Assembly: GCA_002104905.1 (NCBI GenBank)
Contig: MCFE01000288.1
Coordinates: forward strand, 39,008 to 103,007
Length of the DNA: 64,000 bases
From: Basidiobolus meristosporus CBS 931.73
Taxonomy: Eukaryota > Fungi > Basidiobolomycota
Reading direction: 5' to 3'
A model generated the notes under the pieces. It saw nothing but the letters and a program-made list of their open reading frames with translations, was not told the origin of the DNA and made no database searches. Of the stretch, positions 1-64,000 are shown piece after piece (within the stretch, counting starts at the first letter, position 1; each line of letters opens with the position of its first letter). A program made the position numbers and the translations under genes.

Positions 1-960
1 AGGGCTCACACCAAAGTCATGGAAACAGAGCAATACAGCCAAAATACATATTGAGTGGTAAATTTTAATGGAGCTACTTGTTCAGTGTTGGGTTGTGCTT
101 AATGTTAGTGAAGGATGCAGAGACTTATGTAGGTTGCTTCAATTGGCAATTGAGGTACAACTGAAGTTTTGATGGAAATAAATCAATTTGTGTGCCTGAG
201 AAGTAAGAGATATGGATGAGTCAGGAAGTAAGGAGTGTGAAAAAGAGCAATAGCCAACCAATGCACACACACCTAGGAGGTGATAGAGTGTCCAGGATCA
301 GAAAGTGAGAAAAATAGCAGAGAACTAATCAAATTCACATTTGTATTGTTGTGATGAAAAGTCTTGACAAAGATTTTTGTGAAATCTGGGGTGCAATTAT
401 TTTTTAACAGTCTTTACGCAGTGTCCTAATGAGATCAATACCTCTAAGTCACAGGACTTTATGTTTGTGACAGCCTTTTGTTTGCATTATCACAATAATT
501 TTCCATAGCGCAATGTAACAGCAGAGGAACTTTGTAAGCTTTTGAAGCACAACAACAGTGGCCAAAGATAAAGCCCCAAGAGAAATCTATCACATCATAG
601 AAGGGAAAGACTAGCTGTAAGAGTCTGGGGGATATTGGAAGTGATTGGGATGGTAAGTAAATTATGTGGCTTCCACTTAATGACATATTGAGTGTAAAAG
701 TGGTATTCATACTTTTACATGGTTTTACATAACAAACACATAGTGTAGGCTTAGAAAGACCCCAAGAGCATGTTTGCAAAGTTTGGGGCTGTTTGGACCA
801 CTATAAGAACGTTCTTGTTTAGGGTACCTGGTATTTTGGTGTGAATATTCCAAGTAAATGCTTGGAAGGAATTTGGTTACAATTCTCTAAGATTTGTAGG
901 TAATAATCAAAGTGCCCAAGTTATGTGAATATTTGATTGGAGTGACAAACTATTGGAACA
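1..960 (-). repeat. 3' LTR of a copia-2-related element (left boundary uncertain)
   Basis: Reverse complement from 960 (TGTTCCAATAG...) aligns by eye with the copia-2 LTR starting at 27719 (shared CACCAAAATACCAGGTAC, CAGCCCC, AAAAGTAT, CATTAAGTG, CACTTCCAATAT blocks over about 560-960). It follows a purine tract and an RNase H end. Confidence 0.7.
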
Positions 961-1132
961 CTCCTGCTTGACTAAATGCTCATACTGACTAGTCCTAATT
1001 TTGACCTACAATTTTCAGTTTTGTCTCTAGCCAAGGTTTGGTAAATATGTCTGCAATCATTTGACCTGTAGGACAGTAAGCTAAGATGACTGGGCCATTA
1101 TCTATGACTTTGTGAATTCAAAGATATGTAAA
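961..1132 (-). pseudogene. Copia RNase H C-terminus plus PPT (copia-2-like), cut by a DNA-transposon end at 1133
   Basis: Minus strand reads ...LAYCPTGQMIADIFTKP...RSKLGL, matching 27590-27707 (LAYCPTDEMIADISTEP...RSKLGL); then AAGCAGGAG followed by TG. Confidence 0.8.
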
Positions 1133-1480
1133 AGACTTGTTCCATTGTACTGTGCCAGGGTGTGCGGCGCAATCCACAGTCTCTAAGAACAATTGGGCGC
1201 AATATAATATCTACCAGTAGGCAGGATTGCTGTTGGACAATTTTGCACCATGCGGGACATTCTTGCACACGATGGCACAATCAGACATAATAAGGTTGGC
1301 ACGGATGATTGCACCAAATTGTAATGTTTGCATCACATGCGCAAGGGATACCGCTATTATGGTAGGTAAATCTGATAGTTGGATATGTTTCTTTAGTATA
1401 AACAGAAATAAATGCGTGTCACACTATAAGCTACACTGATACTCACCATTTTGGTTACTATCACTCCAATTGGATGGTAT

Positions 1481-1849
1481 TGTTGCAATTTAAGAAGTGA
1501 TTTGGATATAAGGAGCTTATTGAGCAATAGTGATAATATTTGAGCTGTTGTTTATTAATAAATAAGCTAAGTATTTATACATTTGTAGATGTAATGCAGC
1601 TGTAACACTAAGTAAGGAGGGCTTCTCAATATTCAGGAGCATTCTGTAACAGTTTCAGGGTTAGTACATAATTGTCAGTATTAGTGCTAATTTGATTCTG
1701 ACTATAGGGGAATAATCATAAGATCATAGATCTGAAGAAAGTAGCAAAGCTAGAGCTGTATGTTAGTCCCACAGTGGCAAAGACTAGTCCAGAATTGCTA
1801 AGTGAATTTTTAGCTGCTGAGTGATACAAAATAGTCCAATATGTCAACA
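1481..1849 (-). repeat. copia-1 3' LTR (369 bp)
   Basis: TGTTGCAATT...ATGTCAACA; homologous to 9214-10317 and 20715-21083. Confidence 0.93.
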
Positions 1850-4800
1850 CTCCCCTTCAACTAAATAATTTCCTAATCCTAATCCCTCCTTGAGATACTC
1901 AAACTGCAGCCTAGCTAGTGGTTTTGTCAATATATCTGCCACCACATTGTTAGTTGGGCAGTACACTAACTCTACTACATTATTTTCTACAGATTCCCTC
2001 ACAAAGTGATGCAGTATATCAATGTGCTTAGTTCTGGCATGATTAGTAGGATTTCTAGCTAATGAAACACAACTTTGATTATCCTTGTAAATGCATGTTG
2101 GCTCCTCTGAATCAAAACCCAAGTCTTTGTATAATTTGTGTAGCCATATAGCCTCCTTGGTTGCTTGACATGCAGCCATGTATTCTGCTAAAGTTGTAGA
2201 TAGGGCCACAGTTGGTTGTTTCTTACAATACCAAGTATCAGCTGCACCAGCTTAAAGAAATGCATAGCCTGTGGTAGAGCGTCTGTCAATCAGATCCCTG
2301 CCCCAATCTGAACTACTGTAACCATCAAATTTCTGCCTATTAGCTGCTCCAGAGTATTCCAGTACCATATTTATGGTACCTTGTAGATATCTGAAAATCT
2401 GCTTAACTGCTGCAATTTAATCTGATCCATAATTTGGCATGAATTAATTGACTATTCCAACCACCACTGCAATATCTGGACATGTAGACACCATCAAGTA
2501 CATTAGGCTGCCAACCATTGATTGATAGGGAAAGCTTTGGTCTGTATTTGAGCTGTTTTCATCTATACCTGGCTGAGATTTGCCAAATTTTAGATTATTA
2601 TATATAGGGGTAGCTGCAGGTTTGCAATTTTCCATTTTGAAGCATCTAATAATGTCCCTGATATCCCTAAACTGATTCAGCACAATTTTTGTGTAGGTAT
2701 AGCAAACTTGACTTCAATTCCAAGATCTTTCATCTGAAACTTGCTGAAGAGATCTGGTTTTGCCTGTTTAAGTGCCTCTTGGTCACTTGTAGCTATAATT
2801 AGGTTGTTGACATAAAGAACTAGGATGATCACACCCTTTTTGAGCTGTTTCACATACCTACTGTGATCTGCTGTGCTACAAGAGAACCCAGTTTCCTCTA
2901 GATATGTGTCAATCTTGCTATACCATGCTCTAGGTGCCTGCTTAAGCCCATACAACAATTTTCTAAATTTGCACACCTTATGGGGGTCTTTTGGATCAGT
3001 GAAACCTTCTGGTTGCTCCATATATATATTTTCTTGCAAATACTCATTCAGAAAGGCTGTTTTAACGTTCATTTGGTGTAGATCTAGACTGTGTACCGCT
3101 GCCAAGGCTAGAACTGTCCTAATGGAGTTAAACTTGGCATCCAGAGCAAATGTTCCCTTAAACTGTAATCCCTGGATCTGGGAATAGCCTATGGTCACCA
3201 ATCTAGCCTTGTACTTATCAACAGCACCATTTGAGGTTGTCTTAATCTTGAAGACCCATCTACATCCTATTGGCTTTCTCCCATTTGGTAAATCTACCAG
3301 TTCCCATGTTTTTGCCTTGATCAGTGATTGGTACTCCTCCTGCACAGCTTGTTGACACATGGTAGCATCTGGACTTTGCATTGACTGTTCCAGATTCTGA
3401 GGTTTGGCACATAAGGCAAGATAGACTTCTTCATGATCATTGGATGTCTGCCACCAGGATCCAGGGGCATTTCTTTTTGTGGTAGATCTCCTAACTGGGA
3501 AAGTCTGTTCTGATCTGGAACTGTCAGAGGTATCTTCCGTATCTGGCTGAATTTGGTACGTATCTTCTTCATTAGTGTTGATTGCATCATCAGGTAGCTG
3601 GCCAATGATTTCTGTTGCTTTCTGATCAGAATTCTCCTCAAGTACAATGTTGCTGCTCTACATCAGCTTCTGAATTTTGCCATCATACACTCTATACCCT
3701 TCAGTATCTTCACAATACCCAAGAAAGATCCCTTTCCTACTCTCTAGTTCCAATTTTGAGCATTTTTTGTCAGGGATGTGATAAAAAGCATCACTGCTGA
3801 AGATCTTAAAGTGCTGGAGCTCTGGTTTTTTGCCTGTATATGCTTCAAAGGGTGTAGAGTCACGTAGTGCTGTTGTTGGGCATCTTTTCTTGATGTGTAC
3901 CCCAGTAGCAACAGATTCAGCCCAAAACCTGTAGTCCATTCCCTTATAATGTAGCATAGATCTTCCCATCTGTACTATTGTTCTATTTGCACGTACTGCT
4001 ACTCCACTGTGCTGTGGAGTATGAGGAACTGTGGTCTGTTGAAGTATACCAGTAGACAAGCAGTGTTTTGCAAACTCCTTTGAACAGTATTCTCCTCCAT
4101 TTGTCACTTTGAGGTACCCTCAATTTACACCCATTTGTGTTTGTGCCATGTTCTTGAAGTGCTTTAGCGTCTCTAAAGCTTCATCCTTTGTTTTGAGGAA
4201 GTACACCCATGAACATCTTATTTTGTCATCAATAAACAACCTCAAGTATCTCTTGGCTTCAAAGGACAGTGTTCTCATAGGGCCACATATTTCTGAGTGT
4301 ACAATAGCCAACATTTTGGTGGTATTGATGCCTCTGAGCTCTTGAAACACTGCCTAGCTTGCTTGCTATATGAACATCCCTTACAAACACTCAATTTGAT
4401 CAGAGTTGAGTATTTTAGGCCCAAAACAAGCTAATTTTTCACCAGTTGGCTCATTATCTCTTACCAATGTGTCCTAGCCTCCTATGCCACATCTCCCAGT
4501 TGGTTTCATTAGTTTCAGCAATGTTGACATACTCAGGTACAATGATCTTGCATTGTAACTTGTATATGTTGTGATCTCTGATTCCCAAAGCTAAAATTTG
4601 TCCATATTTACTCAATATTAAGCAGCTCATCTTAGTAAAAGCAAATTTCAGTCCCCAAGCAGTTGCTTTGCCAACTGAGAGCAGGTTCTTAGCTATTCCA
4701 GGTACATAGAGTACATCAGTGAGTCTTGCTGTTGTTGCCCCTGAGCTATTGCTCATATTTAGCTGTATAGACCCACTGGCGGTAGCTTCCAGAGCAGAGT

Positions 4801-5190
4801 TATCTCCCAGATAAACCTTTCTTGCAGGAATAGTCTTTAAGTTGCTGAGCCACCCCTTTATACCACAAATATGTTGTGAGGCTCCAGAGTCAATATACTG
4901 CTCATTACTTTGGTTACTTGCACTATCTTGGATGATTACAAATAACTGTTCATCAGTAGTTATATAGTATGCCTGGTCTGGTTTCTGTTTTTTGTCTGCT
5001 TGTTTCTTCTTGCATTCTCTTGCCCAGTGTCCTAGCTCTTCACAGTAGTAGCAGCAACCAGGTTTTATTTGGTTTTGCTGCTTCCCCTTCTTTACTGAGT
5101 GTCCTTTCTGAACTGAATAAGACATTATCTTCAAGTTTCTCTGCTTTATCATTATGTCTGAGTGCTTCATGGAGAAGTCTTTCATTTGAC
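1844..5190 (-). pseudogene. copia-1 zinc knuckle/protease/GAG-pre-integrase/integrase/RT/RNase H, broken by stops and frameshifts
   Basis: CYYCEELGHWAREC knuckle, YIDSGASQH protease, WHRRLGH, IVHSEICGP integrase, KPIGCRWVFKIK / YGLKQAPRAW / LYVNNL RT, RTKHIDILHHFVRE / ADILTKPL RNase H. Confidence 0.95.
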
Positions 5191-5376
5191 ATAAGACTTG
5201 TTCCGTTGGATAGTGCCACATAGTGCCAGCCGGTTTATGGTGCTGGATTGATCTGGCACTCTACGGCACTATCTTGCACTATAATTTCTACCATGATGCC
5301 AGTGGTATGATACAGTAACTGGTAATTTTACTCAATCTTACTTATGTTGCTCAGAATAGTGCTTTCCTTGCTTTAT

Positions 5377-6261
5377 TTACTCTTCATAATGCTCCAGACA
5401 CATTTCTCTCAGTGGATGTCTTCTTGTATGAACATACTGTGCATTAATAAGTATCTTAACTATTTTACCTATTCTGCTGTTTTCTCCTATATATGACTTT
5501 CCTCTGTATTTACCTGCCAATATGCTGAATCTCTTCAGATATCCAAATGTGTGCTCTACCCTTACTCTGAAATGATTAAATATCTCATTGTAGAGCTTCT
5601 GCTTTCTGCTAAGCACACCATTACTTGGCTTCCTATAAGCTGTAATACATCCTGATCTCTGACAATCCTCTCCTATATAGGCTAAGTTTCCCATACATTT
5701 CTCCCCTCTACTGAATTCTGGATGATTCTCTACCCAGAGTGCTTTGTCATGCCTACTTCCAGCAAATGGCCCACTAAACCAGATGATGTTACCATTGATG
5801 TCAAACAGTGCTTGAAACTTCACACAGTGTGCCTTGTACTTGCCAGAATAAAAGTGCCTCTGCCCTCTAGAAGGTCTGTTAATCCTCACTGGGAAGGTAT
5901 CCAAAATACTCCTGATGTGGAACCTGTTGCTGAGCACTCTGGGATATGGAAGTCTATTGGGGCTTCTGAACCTAGTATTCCAAGCTTGCTCTAAGTCATT
6001 CATACCCTCTGCAAGGTGGTTCTCCATTGCTGTCAGCTGGGAACAAAAGCTTCTGGGACTTTTTTTGCCATGGATGGTGGGATGAAACCTTGTAGGGCAA
6101 TAGTTCTTGTAATAGCAGAGAAGCTTGACAAGGGATCTCCTTGAGTAGATTGGGGTTGATGGTCCACAGTACTTGGAATAGATCTCCTCTAGTGTGTCAA
6201 AAGGAAATCCAGTGGTAGTGATGGGATTGATGAGAAAAGACCATTCAGATGAGTAAGTCAT
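5377..6261 (-). CDS. DDE transposase (IS5/PIF-Harbinger, DDE_Tnp_4-like), 294 aa; second catalytic Asp mutated (MGNLAY)
   Basis: ILDTFPV...FYSGKYKAHCVKFQ...GPFAGSRHD...LAY.G...YN...RVRVEHTFGYLKRF motif pattern. Confidence 0.88.
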   Translation of the reverse strand: MTYSSEWSFLINPITTTGFPFDTLEEIYSKYCGPSTPIYSRRSLVKLLCYYKNYCPTRFHPTIHGKKSPRSFCSQLTAMENHLAEGMNDLEQAWNTRFRSPNRLPYPRVLSNRFHIRSILDTFPVRINRPSRGQRHFYSGKYKAHCVKFQALFDINGNIIWFSGPFAGSRHDKALWVENHPEFSRGEKCMGNLAYIGEDCQRSGCITAYRKPSNGVLSRKQKLYNEIFNHFRVRVEHTFGYLKRFSILAGKYRGKSYIGENSRIGKIVKILINAQYVHTRRHPLREMCLEHYEE

Positions 6262-6523
6262 ATTAAAATTGATGGATGATTGTATGGAGGCGGTTTGAAT
6301 TGATTTGGCGCGATCTGCGTTATTTATCTGATTTTTAATATATTATGGTTAAATCTCCATCAATTGCCATGCATCCCATCATTATGTCGCAAAAATCATC
6401 CGCAAACAATGCCTTGGTACTTTTATTGATGCTTTAATCATAGGTCTATAATCAAATAGGAAATCTGCAATTGATGTGATCTGATCCGTGTCAACGCAAT
6501 CCAAGATGCATAATGCATAATAT

Positions 6524-7868
6524 ATGGAAAATTCAACAATCACATTAGTTTTCATATATATTTCATATAAGACCAGTTTGATGCCAATATACTGCTGTAT
6601 AAGTATCCAAATCTGTTGCTATGGTCCCCATACCAAGCCTCAACTCATCTTTAGTACAACCCAGACAAAACCCATCCCCCAGCTCACAAGCGCGGTCCGG
6701 ACCAAAAAAGTAGAAGTTGGATCCGTTTGAGTTCTTGCCAAATGATTTTAGTATGGCCCAAGTGTCTATGATGAGCCTTCATATAGATATTTAAGCACTA
6801 CTGATTAATCGAGCAGAACTAGATACCTCAGAGTGTTGACAAAGATGGAAGAGTTTGAGTAGAAAGCTGTGGCATAAGTTCTACATCAAGATGCCAGCCA
6901 ATGTATGTAAAAAGACATATAACAAGACAAGTATTGAAATCAAGAATGAGCTGAGAGTGAGGGGATTTGACAAAGAAGCCGTGCGGGAACAATTTTGCGC
7001 GCAATTTGCAGAGTACAGGCCGGACGCGTCCGTTTGTGCCTCAACTTTGAGAACCAAAGAGATTTTGAAAGAGTTTTTGCCTCAAATGACTAATGTTCTA
7101 CATGATATATTAGTTGAGCTAAGTGGCCTCCAAGAGCAATATACACAGGACTCATCCAGGCAACACCTCCAAAGTATCAGACAGAGGGTAAGTGAATACA
7201 TTGATGAATCAGATGGTGAGCTTCAGGAGGAAGAATACAGACCGCAAGTAACATTGTCCAGATTGGGCCAGCACGCCTTGCTGGATTCCCTACCATCTCT
7301 TGCAACCACAGCGCGCTGGTGCACATCAGTCCAGACCACGCCAACACCCTTTACTAGAATGCCCTGCATCAAGTCAATGCGCATTGAGTCAACGCGCACG
7401 CTTCAGAGCAAAACTACAAGAACTTGCCAAGCTGCTCATTTAGATACAAGTTCATTGGAGCGGACCAAGTTGCGTCAACATGCAGCACCACATCAAACTC
7501 AGCCAAGGGCCATCTCAACGCATCAAGGCGCACCTGCGTGTGCTGTTTTGCCTGACCATCAGCAAGTTACTTCTGGTGAACTGACTGATGATGACCAACA
7601 TGAAGTGCCTCAACCACCGGAGCCCTTAGCAAATAAAAGAACATGCCAGCGCGTGGCACTACAGGCCGGTCCAGTTGGTTCAGTGGGAGCAATTCAGCAT
7701 GGCCAAGCTGCAGCATTGCACTCATCAATTAGGAGGCAAAATACTGACTACAAATACACAAGTAGCCAAGATGATAGTCAGCCAGGAAGTAGTATAGGTG
7801 TGCAAAGTGAGTCACTACCAAATGCTTCAGTAGTAATCCCTGTGAGAAAAAAACCCAGGAGAAGATGA
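6524..7868 (+). pseudogene. Transposon ORF2 (Myb/SANT-like accessory protein candidate); N-terminus broken by stops, 6855-7868 still open
   Basis: Homologous to the intact 442-aa ORF at 31541-32869; divergent from the transposase. Confidence 0.75.
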
Positions 7869-8631
7869 TGCAATTGCTTTGAATTGCTCACATTTGTAAT
7901 GATCCCAACAACCCTTTTTTTTTGCAATCCAAATCAAGCCATTGCAAATCAGTGATCATCAAATTTTTGATATAAATAATATCAAGGTTGTCTCACATTT
8001 GAGACAGAACTCCTATAAATAAACACCCTGCATATATATACGTCATCTGTAATACCAGTGCAGCTATTGGATCTGTTTTGCACCTACATGATTGCTTGCG
8101 TGCTAGCTATGACACATTGTCCAATCACTAGGATCAGGGATTTACTTGCTCAATGGGCAAAATGGGATATTTGATGGCAAATCAGGTAGCTTTTTCAGTA
8201 GTCAATGAGCCAATTGGGGGCTGCCAGCTTCAGGATACTTTTAGACCAATTAACCACTGAGATACCATCCAATTGGAGTGAGGGTAACCAAAATGGTAAG
8301 TATCAGTGTATTTTTTATAGTGTGATACACATTTATTTCCATTTGCATTATTTCCATTTACATTAAAGAAACATATCCAAATACCAAATTTTACCTGCCA
8401 TAATAGCGGTATCCAATTGCGCACATGATGCAAACATTACAAGTTGGCGCAATCATCCGTGCCAACCTCTTTGTGACAGATTGTGCCATAGTGTGCGAGA
8501 TTGTCCTGCATAGTGCAAAATCTTCCAAGAATGATCCTGCCTTATGATAGCTATAATATTGCGCCCAATTGTTCTTTACAACCGTGGATTGCGCCACGCA
8601 CCCTGGCATGGTACAATGGAACAAGTCTATA

Positions 8632-9177
8632 GTCTGAAGTCAAATTGTCTTCTCTGCTTTCAAAATAAAGTATGAGTGGCTCATACGCATCTGGTAGGCA
8701 GCAAAGCACACAGAGTAGCTTTTCTTCTTCATCTACACCAGCATTAATACTGTAAAGCTCTTCTGCAAGTGTCTCCATTCTGGTAATGAGTTGTAGCATG
8801 TCATCATCTGGCTTCTTCCTCATGTTGAAGAACTTTTGTTTTAAATAAAGCTTGCTTGATACTGACTTTGCTCTAAAGATCTTCTCTAAAGATTCCCATG
8901 CAGCTTTGGCAGTACTTGAGGTATGGATTTGTCCAATGAAGGAATCTTGCACATTGATACATGTGACATTAAAGGCGTTTCTCTCCTTCTCTTGAAACTT
9001 CTCCACTTCTTCTGCGGTTCCTTTGGGCTCAACTTCTTTTCCTGTTACTATATTCCAAAGCTCCCTTTCCTTAAGATGGATATCCCTCTTGATTCTCCAA
9101 AGTCTGTAGTCCTTTCCCCCAAACCTCTCCTTTACAGGGAAGATGTTTGTGTTGTTCTGTTTGCTGGTAAAATTCAC
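8632..9177 (-). pseudogene. copia-1 gag N-terminal part (DUF4219/UBN2-type)
   Basis: YRLWRIK...LWNIVTG...TAKAAWESLEKIF...KLYLKQKFFNMR...LLCVLCCLPDAYEPL. Confidence 0.9.
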
Positions 9178-9200
9178 CTTTAGAATAAATCAAAGCAATT

Positions 9201-9213
9201 GGGGCTCATAACC
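9201..9213 (-). promoter_or_regulatory. copia-1 primer-binding site GGTTATGAGCCCC
   Basis: Directly follows the 5' LTR; the same motif is at 20702-20714 and 28749-28760; resembles the copia/Ty5 internal tRNAiMet-half PBS. Confidence 0.8.
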
Positions 9214-10317
9214 AGTTTCAACTTAAGAAGTCATTTGCATATAAGGAACTTATCAAGATATAGTGATAATAGTTGAGCTGTTGTTTATTAATAAAGAAGC
9301 TCAATTTAATACCTTTGTAAGAGTAATACAGCTGTTACACTAAGTATGGAGGGCTTTGCAATATTCAGGAGCATTCTGTAGCAGTTTCACAGTTAGTACA
9401 TAATAAACTTGTTCTGTTGGATAGTGCCACATTGAGCCATGAATGCCAAATGATGTCATAGTGTGCCAGAGTGACCAAGTGAGCCTATACTTGGCCACAG
9501 AGTGTGAAACATAGATCTGCATCTTCATGCAAAGAATCCCCTGTGTTTCACCAATGATGCAGGAGAAAATCCATTTTTTGATGTTTTTTTGTGGATTAAT
9601 ATTGTGCAGGATGTGCAAGAGCACTAAAGGATTAAAGATATACATCTGGTACTCAATACCCATGGCACTCTGAATCTTGCTCTTGTGGGTTGTAACATGT
9701 CACAAAAATGCATTGCACTATCTTGGTCCACTGGTGCTATCTGGCACTATAAGTGTTTTTATTGTTCTTACTTTAGGGCTAATATTTAAATATAGTGCCA
9801 GATAGTGCCAGTGGACCAAGATGGTGCCATGCATTTTTGTGACATGTTACAAGCCACAGGAGCTAGATTCAGAGTGCCATGGGTATTCAGTACCAGATGC
9901 ATATCTCCCATCCTCTAGTGCTCTTGCACATCCTGTACAACATTGACCTAAAAAAAAGGTCTAAAAATGGATTTTCTCCATCACAATGAGTGAGACATAG
10001 GGGCTGCTTTGCATGAAGATGCAGATCTGTGTTTCACACTCTGTGGCCAAGTGTAGGCTCACTTGGCCTCCCTGGCACACTATGGCATCATTTGGCACTC
10101 ATGGCTCAATGTGGCACTATCCAACAGAACAAGTCTAATCTTTAGTAACAGTGCAAATTTGATCCTGACTATAGGGGAATAATAATTAAGATTATAGATC
10201 TGAACAAAGTGGCAAAGTTAGGGCTGTATATTAGTTGTAGAGTGACCAAGACTAGTCCAAAATTGCTGAGTAAATTTTTAGCTGCAGAATGATACCAAAT
10301 AGTCCAATATTTCAACA
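9214..10317 (-). repeat. copia-1 5' LTR, split by a foldback MITE at 9405-10136
   Basis: The two halves align to LTR 1481-1849. Confidence 0.9.
9405..10136. mobile_element. Foldback MITE (732 bp) of the DNA-transposon family
   Basis: Ends AAACTTGTTCTGTTGGATAGTGCCAC...GTGGCACTATCCAACAGAACAAGTCT, TSD AAT, ~345-bp inverted arms around a short AT-rich spacer. Confidence 0.9.
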
Positions 10318-10715
10318 GGTATCTCAGCAATTAATTGGTCCAAAAGTTTCCTGTAGCTGTTGGCCCCCAATTGGCTCTTTAACCAATACACAAGCTACCT
10401 GATTTGCCATCAAATATCCCATCTTGCCCATTGAGCAAGTAAATCCCTGATCCTAGTGATTGGACAAGGTGTTGAAGCTATCATGCAAACAATTGAGCAG
10501 GTGCTTAACAAATCAAATGGCTGTACTGGTGTAACAGATGATGTATATATGCAGGGTGCTTATTTAGAGGGGTTCTGTCACAAATGTGAGACAACGTCAA
10601 TATTGCTTATATCAAAACTTTAGTGATCACTGATTTGCTGTGGCTCAAGTTGGATTGCAACAAAGAATGAGTTGTTTGGATCATGGCAAATAAGAGCAAT
10701 TCAATGCAATCAAAT

Positions 10716-13700
10716 TGTTACAAGTCTTGGTATAAGAATTGTAGAGGAATAGGGAGTTTAGCAAGTATTGTATTCACTAAAACTTGCACTGATATTTATT
10801 GAGGTTCCAGCAGCTCCTTATATTCATTTTGCCAGATCAATTGCTGACTAACTGTATTACCTAATGCAGGCTGTGGTCAATGACTCATTTGATTGCATCA
10901 TCATCACCCAATAAGATCCTACTTAATACCTCTATTTTTGTCTGATAAGGATCTGATGATTCATTTACTGACTAGTAATACTGATTTGATAGATAATACT
11001 GATATACTGATAACCTAAGCATATAACTAATTGATCCGACTAAAAACTGATCTAACTTAAACATTCAAGCAGCAAATCATAAGATTCTCCCCTGGTAAAG
11101 TTGAGAGGGTTCTCCAGAATCTCTTTTTGTGTGATACCAATATCTTGATGGCTCAGTATTATCAGCAAGTCTTGCAAGTTTGAGTCTGTCCCTATGCACT
11201 AAGTCTTCCCAGATATTGCCTTGTTTGTCCACTAGTTGGTAAGTTGCAAATGGACATTCTTTGATGATCTTGAATGATCCTGTCCATTATGGCTCAGACT
11301 TCTTCTGAGTGTTATTTCTTAGCAATACAAAGTTCCCAACTGTATATACTTCTGGTGCTATAGTCTTATCAAATCTCTCCTTCATCTTTTCCGCACTGTG
11401 AGATACTGTGGTCTGTGCCTCTTAACAACTTTGTTCCAGTTGCTGGTATCTACTTGGCTGACTGAGTTTATCTTCTAAGGTGTCTGTAAGCTTTGGTTGT
11501 GAGAGATCACCTGGAATCCTTTGTTTACATCCATACACTAAGTAAAATGTCAACTGCGGGGTGGTGTTGTGTACACTGACTCTGCATACAAATAGTGCCT
11601 GATCTATATACTCATCCCATCTGCTGAAAACTCCATTTGCATACTTTGTTAGCATTTTTCCAAATAATCCATTAAACCGCTCAGTAACTCCATTAGTTCT
11701 GGGGTGATATGCCAAGGTTTTCAAGTGTTTGATCTGCTGCATTTCCAGGTAAGCTTCCAATGTCTTTGACATATAGTTTGCACACCTATAGGTTAGAATC
11801 TCCACAGGGAATCTAAGCTTGATAATGATCTCATAGTAGATGAAGCTTTCAACTTCTTGTTCACTGGCTATAGATACAGCTTTAGCCACTGGCCATTTAG
11901 TGTCTAGTATCTAACAGTTGAATTTCCTGGTGGTTGGCAGCGCTCCAATAAAGTCAATTCCCCATCTTTCATATGGTCTTACAGGCTCCAAGAGAAATAT
12001 TTCAGCAATTCTCTGTGATTGGCCTTGGTTGATTGGCAATTTGGGCATGTTTTCACTACATTCTCAATATCATGTTTCATTCTGGGCCACCATGCTCTGG
12101 CTTTCACAAGGCTATAGGTTCCTTCAACTCTAAGATGTTCATATCCATTGTGTAGCTTATGTATTAAAGCCAGGCAAGCAACACAAGGGCAATAGGCAAT
12201 AGGGCTTCCAACAACAATTTGGTAGCATGTTTCATCCTGTACTACAAATTTACTGGCTTCATCCTGGATTATCTTCATGATGTCTTCATCCACCTCATTA
12301 GGAATGGCTTGGCCCTCCAGGTACTTTGGTTATAGGCTAGGCCAATCTGATTCATGCACCAAGTTGAGTTGTGCAACATGTTCTAATCTTGATAAGGCAT
12401 CAGCAACCATGTTGTTTTTTCATGGGTAGTAGACAATCTCCAAATCAAATTGCTGAATATATTCACTTCATCTTGGCATTCTTCTAGTGAGTACCTCCTG
12501 CTTAAATATATACTTGAGGGAGGCATCATCAGTCTTCACAGTGCATGATCAGTCCTCATGGTGCATTTGACTTCTTCAATATAGCATCTCCATGTCTTCA
12601 AACAGTGTATTAATGCAAGCATCTCCTTCTCATGCACTGGAGAGTCTTGTTGTGCTGAGTTCAGCTTCTTGGATTCAAAGGCAACAGGGTAGTCCTTTCC
12701 CTCATGTTCTTGGCTCAACACTCCACCAATTGCATAATCTCAAGCATCTGTGCACAGAGTAAACTCTTCTGTGAAGTTGGGTATTCTTAAGCTTGGCAGC
12801 TTAGCAAGTTCATTCTTAAGCATCTGGAAGGCAGTCTCACAAGCTATGTCCCACTTGTAGGTTTTGTCTTTCTTGAGGATATCAGTTAAAGGGGCTGCAA
12901 TACTTGCAAAGTACTTGACAAATCTCTAATAATAGGAAACCATTCCAAAGAATGATCTGAGCTATGATATGCTATGGGACTGCTTCAGGTTCTTGATAAC
13001 TTCAGCCTTCTTAGGGTCTAAGGTTACTCTTGTGCTAGTCACTATGTGTCCCAGATATTCAATGAGCTCCTTGAAGATTTCACACTTGGGTAGCTTGCCA
13101 TAAAGCTTGTTCTCACTTAGCTTCTTTAAGACCTTTTCAATGTGCACCAAGTGATCCTCTTCTGTCTTGCTGTATATCAATATATCATCTAGGTAAATTA
13201 CAACAAACTTGCCTAAGTACTCCTGGAAGACAGTCTGCATCAGGCTTATGAATGTTGCAGGGGCATTGGTGAGGCCAAAACTCATGACTAAGTACTTGTA
13301 ATGTCCATATCTGGTCCTGAATGCTGTCTTATGGATGTCTTCTGGCATCTCCCTAATCTGCTTGTATTTTGAGATGAGGCCAGTTTTGCTGAAAATAATG
13401 GCTCCATTGAGTTGGTCCCAGTGCTCATCAATACAAGGTATGAGGTACTTACTCTTCATGGTAACTGAGTTGAGGGCACTGTTGTCAGTGCACATCCTAA
13501 GTGTTCCATCCTTCTTCTTCACAAAACGTATTGGTGCTCCCCAAGGTGACTTGCTGGGCCTGCTATATCCTTGCTCCAGTAACTGACATATATGTCCCTT
13601 CATCTCTTCCAACTCTAGTGGACTCATTCTGTAATGTGTCTTACTCACTGAAGGGCTATCTCCTTTTTCAATGGCATGATCCATGCCTCTGACTGGTGGT

Positions 13701-15623
13701 AGGCTTATAAGCTCTTCTGAAAATACATCTGAATATTCCTTCAAAAGAGTCTGGACCTTCTGTGGTACTGGAATAGAGGAGTCCTCCTGTAGTGCTGCCA
13801 TGAGGAACATCTAGGTGCCTTTTCTTAGTGTCTACAGAACTGTGTCTGGCTTAGTTCACTTGTTTCACACACACTGGAACTGACCAAGTTAAAATCCAGT
13901 CTGGCAGGTAATAGCTTATAGGTTTTGTGGTCCTTCTGGATCTGAGTAGCATGGGTTCTCTGGTTGATTAATGGATTGCAACAAAATAGCCAGGTTCTCC
14001 CAAGTACAAGGTCAAACTTACAGTTCTCAAATATATAGGCCTGTAGGTCCTCTTCATAGTCATTCATCTTCATCCTTACTGGCTGAGTAATACAGTTGAT
14101 TACATGAGAGTTCACATCAGTTGTTGAGACTGAAGTTGATTTGGTGGGTTTTGAGTTGATTCCAGCTTTCAAAGCAAATTGCTCTGACATGTACTCATGC
14201 AATGCTCCTAAGTCAATCATGATCTTGGCAGGTACTCTATTGATTACTCCACTCATGTATAATAGCTTTCCTGAGTTTGAGGTCATCTGGGATAGGTATT
14301 CTTCTGTCATATGGATGGTGAGTTCTGAGTCTTCTTCAAGCTCATCCTCCATGTTACTATGCTCCAGGGCCTCAATATGGTTAAGGTTCCTGACAGCTGG
14401 TGTCCATTTCCTCTCTGAGGGCAGTACTATGCAATATGTCCCTGCTGGTGGCAATTGAAGGAAAGTCCTTTCTTCTTTCACTAATCTGAGGTAGGATTCT
14501 TCTGCAGAGCATCTATTTCCATTGGCATTGCTTCTGAATGTCTTCTTTCATAGTAATTGTGGCCTCTCTGATTAGCCATTGTGGGCTTCCCAACTCCAAA
14601 CATAGCTGAGTCATAGTCAATTGCAATCTTGATGGCTTCTTCAATAGTCAGAGGTTTTCAATAATTTACTTCCTTACAAGTTCTTTCTTTCAAGCCATCA
14701 ATAAAGTACTCAACTTGGTCTAGAGGGTTCATTCTTTCAATTTGCCCAAGTAGACATTAATATTCATAGATGTACTCTTGGACCATTCCTTTCTGTCTGA
14801 GTGTCTTCAACTTTCTTCTTGGTAGTGTCTGTTGGTGTGGGGGCTCAAAGGCATCCTGAATTTTCAGTACAAACTCATCCTAGGTAGAGATTGTAGAGCT
14901 TCCCATCATGGTTGTGGACCTGATCTAGTTGTGGTACCACAGTAAAGCTGCATCTGCCAGGTCAGAGGCTGCATAATGTTACTTGATTTCTTGAGCAATT
15001 CCCTTAGCCTTGAAAGCTTCTTCAATCTGGAAGAGCCAAGTTCACAGGTTTTCATTGACCCTACCATAGTACCAGTTGAACTTCACACTAAAGTTGCTCT
15101 TGACAGGGTTTTCTGGCTTTGGGCCATGGTAGTCATTCCTTGTTGCTGCTGGGCCAGGACTTGTTGTATAGCATTCTGTCATTCTTGATATTTGGACATC
15201 TTGAGGGGGCTTCTACTTTCTTTGAGAGTGAGGTTTCTGGTTATTGTTGCTTCCAATGTTACAAGTCTTGGTATAAAGGCTGTAGAGGAATAGGCAGTTT
15301 AGCTAGTACTTTATTCACTAAAACTTGAACTGATCTCTATTGAGATTCCAGCAGCTCTTTATATATATTTTGCCAGATCATTTGCTGACTAATTGTATTT
15401 CCTAATGTAGGCTATGGCTGACGACTCATTTGATTACATCAACATCACCCAATAAGATCCTACTTAATATATCTATTTTTGTCTGACAAGGATCTGCTGA
15501 TTCACTGGCTGACTAATGCTACTGATTTTATAGATAATACTGATATACTGATAAGCTGAACATATAACTAACTGATCTGACTAAAGCTGATCTATCTCCA
15601 ACATTCAAGTGGCAGATCATAAC
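10716..15623 (-). mobile_element. Ty3/gypsy LTR retrotransposon (gypsy-D), full length, degenerate
   Basis: LTRs 10716-11084 and 15257-15623, PPT AGGGGAGAA, gag-PR-RT-RH-IN order, probable 4-bp TSD AAAT/AAAG. Confidence 0.92.
11200..14481 (-). pseudogene. gypsy-D pol: protease, RT, RNase H, integrase
   Basis: MIDLGALHEY (degenerate DSGA), KSPWGAP..VKKKDGTLRMC, FGLTNAPATF, YLDDILIYS, PVAFESKKL, WWPRMKHDIENVVKTCPNCQ, YHPRTNGVTERFN. Confidence 0.93.
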
Positions 15624-16930
15624 AAAAGCATCTTCTCCTAGGTTTTCTTCTCACCAGGATTACTACTGAAGCATTTGGTAGCGATTCTCTTTGCTCACCT
15701 GAACTACTTCCTTGTTGACTATCCTCTTGGCTACTTATGTATTTGTAGTCCGTATTTTGCTTTCTAGTTGATGGGTGCAATGCAGCAGCTTGGCCATGCT
15801 TAATTGCTCTGGATGATGTTACTAAACCACCTTGCAGTACTTCTTGCTGATGCGTTCTTTTACTTTCCAAGGGCTCTGGTAGTGGAGGCACTTCATGTTG
15901 GTCATCATCAGTCAGTTCACCAGAAGAAACTTGCTGATGCTCAGGCGTTATGGTATGTGCAGGCACAACTTGATGTGCTGGGATGGCCTTTGGCTGAGCT
16001 AGATTTAATGCTGCTTGTTGACGCAACTTGGCCCGCTCCAATGAACCCATGTCTACATGAGCAATTTTGCAAGTTCTGGTGGTTTTGCTCTGTAGCACAC
16101 ATGTTGACCCAGCATCCATTGACTTGATGCAAGACGCTCTTGTAAAGGGTGTTGGTGTAGTTTTGACTGATGTGCGCTGGCATGCTGAAGTTGCAAGGGA
16201 TGGTAAGGAATCCAGCAAGGAGTTCTGGTGCAATCTAGACCCTGTTGCTCCAGGTCTGTATTTTCTACTTGAAGCTCACCTTTTGATTCCTCAAGGTATT
16301 CACTTACCCTCTGACTGATACTTTGGAACTGTTGCTTGGATGAGTCCTGTGTATATTACTCTTGGAAGCTACTTAGCTTTACTAATATATCATGTAATAA
16401 ATTAGGCATTTGAGGCTAAACTCATTTAAAATTTCATTGGTTCCCAGGGTTAAGGCACAAACGGATGCATCCAGTCCATACTGTGCAGATTACACTTGAA
16501 GTAGTCCCTGCACAGCTTCCTCATTAAACCCCTCACACTCAGCTCATTCTTTATTTCATAGTTGTCTTGATATACATCTTCTTACATTCAACTGCTTGCA
16601 TCTTGATGTAGAATCACGCCACAGCTTGCTACTCAGGCTCTTCCATCTCTGTTACTCTCTGCAGTATCTAGTTCTGCTGGATTAATGAGTAGTGCCCAAG
16701 TATCCGTATGAAGGCTCATCATAGACACTTGGGCTATACTGAAATCATTTTGCAAGAACTTGAGCGGATCCAACATTGAATTCCCTGGTCCTGATGGTGC
16801 TTGTGAGCTGGCAGATGGATTTGTCTAGGTTGTACTAAAGATGAGTTAAGGCCTGGTATAGGGACCATAGTGACGGATTTGGGTACTTTGATAGTAGTGT
16901 ACTGGCATCAACCTGGTCTTATATGAGATT
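15624..16930 (-). pseudogene. Transposon ORF2, degenerate (copy 1)
   Basis: Aligns with 31541-32869 (LDSLPSLAT, SGELTDDDQHEVP, RKQNTDYKY); carries stops and many CpG-to-TpG/CpA changes. Confidence 0.85.
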
Positions 16931-17226
16931 TCTGTGAAAACTAATGTGATTGTTGAGTTTTCCATATATTATGCATGATACATCTTGGTTTGCATTGAAA
17001 CAGATTGGATCCAATCAATTGCAGATTTTCTTTTTGATATGGATTTGCAAGTAAGGCATCAATAAAAATACCAAGTCTTTGCTTAAGAATGATGTTTGTA
17101 ACATAATGATGGGATACATTGGATTTGATTGAGATTTAATCATGATGCATGGTAATTCAGATAAATAAAATGGATTGCACCAAGTTGAATGAATACACCT
17201 CAGTACAATCACCTACCAATTTTAAT

Positions 17227-18110
17227 ATGATTTACTCATCTGAATGGCCTTTTTTCATCAATCCCATCACTACCACTGGATTTCCTATTGACACACTAGT
17301 GGAGACATATACCAAGTACTGTGGACCATCTACCTCAATCAACTCAAAGAGATCCCTTGTTAAGCTTCTCTGCTAATACAAAAACTATTGCCCCCAAGGT
17401 TTCATCCCACCATCCATGGCCATAAAAGTCCTAGAAGCATTCTTTCCCAGCTGACAGCAATGGAGAACCACCCTGCAGAGGGTATGAATGCCTTAGAGCA
17501 AGCCTGGAACAGTAGGGTCAGAAGCTCCAATAGACTTTCATATCCCAGAGTGTTCTGCAACAGTTCCATGTAAGGAGTAGTTTAGATACCTTCCCAGTCA
17601 GGACTAACATACCTTCTGGAGGGCAGAGGTGCTTTTATTCTTGCAAGTACAAGGCACACTGTGTGAAGTTTCAAGCCCTGTCTGACATTGAGGGTAACAT
17701 CATCTGGTTTAGTAGGCCATTTGCTGGAAGCAGGCATGACAAAGCACTCTGGGTAGAGAATCATCCAGAATTCAGTAGAAGGGAGAAATGTATGGCAGAC
17801 CTAGCTTATTTAGGAGAGGATTGTCAGAGATTAGGATGTATTACAGCTTATAGCAAGCAAAGGAATGGTGAGCTTAGCCAGAAGCAGAAGCTCTACAATG
17901 AGATATTTAATCATTTCAGAGTGAGGGCAGAGCATAAATTTGGTTATCTGAAGAGATTCAGCATATTTGCTGGTGAATAGAGTGGAATGTCATATATAGG
18001 AGAAATCAGCTGAGTAGGTAAAATAGTTAAGATACCTATTGATGAACAGTATATTCATACAAGAAGAAATACACTAAGAGAAATGTGTCTGGAGCATTAT
18101 GTAAAGTCAA
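17227..18110 (+). pseudogene. DDE transposase, degenerate (copy 1)
   Basis: MIYSSEWPFFINPITTTG...SRHDKALWVENHPEF...MADLAY...RVRAEH, with internal stops and a frameshift. Confidence 0.88.
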
Positions 18111-18175
18111 CAAAGAAAGCAAAGCACTACTCTGAGCAACATAAGTAAGATTAAATAATATCACCAGTTACTATA

Positions 18176-21083
18176 TTAGCCTTTAGCCAACAATCTAGCC
18201 TTTTACTTATCAATGGCACTATTTGAGGTAATCTTGAACATGTAGACCCATCTACATTCTATTGGCTTTCTCCCATTTAGTAAGTCTATCAGTTCCCACG
18301 TTTTTGCCTTGATCAGTCATTGTAACTCCTCCTGCATGGCTTGTTGCCACATACTAACATTGGGACTTTGCATTGCCCGTTCCAAATTCTGAGGTTTGGC
18401 ACATAAGGCAAGATAAGCCTCTTCATGATCATTGGATATCTGCCACCTGGATCCACGGGCATCTCTTATTCTGTTAGATCTCCTAACTGGATTAATCTGC
18501 TCTGATCTGGAACTGGTAGAATTATCTTCCGTATCTTGCTGAATTAGGCATCTATCTTTGTCATTAGTGTTGATTGCATCATTAGATGGCTGGCCAACAG
18601 TTTTAGTGGATTTGTGATATGAATTCCCCTCAAATACAATGTCCCTGCTCTTGATTAGCTTCTGAATTTTGCCATCATACACTCTATACCCTTCAGTATC
18701 ATCACAATACCCAAGAAAGATCACTTTCCTACTCTTTGGTTCCAACTTTGAGCATTTTTTGTCAGGGAAGTGATAAAAAATTTCACTGCCAAAGATCTTG
18801 AGGTGCTAGAGATCAGGTTTCTTGTCTCTATATTCTTCAAAGGGTGTAGAATCACGCAGTGCTGTTGTTGGGCATCTAGTCTTGCTGTATACCATGGTAG
18901 GAAGAGATTCAGCTCAAAACTTGTAGTCCATATGGATCTTCCCATCTCTACTATTGTTCTATTTACACGTTCTGATACTCCATTTTGCTGTGGAGTATGA
19001 GGAACTGTGGTCTGCTGAAGTATACCAGTAGATTAGCAGTATAGTGCAAACTCCTCTGGATGGTATTTTCCTCCATTGTCACTTTGAGGAACTTTCAATT
19101 TACACCCATTTGTGTTTGTGCCATATTCTTGAAGTGCTTAAACGTCTCTAAAGCATCTTCCTTTGCTTTGAGGAAGTACACCCATGTATATCTTGTTTTG
19201 TCAGCAATAAACGTCATAAAGTATCTCTTGGCTCCAAAGGACAGTGTTCTCATAGGGCCACATATGTCTGAGTGTACAATAGCCAATATTTTCATTGCAT
19301 AGCTTATTTGCTGTATGAACATCCCTTACAAACACTCAGTTTGATCAGAGTTGAGTATTTTAGGCCCAAAACAAGCTGATTTTTCACCAATTGGCTCATT
19401 TTCTCTTCCCAATGTGTCCTAGCCTCCTATGTCACATCTCCCAGTTGGTTTCATTAGTTTCAGCAATGTTGACATACTCAGGCACAATGATCTTGCATTG
19501 TAGCTTGTATATAGTGTGATCTCTGATTCCCAAAGCTAAATTTTGTCCATTTGTACTCAATATTGAGCAGCTCATCTTAGTAAAAACAAATTTCAGTCCC
19601 TGAGCAGTTACTTTACTGATTGAGAGCAGGTCCGTAGCTATTCCAGGTACATAGAGTATGTCAGTTAGTCTTGCTGTTGTTGCCCCTAAGCTATTGCTCA
19701 TATTTAGTTGTATAGGCCCACTGGTGGTAGCCTTCAGAGCAGAGTTATCTCCCAGATAAACCTTTCTTACAGTAATAGTCTTTAAGTTGCTGAACCACTC
19801 CTTTATACAACAAATATGCTGTGATGCTCCAGAGTCAGTATACTGTTCATTATTTGGTTACTTGCACTCTCTTATACAGTTACAAATAACAGTTCATCAG
19901 TAGTTATATGGTTTGCCTGCTCTTGTGTTTGTTTTTTGTCCGCTTGTTTCTTCTTGCATTCTCTTGCCCAGTGTCCTGGCTTTTTACAGTAGTTTTAGCA
20001 ACCAGGTTTTCTTTGGTATTGTTGCTTCCCCTTCTTTTCTGAGTGTCCTGTCTGAACTGAATAAAGCATTATCTTTGATTTTCTCTGCGTGATCATTATG
20101 TCTGGGTTCTTCATGGAGAAGTCTTTCTTTTGACATAGTCTAAAGTCAAATTGTCTTTTCTGCTTTCAAAAGAGAGTATGAGTGGCTCATACTTGTCTGG
20201 TAGGTTGCAAAGCAGACAGAGTATATTTTCTTCATAATCAACATCAGCATTAATACTATAAAGTCATTCTGTAAGTGTCTCCATTCTGGTAATGAGTTGT
20301 AGCATGTCATCATCTGGCATCTTCCTCATGTTGAAGAACTTTCATTTTAAATAAAGCTTGCTTGATACTGACTTTGCTCTAAAGATCTTCTCTAGGGAAT
20401 CCTATGCTGCTTTGGCAGTATATGAGGCATGGATTTGTCAATGAAGGAATCTTGCACATTGATACATATGGCATTAATGCCTTCTCTCCTTTTGTGAACC
20501 TTCTCCACTTCTTCTGCTGTTCCTTTGGGCTCATCTTCTTTTCCTGTTACTATATTCCAAAGCTTCCTTTCCTCAAGGTGTATCTGCATCTTGATCATCC
20601 AAAGTCCGTAGTTCTTTACATCAAATCTCTTCTTCACAGGGAAGACATTTGTGTTGTTCTGTTTGCAGGTAGAGTTATCTTTAGAATAGATTGAGGCAAT
20701 TGGGGCTCATAACCTGTTGCAATTTAAGAAGTGATTTGGATATAAGGAGCTTATGAAGAAGAAGGGATAATAGTTGAACTATTGGTTAATAATAATGAAG
20801 CACAGTGTTTATACCTTGGTAGAAGTAATAGAGCTGTAACACTAAGTAAGGAGGGTTTCTCAATATTCAGGAGCATTTTGTAAGAGTTTCAGGGTTGGTA
20901 CATAATGTTTAGTAAAAGTGCTAATTTGATCCTCACAATAGGCAAATAATTATAAGATTGTAGATATGAAGAAAGTGGCAAATTTAGAGCTGTCAACTAG
21001 TCACACAGTAACCAAGACTAGTTCAGAATTGCTAAGTGAATTTATAGCAGCTGAATGATACCAAATAGTCCAATATTTCAACT
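18176..21083 (-). mobile_element. Second copia-1 copy, 3'-truncated in RT, with internal deletions
   Basis: 5' LTR 20715-21083, PBS 20702-20714; gag, PR and IN fragments homologous to 3200-9200. Confidence 0.9.
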
Positions 21084-21566
21084 CAATCTCTGTGTTTTGG
21101 TATAGTAGGGTGTTTAAGGCTTACTCTCATGGCAGTTGCCCAGTAATATGTACTTTTTACACTTTCTGGATTCAATTTGACTCATATCTGGGTAGTTTTG
21201 TGGCATATGCAGTATACCCAAATATCCATAGGTGTTCTGCGCTTGGTCAGCATTCATCCCATTCCTTAAATGGAGTATAATCACAAAGCACTCTGTTATA
21301 ACTTGTATTTGCCAGTTACACAGCTGTGGCAACTGACTCTGCCCAAAAATCGTAAGATAATTCTTGATCATGGATCATAGATCATGCTATGAAGTGGATG
21401 AAATATTTTGAGGTATGTTATCCACCATTGTCGGTGCATATTTTCTTGATTTTTTCACCAGTTTCTCTCTCTACTATGGCTTTAAGCTCCCTGGACTTAG
21501 ACAGAGCTTCTTCCTTTCTCTCCATGAAGTAGACCCACATGTATCTTGTATTATCATCAATAAAGG
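21084..21566 (-). pseudogene. copia-2 integrase fragment
   Basis: Reverse complement matches 58860-59420 (DD.TRY.WVY.MERKEE; FWAESVATAVY). Confidence 0.85.
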
Positions 21567-21589
21567 AATGCTTTCTGTTATCACAGAAG

Positions 21590-24500
21590 ACACCTACCAG
21601 TCATGTTCAGCCGCTAAGAAAATATATCTGAGACAAAAAATCTTTACTACAAAGATGCTGCCAGGAGAAAAAATCAAAAAGCTAATTGACAGAATTACCC
21701 TGTTGGTAGATGACATAGAATCTGTGGGTGTACCAACTACTGATGAAGATGTGATGGTTACCATCTTGAATAGCCTGACAGACAGATTTCAGGGCGTTGT
21801 ATTAGCCCTAGAGTCCAGAACTGAGGATTTGATCTAAATTATGTATATGGAAGGCTCTTGGATGAAGAATGAAGAAAATCAAGTGCTAATAAGAAGGAAG
21901 AAGAAAATGCTATAGTAAGCAATAATCACCCACAAAGAAGGTGCCCTAGACCCTACAAAGGCAACAGCAACCTGTTTTGTAACTACTGCAAAAGGAAAGG
22001 ATACACAGTAGACTAGTGTCTCAAAGAGAGATAATTAACAAAAGATGCCTGAAAATGAAAATACTGCAACAACTGAAGATAGACTATTCATATCTGCACT
22101 AAATATGACGCAAACAAGGATTCTGAGATGAGGTACATTGACTTTGGAGCATCTCAACATTTTACACTCCAAAAAGAGCTTTTTACCTAATATCAAGAAA
22201 TTACAATTAAGTAGGTTGTCATGGGTGACAATAGAATGCTTGATGTAGTAGGAAAAGGAACTCTCCAGGTAAACCTAAGAAGCAGTACAGGAAGGAAGCT
22301 GCACACTGATCTTTAAAAGAGTACCCTATGTACCAGAAATAGCCAAGAACCTACTATCTGTAAGCTAGGCCACTGCAGAATGACTTTGGGTCAGCTTTGA
22401 CAACTCTGTCTGCAAGATCACTGATCAAAATGGTGCCCATTTTGCATTGGGTATCAGAGATCAGAATCTATACAAGTTGACTTATTATCCATCATATTTG
22501 GAAGCCAATATAAGTAACTTATATGAAGAAACACCAATCCTTTGCCACTGGAGATATGGGCACATCAATTTTGAGTATTTGTGCAGAATGATCAAAGACC
22601 AGCCAATATCTGGTGTAAGAGTTGATATCCCCGCTATTTTGGAACACTGTGAAGCCTGCATATATGGGAAATAAGCCAGACAACTGTTCAAGAGCTCTGG
22701 GTTAGTCAAAATTAAGAAAATATCAAATCTAATTCACTCAGATCTGTGTGGACCTATGCAAAATTTATCCTTGGGCAGGATGAAGTATTCAATCACTTTT
22801 ATTGATGATTATACAAGGTACACGTAGATCTGCTTCATGGAGAGAAAAGAAGAAGCCCTGGCCAAGCCCAGAGAGCTTAAAGCCAAGGTGGAGAGAGAAA
22901 CTGGTGAAAAAATCAAGAAAATATGCTCTGACAATGGTGGATAATATACCTCAAAACTCTTCATCCACTTCTACAAAACTAATGGGATAAAGCAAGAGAC
23001 TACAGTCCACACTCCCCTCAGCAAAATGAAGTAGCAGAATATGCTAACAGAACAAAAATTGATATGGCAAGATCCATGATCCATGATTGATAATTATCCT
23101 ACAATTTTTGGGCAGAATGAGTTGCTACAGCTGTATACCTTAAGAATAGGAGTTACATCAGGATACTTTGTGATTCTGCCTCATTTCAAGCATGGTACTG
23201 ATACATACCAAGTGCAGAAAATCTAATGATATCTGGGTGTACAGCATATGCCAAGAAACTACCTGAAAATCAGTCATAATTAGAGCCAAAAAGTGTAAAA
23301 TGCATGTTTTTGGGCCACTGCATTGCAAGTGAAGCATGCAGTCTCTACATTACCAAAGCAAAGAAGCTAATCAAGTCCAGGGATGTGTTGTTTGAAGAAA
23401 ATTCAAAAATTTCACAAAAAATGACATCAGATGATGACAAAAATGTGATCACAAGTACACCAATTGTCAGGTTTGAAGCAGAGCAAAATAATTAAGATCT
23501 TTTCATCACAGAGGACTCTACAACTATGGTTCAGCCTGAATTAGTGCCCAGGTATGTCCCAGAAGTGATCAATCCTGTAACAAATGCCTGGAGATCCAAT
23601 TGGACAAGAAATAGCCCAAATTACTTTTACAATGAGGGTACAAACTTAGACCATGCCTATTCAGTCCATATTTATGAACCCCAGACTGTTAAAGAGGCTC
23701 TAAATAGCCCTCAGACAAGGTTTTGGTGATCTGCAATGACTGAGGAATATCAGGCCCTGATGGAAAATCAAACTTGATACTTAGTCAATTTACCAATCAA
23801 CCAAAAATCAGTTGGATGCAGAAGGGTCATCAAGACACTATACAGGGCTGATGTTACAATTAGAAGATACTAACCAAGACTTGTGGCCAAGGAATGCTCA
23901 AACAAAAGGACTTGACTATACTGAGACCTTTGCACCGGTTGCCAAGTTTAATTCCATTGGATTGATATTGGCTATTGCAGCCAAATATAAGTTTTTGATT
24001 CATGAAATGGATGTAAGAACTCTATTTTGAATGGAGAACTTGATGAGGAAGTGTATATGAACCAATCTGATGGGTTTGTTGACCAAAATAAACCCAATTT
24101 AGTCTGCAAGCTCAAAAATTCTCTATATGGTCTCAAATATTCACCAAGAGCCTGGATTTGCAAGATAGGTTCATATTTAGATACTTTGAGTTTCAAAAGG
24201 AGTAATGCTGACTATAGTATATACTATAATCCAGATAGAGCAAATCCAGTTCTATTAGCTCTATATGTGGATGATCTTATTATAGCTGCTGTGGTGGTGT
24301 ATATTGTCAGGCTCCTTATCTTCTTCTATAAAAAGTTGTGTCTTCTGGCAAGCAGTATGTGTCCTCTTATTGTTGGGTGTTACCCCACAGAATGTTGATT
24401 GTAGTCCTGGGTTTGATCCCTGAATAGTGTACCACACTGACCCATCAGAATAGTTGGTAGTTGTAGCCTTAGTACTGGTCTTCCATGGTCTGCCTAACAG

Positions 24501-27500
24501 AAGGTCAAAGTTTGCCTTCTGGCAGATAAAGAGGGGAAGCCAGACCTTGATTCCTTGTACCTCAATAGAGAACTTGTGCACAACACCATGGAGTGGGCTA
24601 GATCCCAAGCTTGCATCAGTTGTGTTCCATGCAATATCTCTGTAAACAGGCAGTAGCTCCTTGCTTTTAAGTGTCTTCCAGAAGTCTAGCGGCATAACAC
24701 AAATCTCTGAGCCACAGTCAATATGGCAGTCAACAGGGTCATCATATATATACCCTTTCACCACAGCAGTTGCACAGAGTAAAAGGTCTTGTACTTAGTA
24801 GTGTTGTCATCCTTTTGGTGGTCTTCATGGTTTGTCTGAATTATATGGGTGTCCATATGTTCAACAGCTTGTCTTCTTGTTCTAAGCTGCTCATCAAAGG
24901 TCTTCCTAACAGACACTGATACACCCATGATTTCTCCAACCAACACAGTGGGGTTCTGCTTCAGCAGCTTCTCAGTAACCAGTTGAGGGCTTCAGTAGCC
25001 TGCTATCTTTGAGGTCATCTGAGGGTGAGGCAATGGGTCATGGGTGGGCAGTATTCCAGGCCTCTTGTCAATGATAACCTCAGGCTCTTCATACCGTGGT
25101 CTTCTAAGGATAGGCTTGGCAGGTTCTTCAGGAATATGTCTCTTAGTAGCAAAGGCAGCTACTTTGTATTTTCTGTTGTCAGGGCTGCTTGGACTCACTT
25201 TATCTGTCTCAATAGGGGCATCAACAGTAATCTTTTAGTTGCTGAGTCAGATTTCTGGAAAAGGGCTCTCATTCTCCCTCTTTGGAAATTAGTGGGAATC
25301 CTTTTTCCTTCCTTTCAGCAAGCATTCCATCAGCATCAAACTGCACTGTTCCTTCTCTAAGTAGCTGGCTAAGCTCTGAGCATTCTTGTCTGGCATGCTG
25401 AGTAGAGTCACACCAAATGCAGTGTCTGGGTAAAGGTCTTTGGCCCTCAGTAGCTACCTCAGCTGAGCCATTAATCTTGAGGGCTAGCTTTTGTAGCTGT
25501 TCAGCAAGTTGGTCAATTCTGTTGGTAGTGTAGGTCTGATTGTCAGGAACAGCACTCTTTGGCGCCTTGGTTGACTGGTCAGGCTGATTAGATGTCAGGA
25601 GTCTCCTTAAGGTAGAAGTTTGCTTTGCCTCTAGGAGTAAACATTTCATCTCTGCAAAGCAAGGAATGCCAGACTTGTCATCTTTGGCTGCATGTAAGTC
25701 AACTTTCCTTGCCAAGTCCTGGGGAAGCCCTTGTGAAAGGTATAGTGTCATGGTAAACTTAGTTATAGCCGGGGACTCTAGGAGTGGCTTGGCCATATCT
25801 TCATACTATTGAATGAACTCCTCAAGTGGTAGCTTGGAAAGTCCCGTCCTTCCAAAGTGTCTAAGGTCTTCAATTCCATAGTATATTTGGGGTCTACCAT
25901 ACTTGGTCTGTTGCTAGGTCTTCAATAAGCCTCAGTCAGTGAGAATGTCTCCTTGTCTGAGAAGCTTAGTGGTAATATCATTGGTGCAGTAGTAGGGGAA
26001 GTCTTCAGCCATTTCTTGCTCAGATAGGCTGCACATCTTGCAGAGCTTCTCCCACTGAAATATGAAGCTTTCCATATTCTTTACATCAAACTGTGGGGCT
26101 CCATGTGAGAGTGGTAATGGCATAGAGCTCATTTTGGGGTAGGTAGGATGGTGTTGTAGTCTTGATAATATTGGTAGTCACTTTTCAATAAATGGGTAAT
26201 GGCTCAAATTTTCAGGTAAATCTTGTTGGGTCCTAGGGAGCTTGTATGAAACCCCCATGTTGGGTGCCAAATATGTGGCGGTGTATAAGTCCTAAGGGCA
26301 AAATCCAGCCAACATTTCTCAAGAGTGAATGTGTCTGGGGTGTTCACTGGGTGCAATAACCTCTGGCAAAGCTTGCTAGGAATACTGGGCCTTTTGTCTA
26401 ATCTAATGTGAAGGGGGATAAAGCCTCAAGCTTGTCAAGGGAAAACTAATCAGCTACAATCCCCAACCTAGTTGGCATCTTAACAAAAGCTTATAATGGC
26501 TTCAATGTCCTTTGAGATGACAGTGTACTAAAGCTTCCAAAGTCAAAACAACTGTAAACTGCACCAACAGGGACTTGATAAGAATGCAGCTTTGACCAAT
26601 AGTTACACAAGACAGAAAAGTGTCTTTGCCGGTACAAGAACAAACTTGGGAAAACAATCAAATATAATAAAATGTACCAACTCTGAGTATTTCTCACAAG
26701 TAGTGCCTCCAAAGTCAATTGGCTGTCAGCGTGGTTTCCTGGGAGTATTGTCAGGTCTGAGTCAGAAAATAGTGGTAATAGGCAGCGGTGATCTCACTAT
26801 TCAATAAGTTGGAATATTGGCAGAGGGATCATTTATTTTAAGGGATAGCCTCCCTTATATACTTTTTGCCGCTCAAATTTTTGCTAGAAAATACTTTCCA
26901 GAAGTTTAAAGAAGGTAGTAGACAGCCAATCATGTCATTGTGTACTAAAATAACTCAAATTCTTGGCGGATTGTTCCATGAGACATAGCAGTACCTAGCC
27001 AATCAGATAGTGTAATATGAAACCTCTGTGTCATGTAGTTACCTTATATGGTAGTAGGATATGAGGGTTATGAAACCAGGATGGCCACATGACATAGGCT
27101 CAGTTGGGGATACTTGCCTTATATGGTTAATGTCTAATCTTGGCATCTTGGCAAGGAATAGGAATAGCTTGTGCAATGAGTAAATAGTGACAAATAGTTT
27201 GCCAGGTCACATAGTAATAATCACATAGGCAGATAGAAAATATTGCAATTTGGGACAATAGTAATATATGGGGGTAATCCTTTTTAGGGAAGTGAACCTA
27301 TGGGAATGAGCACATCTGCCGGTGGGTGTCACTGTGAACCCACTACACCGCCAATAACACTGAAACATTGAAAGAGACTAAATCCAGCCTATCTAAGGAG
27401 TTCAAGATGTAGCAATATGGTTAAGAAAGCTTCTTACAGATTTAGGCCAATGTCAAAAATGCTTATTACTTTATTTCACAAAAATCAAGGTTGTATAATA

Positions 27501-27718
27501 TTAGGTAGAAATCCAACTTTACATGCTGGAACTAAGCATATAGATGTTAGACATCATTTCATACGTGAGGCTATAGAGAATAACTTAGTTAGCTTAGCTT
27601 ACTGTCCTACAGATGAAATGATTGCAGACATTTCTACCGAACCCTTAGCTAGAGACAAGTTTGAATATCTCAGGTCAAAATTAGGACTGGTTAGCATCAA
27701 CAATTAGCTGAGTGGGAG
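21590..27718 (+). mobile_element. copia-2 internal region (gag 3' part to RNase H), 5'-truncated, interrupted by gypsy-A2 in RT
   Basis: TYQSCSAAKKIYLRQK gag; CIYGK integrase; YVDDLIIAA|NNTETLKETKSSLSKEFKM continuous across the 24290-27347 insertion; TKHIDVRHHFIRE RNase H; PPT AGTGGGAG. Confidence 0.9.
24290..27347 (-). mobile_element. gypsy-A2 element, internally deleted (5' LTR 26274-27347, gag, protease, 14-bp remnant of the 3' LTR)
   Basis: TGTGGTGGTGTATA at 24290; TSD CTGC/CCGC; PBS 26253-26269; gag MPLPLSHGAPQFD, CIWCDSTQH; protease IDCGSEICV. Confidence 0.9.
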
Positions 27719-28747
27719 TGTTGTAGAAATTTGTAATTCCACCTAAATATTCACCTAACTTAGTCACTTAGATCACTACCTTCATATCCTATAGAATACT
27801 GACCAAATTCCTTGTTGGGATTAACTTTGAGTATTTTCACCAAAATACCAGGTACTAAAAACATGAAAATTCTCAAAGTAATCCAAATAGCCCCACACTT
27901 TGCACATATGTTCTTGGGACCTTTCTTAACCTATTCTACATGTTTGCTATACCAAGACCATGCAAAAGTATAAATACTACTTTTACATTCAATAATCATT
28001 AAGTGAAAACCACATAAGCTACTTGTTCTCCCAAGCACTTCCAATATTTCCAAGACTCTTACAACATTTTGTGTGCTTGTTATGCCAAGGCCATGTAAAA
28101 GTATAAAGACTACCTTTAGATTCAATAAATCACTAAGTGAAAAATGCACAATCCACTTGTCCTCCCAATCACTTCCAATATCTCAGTCATGCTCACATTA
28201 CATCCCTGGTGTCAATTATCTAGCCAAATCAAGTCAGTGAAGAAATCCCAGTTCCTTCAGAAAGTTCTATTACATTCTAGCACCTTCTTGAAATCTCCAA
28301 GTCAATGTTACACAATTGATCATTCTATGGAAGCATACCATTTGAGTTTATGTGGTCCCATGCCAAATATAGTAACTACATGCCACATGACCTAGTTACA
28401 TGATCTGCTGACCCCTGACATATCTCCATGTGATATTCCAGTCTGTTCTTTAGTATATTCTATCTTGGCACACTTACTGTGCCTTACCCCAGAACCCAAT
28501 CAGTATTAGCCAATATCTCTTAGCATCCATATTGCCAAAAATTATATATTGTCCAATCCCCCCTTAAGTATTCCTCAGTTCAATAAACACAGGTCTTGAA
28601 TAAACAGCCTTGCCTTGGAAATCTGTCTTGCCTTGGAAACACATCTTGCCTTGTTGATCCATGCCTAAGTCCTTTCCTGGTCCTGCCTTGCCTAGCTCTA
28701 CTCTCCTGGCTTGTGTCTATTTATAACAATCTCCAAACCCTTATAGA
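27719..28747 (+). repeat. copia-2 LTR (~1.03 kb), preceded by a PPT and followed by a PBS; internal ~133-bp-period direct repeat
   Basis: AGTGGGAG|TGTTGTAG start; GGTTATGAGCCC at 28749; duplicated block at 27964 and 28097. Confidence 0.82.
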
Positions 28748-30429
28748 TGGTTATGAGCCCCAAGCTGTCACTCTTGGCAATGTCTACTACTGCTATTACT
28801 GGAACTTTTCCCTCTGCTGAAAAGTTGGATGGATCTAACTACCAAGTGTGGAAGGTGAAGATGGAGATGCTGTTACAAGAGAGAGGCCTTTTAGATATTG
28901 TCATGGGCAAAGAATGCCCTCCTAAAAATGTGGGAGAGGAAGCCTAAAAGTACCAGAAGAAAGAACAAAGTGCCTTTAACTGCATTTGCCTTAATGTTAA
29001 GGGCAAATTGCTAATTCAATGCTCAAGAGCAAAAAAGGCAAAGAATGCCTGGAAGGCATTGAAAGTGTTGTGTTGTATTATGATTAGTTTGGGGTTTGTT
29101 CTACATTGTACAGGCTAATCAACAATATACAACAACTTCCAGTATGCTAATACTGAAATAGTTAACTGAGAGCTTGATATACCAATAGAAGATATAACAT
29201 TCACTAATATCCTCAATCTTAGGCTCAAAATATACTTTAAGCAGTGTTTCTCACTTCTACAGTAGTGTTCTGACCTTCTGTTGACTAATGGGCTTATTTA
29301 CTTCTATAGTAATGTTTCTTAATCTGGAAGTTATTTTCCTTTCTGAGATAATATTTCCTAATATGGAAGTTCCTTAACTCCCCTTTAACCTAAAGGGGTG
29401 TGTACTAGAAGTCTCTAAAGGGGTCTTTAGAGTAAAGGGGCTTCTTAGAGGGGACTTTTCCTACAGAAAAGTGGTAGTTTCTTGTAGAACTTAGATGGGA
29501 TTCTCTTGAGCTTTGCAGTCTCTGTACTGATGTAATACCTGTCAAAGTCAGAATACTCAACAGTGCAAGTGATGCAGGGGAACTCTTATAACCTTTAAAC
29601 TTGTAATTTTAGTGTGGAAACTCTGGAAAGAGAGGCTCTCCTTTGTTTTTTAGCTGGGGAAGTCATGTATATGAAATTTCTGAAGGATCAGAGCTTTTGG
29701 GCAATTGCGCTGTAGTGGGGTGACAGTGACACCCACTGACAGATGTGCTCATTCCCTTATTTTCTACTTCCCTATATCTCTACTACACTTATTTTAGTTT
29801 TATCCCATTTGTCTTACCCAATCAGTACTATCCCATAAGCCGGTTGACTATCACACCTGCTTACCTTATTAGACTTGTTCCACTGTACCGTGCCAGGGCG
29901 TGCGGTGTGATCCGCGGTTGTAAAGAATGATTGGGTGCAATATTATAGCTACCAGAAGGAAGGATTGTTCTTGGACAATTTCGCACTATGTGGGACAATC
30001 TTGCACACTATGGCACAATCTGACACGATGAGGTTGGAACGGATGATTGCGCTCACTCCAATTGGATGGTATCTCAGTGGTTAATTGGTCCAAAAGTATC
30101 CTGAAGCTGGCAGCCCCCAATTGGCTCATTGACTACAAAAAAAGCTACCTGATTTGCCATCAAATATCCCATTTTGCTCATTGAGCAAGTAAATCCCTGA
30201 TCCTAGTGATTGGACAAGGTGTCATAGCCAGCACGCAAGCAATCATGTAGGTGCAAAACAGATCCAATAGCTGCACTGGTATTACAGATGACGTATATAT
30301 ATGCAGAGTGTTTATTTATAGGGGTACTGCCTCAAATGTGAGACAATCTTGATATTACTTATATCAAAAATTTGATGATCACTGATTTGCAACGGCTCGA
30401 TTCTGATTGCAAAAAAAAAGGGTTGTCGG

Positions 30430-31500
30430 TGTGGTGGTGTATAAGTCCAAGGGAGAGATACGTCCAACACTTCTCAAGTGTTTTGTGTGTGGGGTGTTCA
30501 CTGGGTGCGATAACCTCTGGCAAAAGCTTGCTAGGAATACTTGGGTTCTGTCTCTAATCTAATGTGAAGGGGAATAAAGCCACAAGCTTGTCAAGGGAAA
30601 ACTATTGAGCTACAATCCCCAACTTAGTTGGCGTCTTAACAAAAGTATGTGCTGGGTTCAGCGTCCTTTGAGATGACAATGTACTAAAGCTTCCAAAGTC
30701 AAAACAACTGTAAACTCCACCAGCAGGGACTTGATAAGAATGCAGCTTTGGTCAATAGTTACAAAGACAGAAAAGTATCTTTGCCTGTACAAGAACAAAC
30801 TTGGGAAAGAATCAAATATAATAAAAGATACCTACTCTGAGTATTCCTCACAAGTAGTGCCTCCAAGGTCAGTTGGCTGTCAGCGCGGTTTCCTGGGAGT
30901 GTCCTGTGGTCTAGGGTTGGAAGTTCAGGTAGCAGCAGGTAGCAGTGATCACACTAATCAACAAGTCGGTATATTGATAAAAGGGATGATGATTTATTGT
31001 TGAGGGATAGCCTCCCTTATATACTTTTCTCACTGGCTAAGTGATTACTAATCAAGGTGTTCCAGAAGGTTCCGGAGATCAATAGAAATCTTAATGACAT
31101 CAGAATGACCTAAGAATGTTCTAAGTAGGTGCCGGAAGGTTCTAAGAGGCACAGCACATCCAACCAATCAGGAATCAGTATTCTGAAACCTGTGTAACAT
31201 GGGGATACCATATATGGTATGGAAATGGTAGGGATGGTGACACGGGCTGATCATGTGTCACGGGTACTGGCGCGGGTACTTGCCTAATATAGAAGTACTT
31301 ATAGCTAGTAATCTTACATAAAGTGAGGGGTAACTTATGCAATAAGGTAAGCAGGTGTGATAGTCAACCGGCTTATGGGATAGTACTGATTGGGTAAGAC
31401 AAATGGGATAAAACTAAAATAAGTGTAGTAGAGATATAGGGAAGTAGAAAATAAGGGAATGAGCACATCTGTCAGTGGGTGTCACTGTCACCCCACTACA
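30430..31500 (-). repeat. gypsy-A solo LTR (1071 bp)
   Basis: TG...CA termini, TSD TCGG/TCGG; the empty site is seen near 7900 and 61815. Confidence 0.96.
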
Positions 31501-31540
31501 TCGGGGTCATTACAAATGTGAGTAATTCAAAGCGATCGCA

Positions 31541-32869
31541 TCATCTTCTCCTGGATTTTTTTCTCACAGGGATTACTACTGAAGCATTTGGTAGTGACTC
31601 ACTTTGCACACCTATACTACTTCCTGGCTGACTATCATCTTGGCTACTTGTGTATTTGTAGTCAGTATTTTGCCTCCTAGTTGATGAGTGCGATGCTACA
31701 GCTTGGCCGCGCTGAATTGCTCCAACTGAACCAACTGAACTGGCCTGTAGTGCCACGTGCTGACGCATTCTTTTACTTGCCAAGGGCTCCGGTGGTTGAG
31801 GCACTTCATGTTGGTCATCATCAGTCAGCTCACCAGAAGTAACTTGCTGATGGTCAGGCAAAATGGCACGCGCAGGCGCGCCTTGACGTGTTGAGATGGC
31901 CCTTGGCTGAGTTTGATGTGATGCTGCAAGTTGACGCGACTCGGTCTGCTCCAATGGACTTGTGTCTAAATGAGCAGTTTGGCAAGTTCTTGTAGTTTTG
32001 CTCTGAAGCGCGCGCGTTGACTTGAGGCAGGGCGTTCCGGTAAAGGGTGTTGGTGTACTCTGGACTGACGTGCGCCGGCGCGCTGTGGTTGCAAGAGATG
32101 GTAGGGAATCCAGCAAGGCATGCTGGCACAATCTGGATGATGTTGCTTGAGGTCTGTATTCTTCCTCCTGAAGCTCACCATCTGATTCCTCAAGGTATTC
32201 ACTTACCCTCTGTCTGATACTTTGGAGCTGTTGCCTGGATGAGTCCTGTGTATATTGCTCTCGGAAGCCACTTAGCTCTGCTAATATATCACGTAGTACA
32301 TTAGTCATTTGAGGCAAAAACTCATTCAAAATCTCTTTGGTTCCCAAAGTTGAGGCACAAACGGACGTGTCCGGCCTGTACTGTGCAAATTGCGCGCAAA
32401 ATTGCTCCCGCGCGGCTTCTTTGTCAAATCCCCTCACTCTCAGCTCATTCTTGATTTCAATACTTGTCTTGTTATATATCTTTTTACATACATTGGCTGG
32501 CATCTTGATGTAGAACTCATGCCACAGCTTTCTACTCAAATTCTTCCATCTTTGTCGACTCTCTGAGGTATCTAGTTCTGCTAGATTAATCAGTGGTGCC
32601 CAAATATCTGTATGAAGGCTCATCATAGACACTTGGGCCATACTAAAATCATTTGGTGAGAATTTGAACGGATCCAACATTGACTTTTTTGGTCCGGACC
32701 GCGCTTGTGAGCTGGGGGATGGGTTTGTCTGGGTTGTACTAAAGATGAGTTGAGGCTTGGTATGGGGACCATAGCAACGGATTTGGATACTTATACAGCC
32801 GTATATTGACATCAACCTGGTCTTATATGAAATATATATGAAAACTAATGTGATTGTTGAAATCTCCAC
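31541..32869 (-). CDS. Transposon ORF2, up to 442 aa; putative Myb/SANT-like DNA-binding accessory protein with a low-complexity C-terminus and basic tail (true start may be downstream)
   Basis: DIWAPLINLAELDTSESRQRWKNLSRKLW resembles the Myb/SANT/MADF W...RWKNL helix; RKKSRRR NLS-like end; homologues in the other copies. Confidence 0.7.
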   Translation of the reverse strand: MEISTITLVFIYISYKTRLMSIYGCISIQIRCYGPHTKPQLIFSTTQTNPSPSSQARSGPKKSMLDPFKFSPNDFSMAQVSMMSLHTDIWAPLINLAELDTSESRQRWKNLSRKLWHEFYIKMPANVCKKIYNKTSIEIKNELRVRGFDKEAAREQFCAQFAQYRPDTSVCASTLGTKEILNEFLPQMTNVLRDILAELSGFREQYTQDSSRQQLQSIRQRVSEYLEESDGELQEEEYRPQATSSRLCQHALLDSLPSLATTARRRTSVQSTPTPFTGTPCLKSTRALQSKTTRTCQTAHLDTSPLEQTESRQLAASHQTQPRAISTRQGAPARAILPDHQQVTSGELTDDDQHEVPQPPEPLASKRMRQHVALQASSVGSVGAIQRGQAVASHSSTRRQNTDYKYTSSQDDSQPGSSIGVQSESLPNASVVIPVRKKSRRR

Positions 32870-33131
32870 ATATTATGCATGATGCATCTTGGATCGCGTT
32901 GACACGGATCAGATCACATCAATCGCAGATTTCCTATTTGATTATAGACCTATGATTAAAGCATCAATAAAAGTATCAAGGCATTGTTTGCGGATGATTT
33001 TTGCAACATAATGATGGGATACGTGGCAATTGATGGAGACTTGACCATAATGTATTAAAAATCAGATAAATAAGGCGGATCGCGCCAAATCAATTCAAAC
33101 TGCCTTTATACAATCATCCACCAATTTTAAT

Positions 33132-34016
33132 ATGACTTACTCATCTGAATGGTCTTTTCTCATCAATCCCATCACTACCACTGGACTTCCTTTTGACACA
33201 CTAGAGGAGATCTATTCCAAGTACTGTGGACCATCAACCCCAATCTACTCAAGGAGATCCCTTGTCAAGCTTCTCTGCTATTACAAGAACTATTGCCCTA
33301 CAAGGTTTCATCCCACCATCCATGGCAACAAAAGTCCTAGAAGCTTTCATTCCCAGCTGACAGCAATGGAGAACCACCTTGCAGAGGGTATGAATGACTT
33401 AGAGCAAGCTTGGAATACTAGGTTCAGAAGCTCCAATAGACTTCCATATCCCAGAGTGTTCAGCAACAGGTTCCATATCAGGAGTATTTTGGATACCTTC
33501 CCAGTGAGGATTAACAGACCTTCTAGAGGGCAGAGACACTTTTATTCTGGCAAGTACATGGCACACTGTGTGAAGTTTCAAGCACTGTCTGACATTGAGG
33601 GTAACATCATCTGGTTTAGTGGGCCATTTGCTGGAAGTAGGCATGACAAAGCACTCTGGGTAGAGAATCATCCTGAATTCAGTAGAGGGGAGAAATGTAT
33701 GGCAGACTTAGCCTATATAGGAGAGGATTGTCAGAGATTAGGATGTATTACAGCTTATAGGAAGCCAAGGAATGGTGTACTTAGCAGGAAGCAGAAGCTC
33801 TACAATGAGATATTTAATCATTTCAGAGTAAGGGTAGAGCACACATTTGGATATCTGAAGAGATTCAGCATATTGGCAGGTAAATACAGAGGAAAGTCAT
33901 ATATAGGAGAAAACAGCAGAATAGGTAAAATAGTTAAGATACTTATTAATGCACAGTATGTTCATACAAGAAGACATCCACTGAGAGAAATGTGTCTGGA
34001 GCATTATGAAGAGTAA
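33132..34016 (+). CDS. DDE transposase, 294 aa, catalytic triad apparently intact (LDT, ADLAY, RVEH)
   Basis: Open ORF with DDE_Tnp_4-type motifs, divergent from ORF2. Confidence 0.9.
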   Translation: MTYSSEWSFLINPITTTGLPFDTLEEIYSKYCGPSTPIYSRRSLVKLLCYYKNYCPTRFHPTIHGNKSPRSFHSQLTAMENHLAEGMNDLEQAWNTRFRSSNRLPYPRVFSNRFHIRSILDTFPVRINRPSRGQRHFYSGKYMAHCVKFQALSDIEGNIIWFSGPFAGSRHDKALWVENHPEFSRGEKCMADLAYIGEDCQRLGCITAYRKPRNGVLSRKQKLYNEIFNHFRVRVEHTFGYLKRFSILAGKYRGKSYIGENSRIGKIVKILINAQYVHTRRHPLREMCLEHYEE

Positions 34017-35599
34017 ATAAAGCAAGGAAAGCACTATTCTGAGCAACATAAGTAAGATTGAGTAAAATTACCAGTAGCTGTATCATACCACAGGCATCAT
34101 GGTAGAAATTATAGTGCCAGATAGTGCCGTAGAGTGCCAGATCAATCCGGCACCATAAACAGGCTGGCACTATGTGGCACTATCCAATGGAACAAGTCTA
34201 TTGCCTAAGTTACCCCTCACTTTATGTAAGATTACTAGCTATAAGTACTTCTATATTAGGCAAGTACCCACGCCAGTACCCGTGACACATGATCAGCCCG
34301 TGTCACCATCCCTACCATTTCCATACCATATATGGTATCCCCATGTTACACAGGTTTCAGAATACTGATTCCTGACTGGTTGGATGTGCTGCGCCTCTTA
34401 GAACCTTCCGGCACCTACTTTGAACATTCTTAGGTCATTCTGATGTCATTAAGATATCTATTGATCTCCAGAACCTTCTGGAACACCATGATTAGTAATC
34501 ACTTAGCCAGTGAAAAAAAGTATATACGGGAGGCTATCCCTCAACAATATATCATCATCCCTTTTATCAATATACCAACTTGTTGATTAGTGTGATCACT
34601 GCTACCTGCTGCTACCTGAACTTCCAACCCCAGACCACAGGACACTCCCATGAAACTGTGCTGACAGCCAACTGACCTTGGAGGCACTACTTGTGAGGAA
34701 TACTCAGAGTAGGTATCTTTTATTATATTTGATTCTTTCCCAAGTTTGTTCTTGTACAGGCAAAGATACTTTTCTGTCTTTGTAACTATTGACCACAGCT
34801 GCATTCTTATCAAGTCCCTGCTGGTGGAGTTTACAGTTGTTTTGACTTTGGAAGCTTTAGTACATTGTCATCTCAAAGGACGCTGAACCCAGCACATACT
34901 TTTGTTAAGACGCCAACTAAGTCGGGGATTGTAGCTCAACAGTTTTCCCTTGACAAGCTTGTGGCTTTATTCCCCTTCACATTAGATTAGAGACAGAACC
35001 CAAGTATTCCTAGCAAGCTTTTGCCAGAGGTTATTGCACCCAGTGAACACCCCATGCACAAAACACTTGAGAAGTGTTGGACGTATCTCTCCCTTGGACC
35101 TATACACCACCACAGCGCATGCAATACATGCAATACATGCAATACAATGCTAAAATCTTATAATAGCACAGATTGGACATAGGCGCAGCATCTATGAAAG
35201 CTTCACATGATTTGGTTGGCTGGTTCAAAAGTTACACACAATCAAAGTCACCATAGTAATCCTAGCAATAGAGACCTAGTATATATAATAATTGGACTCT
35301 TTGGGTCATAGCTCTTTAAGTACTGCTTCAAATGAGCTGTAAATTGAAACATATGTTGACTACTGCGTGTTCTCTAAGACATATTATTTTTGGGTGTATT
35401 GCCTGTCAGGGTCTGGAGTATTTGTGCTTCCAATTTATAAATTCTTGATCTTTCACCTGTGTTTTATGATAGCAAAAAGCAAAATAAAGAAATGAGTGAA
35501 ATATTAGTCTTGGGATATTGTAGTAATGGAATACTTTCCATTGCCACTAGTCTCCCCTAACTTTGAGAAATAATGCCCTCATTATTACTTCTGATATGG

Positions 35600-37853
35600 A
35601 ACTTCTTCAGTCTGTTACCAGGTTGTACCAGTACAAGTTGTGTACCATCAAGTTCTGCTTATTTGTATGATCCATTTTTGTTTGCATGTATGATCTTGTA
35701 GGGACCTTGCCATCACATATCCAGTTTGAATGCCTTGCTTTTTTGGCTCTTGGTGTTATGAAGTAGTATCAATTCACCTACTTGTAGCGATGTTTTTCAT
35801 AGGCATTCTTTTTTTTGTGTGCTTGTTGAATCTGTTGTACTCTTGCTAGCAATAGCTCTGATGTTGTCATGGCTGGTTTCCATGGGGGGTAAGCCAATTC
35901 TCAAAAGATAGGTCTATTGGCAAAACAGCTTCATGCCCATATATTAAAAAAAATAGTGTATACCCTGTACATCTTTTAACTGTAACTCTATTAGCCCAAA
36001 TTGCTGCATGAAAGTTATTTGCCCACTTGTTGGGTTCCTCATAGTTAAGCATTGCAAATATGTGTGCTAAAGCAGAATGTCCACATTCAACTGGTGAATT
36101 TGCTTGTGGGTGGCATGGCATAGTATGTTTAAGCTTAGTTCCATACTTCATTGCTAGTTCTTATATTTCATAAGATCCACATTCATCATTGTCTGCAATA
36201 AAGGTACCAGCTGAATAATGTCTGAGATATATATCTTCTTTAAAAAATCTTGCTACTGCTTTTGCATTGGCTTGTTTCAGCCTTCTAGCCTCTATCCAAC
36301 CAGTAAAGTTATCACAACTGTCCACTACATACTTATACCCTGCTGTTGCCCCTGGTAAATGCATAATATCTACATGTGAAATTTGCCAAGCATAAGATGT
36401 GTATATACAGTGAAGAGGCTCATGCATCTTTTGGTTGTCTCTTCTTTGACATGTAATACATGACTTAACCTATATTTTTGTGTCAGTGTACAGTGTTGGC
36501 CAAAAATACCATAAGGCGAGTGTTGTATATATTGATGTAATTCCCTTATGACCTCCTGATTCAGATTTATGCAATTCTAAATGATCTTCTCTTGATCATA
36601 CTTGTCATGTATACACCATTAGGGAACTCCATGTTTGCTTTTTCTGAAAAGTGTGCCATCATGCAGTATAAACTTCAAAGCCTTCTTTTTAAAATTTGTG
36701 CATTGATTTGTGGGAATATCAGCAGGAGCTCTGAGTGATGTAAGAAATTCCTTGATTTGTTGATAATTGCTTTGTATCATATGTCTGGATGAGAATTCAA
36801 GACTTGTGTTTTCAAGAAACTCATTAAACTCATCATCATCAGTTGAGTATGGTGAATTTGATTGCTTTCTAGATAAGGCAGCAGGTCCAATGTGACTGGC
36901 CGCTGGTGTGTGTTGCAGAGTAAAGTCAATGTTCTGGATATGTGATATCCACTACTCTGGAATAGGAGTAAGCAAAAGCTCCAACTTATTCAACATTCCT
37001 AATAATGGCTTGGCATCAACCTCCAGCATGAAGTGTACTCCTAATAAGTATGGCTTTAGCTTTTTGAGTACATAGAGTACTCCCAGTGCTTCTTTCTTGA
37101 TAGATGAATAGTTAAGCTCATTCCCTTTGAATAGTCCACTAAGATATTTGCAAGGTTGTCAACCATGATCTTTTGAAACTTAAATCATGACTTCACCAAC
37201 CTCAATTCCAGAGCTATCAACTGATCCAATGATTGGTTGCCAATCAATAACATTGTAGTCTATAGCTGCTAAGACAGGTGGCTTTGATAATGACTCAAGC
37301 AATGTTGACATAGCATTTGCCTGTTCTTCATACCATTCAAGTATCTGGTTTTTCTATAATAGCTGAGTCAGTGGCTTAGTAATTTGAGCATATTTCTTGA
37401 TCCAGATTCTGAGTAGACCACTAAGTCCAAATAGTTGTCTGACTTGATTAATATTACTTAGTGGCTTCCAATTTAGTGCCAATGCAAGTTTAGCAGGATC
37501 AGGCAATCTCCCTTTTTCAGTAACAAGTTCACCTAAAATGATTGCTTTGTTGTGGCCAAACTTGCATTTGGCTCCAGATGCAGTCAGACCAGAAGCTTGA
37601 GGTTTCTTCATGACACTTTCAACAGTGCATATGTGATCATAAACATATCTTCTTACTTGTGGTAAGACTTGTGCTGTATCTTTTTCTCTGGACATATTCT
37701 TAACTGCAAGGCCATCAAGAAATGGTTGGCATATTTCAGAGAAACAGTCTTTCAAAACCCAAATCATTGCACATTGATAATTTTGGACAGAGTTAGTCCA
37801 TTGTTGAGGAATTCTTGTCATCCTTATGAGTCCTATTGATGAATCCATAGTGG
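35600..37853 (-). pseudogene. gypsy-B RT C-terminus, RNase H and integrase
   Basis: FLDGLAV (degenerate YXDD), KPLTQLL, WQISHVDIMHLP, HPQANSPVECGH, QGPYKII. Confidence 0.9.
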
Positions 37854-38676
37854 TTTAGTGGGGGGACAGTGACACCCACTGACAGATGTGCGCATTCCCA
37901 TATTTTCTACTTCCCTATATCTGTACTACACTTATTTTAGTTTTATCCCATTTGTCTTACCTGATCAGTACTATTTCATAAGCTGGTTGACTATCACACC
38001 TGCTTACCTTATTACATAAGTTATCCCTCACTTTATGTAAGATTACTAGCTATAAGTGCTTCTATATTAGGCAAGTGCCCGTGCCAGTACCTGTGACACA
38101 TGATCAACCTGTGTCACCATCCCTACCATTTTCATACCTTACATGGTATCCCTATGTTACACAGGTTTCAGAGTGCTGATTCCTGATTGGTTGGATGTGC
38201 TGTGCCTCTTAGAACCCTCCAGCACCTACTTTGAACATTCTTAGGTCATTCTGATGTAATTAAGATTTCTATTGATATCTAGAACTTTCTGGAAGACCAT
38301 GATTAGTAGTCACATAGCTAGTAAGAAAAGTATATAAGGGAGGCTATCCCTCAACAATAGATCATCATCCCTTTTATCAATATACCAACTTGTTGATTAG
38401 TGTGATCACTGCTACCTGCTGCTACCTGATCTTCCTACCCCAGACCACAGGACACTCCCAGGCAACTGTGCTGACAGCCAACCAACCTTGGAGGCACTAC
38501 GTGTGAGGAATACTCAGAGTAGGTATCTTTTATTATATTTGATTCTTTCCCAAGTTTGTTCTTGTACAGGCAAAGATACTTTTCTGTCTTTGTAACTATT
38601 GACCACAGCTGCATTCTTATCAAGTCCCTGCTGGTGGAGTTTACAGTTGTTTTGACTTTGGAAGCTTTTGTACATT

Positions 38677-38887
38677 AGACTTGTTCCATCATTCCAGCTG
38701 ATCATAGTGCCCAATAGTGCCATAGCATGCCAGATGGTGCCTGATCATGCCACAGAGTGCCAGATGGTGCCATACTGTGCCAATTTGGGATCAAAATTGA
38801 CATGCATATGACCCTAAAATATCAAATTAAAAACAAAATATACAGCACTCTCTGGCACTATGATCAGTGGCATAATGGAACAAGTCT
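38677..38887. mobile_element. 211-bp MITE of the DNA-transposon superfamily
   Basis: AGACTTGTTCCA...TGGAACAAGTCT, TSD ATT/ATT, empty site GTAC-ATT-GTCA in other LTR-A copies; many TGCC motifs. Confidence 0.93.
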
Positions 38888-38907
38888 ATTGTCATCTCAA
38901 AGGACAC

Positions 38908-39709
38908 TGTGGTAGGGTAAACATACCTCCCACAGACAAGTTTATTCATATAGGCATTATGATATACTTATCCATATTTTATCTTATCAGTATTGTTCCA
39001 TTCTTCTTTTGCCCATATTATTGGTATTATCCCCATATGATGTTTACCCTGATTAGTTATTAGCATTGGTTAACCAAGATGTTATTCAGCTTTGTGATCA
39101 GTATATGTATCTGCATAAGGCAAATACCCGCGTTAGTACCCGTGACACATGACCTAGGTCTGTGTTACCATCCCTACCATCTCAATACCATATATGGTAT
39201 TTCTATGCTGCCCAGGTTTCAGACTACTGATTCCTGATTGGTTGAATGTGCTGTGCCTTTTAGAACCTTCCAGGACATTCTTGGCATATTTTCAGCTCAT
39301 AGTGTGTCATCAAGAATTCCACTGATACCTAGAATCTTCTAGAACCTTGTCATTAGTAATCACTTGGCAATCAGGAAGAGTATTTAAGGGAAAGCAATCC
39401 CTCATCAATAAATCATCCCTTCTATCAGTAACACTTCTACCTTATTGATTAGCAGTTGATCACTGCACCTGCCTTCAATAGTATATCTCAGACCTGCTAT
39501 CAAGGAGCTTTTCAGGGTAGTGCACAAGACACACAGAGGCCTTTGGAGACACTTGGAGCACCTAGGAAGCTAGAGAAGCAGGAGCTTTTACCATAGTGAC
39601 ATATTGACAAAGACACAGCAGTTTAGACACAGAGGTTATTGCACCCATCAGACACCTCACACACCTTGAGTTGTGTAGCTTTTCCCAGGAGTACCTCTAA
39701 ACCACCACA
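38908..39709 (+). repeat. Solo LTR of an A-related family (LTR-C, 802 bp)
   Basis: TGTGGTAGGG...ACCACCACA; patchy homology to LTR-A; flanks ACAC/GCGC at an empty site read as ACGC in other LTR-A copies. Confidence 0.85.
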
Positions 39710-39949
39710 GCGCTGAACCCAGCACACACTTTTGTTAAGATGGCAACTAAGTAAGGGATTGTAACTTGATAGTTTTCCCTTGACAAGCTTGTGGCTTTAT
39801 TCTCCTTCACATTAGATTAGAGACAGAGCCCAAGTATTCCTAGCAAGCTTTTGCCCAAGGTTATTGCACCCAGTAAACACCCCACACACATTTACTCTTG
39901 AGAAGTGTTGGACGTATCTCTCCCTTGGACCTATACACCACCACATATT

Positions 39950-39966
39950 TGGCACCCAACATGGGG
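39950..39966 (+). promoter_or_regulatory. gypsy-A PBS TGGCACCCAACATGGGG (tRNA-Lys(CUU)-like)
   Basis: 4 nt after the LTR; equals TGGCGCCCAACGTGGGG with both CG changed to CA; identical at 26253-26269 and 48845-48861. Confidence 0.75.
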
Positions 39967-40084
39967 GTTCATACAAGCTCCCTAGGAGCCAGCAAGACTT
40001 ACCTGAAGATTTGAGCTGTAATCCACCTATTGAAAAGAGACTACCAATATTATCAAGATTACAACACCAACCTACCTTCCCAAA

Positions 40085-42765
40085 ATGAGTTCTATGCCAT
40101 TACCACTCTCACATGGAGCCCCACAGTTTGATGGAAAGAATGTAGAAAGCTTCATATTCAAATGGGAGAATCTCTGCAAGATGTGCAGCCTATCTGAGCA
40201 AGAAATGGCTGAAGACTTCCCCTACTACTGCACCAATGATATTACCACTAAGCTTCTCAGACAAGGAGACATTCTCACTGACTGAGGCTTAATGAAGACC
40301 TACCAACAGACCAAGTATGGTAGACCCCAAATATACTATAGAATTGAAGACCTCAGACACTTTGGAAGGACTGGACCTTCCAAGTTGCCACTTGAGAATT
40401 CTTTCAACAGTATGAAGATATGGCCAAGCCACTCCTAGAGTCCCAGGCCATAACTAAGCTTACCATGACACTTTACCTTTCACAAGGGCTTCCCCAGAAC
40501 TTGGCAAGGAAAGTTGGCTTACTTGCAGCCAAAGATGACAAGTCTGGTGTTCCTTGCTTTGCGGAGATGAAACGTGTCCTTCTAGAGGCAAAGCAAACTT
40601 CCACCTTTGTGAGACACCTGACATCTAATCTGCCAGACCAGTCAACCAAGGAGCCAAGGAGTGCTGTTGCTGACAATCAGACCTACACTACCAACAGAAT
40701 TGACCAACTTGCTGAACAGCTACAAAAGCTAGCCCTTAAGATTAATGGCTCAGCTGAAGTAGCTACCAAGGGCCAAAGACCTTTACCCATACACTGCATC
40801 TGGTGTGACTCTACTCAGCATGCCCAACAAGAATGCTCAGAGCTTAGTCAGCTACTCAGAGAAAGAGCAGTACAGTTTGATGCTGATGGAATGCTTAATG
40901 ACAAGGAAGGAAGAAGGATTCCCACTTATTTCTGAAGAGGAGGGATGAGAGCACTTTTCCAGAAATCTGACTCAGCAACCACAAAGATTACTGTTGATGC
41001 CCCTTTTGGGACTCATACAGTGAATCCAAGCAGCCCGGTCAACAAACAATACAAAGTTGATGCCTCTGCTACCAAAAGACACCTCCCTGAAGTACCTGCC
41101 AAGCCCATCCTTAGAAGACTACAATTTGAAGAACCTAAAGTTGTTATTTACAAGAGGTCTAGTATGCTGCCCACCCAAGATCCATGGCCTCACTTTCAGA
41201 TAACCTCAAAGACAGCAAGCTACTCAAGCCCTCTACTGATTACTGAGCAGCTGCTGAAGCAGAACCTCACTTTGTTGTTTGGAGAAATCATGAGTGCATC
41301 CCCATCTGTTAGGAAGAGCTTTGACAAGCAGCTTAGAACAAGACAACAAGCTGTCAAACAAATGGACACCCATATAATTCAGACAAACCATGAAGACCAC
41401 CAAAAGGATGACACACTACCAAATATAAGACCTTTTACTCTGTTGCAACTGCTGTGGTGAAAGGGTATATATATGATGACCCTGTTGACTCCCATATTGA
41501 CAGTGGCTCAGAGATATGTGTTATGCCGCTAGACTTCTGGAAGACACTTAAAAGCAAGGAGCTACTGCCTGTTGATAGAGATATTTGATGGAACATGACT
41601 GATGCAAACAAAGGATCTAGTCCACTCTATGGTGTAGTACACACGTTCCCTATTGAGGTCCAAGGAATCAAGGTCTGGCTTCCCCTCTTCATCTGCCAGA
41701 AGGCAAACTTTGACCTTCTGCTAAGTAGGCCATGGGAAACCAGTACCAAGGCTACAACTACCAACTACTCCAATGGGTCAGTATGGTACACCATACAAGG
41801 ATCCTACCCAGGACTACAGTCAACCTTATGTGTTGTAACCCCCAACAATAAGAGGACACATACTGCTTGCCAGAAGACACATCTTGTTATAGAAGAAGAT
41901 GAGGAGCCTGACAATATACACCCCAACACTTGGAGCTGCTCATTTGGTGTACAGAAGCAGACAGCTATGGTTTGAACTAAATACATGACAGTAGAATAGA
42001 GGATTAGACCATCACTTACCCCTTTGACTGATGGATCTTGACCTGTTGATTACATAAGACCACCAGAAGAAACACCAGAAGATATACAACTTACACCTGA
42101 GAGACTTAAGCAACTTATCATTGGTGATGGAAATCTAACACCAGAGGAGATACTGTTATTTGAAGAGACCTTGAAAAGGCATGATATGGTCTTCTCATAT
42201 AATGACAGGGAGATGGGACTCTTAAAGACATTTGTTGAAAAGCTCATCAAGATTCATACAGTGCCCCACGCACCCTGGTCATTTAAGCCTTACCCACTGC
42301 CCAGAGGACTCCAAGCTGATGTGCATGACCTACTTAAGAAGAAGATAGAAGCTGGTATCGTAGAACCTTGCCATGGACCCTATGCTAACAGATGGTTTGT
42401 GACCAAAAAGAAGAATGGAAAGCTCTGATTCATTCAAGACATGCACCTGCAAATGCTGTTACTATCAGAGGTGCTGCTATACCTCAATCTATTGATGACT
42501 TTGCAGAAAGCTGTAGTGGCCACTCCATCTACTCAATATATAATCTCTACTCAGGATATGGCCAGATCCCCCTTGATGAGACATCAAGAGATATGTTTGC
42601 ACTCCAAACTCCATTTGGACTGTTAAGAATACCAAGACTCAGCTAAGGGGCTACAAGCTCTGTGGCTCAGTTCCAAGATGCATGGTGAATGTGCTGTGAC
42701 AGTTTAAACTTACAAAACTTGATGTCTTTGTTGATGATATAGGCATCAAAGGACCAAAATTCTGG
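40085..42765 (+). pseudogene. gypsy-A (+) gag, protease and RT N-terminal part
   Basis: Homologous to 46000-48725; stops and frameshifts; ends ...FVDDIGIKGPK at the insertion site. Confidence 0.92.
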
Positions 42766-43879
42766 TGTGATGGTGTATAAGTCCAAGGGAGAGATACATC
42801 CAACACTTCGCAAGTGTTTTGTGTGTGGGGTGTTCACTGGGTGCAATAACCTCTGGCAAAAGCTTGCTAGGAATACTTGGGTTCTGTCTCTAGTCTAATG
42901 TGAAGGGGAATAATGCCACAAGCTTGTCAAGGGAAAACTATTGAGCTGCAATCCCCAGCTTAGATGGCATCTTAACAAAAGTATGTGCTGGGTTCAGCAT
43001 TCTTTGAGATGACAATGTACTAAAGCTTCCAAAGTCAAAACAACTGTAAACTCCACCAGCAGGGACTTGATAAGAATGAAGCTGTGGTCAATAGTTACAA
43101 AGACAGAACAGTATCTTTGCCTGTGCAAGAACAAACTTGGGAAAGAATCAAATATAATAAAAGATACCTACTCTGAGTATTCCTCACAAGTAGTGCCTCC
43201 AAGGTCAGTTGGCTGTCAGCATAGTTTCCTGGGAGTGTCCTGTGGTCTGGGGTTGGAAGTTCAGGTAGCAGCAGGTAGCAGTGATCACACTAATCAACAA
43301 GTTGGTAAATTGATAAAAGGGATGATGATTTATTGTTAAGGGATAGCCTCCCTTATATAGTTTTCTTGCTGGCTAAGTGATTACTAATCATGGTGTTCCA
43401 GAAGGTTCCAGATAACAATAGAAACCTTAGTGACATCAGAATGACCTAAGAATGTTCTAAGTAGGTGCCGCAAGGTTATAAGAGGCACAGCACATCCAAC
43501 CAATCAGGAATCAGTATTCTGAAACCTGCGTAATGTAGGGATACCATATATGGTATGGAAATGGTAAGGATGGTGACATGGGTTGATCATGTGTCACAGG
43601 TACTGGCGCAGGTACTTGCCTAATATAGAAGCACTTATAGCTAGTAATCTTACATAAAGTGAGGGGTAACTTATGCAATAAGGTAAGCAGGTGTGATAGT
43701 CAACCTGCTTATGGGATGGTACTGATTGGGTTAGACAAAAGGGGTAAAACTAAAATAAATGTAGTAGAGATATAGGGAAGTAGAAAATAAGGGAATGAGC
43801 ACATCTGTCAGTGGGTGTCACTGTCACCCCATTACATCCACCCCCCTCTCAGCTTTGAACTTGGGTCAAAGCAAGCTAA

Positions 43880-46800
43880 TCTTGATGTGCAAAATTCCTA
43901 TGCTTGAATAACTTAAGTTGGTTTCCAGCAACTGGTGCTCTCAACTGGGTGTTGTCAAGCTCAGATATCTAATAACTTCCATTTCCAATCACTTTGGAAA
44001 TGAGGTAGGGGCCAGTGCATTTGTTGTCAAACTTCTGACTCCATTGTTTGTCCAAGGTGGAATCATAGAGTAATACTGGGTCTCCTAGTGATAGTGGTTT
44101 TGGTCTTGTTGGGTGTGATTTGTCAAAGGGCACCTTGTTCTTTAGTCGTGTATCCTTAAGTTGCTCAGCAGCTCTGCTGATATTCAAGTCATGGTGATCA
44201 AGTTGTTGTATGCAAGTTCCAAGGAGGTCTTCAGTCTGCATATTGGATCTCCAATTCAATGAGCTCCAAGTGACTGTGTTTAACTCAACTGGTAGTATGC
44301 AGTCATGTCCGTAGAGTAGTTTGAATGGCAATAATCCAGTTGTTCTCTTGGTAGTAATTCTATCTGCCCAGAGTGCAAGATGTAATTGCTGATGCCACAG
44401 TGTTGTGTTATTCTCACAGGTCTTGACAAGAGTGTTCACCAATGGTCCATGTCCTCTCTTTATCATTCCATTAGCTTGATGGTGGTAAGCTGTTGTAAAA
44501 GCAATGTGTATCTTGTACTTTGAGCATAACTCCTGGATCATCAGGGATGTCATCTCTCCTCTGTCTGCAACAAACGGTCAGATGCAGCCAACTCTGCATA
44601 TGATGTCTTCAAGTATAAATCTGCATATGGTATGGCTCTTGTTGTTGGGCAAGGCTTGAGCCTCTGCCCAACCACTAAGGTCATCTCTAGCAACAATCAG
44701 GTACTCTTTTGATCCAGCTGTTGGCATGTGGACAAGGTCAATACCAGCCTTTTGCCATAGACAGATTGTGTAAGTAGGATGCAGTGGTCTTCATAACGCT
44801 TAGAGGATCTCTTCTGGCAGGCTACACATGACTCAACAAAGTGTTGGATATCATAGTACATGTTTTCCCAGTAGTACTTCTGAGCTGTGGTATTGTAGGT
44901 GGCTTCTTGTCCTCTATATCCTCCTGGTTCTCCTTGGTGAATACTTGTCATGATGTTCAGTTGCTCTTGTGGTGTAGTGACTACTCTTCTTGGCATAAGT
45001 CCAGGCTTTACTTGCTTAAAGAGAAGATCATCTTTGAGATAGTAGTGGTGTGCCTTCTTCCTGAGTTTTCTAAACTCCTGAATTTTCATTTAACTAGGTT
45101 TCTTAAGTGTCCTTAGATATTCTTTGATCAGGCTCCAGGTAGTTCTCTCATAGTCTTTGATGGCAATCTGCTGGATCTCTGCATCAATAATATCATCAAA
45201 GTGAGGGTCCAAGTCTTCAAATAACTGTGGTCCCTTCCTGGAGAGTGCATCAGCCACAACAATTGTCTTGCCAGGGATATGTCCAACCTCAAAGTCAAAC
45301 ATTTTCAGCCATGCCATCCATTGGTTTGTGGTATCATCCGGTAGGTCAGGCTTGTTGATCATTCCAGTAAGTGGCTTGGTATCTGTCTCTAGAATGAAAT
45401 ATGTCATGTAAAGTTGTGACTTCAGCTTCCTCAGCATCTTCACAACTCCTAGTAGCACTCTCTTAATCTGTGAGTACCTTTGTTCTCTAGGAGAGAATAG
45501 GAAGCTCTCATATCTGCAGGCATAGTGGTTGCCATCTTTATTATCTTGGCCAAGTAGTGCTCCAGCTCCTATAGGGCTTGCATCTACTGTCAAAATAGGT
45601 GGGCATTCAGTGTTCTGATAATCAAGAGGTCTTAGAACTGGTGGAGATACTAAGGCCTCATTCAGTAATTGCATGGCTTCTTCTTGCTCTTCTCCCCAGA
45701 TAAATGGGGTATTCTTTCTCTGTAGTTGGTAGATTGGTTCTGCTATCTCAGAAAATCTTGGGATCCAGATCCTAAAGAACCCACAAGCTGCCACAAAGCC
45801 CAAGCGTGTGTTAGATCTGTGGGGGTAGGCCAGTTGCATATCTTTTGTGTCTTTGAATCTCCAGGTGAACAACCAAAGGGGTTGCATTTTTGTCCAACAA
45901 TGGATATCTCTGATACACCAAAGCTACTTTTCTCACCACTGATGGTGAGTCCAGCTTCTTCAATGGCTCCTAATATGGCATCACTGTCTGAAATATGGTC
46001 ATAGACAAACTTTCTTACTCCAGGCATGACTTCAGTGGTGTCCCGGGTTTTTGGTCCTTTGATGCCTATGTCATCAACAAAGATAGCAAGTTTCTCAGGT
46101 ATAAACTGGTACAGCACATTCACCATGCATCTCTGGAACTGAGCCACAGTGCTTGTAGCCCCTCAGCTGAGTCTTGGTATTCTTAACAGTCCAAATGGAG
46201 TTTGGAGTGCAAACATATCTCTTGATGTCTCATCAAGGGGAATCTGGTCATATCCTGAGTAGAGATCATATGTTGAGTAGATGGAGTGACCACTACAGCT
46301 TTCTGCAAAGTCATCAATAGATTGAGGTATAGCAGCATCTCTGATAGTGACAGCATTTGCAGGTGCATGTCTAGAATGAATCAGAGCTTTCCATTCTTCT
46401 TTTTGGTCACAAACCATCTGTTAGCATAGGGTCCATGGCATGGTTCTAGGATACCAGCTTCTATCTTCTTCTTAAGTAGGTCATGCACATCAGCTTGGAG
46501 TCCTCTGGGCAGTGGGTAAGGCTTAAATGACCAGGGTGTGTGGGGCACTGTATGAATCTTGATGGGTTTTTCAACTGATGTCTTTAAGAGCCCCATCTCC
46601 TTGTCATTATATGAGAAAACCTTACTATGCCTTTTCAAGGTTTCTTCAAATAATAGTATCTTCTCTGGTGTAAGGCTTCCATCACCAATGATAAGTTGCT
46701 TAAGTCTCTCAGGTGTAAGTTGTATATCTTCTGGTGTTTCTTCTGGTGGTCTAATGTAATCAGCAGGTCAAGATCCATCAGTCAAAGGTGTAAGTGATGG

Positions 46801-47355
46801 TCTAATCTTCTGTTCTACTGTCTTGTATTTTGTCCAAACCATAGCAGTCTGCTCCTGTATACCTAATGAGCAGCTCCAAATGTTGGGGTGTATATTGTCA
46901 GGCTCCTCATCTTCTTCCATCACAAGATGTGTCTTCTGGCAAGCAGTATGTGTCCTCTTATTGTTGGGTGTTACACCACAGAAGGTTGACTGTAGTCCTG
47001 GGTTGGATCCTTGTATGGTGTACCACACTGACCCATTGGAATAGTTGGTAGTTGTAGCCTTAGTACTGGTTTCCCATGGTCTACCTAGCAGAAGGTCAAA
47101 GTTTACCTTCTGGCAGATGAAGAGGAGAAGCCAGACCTTGATTCCTTGTACCTCAATAGGGAACTTGTTCACTACACCGTAGAGTGGACTAGATCCTGAG
47201 TTTGCATCAGTCATATTCCATCCAATATCTCTATCAACAGGCAGTAGCTCCTTGCTTTTAAGTGTCTTCCAGAAGTCTAGCGGCATAACACAAATCTCTG
47301 AGCCACTGTCAATATGGCAGTCAACTGGGTCATCATATATACACCCTTTCACCAC
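43880..47355 (-). pseudogene. gypsy-A (-) pol: protease, RT, RNase H, integrase; several stops and frameshifts
   Basis: IDSGSEICV, DLYSGYDQI, FVDDIGIKG, TVDASP, QKYYWENM...CVACQ, YHHQANGMIKRGH, TGPYLI. Confidence 0.94.
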
Positions 47356-48725
47356 AGCAGGTGCAACAGAGTAAAAGGTCTTATATTTGGTAGTGTGTCA
47401 TCCTTTTGGTGGTCTTCATGGTTTGTCTGAATTATATGGGTGTCCATTTGTTCAACAGCTTGTTGTCTTGTGCTAAGCTGCTCATCAAAGGTCTTCCTAA
47501 CAGATGGGGATACACTCATGATTTCTCCAACCAACAAAGCAAGGTTCTGCTTCAGCAGCTTCTCAGTAATCAGTTGAGGACTTGAGTAGCTTGCTATCTT
47601 TGAGGTCATCTGAAAGTGAGGCAATGGATCTTGGGTGGGCAGCATACTAGGCCTCTTGTCAATAAAAACTTCAGGTTCTTCAAATTGTGGTCTTCTAAGG
47701 ATGGGTTTGGCAAGTTCTTCAGGGAGTGGTCTTTTGGTAGCAAAGGCATCAACTTTGTATTGTCTGTTGTCAGGGCTGCTTGGACTCACTTTATGAGTCC
47801 CAACAGGGGCATCAACAGTAATCTTTCTGGTTGCTGAGTCAGATTTATGGAAAAGGGCTCTCATCTCTCCTCTTTGGAAATTAGTGGGAATCCTTCTTCC
47901 TTCCTTGTCAGCAAGCATTCCATCAGCATCAAACTGTACTGCTCTTTCTCTGAGTACCTGACTAAGCTCTGAGCATTCTTGTCTGGCATGCTGAGTAGAG
48001 TCACACCAGATGCAGTGCCTGGGCAAAGGTCTTTGTCCCTTGGTAGCAACCTCAGATGAGCCATTAATCTTGAGGGCTAGCTTTTGTAGCTGTTCAGCAA
48101 GTTGGTCAATTTTGTTGGTAGTGTAGGTCTGATTGTCAGCAGCAGCACTCCTTAGCTCCTTGGTTGACTGGTCCGGCAGATTAGATGTCAGGAATCTCAT
48201 AAAGGTAGAAGTTTGCTTTGCCTCTAGAAGAACACGTTTCATTTTTGCAAAGCAAGGAATGCCAGACTTGTCATCCTTGGCTGCATGTAAGTCAACTTTC
48301 CTTGCCAAGTCCTGGGGAAGCCCTTGTGCAAGGTAAAGTGTCATGGTAAGCTCAGTTACAGCCTGGGTCTCTAGGAGTGGTTTGGCCCTATCTTCATATT
48401 GTTGAATGAACTCTTCAAGTGGTAGCTTGGAAAGTCCAGTTCTTCCAAAGTGTCTGAGGTCTTCAATTCCATAGTATATCTGGGGTCTACCATACTCAGT
48501 CTGTAGGTAGGTCTTCATTAAGGCCCAGTCAGTGAGAATGTCTCCTTGTCTGAAAGGCTTAGTAGTAATATTGTTGGTGCAGTAGTAGGGGAAGTCTTCA
48601 GCCATTTCTTGTTCAGATAGGCTGCACATCTTGCAGAGCTTCTCCCATTTGAATACAAAGCTTTCCACATGCTTTCCATCAAACTGTGGGGCTCCATGTA
48701 AGAGCGGTAATGGCATAGAGTTCAT
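47349..48725 (-). CDS. gypsy-A gag, 458 aa open ORF with a CCHC knuckle
   Basis: PQFDGKHVESFVFKWEKLC; CIWCDSTQHARQEC; homologues at 24758-26132 and 40085-41460. Confidence 0.88.
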   Translation of the reverse strand: MNSMPLPLLHGAPQFDGKHVESFVFKWEKLCKMCSLSEQEMAEDFPYYCTNNITTKPFRQGDILTDWALMKTYLQTEYGRPQIYYGIEDLRHFGRTGLSKLPLEEFIQQYEDRAKPLLETQAVTELTMTLYLAQGLPQDLARKVDLHAAKDDKSGIPCFAKMKRVLLEAKQTSTFMRFLTSNLPDQSTKELRSAAADNQTYTTNKIDQLAEQLQKLALKINGSSEVATKGQRPLPRHCIWCDSTQHARQECSELSQVLRERAVQFDADGMLADKEGRRIPTNFQRGEMRALFHKSDSATRKITVDAPVGTHKVSPSSPDNRQYKVDAFATKRPLPEELAKPILRRPQFEEPEVFIDKRPSMLPTQDPLPHFQMTSKIASYSSPQLITEKLLKQNLALLVGEIMSVSPSVRKTFDEQLSTRQQAVEQMDTHIIQTNHEDHQKDDTLPNIRPFTLLHLLW

Positions 48726-49940
48726 TTTGGGCAGGTGGGATGGTGTTGTAATCTTGATAATATTGGTAGTCTCTATTCAATAAGGGGATAACAGCTCAAA
48801 TCTTCAGGTAGATCTTGTTGGGTCCTAGGGAGCTTGTATGAACCCCCCATGTTGGGTGCCAATTATGTGGTGGCGTATAAGTCCAAAGGAGAGATATGTC
48901 CAACACTTCTGAAGTGTTTTGTGTGTGGGGTGTTCACTGGGTACAATAACCTCTGGCAAAAGCTTGCTAGGAATACTTGGGTTCTGTCTCTAATCTAATG
49001 TGAAGGGGAATAATGCCACAAGCTTGTCAAGGGAAAACTATTGAGCTGCAATCCCCAACTATGTAGGCATCTTAACAAAAGTATGTGCTGGGTTCAGCAT
49101 CCTTTGAGATGACAATGTACTAAAGCTTCCAAAGTCAAAACAACTGTAAACTCCACCAGCAGGGACTTGATAAGAATGCAGCTGTGGTCAATAGTTACAA
49201 AGACAGAACAGTATCTTTGCCTGTGCAAGAGCAAACTTGGGAAAGAATCAAATATAATAAAAGATACCTATTCTGAGTGTTCCTCACCAGCAGTGCCTCC
49301 AAGGTCAGTTGGCTGTCAGCACAGTTTCCTGGGAGTGTCCTGTGGTCTGGGGTAGGAAGATCAGGTAGCAGCAGGTAGCAGTGATCACACTAATCAACAA
49401 GTTGGTATATTGATAAAAGAGATGATGATTTATTGTTGAGGGATAGCCTCCCCTATATACTTTTCTAACTGGCTAAGTGATTGCTAATCATGGTGTTCCA
49501 GAAGGTTCTGGATATCAATAGAAACCTTAATGACATCAGAATGACCTAAGAATGTTCTAAGTAGGTGCCGGAAGGTTCTAAGAGGCACAGCACATCCAAC
49601 CAATCAGGATTCAGTATTATGAAACCTGCGTAACATAAGGATACCATATATGGTATGGAAATGGTATGGATGGTGACCTTGGTTGATCATGTGTCACAGG
49701 TACTGGCGCGGGTACTTGCCTAATATAGAAGCACTTATAGCTAGTAATCTTACATAAAGTGAGGGGTAACTTATGCAATAAGGTAAGCAGGTGTGATAGT
49801 CAACTGGCTTATGGGATAGTACTGATTGGGTAAGTCAAAAGGGATAAAACTAAAATAAAAGTAGTAGAGATATAGGGAAGTAGAAAATAAGGGAATGAGC
49901 ACATCTGTCAGTGGGTGTCACTATCTCCCCACTACACCAG

Positions 49941-52109
49941 GACACCACTGAAGTTATGCCTGGAGTAAGAAAGTTGATCTATTACCATATTTTGGACAAT
50001 GATGCAACATTACAAGCCATTGAAGAAGCTGGACTCACCATCAGTGGTGAGAAAAGCAGCTTTGGTGTATCAGAGATATCCATTGTTGGATGAAAATGCA
50101 ACACCTTTGGTTGTTCAGCATGAGACTCCAAGACACAAAAGATATGCAACTGGCCTACCCCCGCAAATCTAACACAAGCTTGTGGCTTTGTGGCAGCTTG
50201 TGGGTTCTTTAGGATCTGGATCCCAAGATTTTCTGAGACAGCAGAACCAATGTACCAACTTCAGAGAAAGAATACCCCATTCATCTGGGGAGAAGAACAA
50301 GAAGAAGCCATGCAATTACTGAAAGAGGCCTTAGTATCTCCACCAGTTCTAAGACCTCTTGACTATCAGAACACTAAATGCCCACCTATTTTGATGATGG
50401 ATGCAAGCCCTATAGGAGCTAGAGCACTACTTGGACAAGATGATGAAGATGGCAACCGCTATGCCTGTAGATATGAGAGCTGCCTATTCTTGCCTAGAGA
50501 ACAAAGATACTCAAAGATTAAGAGAGTGCTACTAGAAGTTGTGAAGATGCTGAGGAAGCTGAAGTCACAACTCTACATGACACATTTCATTCTGGAGACA
50601 GATGCCAAGCCACCTATAGGAATGATCAACAAGCCTGACCTACCTGGTGATGCCACAAACTAATGGATGGCATGGCTGAAAATGTTCGACATTGAGGTTG
50701 GACATATCCCTGGCAAGACATTTGTTGTGGCTGATGCACTCTCCAGGAAGGGACCACAATTATTTGAAGACTTGGACCCTGACTTTGATGATATGATTGA
50801 TGCAGAGATCCAACAGGTTGCCATCAAAGACCATGAGAGAACTACCTGGAGCCTGATCAAGGAATATCTAAGGACACTTAAGAAACCTAGTTGGATGGAA
50901 AATCAGGAGTTTAGAAAACTCAGAAAGAAGGCATATCACTACTATCTCAAAGATAATCTTCTTCTTAAACAAGTGAAGCCTGGACTTATGCCAAGAAGAG
51001 TAGTCACTACCCCATAAGTGCAACTGAGCATCATGACAAGTATCCACCAAGGAGAACCAGGAGGACATTAAGGAGAAGAAGCCACCTACAATACCGCAGC
51101 TCAGAGGTACTACTGGGAAAACATGTACTATGATATCCAACACTTTATGGAGTCATGTGCAGCCTGCAAGAAGAGATCCTCCAAGCTTTATGAAGAACCA
51201 CTGCATCCTACTTACACAATCTGTCTATGGCAAATGGCTGGTATTGACCTTGTCCACATGCCAACAGCTGGATCAAAAAAGTACCTGATTGTTGCTAGAT
51301 ATGACCTTAGTGGATGGGCAGAGGCTCAAGCTTTGCCCAACAACAAAAGCCATACCATATGGAGATCTATACTTGAAGACATTATCTGCAGATTTGGCTG
51401 CATCCAACAGTTTGTTGCTGACAGAGAAGGAATGACATCCCAAATGATCCAGGAGCTGTGCTCAAAGTACAAGATACACATTGCTCTTACAACAGCTTAC
51501 AATCCTCAAGCCAATGGAACAATAGAGAGAGGACCTGGACCATTGGTGAACTCTCTTGTCAAGACTTGTGAGAGTAACATAACATTGTGGCCACAGCAAT
51601 TACATCTTGCACTCTGGGCAGACAGAATTACTACCAAGAGAACAACTGGATTATTGCCATTCAAACTACTCTGTGGACATGACTGCATACTACCAGTTGA
51701 GTTAAACACAGTCACTTGGAACTCATTGTATTGGAGATCCAACATGCAGACTGAAGACCTCCTTGCAACTTGCATACAGCAACTTGATCACCATAACTGG
51801 AATATCAACAGAGCTGCTGAACAACTTAAGGATATACAACTGAAGAACAAAGTGCACTTTGACAAATCACACTCAACAAGACCAAAACCACTATCACTAG
51901 GAGACTCAGTTTTACTCTATGATTCCACCTTGGACAAACAATGGAGTTGGAAGTTTGACAACAAATGGACTGGCACCTGCCTCATTTCCAAAGTGATTAG
52001 AAATGGAAGCTACTACATATCTGAGCCTGATAACACCCAGTTGAGAGCACCAGTTGCAGGAAACCAACTTAAGTTATTCAAGCATAGGAGTTTTGCACAT
52101 CAAGATTAG
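49941..52109 (+). pseudogene. gypsy-A (+) RT C-terminus, RNase H and integrase (integrase core open at 51123-52109)
   Basis: Resumes the reading interrupted at 42765; WQMAGIDLVHMP, YNPQANGTIERG, KWTGTCLI...GNQLKLF. Confidence 0.92.
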
Positions 52110-53222
52110 TTTGCTTTGACCCCAGCTCAAAGCTGAGAGGGGGGTGGATGTAGTGGGGTGACAGTGACACCCACTGACAGATGTGCTCATTCCCATATTT
52201 TCTACTTTCCTATATCTCTACTACACTTATTTTAATTTATCCCATTTGTCTTACCTGATTGGTACTATTGCATAAGCTGGTTGACTATCACACCTGCTTA
52301 CCTTATTGCATAAGTTATCCCTCACTTTATGTAAGATTACCAGCTAAAAGTGCTTTTATATTAGGCAAGTACCCATGCCAGTACCTGTGACACATGATCA
52401 ACCTGTGTCACCATCCCTACCATTTCCATACCATATATGGTATCCCTATGTTATGCAGGTCTCAGAATACTGATTCCTGATTGGTTGGATGTGCTATGCC
52501 TCTTAGAACCTTGCGGCACCTGCTTAGAACATTCTTAGGTCAATCTGATGTCATTAAGATTTCTATTGATATCTAGAACCTTCTGGAAGACCATGATTAG
52601 TAATCACATAGCTAGTAAGAAAAGTATATAAGGGAGGCTATCCCTCAACAATAGATCATCATCCCTTTTATCAATACACCAACTTGTTGATTAGTGTGAT
52701 CACTGCTACCTGCTGCTACCTGATCTTCCTACCCCAGAACACAGGACACTCCCAGGAAACTGCGCTGACAGCCAACTGACCTTGGAGGCACTACTGGTGA
52801 GGAACACTTAGAGTAGGTATCTTTTATTATATTTGATTCTTTCCCAAGTTTGCTCTTGCACAGGCAAAGATACTGTTCTGTCTTTGTAACTATTGACCAC
52901 AGCTGCATTCTTATCAAGTCCCTGCTGGTGGAGTTTACAGTTGTTTTGACTTTGGAAGCTTTTGTACATTGTCATCTCAAAGGATGCTGAACCCAGCACA
53001 TACTTTTGTTAAGACGCCATCTAAGCTGGGGATTGCAGCTCAATAGTTTTCCCTTGACAAGCTTGTGGCATTATTCCCCTTCACATTAGATTAGAGACAG
53101 AACCCAAGTATTCCTAGCAAGCTTTTGCCAGAGGTTATTGCACCCAGTGAACACCCTACACACAAAACACTTAAGAAGTGTTGCACGCATCTCTCCCTTG
53201 GACCTATACACCACCACAGTGG

Positions 53223-56200
53223 TAGAATCTCTTGAGTTAGGATCTAGAAGTATTTGGTCATATCCTGAATAAAGATCCAATGTGGTAGTCAGAGGATATC
53301 CAGTAAATGACTCAATATACTCATGTTGTATAGGTGGCTGCATAGCATCTTTGATGGTGACCTTATTCAAATGCTGTATGTCTTGAATAAACTGTAGACT
53401 TCCATTTTTCTCTGACAGTGTAAACCAGGGGATACAATAAGGTCCAGAGCTGTATTCAATGACTCCACTTTGAAATCTTGATTGTAGCATTTCAATTGCT
53501 TTGCTCTGTAATCTTGTGGGAATATGATATGATCTCAGTGCCCATGGTGTATATTCAATGGTATGGATCTTAACCAGTGGAAATAGCTCTGTGGATAAAC
53601 ATCCTCTTTGTTCATCATTAAATGCAAAGACATTATCATAGCATTGTAGCATAGTCAAAAAGGGACTATTCTCCTCAGTGGTAAGAGTAGTCCCAATAGC
53701 TAACTTCTTGAGCTTCTCTTCTGTGAGTCTGATTTTGTCATATTGGTGCAGAGGCTCTATTTGAGAATTGCAGTGGCCTGATGGTGAGATTCCAGTAGAC
53801 ACTGGCTTTGCTTTCAATGCAACTGGCTTATACTTGGTATTTGTCTTACTTGTTGTTGACAGAATGATGTGCTGATCATAAAACAAAATATCATCATGAA
53901 CCTGAGTATTTTGTACTGGAATTAGGTCTGCATTTCTTGGATTATTCACTTCTGCTGCACAAAAAGTTGCCCTTCTTTTTCAATTGTTAGAAGTGATTGT
54001 CAGCCATAAGCTTCCATCAGGACTGTTATAAGCTTGTAGAAGAGATTTTCTCTAATATGATTGTCCTAACAATGCCTCAAAAGTGGGTCAATTGGCAACA
54101 ATAAAAAGGGAAAAGTAACCCTGATTCCTCCAATTTCAGTTGGTACAGAGTGACAAAGTCCAAGCTTCTTCTCTGTTGCACCTGTAGCAGTTCTCATATT
54201 CCAGTCAACTTCTGTTGAAGGCAACTTGATTTTTTCAAGAGTCATAGCAGTGATAGCATTGGTTTCTGATCCGGAATCAAAAGCACATTCCACTTCAACA
54301 TTGTTGATTGTAGCAGCATGGCTTCCTATTGTAATAGAGTAAAAGGCTTTTTCCACTTCAAATTGTAGTTGTGCACTTGATAACATTGTTGACAACTATT
54401 CTTGATAATTCTTCAGCATACCTTTGTTCATAGGCTTAACTATTACCAGTAGTAGTTGACTGAGATTGTTGATAGCAGTGAACATTTCTTGATTAGTAAG
54501 TTGTGGAAATGGAGATTTCCAGAATTTGTCAATAACTCTCTGTGTAACTGCAGTAGTGTCATACTTAGATTGAGATTGCAACTGTTTTTTTTGGAATCTT
54601 GATGCTTCTGGCTGTGCTGGTATTTCAACAACTGGCTGATTTCTCTTGTTGGTACATACCTTTTTTGGATTGCTCTCTGTAGAGACATACTTTCTCTTAT
54701 CAATAAGGCAATTAAATTCTTCAGCTTCCTCATTTTTCATTAGATATTCTTACACCTGCCCTGATAGGTCTGATACTGTAAGTATATAAGGTTCATTGCT
54801 TGGAATTTCTGCAGTTTTTTGGATTTGTATGAAATTTGATGTTGTGGTGCTTTTACTTGATTCTTCTTGAGCAAGTATAGAGGACCTCATTCCACTGTAA
54901 CCTCTGTTGATAGGCAAGGGGTTTCCAGCAATATCACAGATTGTCCCATAGCAATCAATCATAACTTTATGACAGTCAAAATCAATATTCAATATATGAC
55001 AACCATAATGGCTATGTTTAGCAGATTCACAGTACGCACAATACTTGGTTTGCTGTGGATAATTACTAGTTGTTTTGGGATAATCTGGTCTTGCCTTGTT
55101 GATGCTTGACAATGGTACTGTTGTATCCAAGAGAAAAGTGTAATAAAACTCTTGAATGAATTAACTGAACCTAAGTGACAACTAAGTGCAGAATCTTAGA
55201 ATTGTCAAGAGTGCCAGAAATATTAGCAGAGAGGTTCTGGTCTAATATTGGTCTTATATATAGCTGAGTTGGGCTATAAAGGCAACAGAGTAGGTTTGCT
55301 ATGTAGGCTAGGCTTGGTGCTCTTGAGAGTGCTAGATATGCTAAGCTTGGGTAGAAACTAGAATGGATTTGTTGAATTCTTAATTTTGTTGAGACACACA
55401 GTAAACCAAAAGGTTGAGTAAACTTTATTTATATTTTTCTGATTTAGTTGCGTTAGTAAGCACCAAGAGACTGGACTAATTGAAATCTGTTGGGGTGTTA
55501 ATAGGTGCATAAAATAAATGAGAAATTGCATCATTAATCAGCTGATGTCTTGGCAACTGCTAAGTGGTTGGATAAATCTCATATGACTAATCACTTGGAA
55601 AGGCTTAGCAGATCAGTTGAGGACCTAATGACCACATGAAAATTGATTAGGTGTGGCAGCTAAATATAGATTCTGAGAAGTGATAAAATAAACCATAACA
55701 GGGATTAGTTATGTTTGGGTTAGGGAAAATCAGTTAGGGTACTAGATTTTCTAACAGAGTGAAATTGGCCAAGTTTTCAATGTTGATGCACAACAGGTAC
55801 ACTTTGAGAGTTCAACTTAAGAGTCAGTTTTCCTAATGCATCAATTAACTCATTAACCTGATCACTTTGTGGGTCATTTGTACAATGAAGAATTTGTTTA
55901 GCTGGAGTGGAAATCCTCATTTGAATATTAATGGAATCCATGATTTGTCTCCCTGATTGATAGCTTAACACCATTTGTTTAACACTATTGTAGGAGCTTG
56001 TAGCCTGAAGTTGGTGGCTAATGGCATTACATATCTCAGGAGGCATATTCATCAGAAAATAGTTTCTTTGATAAAATCCTGGAATTCTAATAGCTGCTTC
56101 AACATGCCTTGCTTTTGACTCAAACTTTTGAATGTACTTTTGCAAGGGTTGGGTCTTGTTGTGAGGCATTTCTAGCTCATTTAGTGTGACAGACTGTGCT

Positions 56201-56477
56201 TCCTTTTGGTACTCAGCTAAAATAGCTTGTTGAGCAGTGTCCCAGCTATAGTTAGTGCCAACATATATCTAAATGGATCCAAACTTTGTAAGAATCTTGA
56301 TACTACAACTTCAGAGAGAAAGGGAAACAACTGGATTTTGTTCTTGTGTGATAGCTCAAATGCAGCAGCTATATTGTTAGACTCATCTAGAAACTCAGTA
56401 ACATTCTCTCTGGAGAATATTACTGGAATGGCACCTTTAAAAGTGGCTACTAACTCTGGGAGTGGTGTATCAGTCAT
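53223..56477 (-). pseudogene. gypsy-B gag, knuckle, protease and RT N-terminus
   Basis: IFSRENVTEFL, CAYCESAKHSHYGC, FDSGSETN, LDLYSGYDQI; interrupted at 55139-55756. Confidence 0.87.
55139..55756. repeat. Probable solo LTR of another family (618 bp) inside gypsy-B gag
   Basis: TGTAATAAAA...TTTTCTAACA imperfect inverted termini; non-coding; no clean TSD and no second copy in the window. Confidence 0.5.
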
Positions 56478-56520
56478 TCTTGTAACATTTCTTGATGCTT
56501 GTATAGTGAAAGGTTCAAAC

Positions 56521-56538
56521 TACCCAGATCCTCCACCA
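56521..56538 (-). promoter_or_regulatory. gypsy-B PBS TGGTGGAGGATCTGGGTA (tRNA-Ala-like, tentative)
   Basis: Next to the 5' LTR; TGGTGGA matches the typical ...UCCACCA end of tRNA-Ala. Confidence 0.55.
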
Positions 56539-59500
56539 AATTTTTGTTGTGTTGTATTATGATTAGTTTGGGGCTTGTTCTAAAATGTAGAGGCTAATCA
56601 ACCATATACAACAACTTCCAGTATGCTAGTACTGAAATAGTTTACTGGGAGTTTGATATACCAACAAAAGATATAACTTTCACTAATATCCTAAATCTTA
56701 GGCTCAAAATATACTTTAGGCAGTATTTCTCACTTCTACAGCAGTGTTCTGACCTTCTGTTGACTAATGGGCTTATTTACTTCTATAGTAGTGTTTCTTA
56801 ATCTGGAAGTCACTTTCCTTTGTGATAAAATATTTCCTAATATGGTAGTTCCTTAACTCCCCTTTAGCCTAAAGGGGTGTGCTGTAGAAGTCTTTATAGG
56901 GGTCTTTAGACTAAAGGGGTGCCTAAAGGGGTGTCTTCAGAGTAAAGGGGCTTCTTAGAGGGGACTTTTCCAACAGAAAAGTGGTAGTTTCTTGTAGAAC
57001 TTAGATGGGATTCTTTTGAGCTTTGCAGTCTCTTTACTGATGTAGTACCAATCAAAGTCAGAATACTCAACAGTGCAAGTGATGCAGGGGAAGTCTTATA
57101 ACTTTTAAACCTGTAATTCTAGTGTGGAGATTCTGGAAAGAGAGGCTGTCCTTTATTTTTCAGCTGGGGATGTCATATATATGAAATTTCTGAAGGATCA
57201 AAGCTTTTGGGCTATTGCACTAGCAATACACATGATGCAAAGCTAAAACTTTGTAGTGGCACTGATAGGACATAGGTGCAGCACCTATGAGAATTTCACA
57301 TGCTTTGGTTGGTGGGTTCAGAAGTTACACACAATCAAAGTCACCATAGTTATCCTGGAAATAGAGACCTAGTATATATAATAACTGGACTCTTTTGGTC
57401 ATAACTCCTTAAGAATACTTCATATGAGCTGCAATTTGAGACATGTGTTGGCTACTGTGCGTTTTATATGATGTACTATTCTTGGGTAGATTGCTTGTAA
57501 GGGTCTGGAGTATCTGTCCTTCCAATTTGTAAATTCTTGATCTTTCACCTGGGTGTTATGACAGCAAAAAGCAAAATCAAGATATGAGTGCAATATTGGT
57601 TTTGGGATATTTTAGTAATGAAATGCTTTCTGTTATCACAAAAGACACCTACCAGTCATGTTCAGCCGCTAAGAAAATGTATCTGGACAAAAATTATTTA
57701 CTATAAAGATGCTGCCAGGAGAAGAAATGAAAAATCTAATCAACAGAATTACCCTGCTGGTAGATGAAATGGAATCTGTGGGCATACCAACTACTGATAA
57801 GGATGTGATAGTTACCTTCCTGAATACCCTGACAGACAAGTTTCAGGGCTTTGTATCATCCCTAGAGTCCACAACTGAAGATTTCATCTTAAATTATGTA
57901 TATGGAAGGCTCCTGGATGAAGAATTAAGAAAATCAAGCACCAATAAAAAGGAAGAAGAAAATGCTTTAATAAGCAATGACAACCAACAATGGAGGTACC
58001 CAAGATCCTACAAAGGCAACAGCAACCAGTTTTGCAACTACTGCAAAAGGAAAGGACACACATCAGTCTGGTGTCTCAAAAAGAGAGATAATCAGCAAAA
58101 GAAGCCAGAATGTGGAAATGCTGCAACAACTGAAGATAGACTATGCAAATATGCACTAAATATGACCACAAACAAGTATTCTCAGATGTGGTATATTGAC
58201 TCTGGAGCATCTCAACACTTTACACACCAAAAAGTACTTTTTACCCAATATTAAGAAATTTCAATCAACAAGGTTTTGATGGGTGACAATAGAACACTTG
58301 ATGTAGTGTGAGAAGGAACTATCCAAGTAAACCTTAGCAGCAGTGAAGGAAGCCACACACTGACCTTTAAAGATGTACTCTATGTACCAGAAATAGCCAA
58401 GAACCTACTATCTATAAGCAAAGCCACTGCAGAAGGATTCAGTCTCACATTTGACAATTCTTGATGCAATATCACTGATCAAAATGGTGCCCATATTGCT
58501 TTGGGTGTCAGAGATCAGAATCTATACCAGTTGACTTAGATTCCATCATATATCAAAGCCAATATAAGAAACTTAGATGAAGAAACACTAATGCTTTGGC
58601 ACAGGAGACTTGGGCACATCAATTTTGATTATTTATGCAAAATTATCAAAGATCAGCTAATTTCCAGAGTAAAAATTGATCACCCAGCTAATTTGGAGCA
58701 CTGTGAAGCCTGCATATATGGGAAACAGGCCAGACAACTGTTCAAGAGCTCTGGGTTAATCAAAACTAAGAAAATATTAGATTTGATTCACTCAGATCTG
58801 TGTGGACCTGTGCAAAATATATCCTTAGGTGGGAAGAAGTATTTAATCACCTTTACTGATGATTATACAAGATACATGTGGGTCTACTCCATGGAGAGAA
58901 AAGAAGAAGTTCTGTCTAAGTCCAGTGAGTTTAAAGCCATGGTAGAGAGAGAAACTGGTGATGAAATCAAGAAAATATGCTCCAATAATGGTAGATATTA
59001 TACATCAAAATATTTCATCCACTTCTGCAAAATTCATGGGATAAAGCAAGAGACTACTGTACCATACTTCTAACAGCAAAATGGAGTAGCAGAACGCACA
59101 AACAGATCAATAATTGATATGGCAAGAGCTATGATTTAAGATCAAAAATCATCCTATGATTTTTGGGCAGAATTGGTTGCTACAGCTGTATACCTGAAGA
59201 ATAGGAGTTATAACAGAGTACTTCATAATTCTACTACATTTGGGAGTATGGTATGGATTCAGACCAAGTGCTGAACATCTAAGAATATTTGGGTGTACAG
59301 CATTGGCAAGAAACTGAGCCAAAATCTGTCAAAATTTCAGCCAAAAAGTGTAAAATGCATATCTTTAGGCTACTGCAATGAGAGTAAAGCATACAGACTC
59401 TACAATACCAAAGCAAAGAAGATAAACAAGTCCAGGGATGTGTTGTTTGATGAGATTTCAAAATTTTCACAAAAAAAGTCATCAGATGATGACAAAAATC

Positions 59501-59896
59501 TGATCTCAAGTCCACCAATTGTCAGGATTGAATCAGAGCAAAACAATGAAAATTTTTTCACTCCAGAGGACTCCACAACCGTGGTTCAGCCAGAATCAGT
59601 GCCCAGGAATATCCCAGAAGTGATCATTCCAGTACCAAATGCCCCAAGATCCAATTGGACAAGATATAGCCCAAATTACAATATCAATGAGGGTACAAAC
59701 TTAGCCTATGCCTATTCAGTCCATATTGATGAGCCTCAGACTGTAAAAGAGGCCCTAAATAGCCCTCAGACAAAGTTTTGGAGATCTGCAACAACTGAGG
59801 AATATCAGGCTCTGATAGAAAATCAAACTTGAGACTTGGTCAAATTACAAATCATCCAAGAAACAACTGGATGCAGATTGTTCTTTGAGACAAAAT

Positions 59897-61113
59897 ACAT
59901 TTTGAGTTTTTATCAAACAGCACATCCCTGGACTTAATTAGCTTTTTTGCTTTGGTGTTGTAGAGTCTGTATGCTTTACTCTCATTGCAGTAGCCCAAAA
60001 ATATGCATTTTACACTTTTTAGCTCAAATTTGACTGATTTCTGGGCAGTTTCTTGGCCTATGCTGTACACCCAAAATTCTTAGATGTCCTGCACTTGGTC
60101 TGTATCTATACCATACTTCAAATGGAGTAGAATCATGAAGTACTCTGTTATAGCACCTACTCATATGGTATACAGCAGTGGCAACTGATTCTGCCCAAAA
60201 AGCATAGGATAATTTTTGATCATGGATCATAGATCTTGCAATATCAATTATTGAGCTGTTTGCACATTTTGCTACTCCATCTTGCTATGGGGAGTATGGT
60301 ACAGTAGTCTCTTGCTTTATCCCATGAATGTTGCAGAAGTGGATGAAATATTTTGAGGTATATTATCCACCATTGTCAGAGCATATTTTCTTGATTTTTC
60401 CACCAGTTTCTCTCTTCACCATGGCTTTATACTCTCTGAACTTAGACAGAACTTCATCTTTTCACTCCATGGAGTAGACCCACATGTATCTTGTATAATC
60501 ATCAGTAAAGGTGATTAAATACTTCTTCCCACCTAAGGATATATTTTGCACAGGTCCACACAGATCTGGGTGAATCAAATCTAATGTTTTCTTAGTTTTG
60601 ATTAACCCAGAGCTCTTGAACAGTTGTCTGGCCTGTTTCCCAGATATGCAGGCTTCACAGTGCTCCAAATTAGCTGGGTGATCAATTTTACTCCGGAAAT
60701 TAGCTGATCTTTGATCATTTTGCGCAAATAATCAAAATTGATGTGCCCAAATCTCCTTTGCCAAAGCATTGGTGTTTCTTCATCTAAGTTTCTTATATTG
60801 GCTCTGATATATGATGGAATATAAGTCAACTGGGATAGATTCTGATCACTGACACCCAAAGCAATATGGGCACCATTTTGATCAGTGATCTTGCATCCAG
60901 AATTGTCAAATGTGAAACTGAATCCTTCTGCAGTGGCCTTGCTTACAGATAGTAGGTTCTTGGCTATTTCTGGTACATAGAGTACATCTTTAAAGGTCAG
61001 TGTGTGGCTTCCTTCACTGCTTCTAAGGTTTACTTGGATAGTTCCTTCTCACACTACATCAAGTGTTCTATTGTCACCCATCAAAACCTTCTTGACTGGA
61101 ATTTCTAAACATT
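59897..61113 (-). pseudogene. copia-2 protease-integrase segment in inverted orientation
   Basis: Reverse complement of ~58253-59465, highly similar by eye; ends at the DNA-transposon TIR with ATT. Confidence 0.9.
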
Positions 61114-62026
61114 AGACTTGTTCCATTGTACCATGCCAGGGCGCATGGCGCAATCTGTGGTTGTAAAGAACAATTGGGCGCAATATTATAGCTACCAGAA
61201 GGCAGGATTGTTCTTGGATGATTTTGCACTATGCAAGATGATCTTGCACACTATGGCACAATCTGACACAATGAGGTTGGCACGGATGATTGCGCCAACT
61301 TGTAATGTTTGCATCACATGCGCAATTGGATACCACTATTATGGCAGGTAAAATCCGGTATTTGGATATGTTTCTTTAATGTAAATGGAAATAAATGTGT
61401 ATCACACTATAAACTACACTGATACTTACCATTTTGGTTACCCTCACTCCAATTGGATGGTATCTCAGTGGTTAATTGGTCTAAAAGTATCCTGAAGCTG
61501 GCAGCCCCCAATTGGCTCATTGACTACTGAAAAAGCTACCTGATTTGCCATCAAATATCCCATTTTGCCCATTGAGCAAGTAAATCCCTGATCCTAGTGA
61601 TTGGACAAGGTGTCATAGCTAGCACACAAGTAATTATGTAGGTGCAAAACAGATCCAATAGCTGCACTGGTATTACAGATGACGTATATATATGCAGGGT
61701 GTTTATTTATAGGGGTTCTGTCTCAAATGTGAGACAACCTTGATATTAATTATATCAAAAATTTGATGATCACTGATTTGCAATGGCTCAATTTGGATCG
61801 CAAAAAAAAAGGGTTGTTGGGATCATTACAAATGTGAGCAATTCAAAGCAATTGCATCATCTTCTCCTGGGTTTTTTTCTCACAGGGATTACTACTGAAG
61901 CATTTGGTATTGACTCACTTTGCACACCTATACTACTTCCTGGCTGACTATCATCTTGGCTACTTGTGTATTTGTAGTCAGTATTTTGCCTCCTAGTTGA
62001 TGAGTGCAATGCTGCAGCTTGGCCGC
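61114..62026 (+). mobile_element. DNA transposon copy 4: left arm and ORF2 3' end only
   Basis: TIR AGACTTGTTCCATTG at 61114; matches the reverse complement of 7700-8628; cut by LTR-A at CCGC. Confidence 0.92.
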
Positions 62027-63096
62027 TGTAGTGGGGTGACAGTGACACCCACTGACAGATGTGCTCATTCCCTTATTTTCTACTTCCCTATATCTCTACT
62101 ACACTTATTTTAGTTTTATCCCATTTGTCTTACCCAATCAGTACTATCCCATAAGCCGGTTGACTATCACACTTGCTTACCTTATTGCATAAGTTAACCC
62201 TCACTTTATGTAAGACTACTAGCTATAAGTACTTCTATATTGGGCAAGTACCCGCGCCAGTACCCGTGACACATGATCAGCCCGTGTCACCATCCCTACC
62301 ATTTCCATACCATATATGGTATCCCCATGTTACACAGGTTTCAGAATACTGATTCCTGATTGGTTGGATGTGCTGTGCCTCTTAGAACCTTCCGGCACCT
62401 ACTTAGAACATTCTTAGGTCATTCTGATGTCATTAAGATTTCTATTGATCTCCGGAACCTTCTGGAACACCATGATTAGTAATCACTTAGCCAGTGAGAA
62501 AAGTATATAAGGGAGGCTATCCCTCAACAATAAATCATCATCCCTTTTATCAATATACCGACTTGTTGATTAGTGTGATCACTGCTACCTGCTGCTACCT
62601 GAACTTCCAACCCTAGACCACAGGACACTCCCAGGAAACCGCGCTGACAGCCAACTGACCTTGGAGGCACTACTTGTGAGGAATACTCAGAGTAGGTATC
62701 TTTTATTATATTTGATTCTTTCCCAAGTTTGTTCTTGTACAGGCAAAGATACTTTTCTGTCTTTGTAACTATTGACCAAAGCTGCATTCTTATCAAGTCC
62801 CTGCTGGTGGAGTTTACAGTTGTTTTGACTTTGGAAGCTTTAGTACATTGTCATCTCAAAGGACGCTGAACCCAGCACATACTTTTGTTAAGACGCCAAC
62901 TAAGTTGGGGATTGTAGCTCAATAGTTTTCCCTTGACAAGCTTGTGGCTTTATTCCCCTTCACATTAGATTAGAGACAGAACCCAAGTATTCCTAGCAAG
63001 CTTTTGCCAGAGGTTATCGCACCCAGTGAACACCCCACACACAAAACACTTGAGAAGTGTTGGACGTATCTCTCCCTTGGACTTATACACCACACA
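62027..63096 (+). repeat. gypsy-A LTR with non-matching flanks (CCGC / ACGC)
   Basis: Near-identical to 30430-31500; left flank is transposon ORF2, right flank is the interior of another LTR-A. Confidence 0.93.
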
Positions 63097-63329
63097 ACGC
63101 TGAACCCAGCACATACTTCTGTTAAGATGCCAACTAAGTTGGGGATTGAAGCTCAATAGTTTTCCCTTGACAAGCTTGTGGCTTTATTCCCCATCACATT
63201 AGATTAGAGACAAACCAAAGCATTCCTAACAAGCATTTGCCAGAGGTTATTGCACCCAGTGAATACCCACACACAAAACCTTTGAGAAGTGTTGGATATA
63301 TCTCTCCCTTGGACTTATAGACCATCATA
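63097..63329 (+). repeat. 3' ~230 bp of an older gypsy-A LTR
   Basis: Starts ACGCTGAACCCAGC, ends TTATAGACCATCATA, followed by GCGC. Confidence 0.85.
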
Positions 63330-64000
63330 GCGCCAAATGATTTTATTATGGCCAAGTGTCTATGATTAGCCTTCAGACAGATATATGGGCACTACTTATT
63401 AATCTAGCAGAACTGGATACCTCAGAGAGTTGACAGCAATGGCAGAATTTGAATAGAAAGCTGTGGCATGAGCTCTCCATCAAGATGCCAGCCAATGTAT
63501 GTAAAAAGATAAATAACAAGACATGCCTTGAGATCAAGAATGAGCAGAGATTGAGGGGATTTGATGAGGAAGCCACACCCCCAATGATTCCACATGCAAT
63601 TTTCACAGTACATGCTGGACAAATCTGTTTGTGCTTTAACTTTAGGATCCAAAGAGATTTTGAATGAGTTTTTTCCTCAAATGACTAATGTACTATGTGA
63701 CATATTGGTAGAGCAAAGTGGCTTCCAAGAGTAATACACACAGGACCCATTAAGGCAACAGTTCCAAAGTATCAGACAGCGGGTAAGTGAATTCCTTGAG
63801 AAATCAGAAGGTGAACATAATGAGGAGAACAGAGACTGTGAGCAACTATGTCTAGATTGCACCAGCACACCTTGCTGAATTCCCTACCATTCACTGCAAC
63901 ATTGGCACACTGGTGCACATCAGTCCAATCTATGCCAAGACCCCTCACAAGAGTGCCCTGCATCAAGTCAACGCATGCCAGTTCAACACACACTTCAGCG
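63330..64000 (+). pseudogene. Diverged transposon ORF2 fragment (fifth copy, opposite orientation to copy 4)
   Basis: NRKLWHELSIKMPANVCKK...EIKNE matches ORF2; stops and indels. Confidence 0.82.

Follow-up and report, generated by a model that had tools for sequence, protein, structure and literature searches.

A 2017 review described sequence-specific integration, among LTR elements, as confined to the errantiviruses of insects and elements derived from them (PMC5408687). Errantivirus subgroups use TATA, CGCG or ATAT targets (PMC5408687), and ZAM targets CGCGCg, a site bound by the ZAM integrase (PMC2527525). For the ZAM subgroup, the literature agrees with the first-pass annotation that some Drosophila gypsy-group elements prefer CGCG-type targets (PMC2527525, PMC5408687). 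Retroviruses with 4-bp target site duplications (TSDs), such as PFV and MoMLV, select a flexible pyrimidine-purine (YR) step centrally (PMC4422553). In arthropods, CpG (methyl-CpG) was proposed as an integration cue for the retrotransposon lineage CopiaMBD, which accumulates in CpG-dense DNA (PMC6673714). Chromoviruses, the common type of fungal Ty3/gypsy elements, pile up in repeat-rich DNA (PMC3248453).

Here we describe a Ty3/gypsy family (LTR subfamilies A, A2 and C) in a CpG-starved, probably fungal genome, which in all likelihood uses 4-base targets with CG at the centre almost always. The sample consists of nine A/A2/C target sites in a window of 64 kb, the whole stretch of DNA that was analysed. 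The elements and the two ORFs discussed below are:

24290..27347, reverse strand: element 'a' (subfamily A2), 5' LTR (26274-27347) plus 1.98 kb of gag-side internal sequence; TSD 24286-24289 CTGC / 27348-27351 CCGC, based on host RT ORF read-through
29711..35114, forward strand: solo LTR-A 'b'; TSD 29707-29710 GCGC / 35115-35118 GCGC
30430..31500, reverse strand: solo LTR-A 'c'; TSD 30426-30429 TCGG / 31501-31504 TCGG
37854..53218, forward strand: element X2, full-length; TSD 37850-37853 GTGG / 53219-53222 GTGG
38908..39709, forward strand: solo LTR-C; TSD 38904-38907 ACAC / 39710-39713 GCGC, empty site ACGC
42766..49936, reverse strand: element X1, full-length, nested in X2; TSD 42762-42765 CTGG / 49937-49940 CCAG
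47349..48725, reverse strand: gag ORF of X1, 458 aa, weak DUF4100 match
51123..52109, forward strand: integrase ORF of X2, 328 aa, rve core and C-terminal part
62027..63096, forward strand: LTR-A 'h', with unlike flanks, 62023-62026 CCGC and 63097-63100 ACGC
63097..63329, forward strand: partial LTR-A 'i' (positions 837-1071); right flank 63330-63333 GCGC

The A/A2/C elements are Ty3/gypsy (Metaviridae) LTR retrotransposons with the organization gag(DUF4100)-PR-RT-RNaseH-IN. Their direct LTRs, about 1.07 kb long, start with TGTAGTGG and end with CCACCACA (termini TGT..ACA); they have TG..CA ends and short terminal inverted repeats, and are adjoined by a candidate tRNA primer-binding site and a polypurine tract. 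Along X1 and X2, the Pfam order was DUF4100 (gag), RVP_2 (weak), RVT_1, RT_RNaseH_2, Integrase_H2C2 and rve. X1 is 7171 bp long, with LTRs at 42766-43836 and 48866-49936 (94.7% identity). The LTRs of X2 (93.4% identity) lie at 37854-39945, where the 5' LTR holds a 211-bp MITE and the solo LTR-C, and at 52149-53218. No third ORF (env) was found in the 5027-bp internal region. Segments of gag and pol take it up, and the gap between the integrase ORF and the 3' LTR is just 40 bp. The gag ORF had no homologs among 5.8 billion proteins. The database proteins closest to the integrase were metagenome proteins (at most 42% identity) and a single protein of Puccinia striiformis (39%).

All nine target sites reported by the first-pass annotation were correct on re-reading, both in their 4-mers and in their coordinates, which give the position at which each TSD copy starts. 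Its count of eight N-CG-N sites, with GTGG as the ninth, breaks down as follows. N-CG-N is still readable directly in seven of the nine sites, and one further site, CTGG/CCAG, has CCGG in its empty paralog. GTGG/GTGG is compatible with CG decay only, and is the one site without direct CG evidence. CG was therefore central in 8/9 target sites, either in the TSD itself or in the empty paralog, against a background of 0.5%. The targets lay in eight different sequences. At all six paired sites the TSD was 4 bp long, a length confirmed by the empty paralogs, and no target motif extending past the TSD was visible in the nine sites. BLAST with LTR-A, A2 and C gave no additional copies in the window, so no A/A2/C copy was omitted.

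An empty paralog or a host ORF that reads through allowed a check on five targets, each of which pointed to CG. Removal of the insert 24290-27347 (element 'a') let the flanks rebuild a single RT reading frame (..YVDDLIIAANNTETL..); within this element, the gag-side internal sequence is joined to the final bases of the 3' LTR through the microhomology TATACACC. For 'b', GCAC stands at 57217-57220 in the empty paralog, which aligns without a break. DNA transposon E, at about 29868-34198, interrupts this solo LTR and in turn holds 'c', the youngest copy (99.5% identity to 'h'). The empty paralogs of the 'c' target, near 61817 and 7907, read TTGG, and one contig of public run X2 jumps over 30427-31502, the 'c' insertion. 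LTR-C (802 bp, 79% identity to LTR-A across 380 bp) entered a CpG at LTR-A position 838; its target reads ACGC in three LTR-A copies and ATGC in three. Where X1 entered X2, the empty CCGG was read from the corresponding internal sequence of X1. An empty paralog was also looked for at the GTGG/GTGG target of element X2, and none was found. The flanks of 'h' lie in different sequences, CCGC inside transposon E and ACGC inside 'i', at the same CpG as LTR-C used. The position 838 CpG was thus used twice, by different inserts. The right flank of 'i', GCGC, sits in an E copy that has diverged. Paralogs of E read CCGC/CCAT at one of the two single junctions and TTGC/TCAC/TTGC at the other.

The other elements of the window served as controls:

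1481..10317, forward strand: LTR family G, 368-bp LTRs; 5-bp TSD GGTAT (1476-1480) / GGTAT (10318-10322)
5194..8628, no strand assigned: DNA transposon E, TIR AGACTTGTTCC; 3-bp TSD ATA
10716..15622, forward strand: small LTR element, 367-bp LTRs; flanks AAAT / AAAG
29066..57640, forward strand: gypsy family F, host of 'b' and X2, LTRs 29066..35548 and 56545-57640; TSD AAAG (29062-29065) / AAAG (57641-57644)

Further 3-bp TSDs were ATT for the E copy inside 'b', ATT for a MITE at 38677-38887 and AAT-type for a MITE at 9405-10135. The TSDs claimed earlier for the other families (GGTAT/GGTAT, AAAG/AAAG, AAAT/AAAG and 3-bp AWW) were all recovered, and the CG-centred signal, as claimed, spans all three subfamilies (A, A2, C) and is missing from the other window elements. 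The occurrence of a CG-centred, 4-bp staggered cut in A, A2 and C, and not in those elements, supports a real preference.

CG was indeed the rarest dinucleotide, with 318 occurrences in 64 kb (o/e 0.12), or 0.5% of the window dinucleotides; TA, TG and CA were each 14-17 times commoner. The probability of at least seven of nine sites showing CG was 3e-13 at twice the window CG frequency, and ranged from 3e-15 to 3e-8 for per-site CG frequencies of 0.5% to 5%. Overall, a chance origin of the pattern was put at about 1e-12. The outer bases do vary (CCGC, GCGC, TCGG, ACGC, CCGG), as had been proposed, though they are mostly G or C (14/16 half-sites). This excess is within what surviving-CpG context predicts (P=0.057).

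Mismatched TSD halves are explained by CpG -> TpG/CpA decay. The young copies 'c' and 'h' have 14 CpGs, and in the 27 alignment columns with CG in any copy, the X1 and X2 LTRs retain 4-5, with TG or CA in the others. Because the X1 and X2 LTRs lost most of their CpGs, decayed TSDs are expected for these two elements, and kept TSDs for the young inserts. Repeats here shed CpG fast, so the TE targets of each family should be mostly young copies, an expectation that fits the young-in-young nesting and the fact that one LTR-A CpG was used twice.

Beyond the window, LTR-A end flanks were read from public-run contigs as loose-end consensus 4-mers (17-40 contigs per LTR-A end), plurality calls without per-position counts that are biased by the aligner clipping position. 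They were ATGC, CTGT, CCGC, CCAT and ACAG, with CCAC in a second organism. Their centres were CG, TG or CA throughout, and a control end of transposon E gave ATAT/ATTT. Metagenome contigs with related integrases (33-42% identity) contributed few junctions: GCGG/GCGG (L027), ACGG (L006), CCGC (L009) and ACGT (L003), the last scored ambiguous, with a left junction that pairs with the right only after a one-base shift. These four relatives had integrase identities of 39-42%. The contigs holding these CG-centred relatives had a near-normal CpG o/e of 0.7-1.15. Sister lineages had CTAG-like targets, and CG-type and TA-type lineages were interleaved, not separated, in the integrase tree. No recognisable LTR pair, and hence no TSD, was found at the P0028 (Puccinia striiformis), P0033, P0026, P0013 and P0025 loci. 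Several 7-kb metagenome contigs were LTR-collapsed assemblies with no flanks, and L054 and L084, in which the LTR starts were unclear, were left out.

The earlier proposal that the integrase prefers CpG is thus backed by junctions, empty sites and window controls alike. Since it is nucleotide-exact, the CG preference is most simply put down to the complex of integrase and DNA. By analogy, sequence-specific integration here is of the kind already known from Drosophila ZAM and Tirant. The best reading, to which we give a probability of roughly 0.78, is an intrinsic, lineage-specific intasome readout of the palindromic central step, as in errantiviruses (CGCG, TATA, ATAT).

The likeness to the ZAM subgroup (ZAM, Tirant) lies in the Ty3/gypsy class, in TSDs of 4 bp and in a strong preference for a palindromic target that contains CG. 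It extends to the use of other palindromes by related lineages, TATA and ATAT in errantivirus subgroups and CTAG in the sister lineages here. The two groups, compared by targets, LTR ends and ORFs, also differ: the ZAM subgroup targets CGCG, whereas only the central CG is fixed here (N-CG-N); its LTR ends are AGT..AnT (PMC5408687), against TGT..ACA; errantiviruses carry a third ORF (env), which was not found here; and the host is an insect rather than, as is probable here, a fungus. The host DNA here, moreover, loses CpG in repeats, so A/A2/C targets and TSDs decay. With PFV and MoMLV, the A/A2/C elements share the 4-bp stagger and the YR step exactly at the TSD centre, where the two-fold symmetric retroviral intasome sharply bends the target (PMC4422553). 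Retroviruses, however, prefer YR only weakly and take any such step, whereas CG is near-exclusive here despite the commoner TA, TG and CA. CopiaMBD has a captured MBD and a regional bias, in contrast to a nucleotide-exact TSD rule with no MBD. Chromoviruses bear a chromodomain, and none was detected here; their TSDs are usually 5 bp long, compared to 4 bp in A/A2/C. A literature search, with subscription journals largely outside its scope, turned up no LTR element of a CpG-depleted genome with a described N-CG-N rule.

Cytosine methylation offers a different explanation, in which the integrase or a tethered host partner specifically recognises methylated CpG and insertions home to silenced, methylated TEs. 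The first-pass annotation had raised methyl-CpG reading as a possibility, with silenced TEs as a safe haven. All nine targets are in TEs, the regional CpG o/e of 0.12 with its TG/CA excess fits cytosine methylation, and there is precedent for retrotransposons that read methyl-CpG via a captured MBD (PMC6673714). The window, however, is entirely TE, which makes insertion into TEs uninformative. A reader domain was also missing from the Pfam results: for the whole 328-aa integrase ORF, rve alone was found, and no chromodomain; the last 189 aa gave only sub-threshold noise at E<=10, with no MBD, chromodomain or other reader; and the gag-pol ORF pieces matched no MBD, chromodomain or other reader, although these copies are degraded and domain loss is possible. 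A tether would not set the cut position to the nucleotide, and the CG-centred relatives in contigs of near-normal CpG content argue for plain sequence readout. Recognition of methylated CpG is therefore unlikely, and methylation is not needed to explain the CG-centred targets. We are similarly doubtful that the intasome itself tells methylated from unmethylated CpG, with the host silencing mark as a homing signal. If it did, new copies would land in young, already methylated TEs and genes would be spared. Target choice would then follow a nucleotide-exact epigenetic rule of a kind that we know of for no integrase.

Another explanation is that integrases with a 4-bp stagger generally favour a flexible YR step, with TG/CA centres being original and CG coming from CpG-rich young targets. 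This would agree with the central YR selection conserved among 4-bp-TSD retroviruses (PMC4422553). It would also accommodate, at face value, the GTGG/GTGG TSD and the TG/CA centres of the contig consensus, as well as the use of TA by sister lineages. Yet CG is kept in 7/9 sites and TA in none, while TA, TG and CA are 14-17 times commoner; CTGG and CCAG cannot be copies of one original TG or CA, and their empty paralog reads CCGG; and the chance is 3e-8 even at 5% CpG. We regard this explanation as improbable. Hardly any weight goes to an artefact, be it from LTR boundaries set in the wrong place, from junctions that are duplicates of one another or from selective reporting. In its favour are the small sample and the choice of families, which the first-pass annotation made with the pattern already in view; yet every window copy is accounted for and the targets lie in eight different sequences. 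The CG does not belong to the LTR, since the LTR-adjacent base varies (G, C, T). The boundaries are set by the TG..CA ends, by the sides with the primer-binding site and the polypurine tract, and by empty paralogs that align without interruption.

Under the preferred reading of an intrinsic intasome readout, the integrase would make a 4-bp staggered target cut with a strong preference for CpG at the two central positions. Judging from the sequences, a two-fold symmetric intasome may recognise the palindromic CpG step by direct readout, combining contacts to the bases with a bend in the DNA at the pyrimidine-purine step. The same mode may, by analogy, operate in the Drosophila ZAM subgroup with CGCG and in the sister lineages of the present clade with CTAG.

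A CpG rule in a CpG-eroding genome would concentrate targets in young TEs and unmethylated genes, not in old silenced TEs, and insertions would return to the same few CpGs. The TSDs of CpG-centred insertions erase themselves with time; their decay on opposite strands provides an internal clock, and calls for care when annotation relies on TSDs. The rule also makes integrase sensing of 5mC directly testable. A non-errantiviral, probably fungal clade with the lineage-specific palindromes N-CG-N and CTAG would widen the errantivirus-only picture of sequence-specific integration, and would provide natural integrase variants for dissecting how target bases are read.

All nine target sites of the gypsy LTR families A, A2 and C were re-read, and all had the flanking 4-mers given by the first-pass annotation, which had described 4-bp target site duplications (TSDs) centred on CG. 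Several could be compared with empty paralogs, which are related copies of the target sequence without the insert.

Target sites of LTR-A/A2/C insertions (insert; coordinates; left/right flank; target sequence elsewhere).
1. Element a (A2 copy); 24290-27347; CTGC/CCGC
2. Solo LTR b, split by transposon E; 29711-35114; GCGC/GCGC; paralog aligned uninterrupted across the site, GCAC
3. Solo LTR c; 30430-31500; TCGG/TCGG; two empty paralogs, TTGG
4. Full-length element X2; 37854-53218; GTGG/GTGG
5. Solo LTR-C in the X2 5' LTR; 38908-39709; ACAC/GCGC; six other LTR-A copies, ACGC (three) and ATGC (three)
6. Full-length element X1, within X2; 42766-49936; CTGG/CCAG; X1's own internal sequence at the matching point, CCGG
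7. LTR h, left flank, in transposon E; CCGC; E paralogs, CCGC and CCAT
8. LTR h, right flank, in LTR i; ACGC; LTR-A CpG at position 838
9. LTR i, right flank, in a diverged E copy; GCGC; three paralogs, TTGC, TCAC and TTGC

The N-CG-N observation was confirmed, far beyond chance. The centres of the 15 flank copies were CG (nine) or TG or CA (six), and the other 13 dinucleotides were absent. At a per-site CG probability of twice the window frequency, the chance of at least seven CG sites in nine was 3e-13, and it was 3e-8 if the target DNA had then contained 5% CG. For nine of nine centres to fall in CG, TG or CA, P was 1e-7. Since the base adjoining the LTR varied, the CG is part of the target, not of the LTR.

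The window has a G+C content of 40%, and self-comparison revealed a deep transposon nest. CG is the rarest dinucleotide, as had been noted earlier (318 in the whole 64-kb window, observed/expected (o/e) 0.12); TG and CA have o/e values of 1.34 and 1.36. CpG loss is strongly context-dependent, with whole-window values against base composition of 0.22 for TCG, 0.91 for ACG, 1.33 for CCG and 1.95 for GCG. Because of this bias, the outer TSD bases were mostly G or C (14/16 half-sites; P = 0.057 when compared with the contexts in which CpGs survive). The youngest LTR copies, c and h (99.5% identical to each other), have 14 CpGs. The X1 and X2 LTRs (~94% identity within each pair) keep 4-5 CG at the 27 alignment columns with CG in any copy; the lost columns are nearly all TG or CA, often unlike between one element's two LTRs. 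In-place CpG decay predicts what was seen: TSDs intact at the young inserts but decayed at X1 and X2. Both CG decay products were present among the paralogs of the right-flank site of i. No empty paralog of the X2 target was found, and GTGG/GTGG is compatible with an origin from GCGG, without proving it.

Some insertions had a more complex history. Removal of element a and one TSD copy restored a single reverse transcriptase frame in its host (..YVDDLIIAANNTETLKE..). The gag-side internal sequence of a is fused to the final bases of the 3' LTR via the microhomology TATACACC, and from this junction the element is read as a deletion derivative. It retains both integration ends and the TSD because the deletion joined internal sequence to the LTR terminus by microhomology. 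Comparing 24290-24320 with 46880-46900, internal ..AATATACACC meets LTR-terminal ..TATACACCACCACA through 8 bp. The two flanks of LTR h (62023-63100) differ, with CCGC lying in E and ACGC in LTR-A, so h is no simple insertion; probably it is a solo LTR from recombination between two elements, or a deletion removed the left part of i. The ACGC at LTR-A position 838 was hit twice by different inserts, by LTR-C in the X2 5' LTR (38904-38907/39710-39713) and by h in i (63097-63100). Such reuse has a ~7% chance under uniform use of the 14 LTR-A CpGs and may reflect an extra context preference.

The targets previously listed for other families were reproduced.

Control insertions (family; flanks).
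Gypsy family F, host of b and X2; AAAG/AAAG
LTR family G; 5-bp GGTAT/GGTAT
Small LTR element; AAAT/AAAG
DNA transposon E and MITEs; 3-bp ATT, ATA, ATT and one AAT-type site

Centres compatible with the CG rule were seen at 9/9 A/A2/C sites versus 0/3 other LTR families (Fisher P = 0.005) and versus 0/7 other-element insertions (three LTR, four E/MITE; P = 9e-5). Transposon E (TIR AGACTTGTTCC, 3-bp AWW TSD) is present in four or more copies (5194-8628, 29868-34198, 61113-62026, 15629-18176) and MITE derivatives at 38677-38887 and 9405-10135. Its copies contain the densest CpG patches of the window (37-39 CpG per 2 kb versus 1-20 in other 2-kb bins).

Contigs from four public sequencing runs were aligned to 29600-35200; their flank consensus is independent of the nine sites. 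At each LTR-A end, 17-40 contigs continued into unlike sequence. The plurality consensus adjoining these ends was ATGC, CTGT, CCGC, CCAT and ACAG; a second organism gave CCAC. In every case CG, TG or CA occupied the middle of the 4-mer, and the remainder of the 30-letter consensus was mainly A/T; the end of transposon E gave ATAT and ATTT. These data are coarse, as they provide a consensus only, runs X1 and X2 (not the elements) share one sample, and contigs with window-like flanks are clipped elsewhere. One contig skipped exactly LTR c. Organism B (runs X5/X6, 2013) had LTR-A-like sequence for only parts of the LTR (~30350-31100 and 34650-35200), and almost no transposon E. The LTR family is common to a relative, since organism B carries LTR-A-like sequence.

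LTR-A is 1071 bp long. Since X1 has its ORFs on the minus strand, the LTRs in their true orientation read TGTAGTGG...CCACCACA. After the 5' LTR comes a candidate primer-binding site (TATTTGGCACCCAAC), and before the 3' LTR a purine tract (GAGAGGGGGGTGGA). The Pfam order, DUF4100 (gag, weak), RVP_2 (weak), RVT_1, RT_RNaseH_2, Integrase_H2C2 and rve, identifies the LTR-A elements as Ty3/gypsy by domain content. A third ORF was not found in the LTR-A-type element. The gag resembles DUF4100 clusters, recorded mainly from Basidiomycota and Streptophyta. The best protein relatives of the 328-aa integrase ORF had at most 42% identity, and the nearest named one was a Puccinia striiformis protein (39%). 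BLAST of the window with LTR-A, LTR-A2, LTR-C and the internal region gave no copies beyond those already annotated.

Contigs of the integrase matches and 80 metagenome loci were examined, and a junction was scored only if its boundary was set by both copies of the LTR.

Junctions of integrase relatives (locus; integrase identity; flanks).
L027; 39%; GCGG/GCGG (pair)
L006; 42%; ACGG
L009; 42%; CCGC
L003; 39%; right ACGT, left pairing only after a one-base shift
L017, position 6867; 40%; CTAA
L043, position 275; 33%; CTAG
L050, positions 2605/10623/12758; 33%; CTAG/GTAG, third LTR CTAT

Each of the 8 scorable centres was CG or TA, the two pyrimidine-purine steps that are palindromes (at 2/16, P = 6e-8), and the two types interleave on the integrase tree. 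The CpG o/e of these contigs is 0.6-1.15. From these junctions, the sister gypsy lineages L043, L050 and L017 appear to use another palindromic target within this clade, centred on TA and likewise strongly specific. Metagenome contig L004 has, beside a related gypsy element, a gene (5552-6109) that weakly matches Tet_JBP, a cytosine oxygenase family.

A symmetric intasome would read the central CpG step directly; the pattern alone is observed, and from it we infer the base contacts. Direct readout is the simplest account, because the signal is nucleotide-exact, palindromic, on the dyad of the 4-bp stagger, and unlike among related integrases. The annotation had also proposed possible methyl-CpG sensing and a TE 'safe haven', for which Copia elements with a captured MBD are a precedent of another kind (PMC6673714). 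This idea is unsupported, because Pfam found no reader domain (neither a chromodomain nor an MBD) in the gypsy element, CG-centred relatives lie in DNA of normal CpG content, and the window is made up of TEs throughout. Direct readout by the intasome would match known target rules. Among retroviruses with 4-bp TSDs, a flexible YR step is favoured in the middle because the target DNA bends sharply at that point (PMC4422553), and target motifs of LTR and TIR elements are palindromes that track TE phylogeny (PMC3276498). In Drosophila, the targets of errantivirus subgroups are TATA, CGCG or ATAT (PMC5408687), and the ZAM integrase binds its own CGCGCg site (PMC2527525). The LTR-A family would work like the ZAM subgroup, yet with TGT..ACA ends and without env, features on which errantivirus identity was rejected. 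The rule, a target with CpG at its centre, is thus seen in a gypsy clade outside the insects, and in a host genome whose repeats have their CpGs destroyed.
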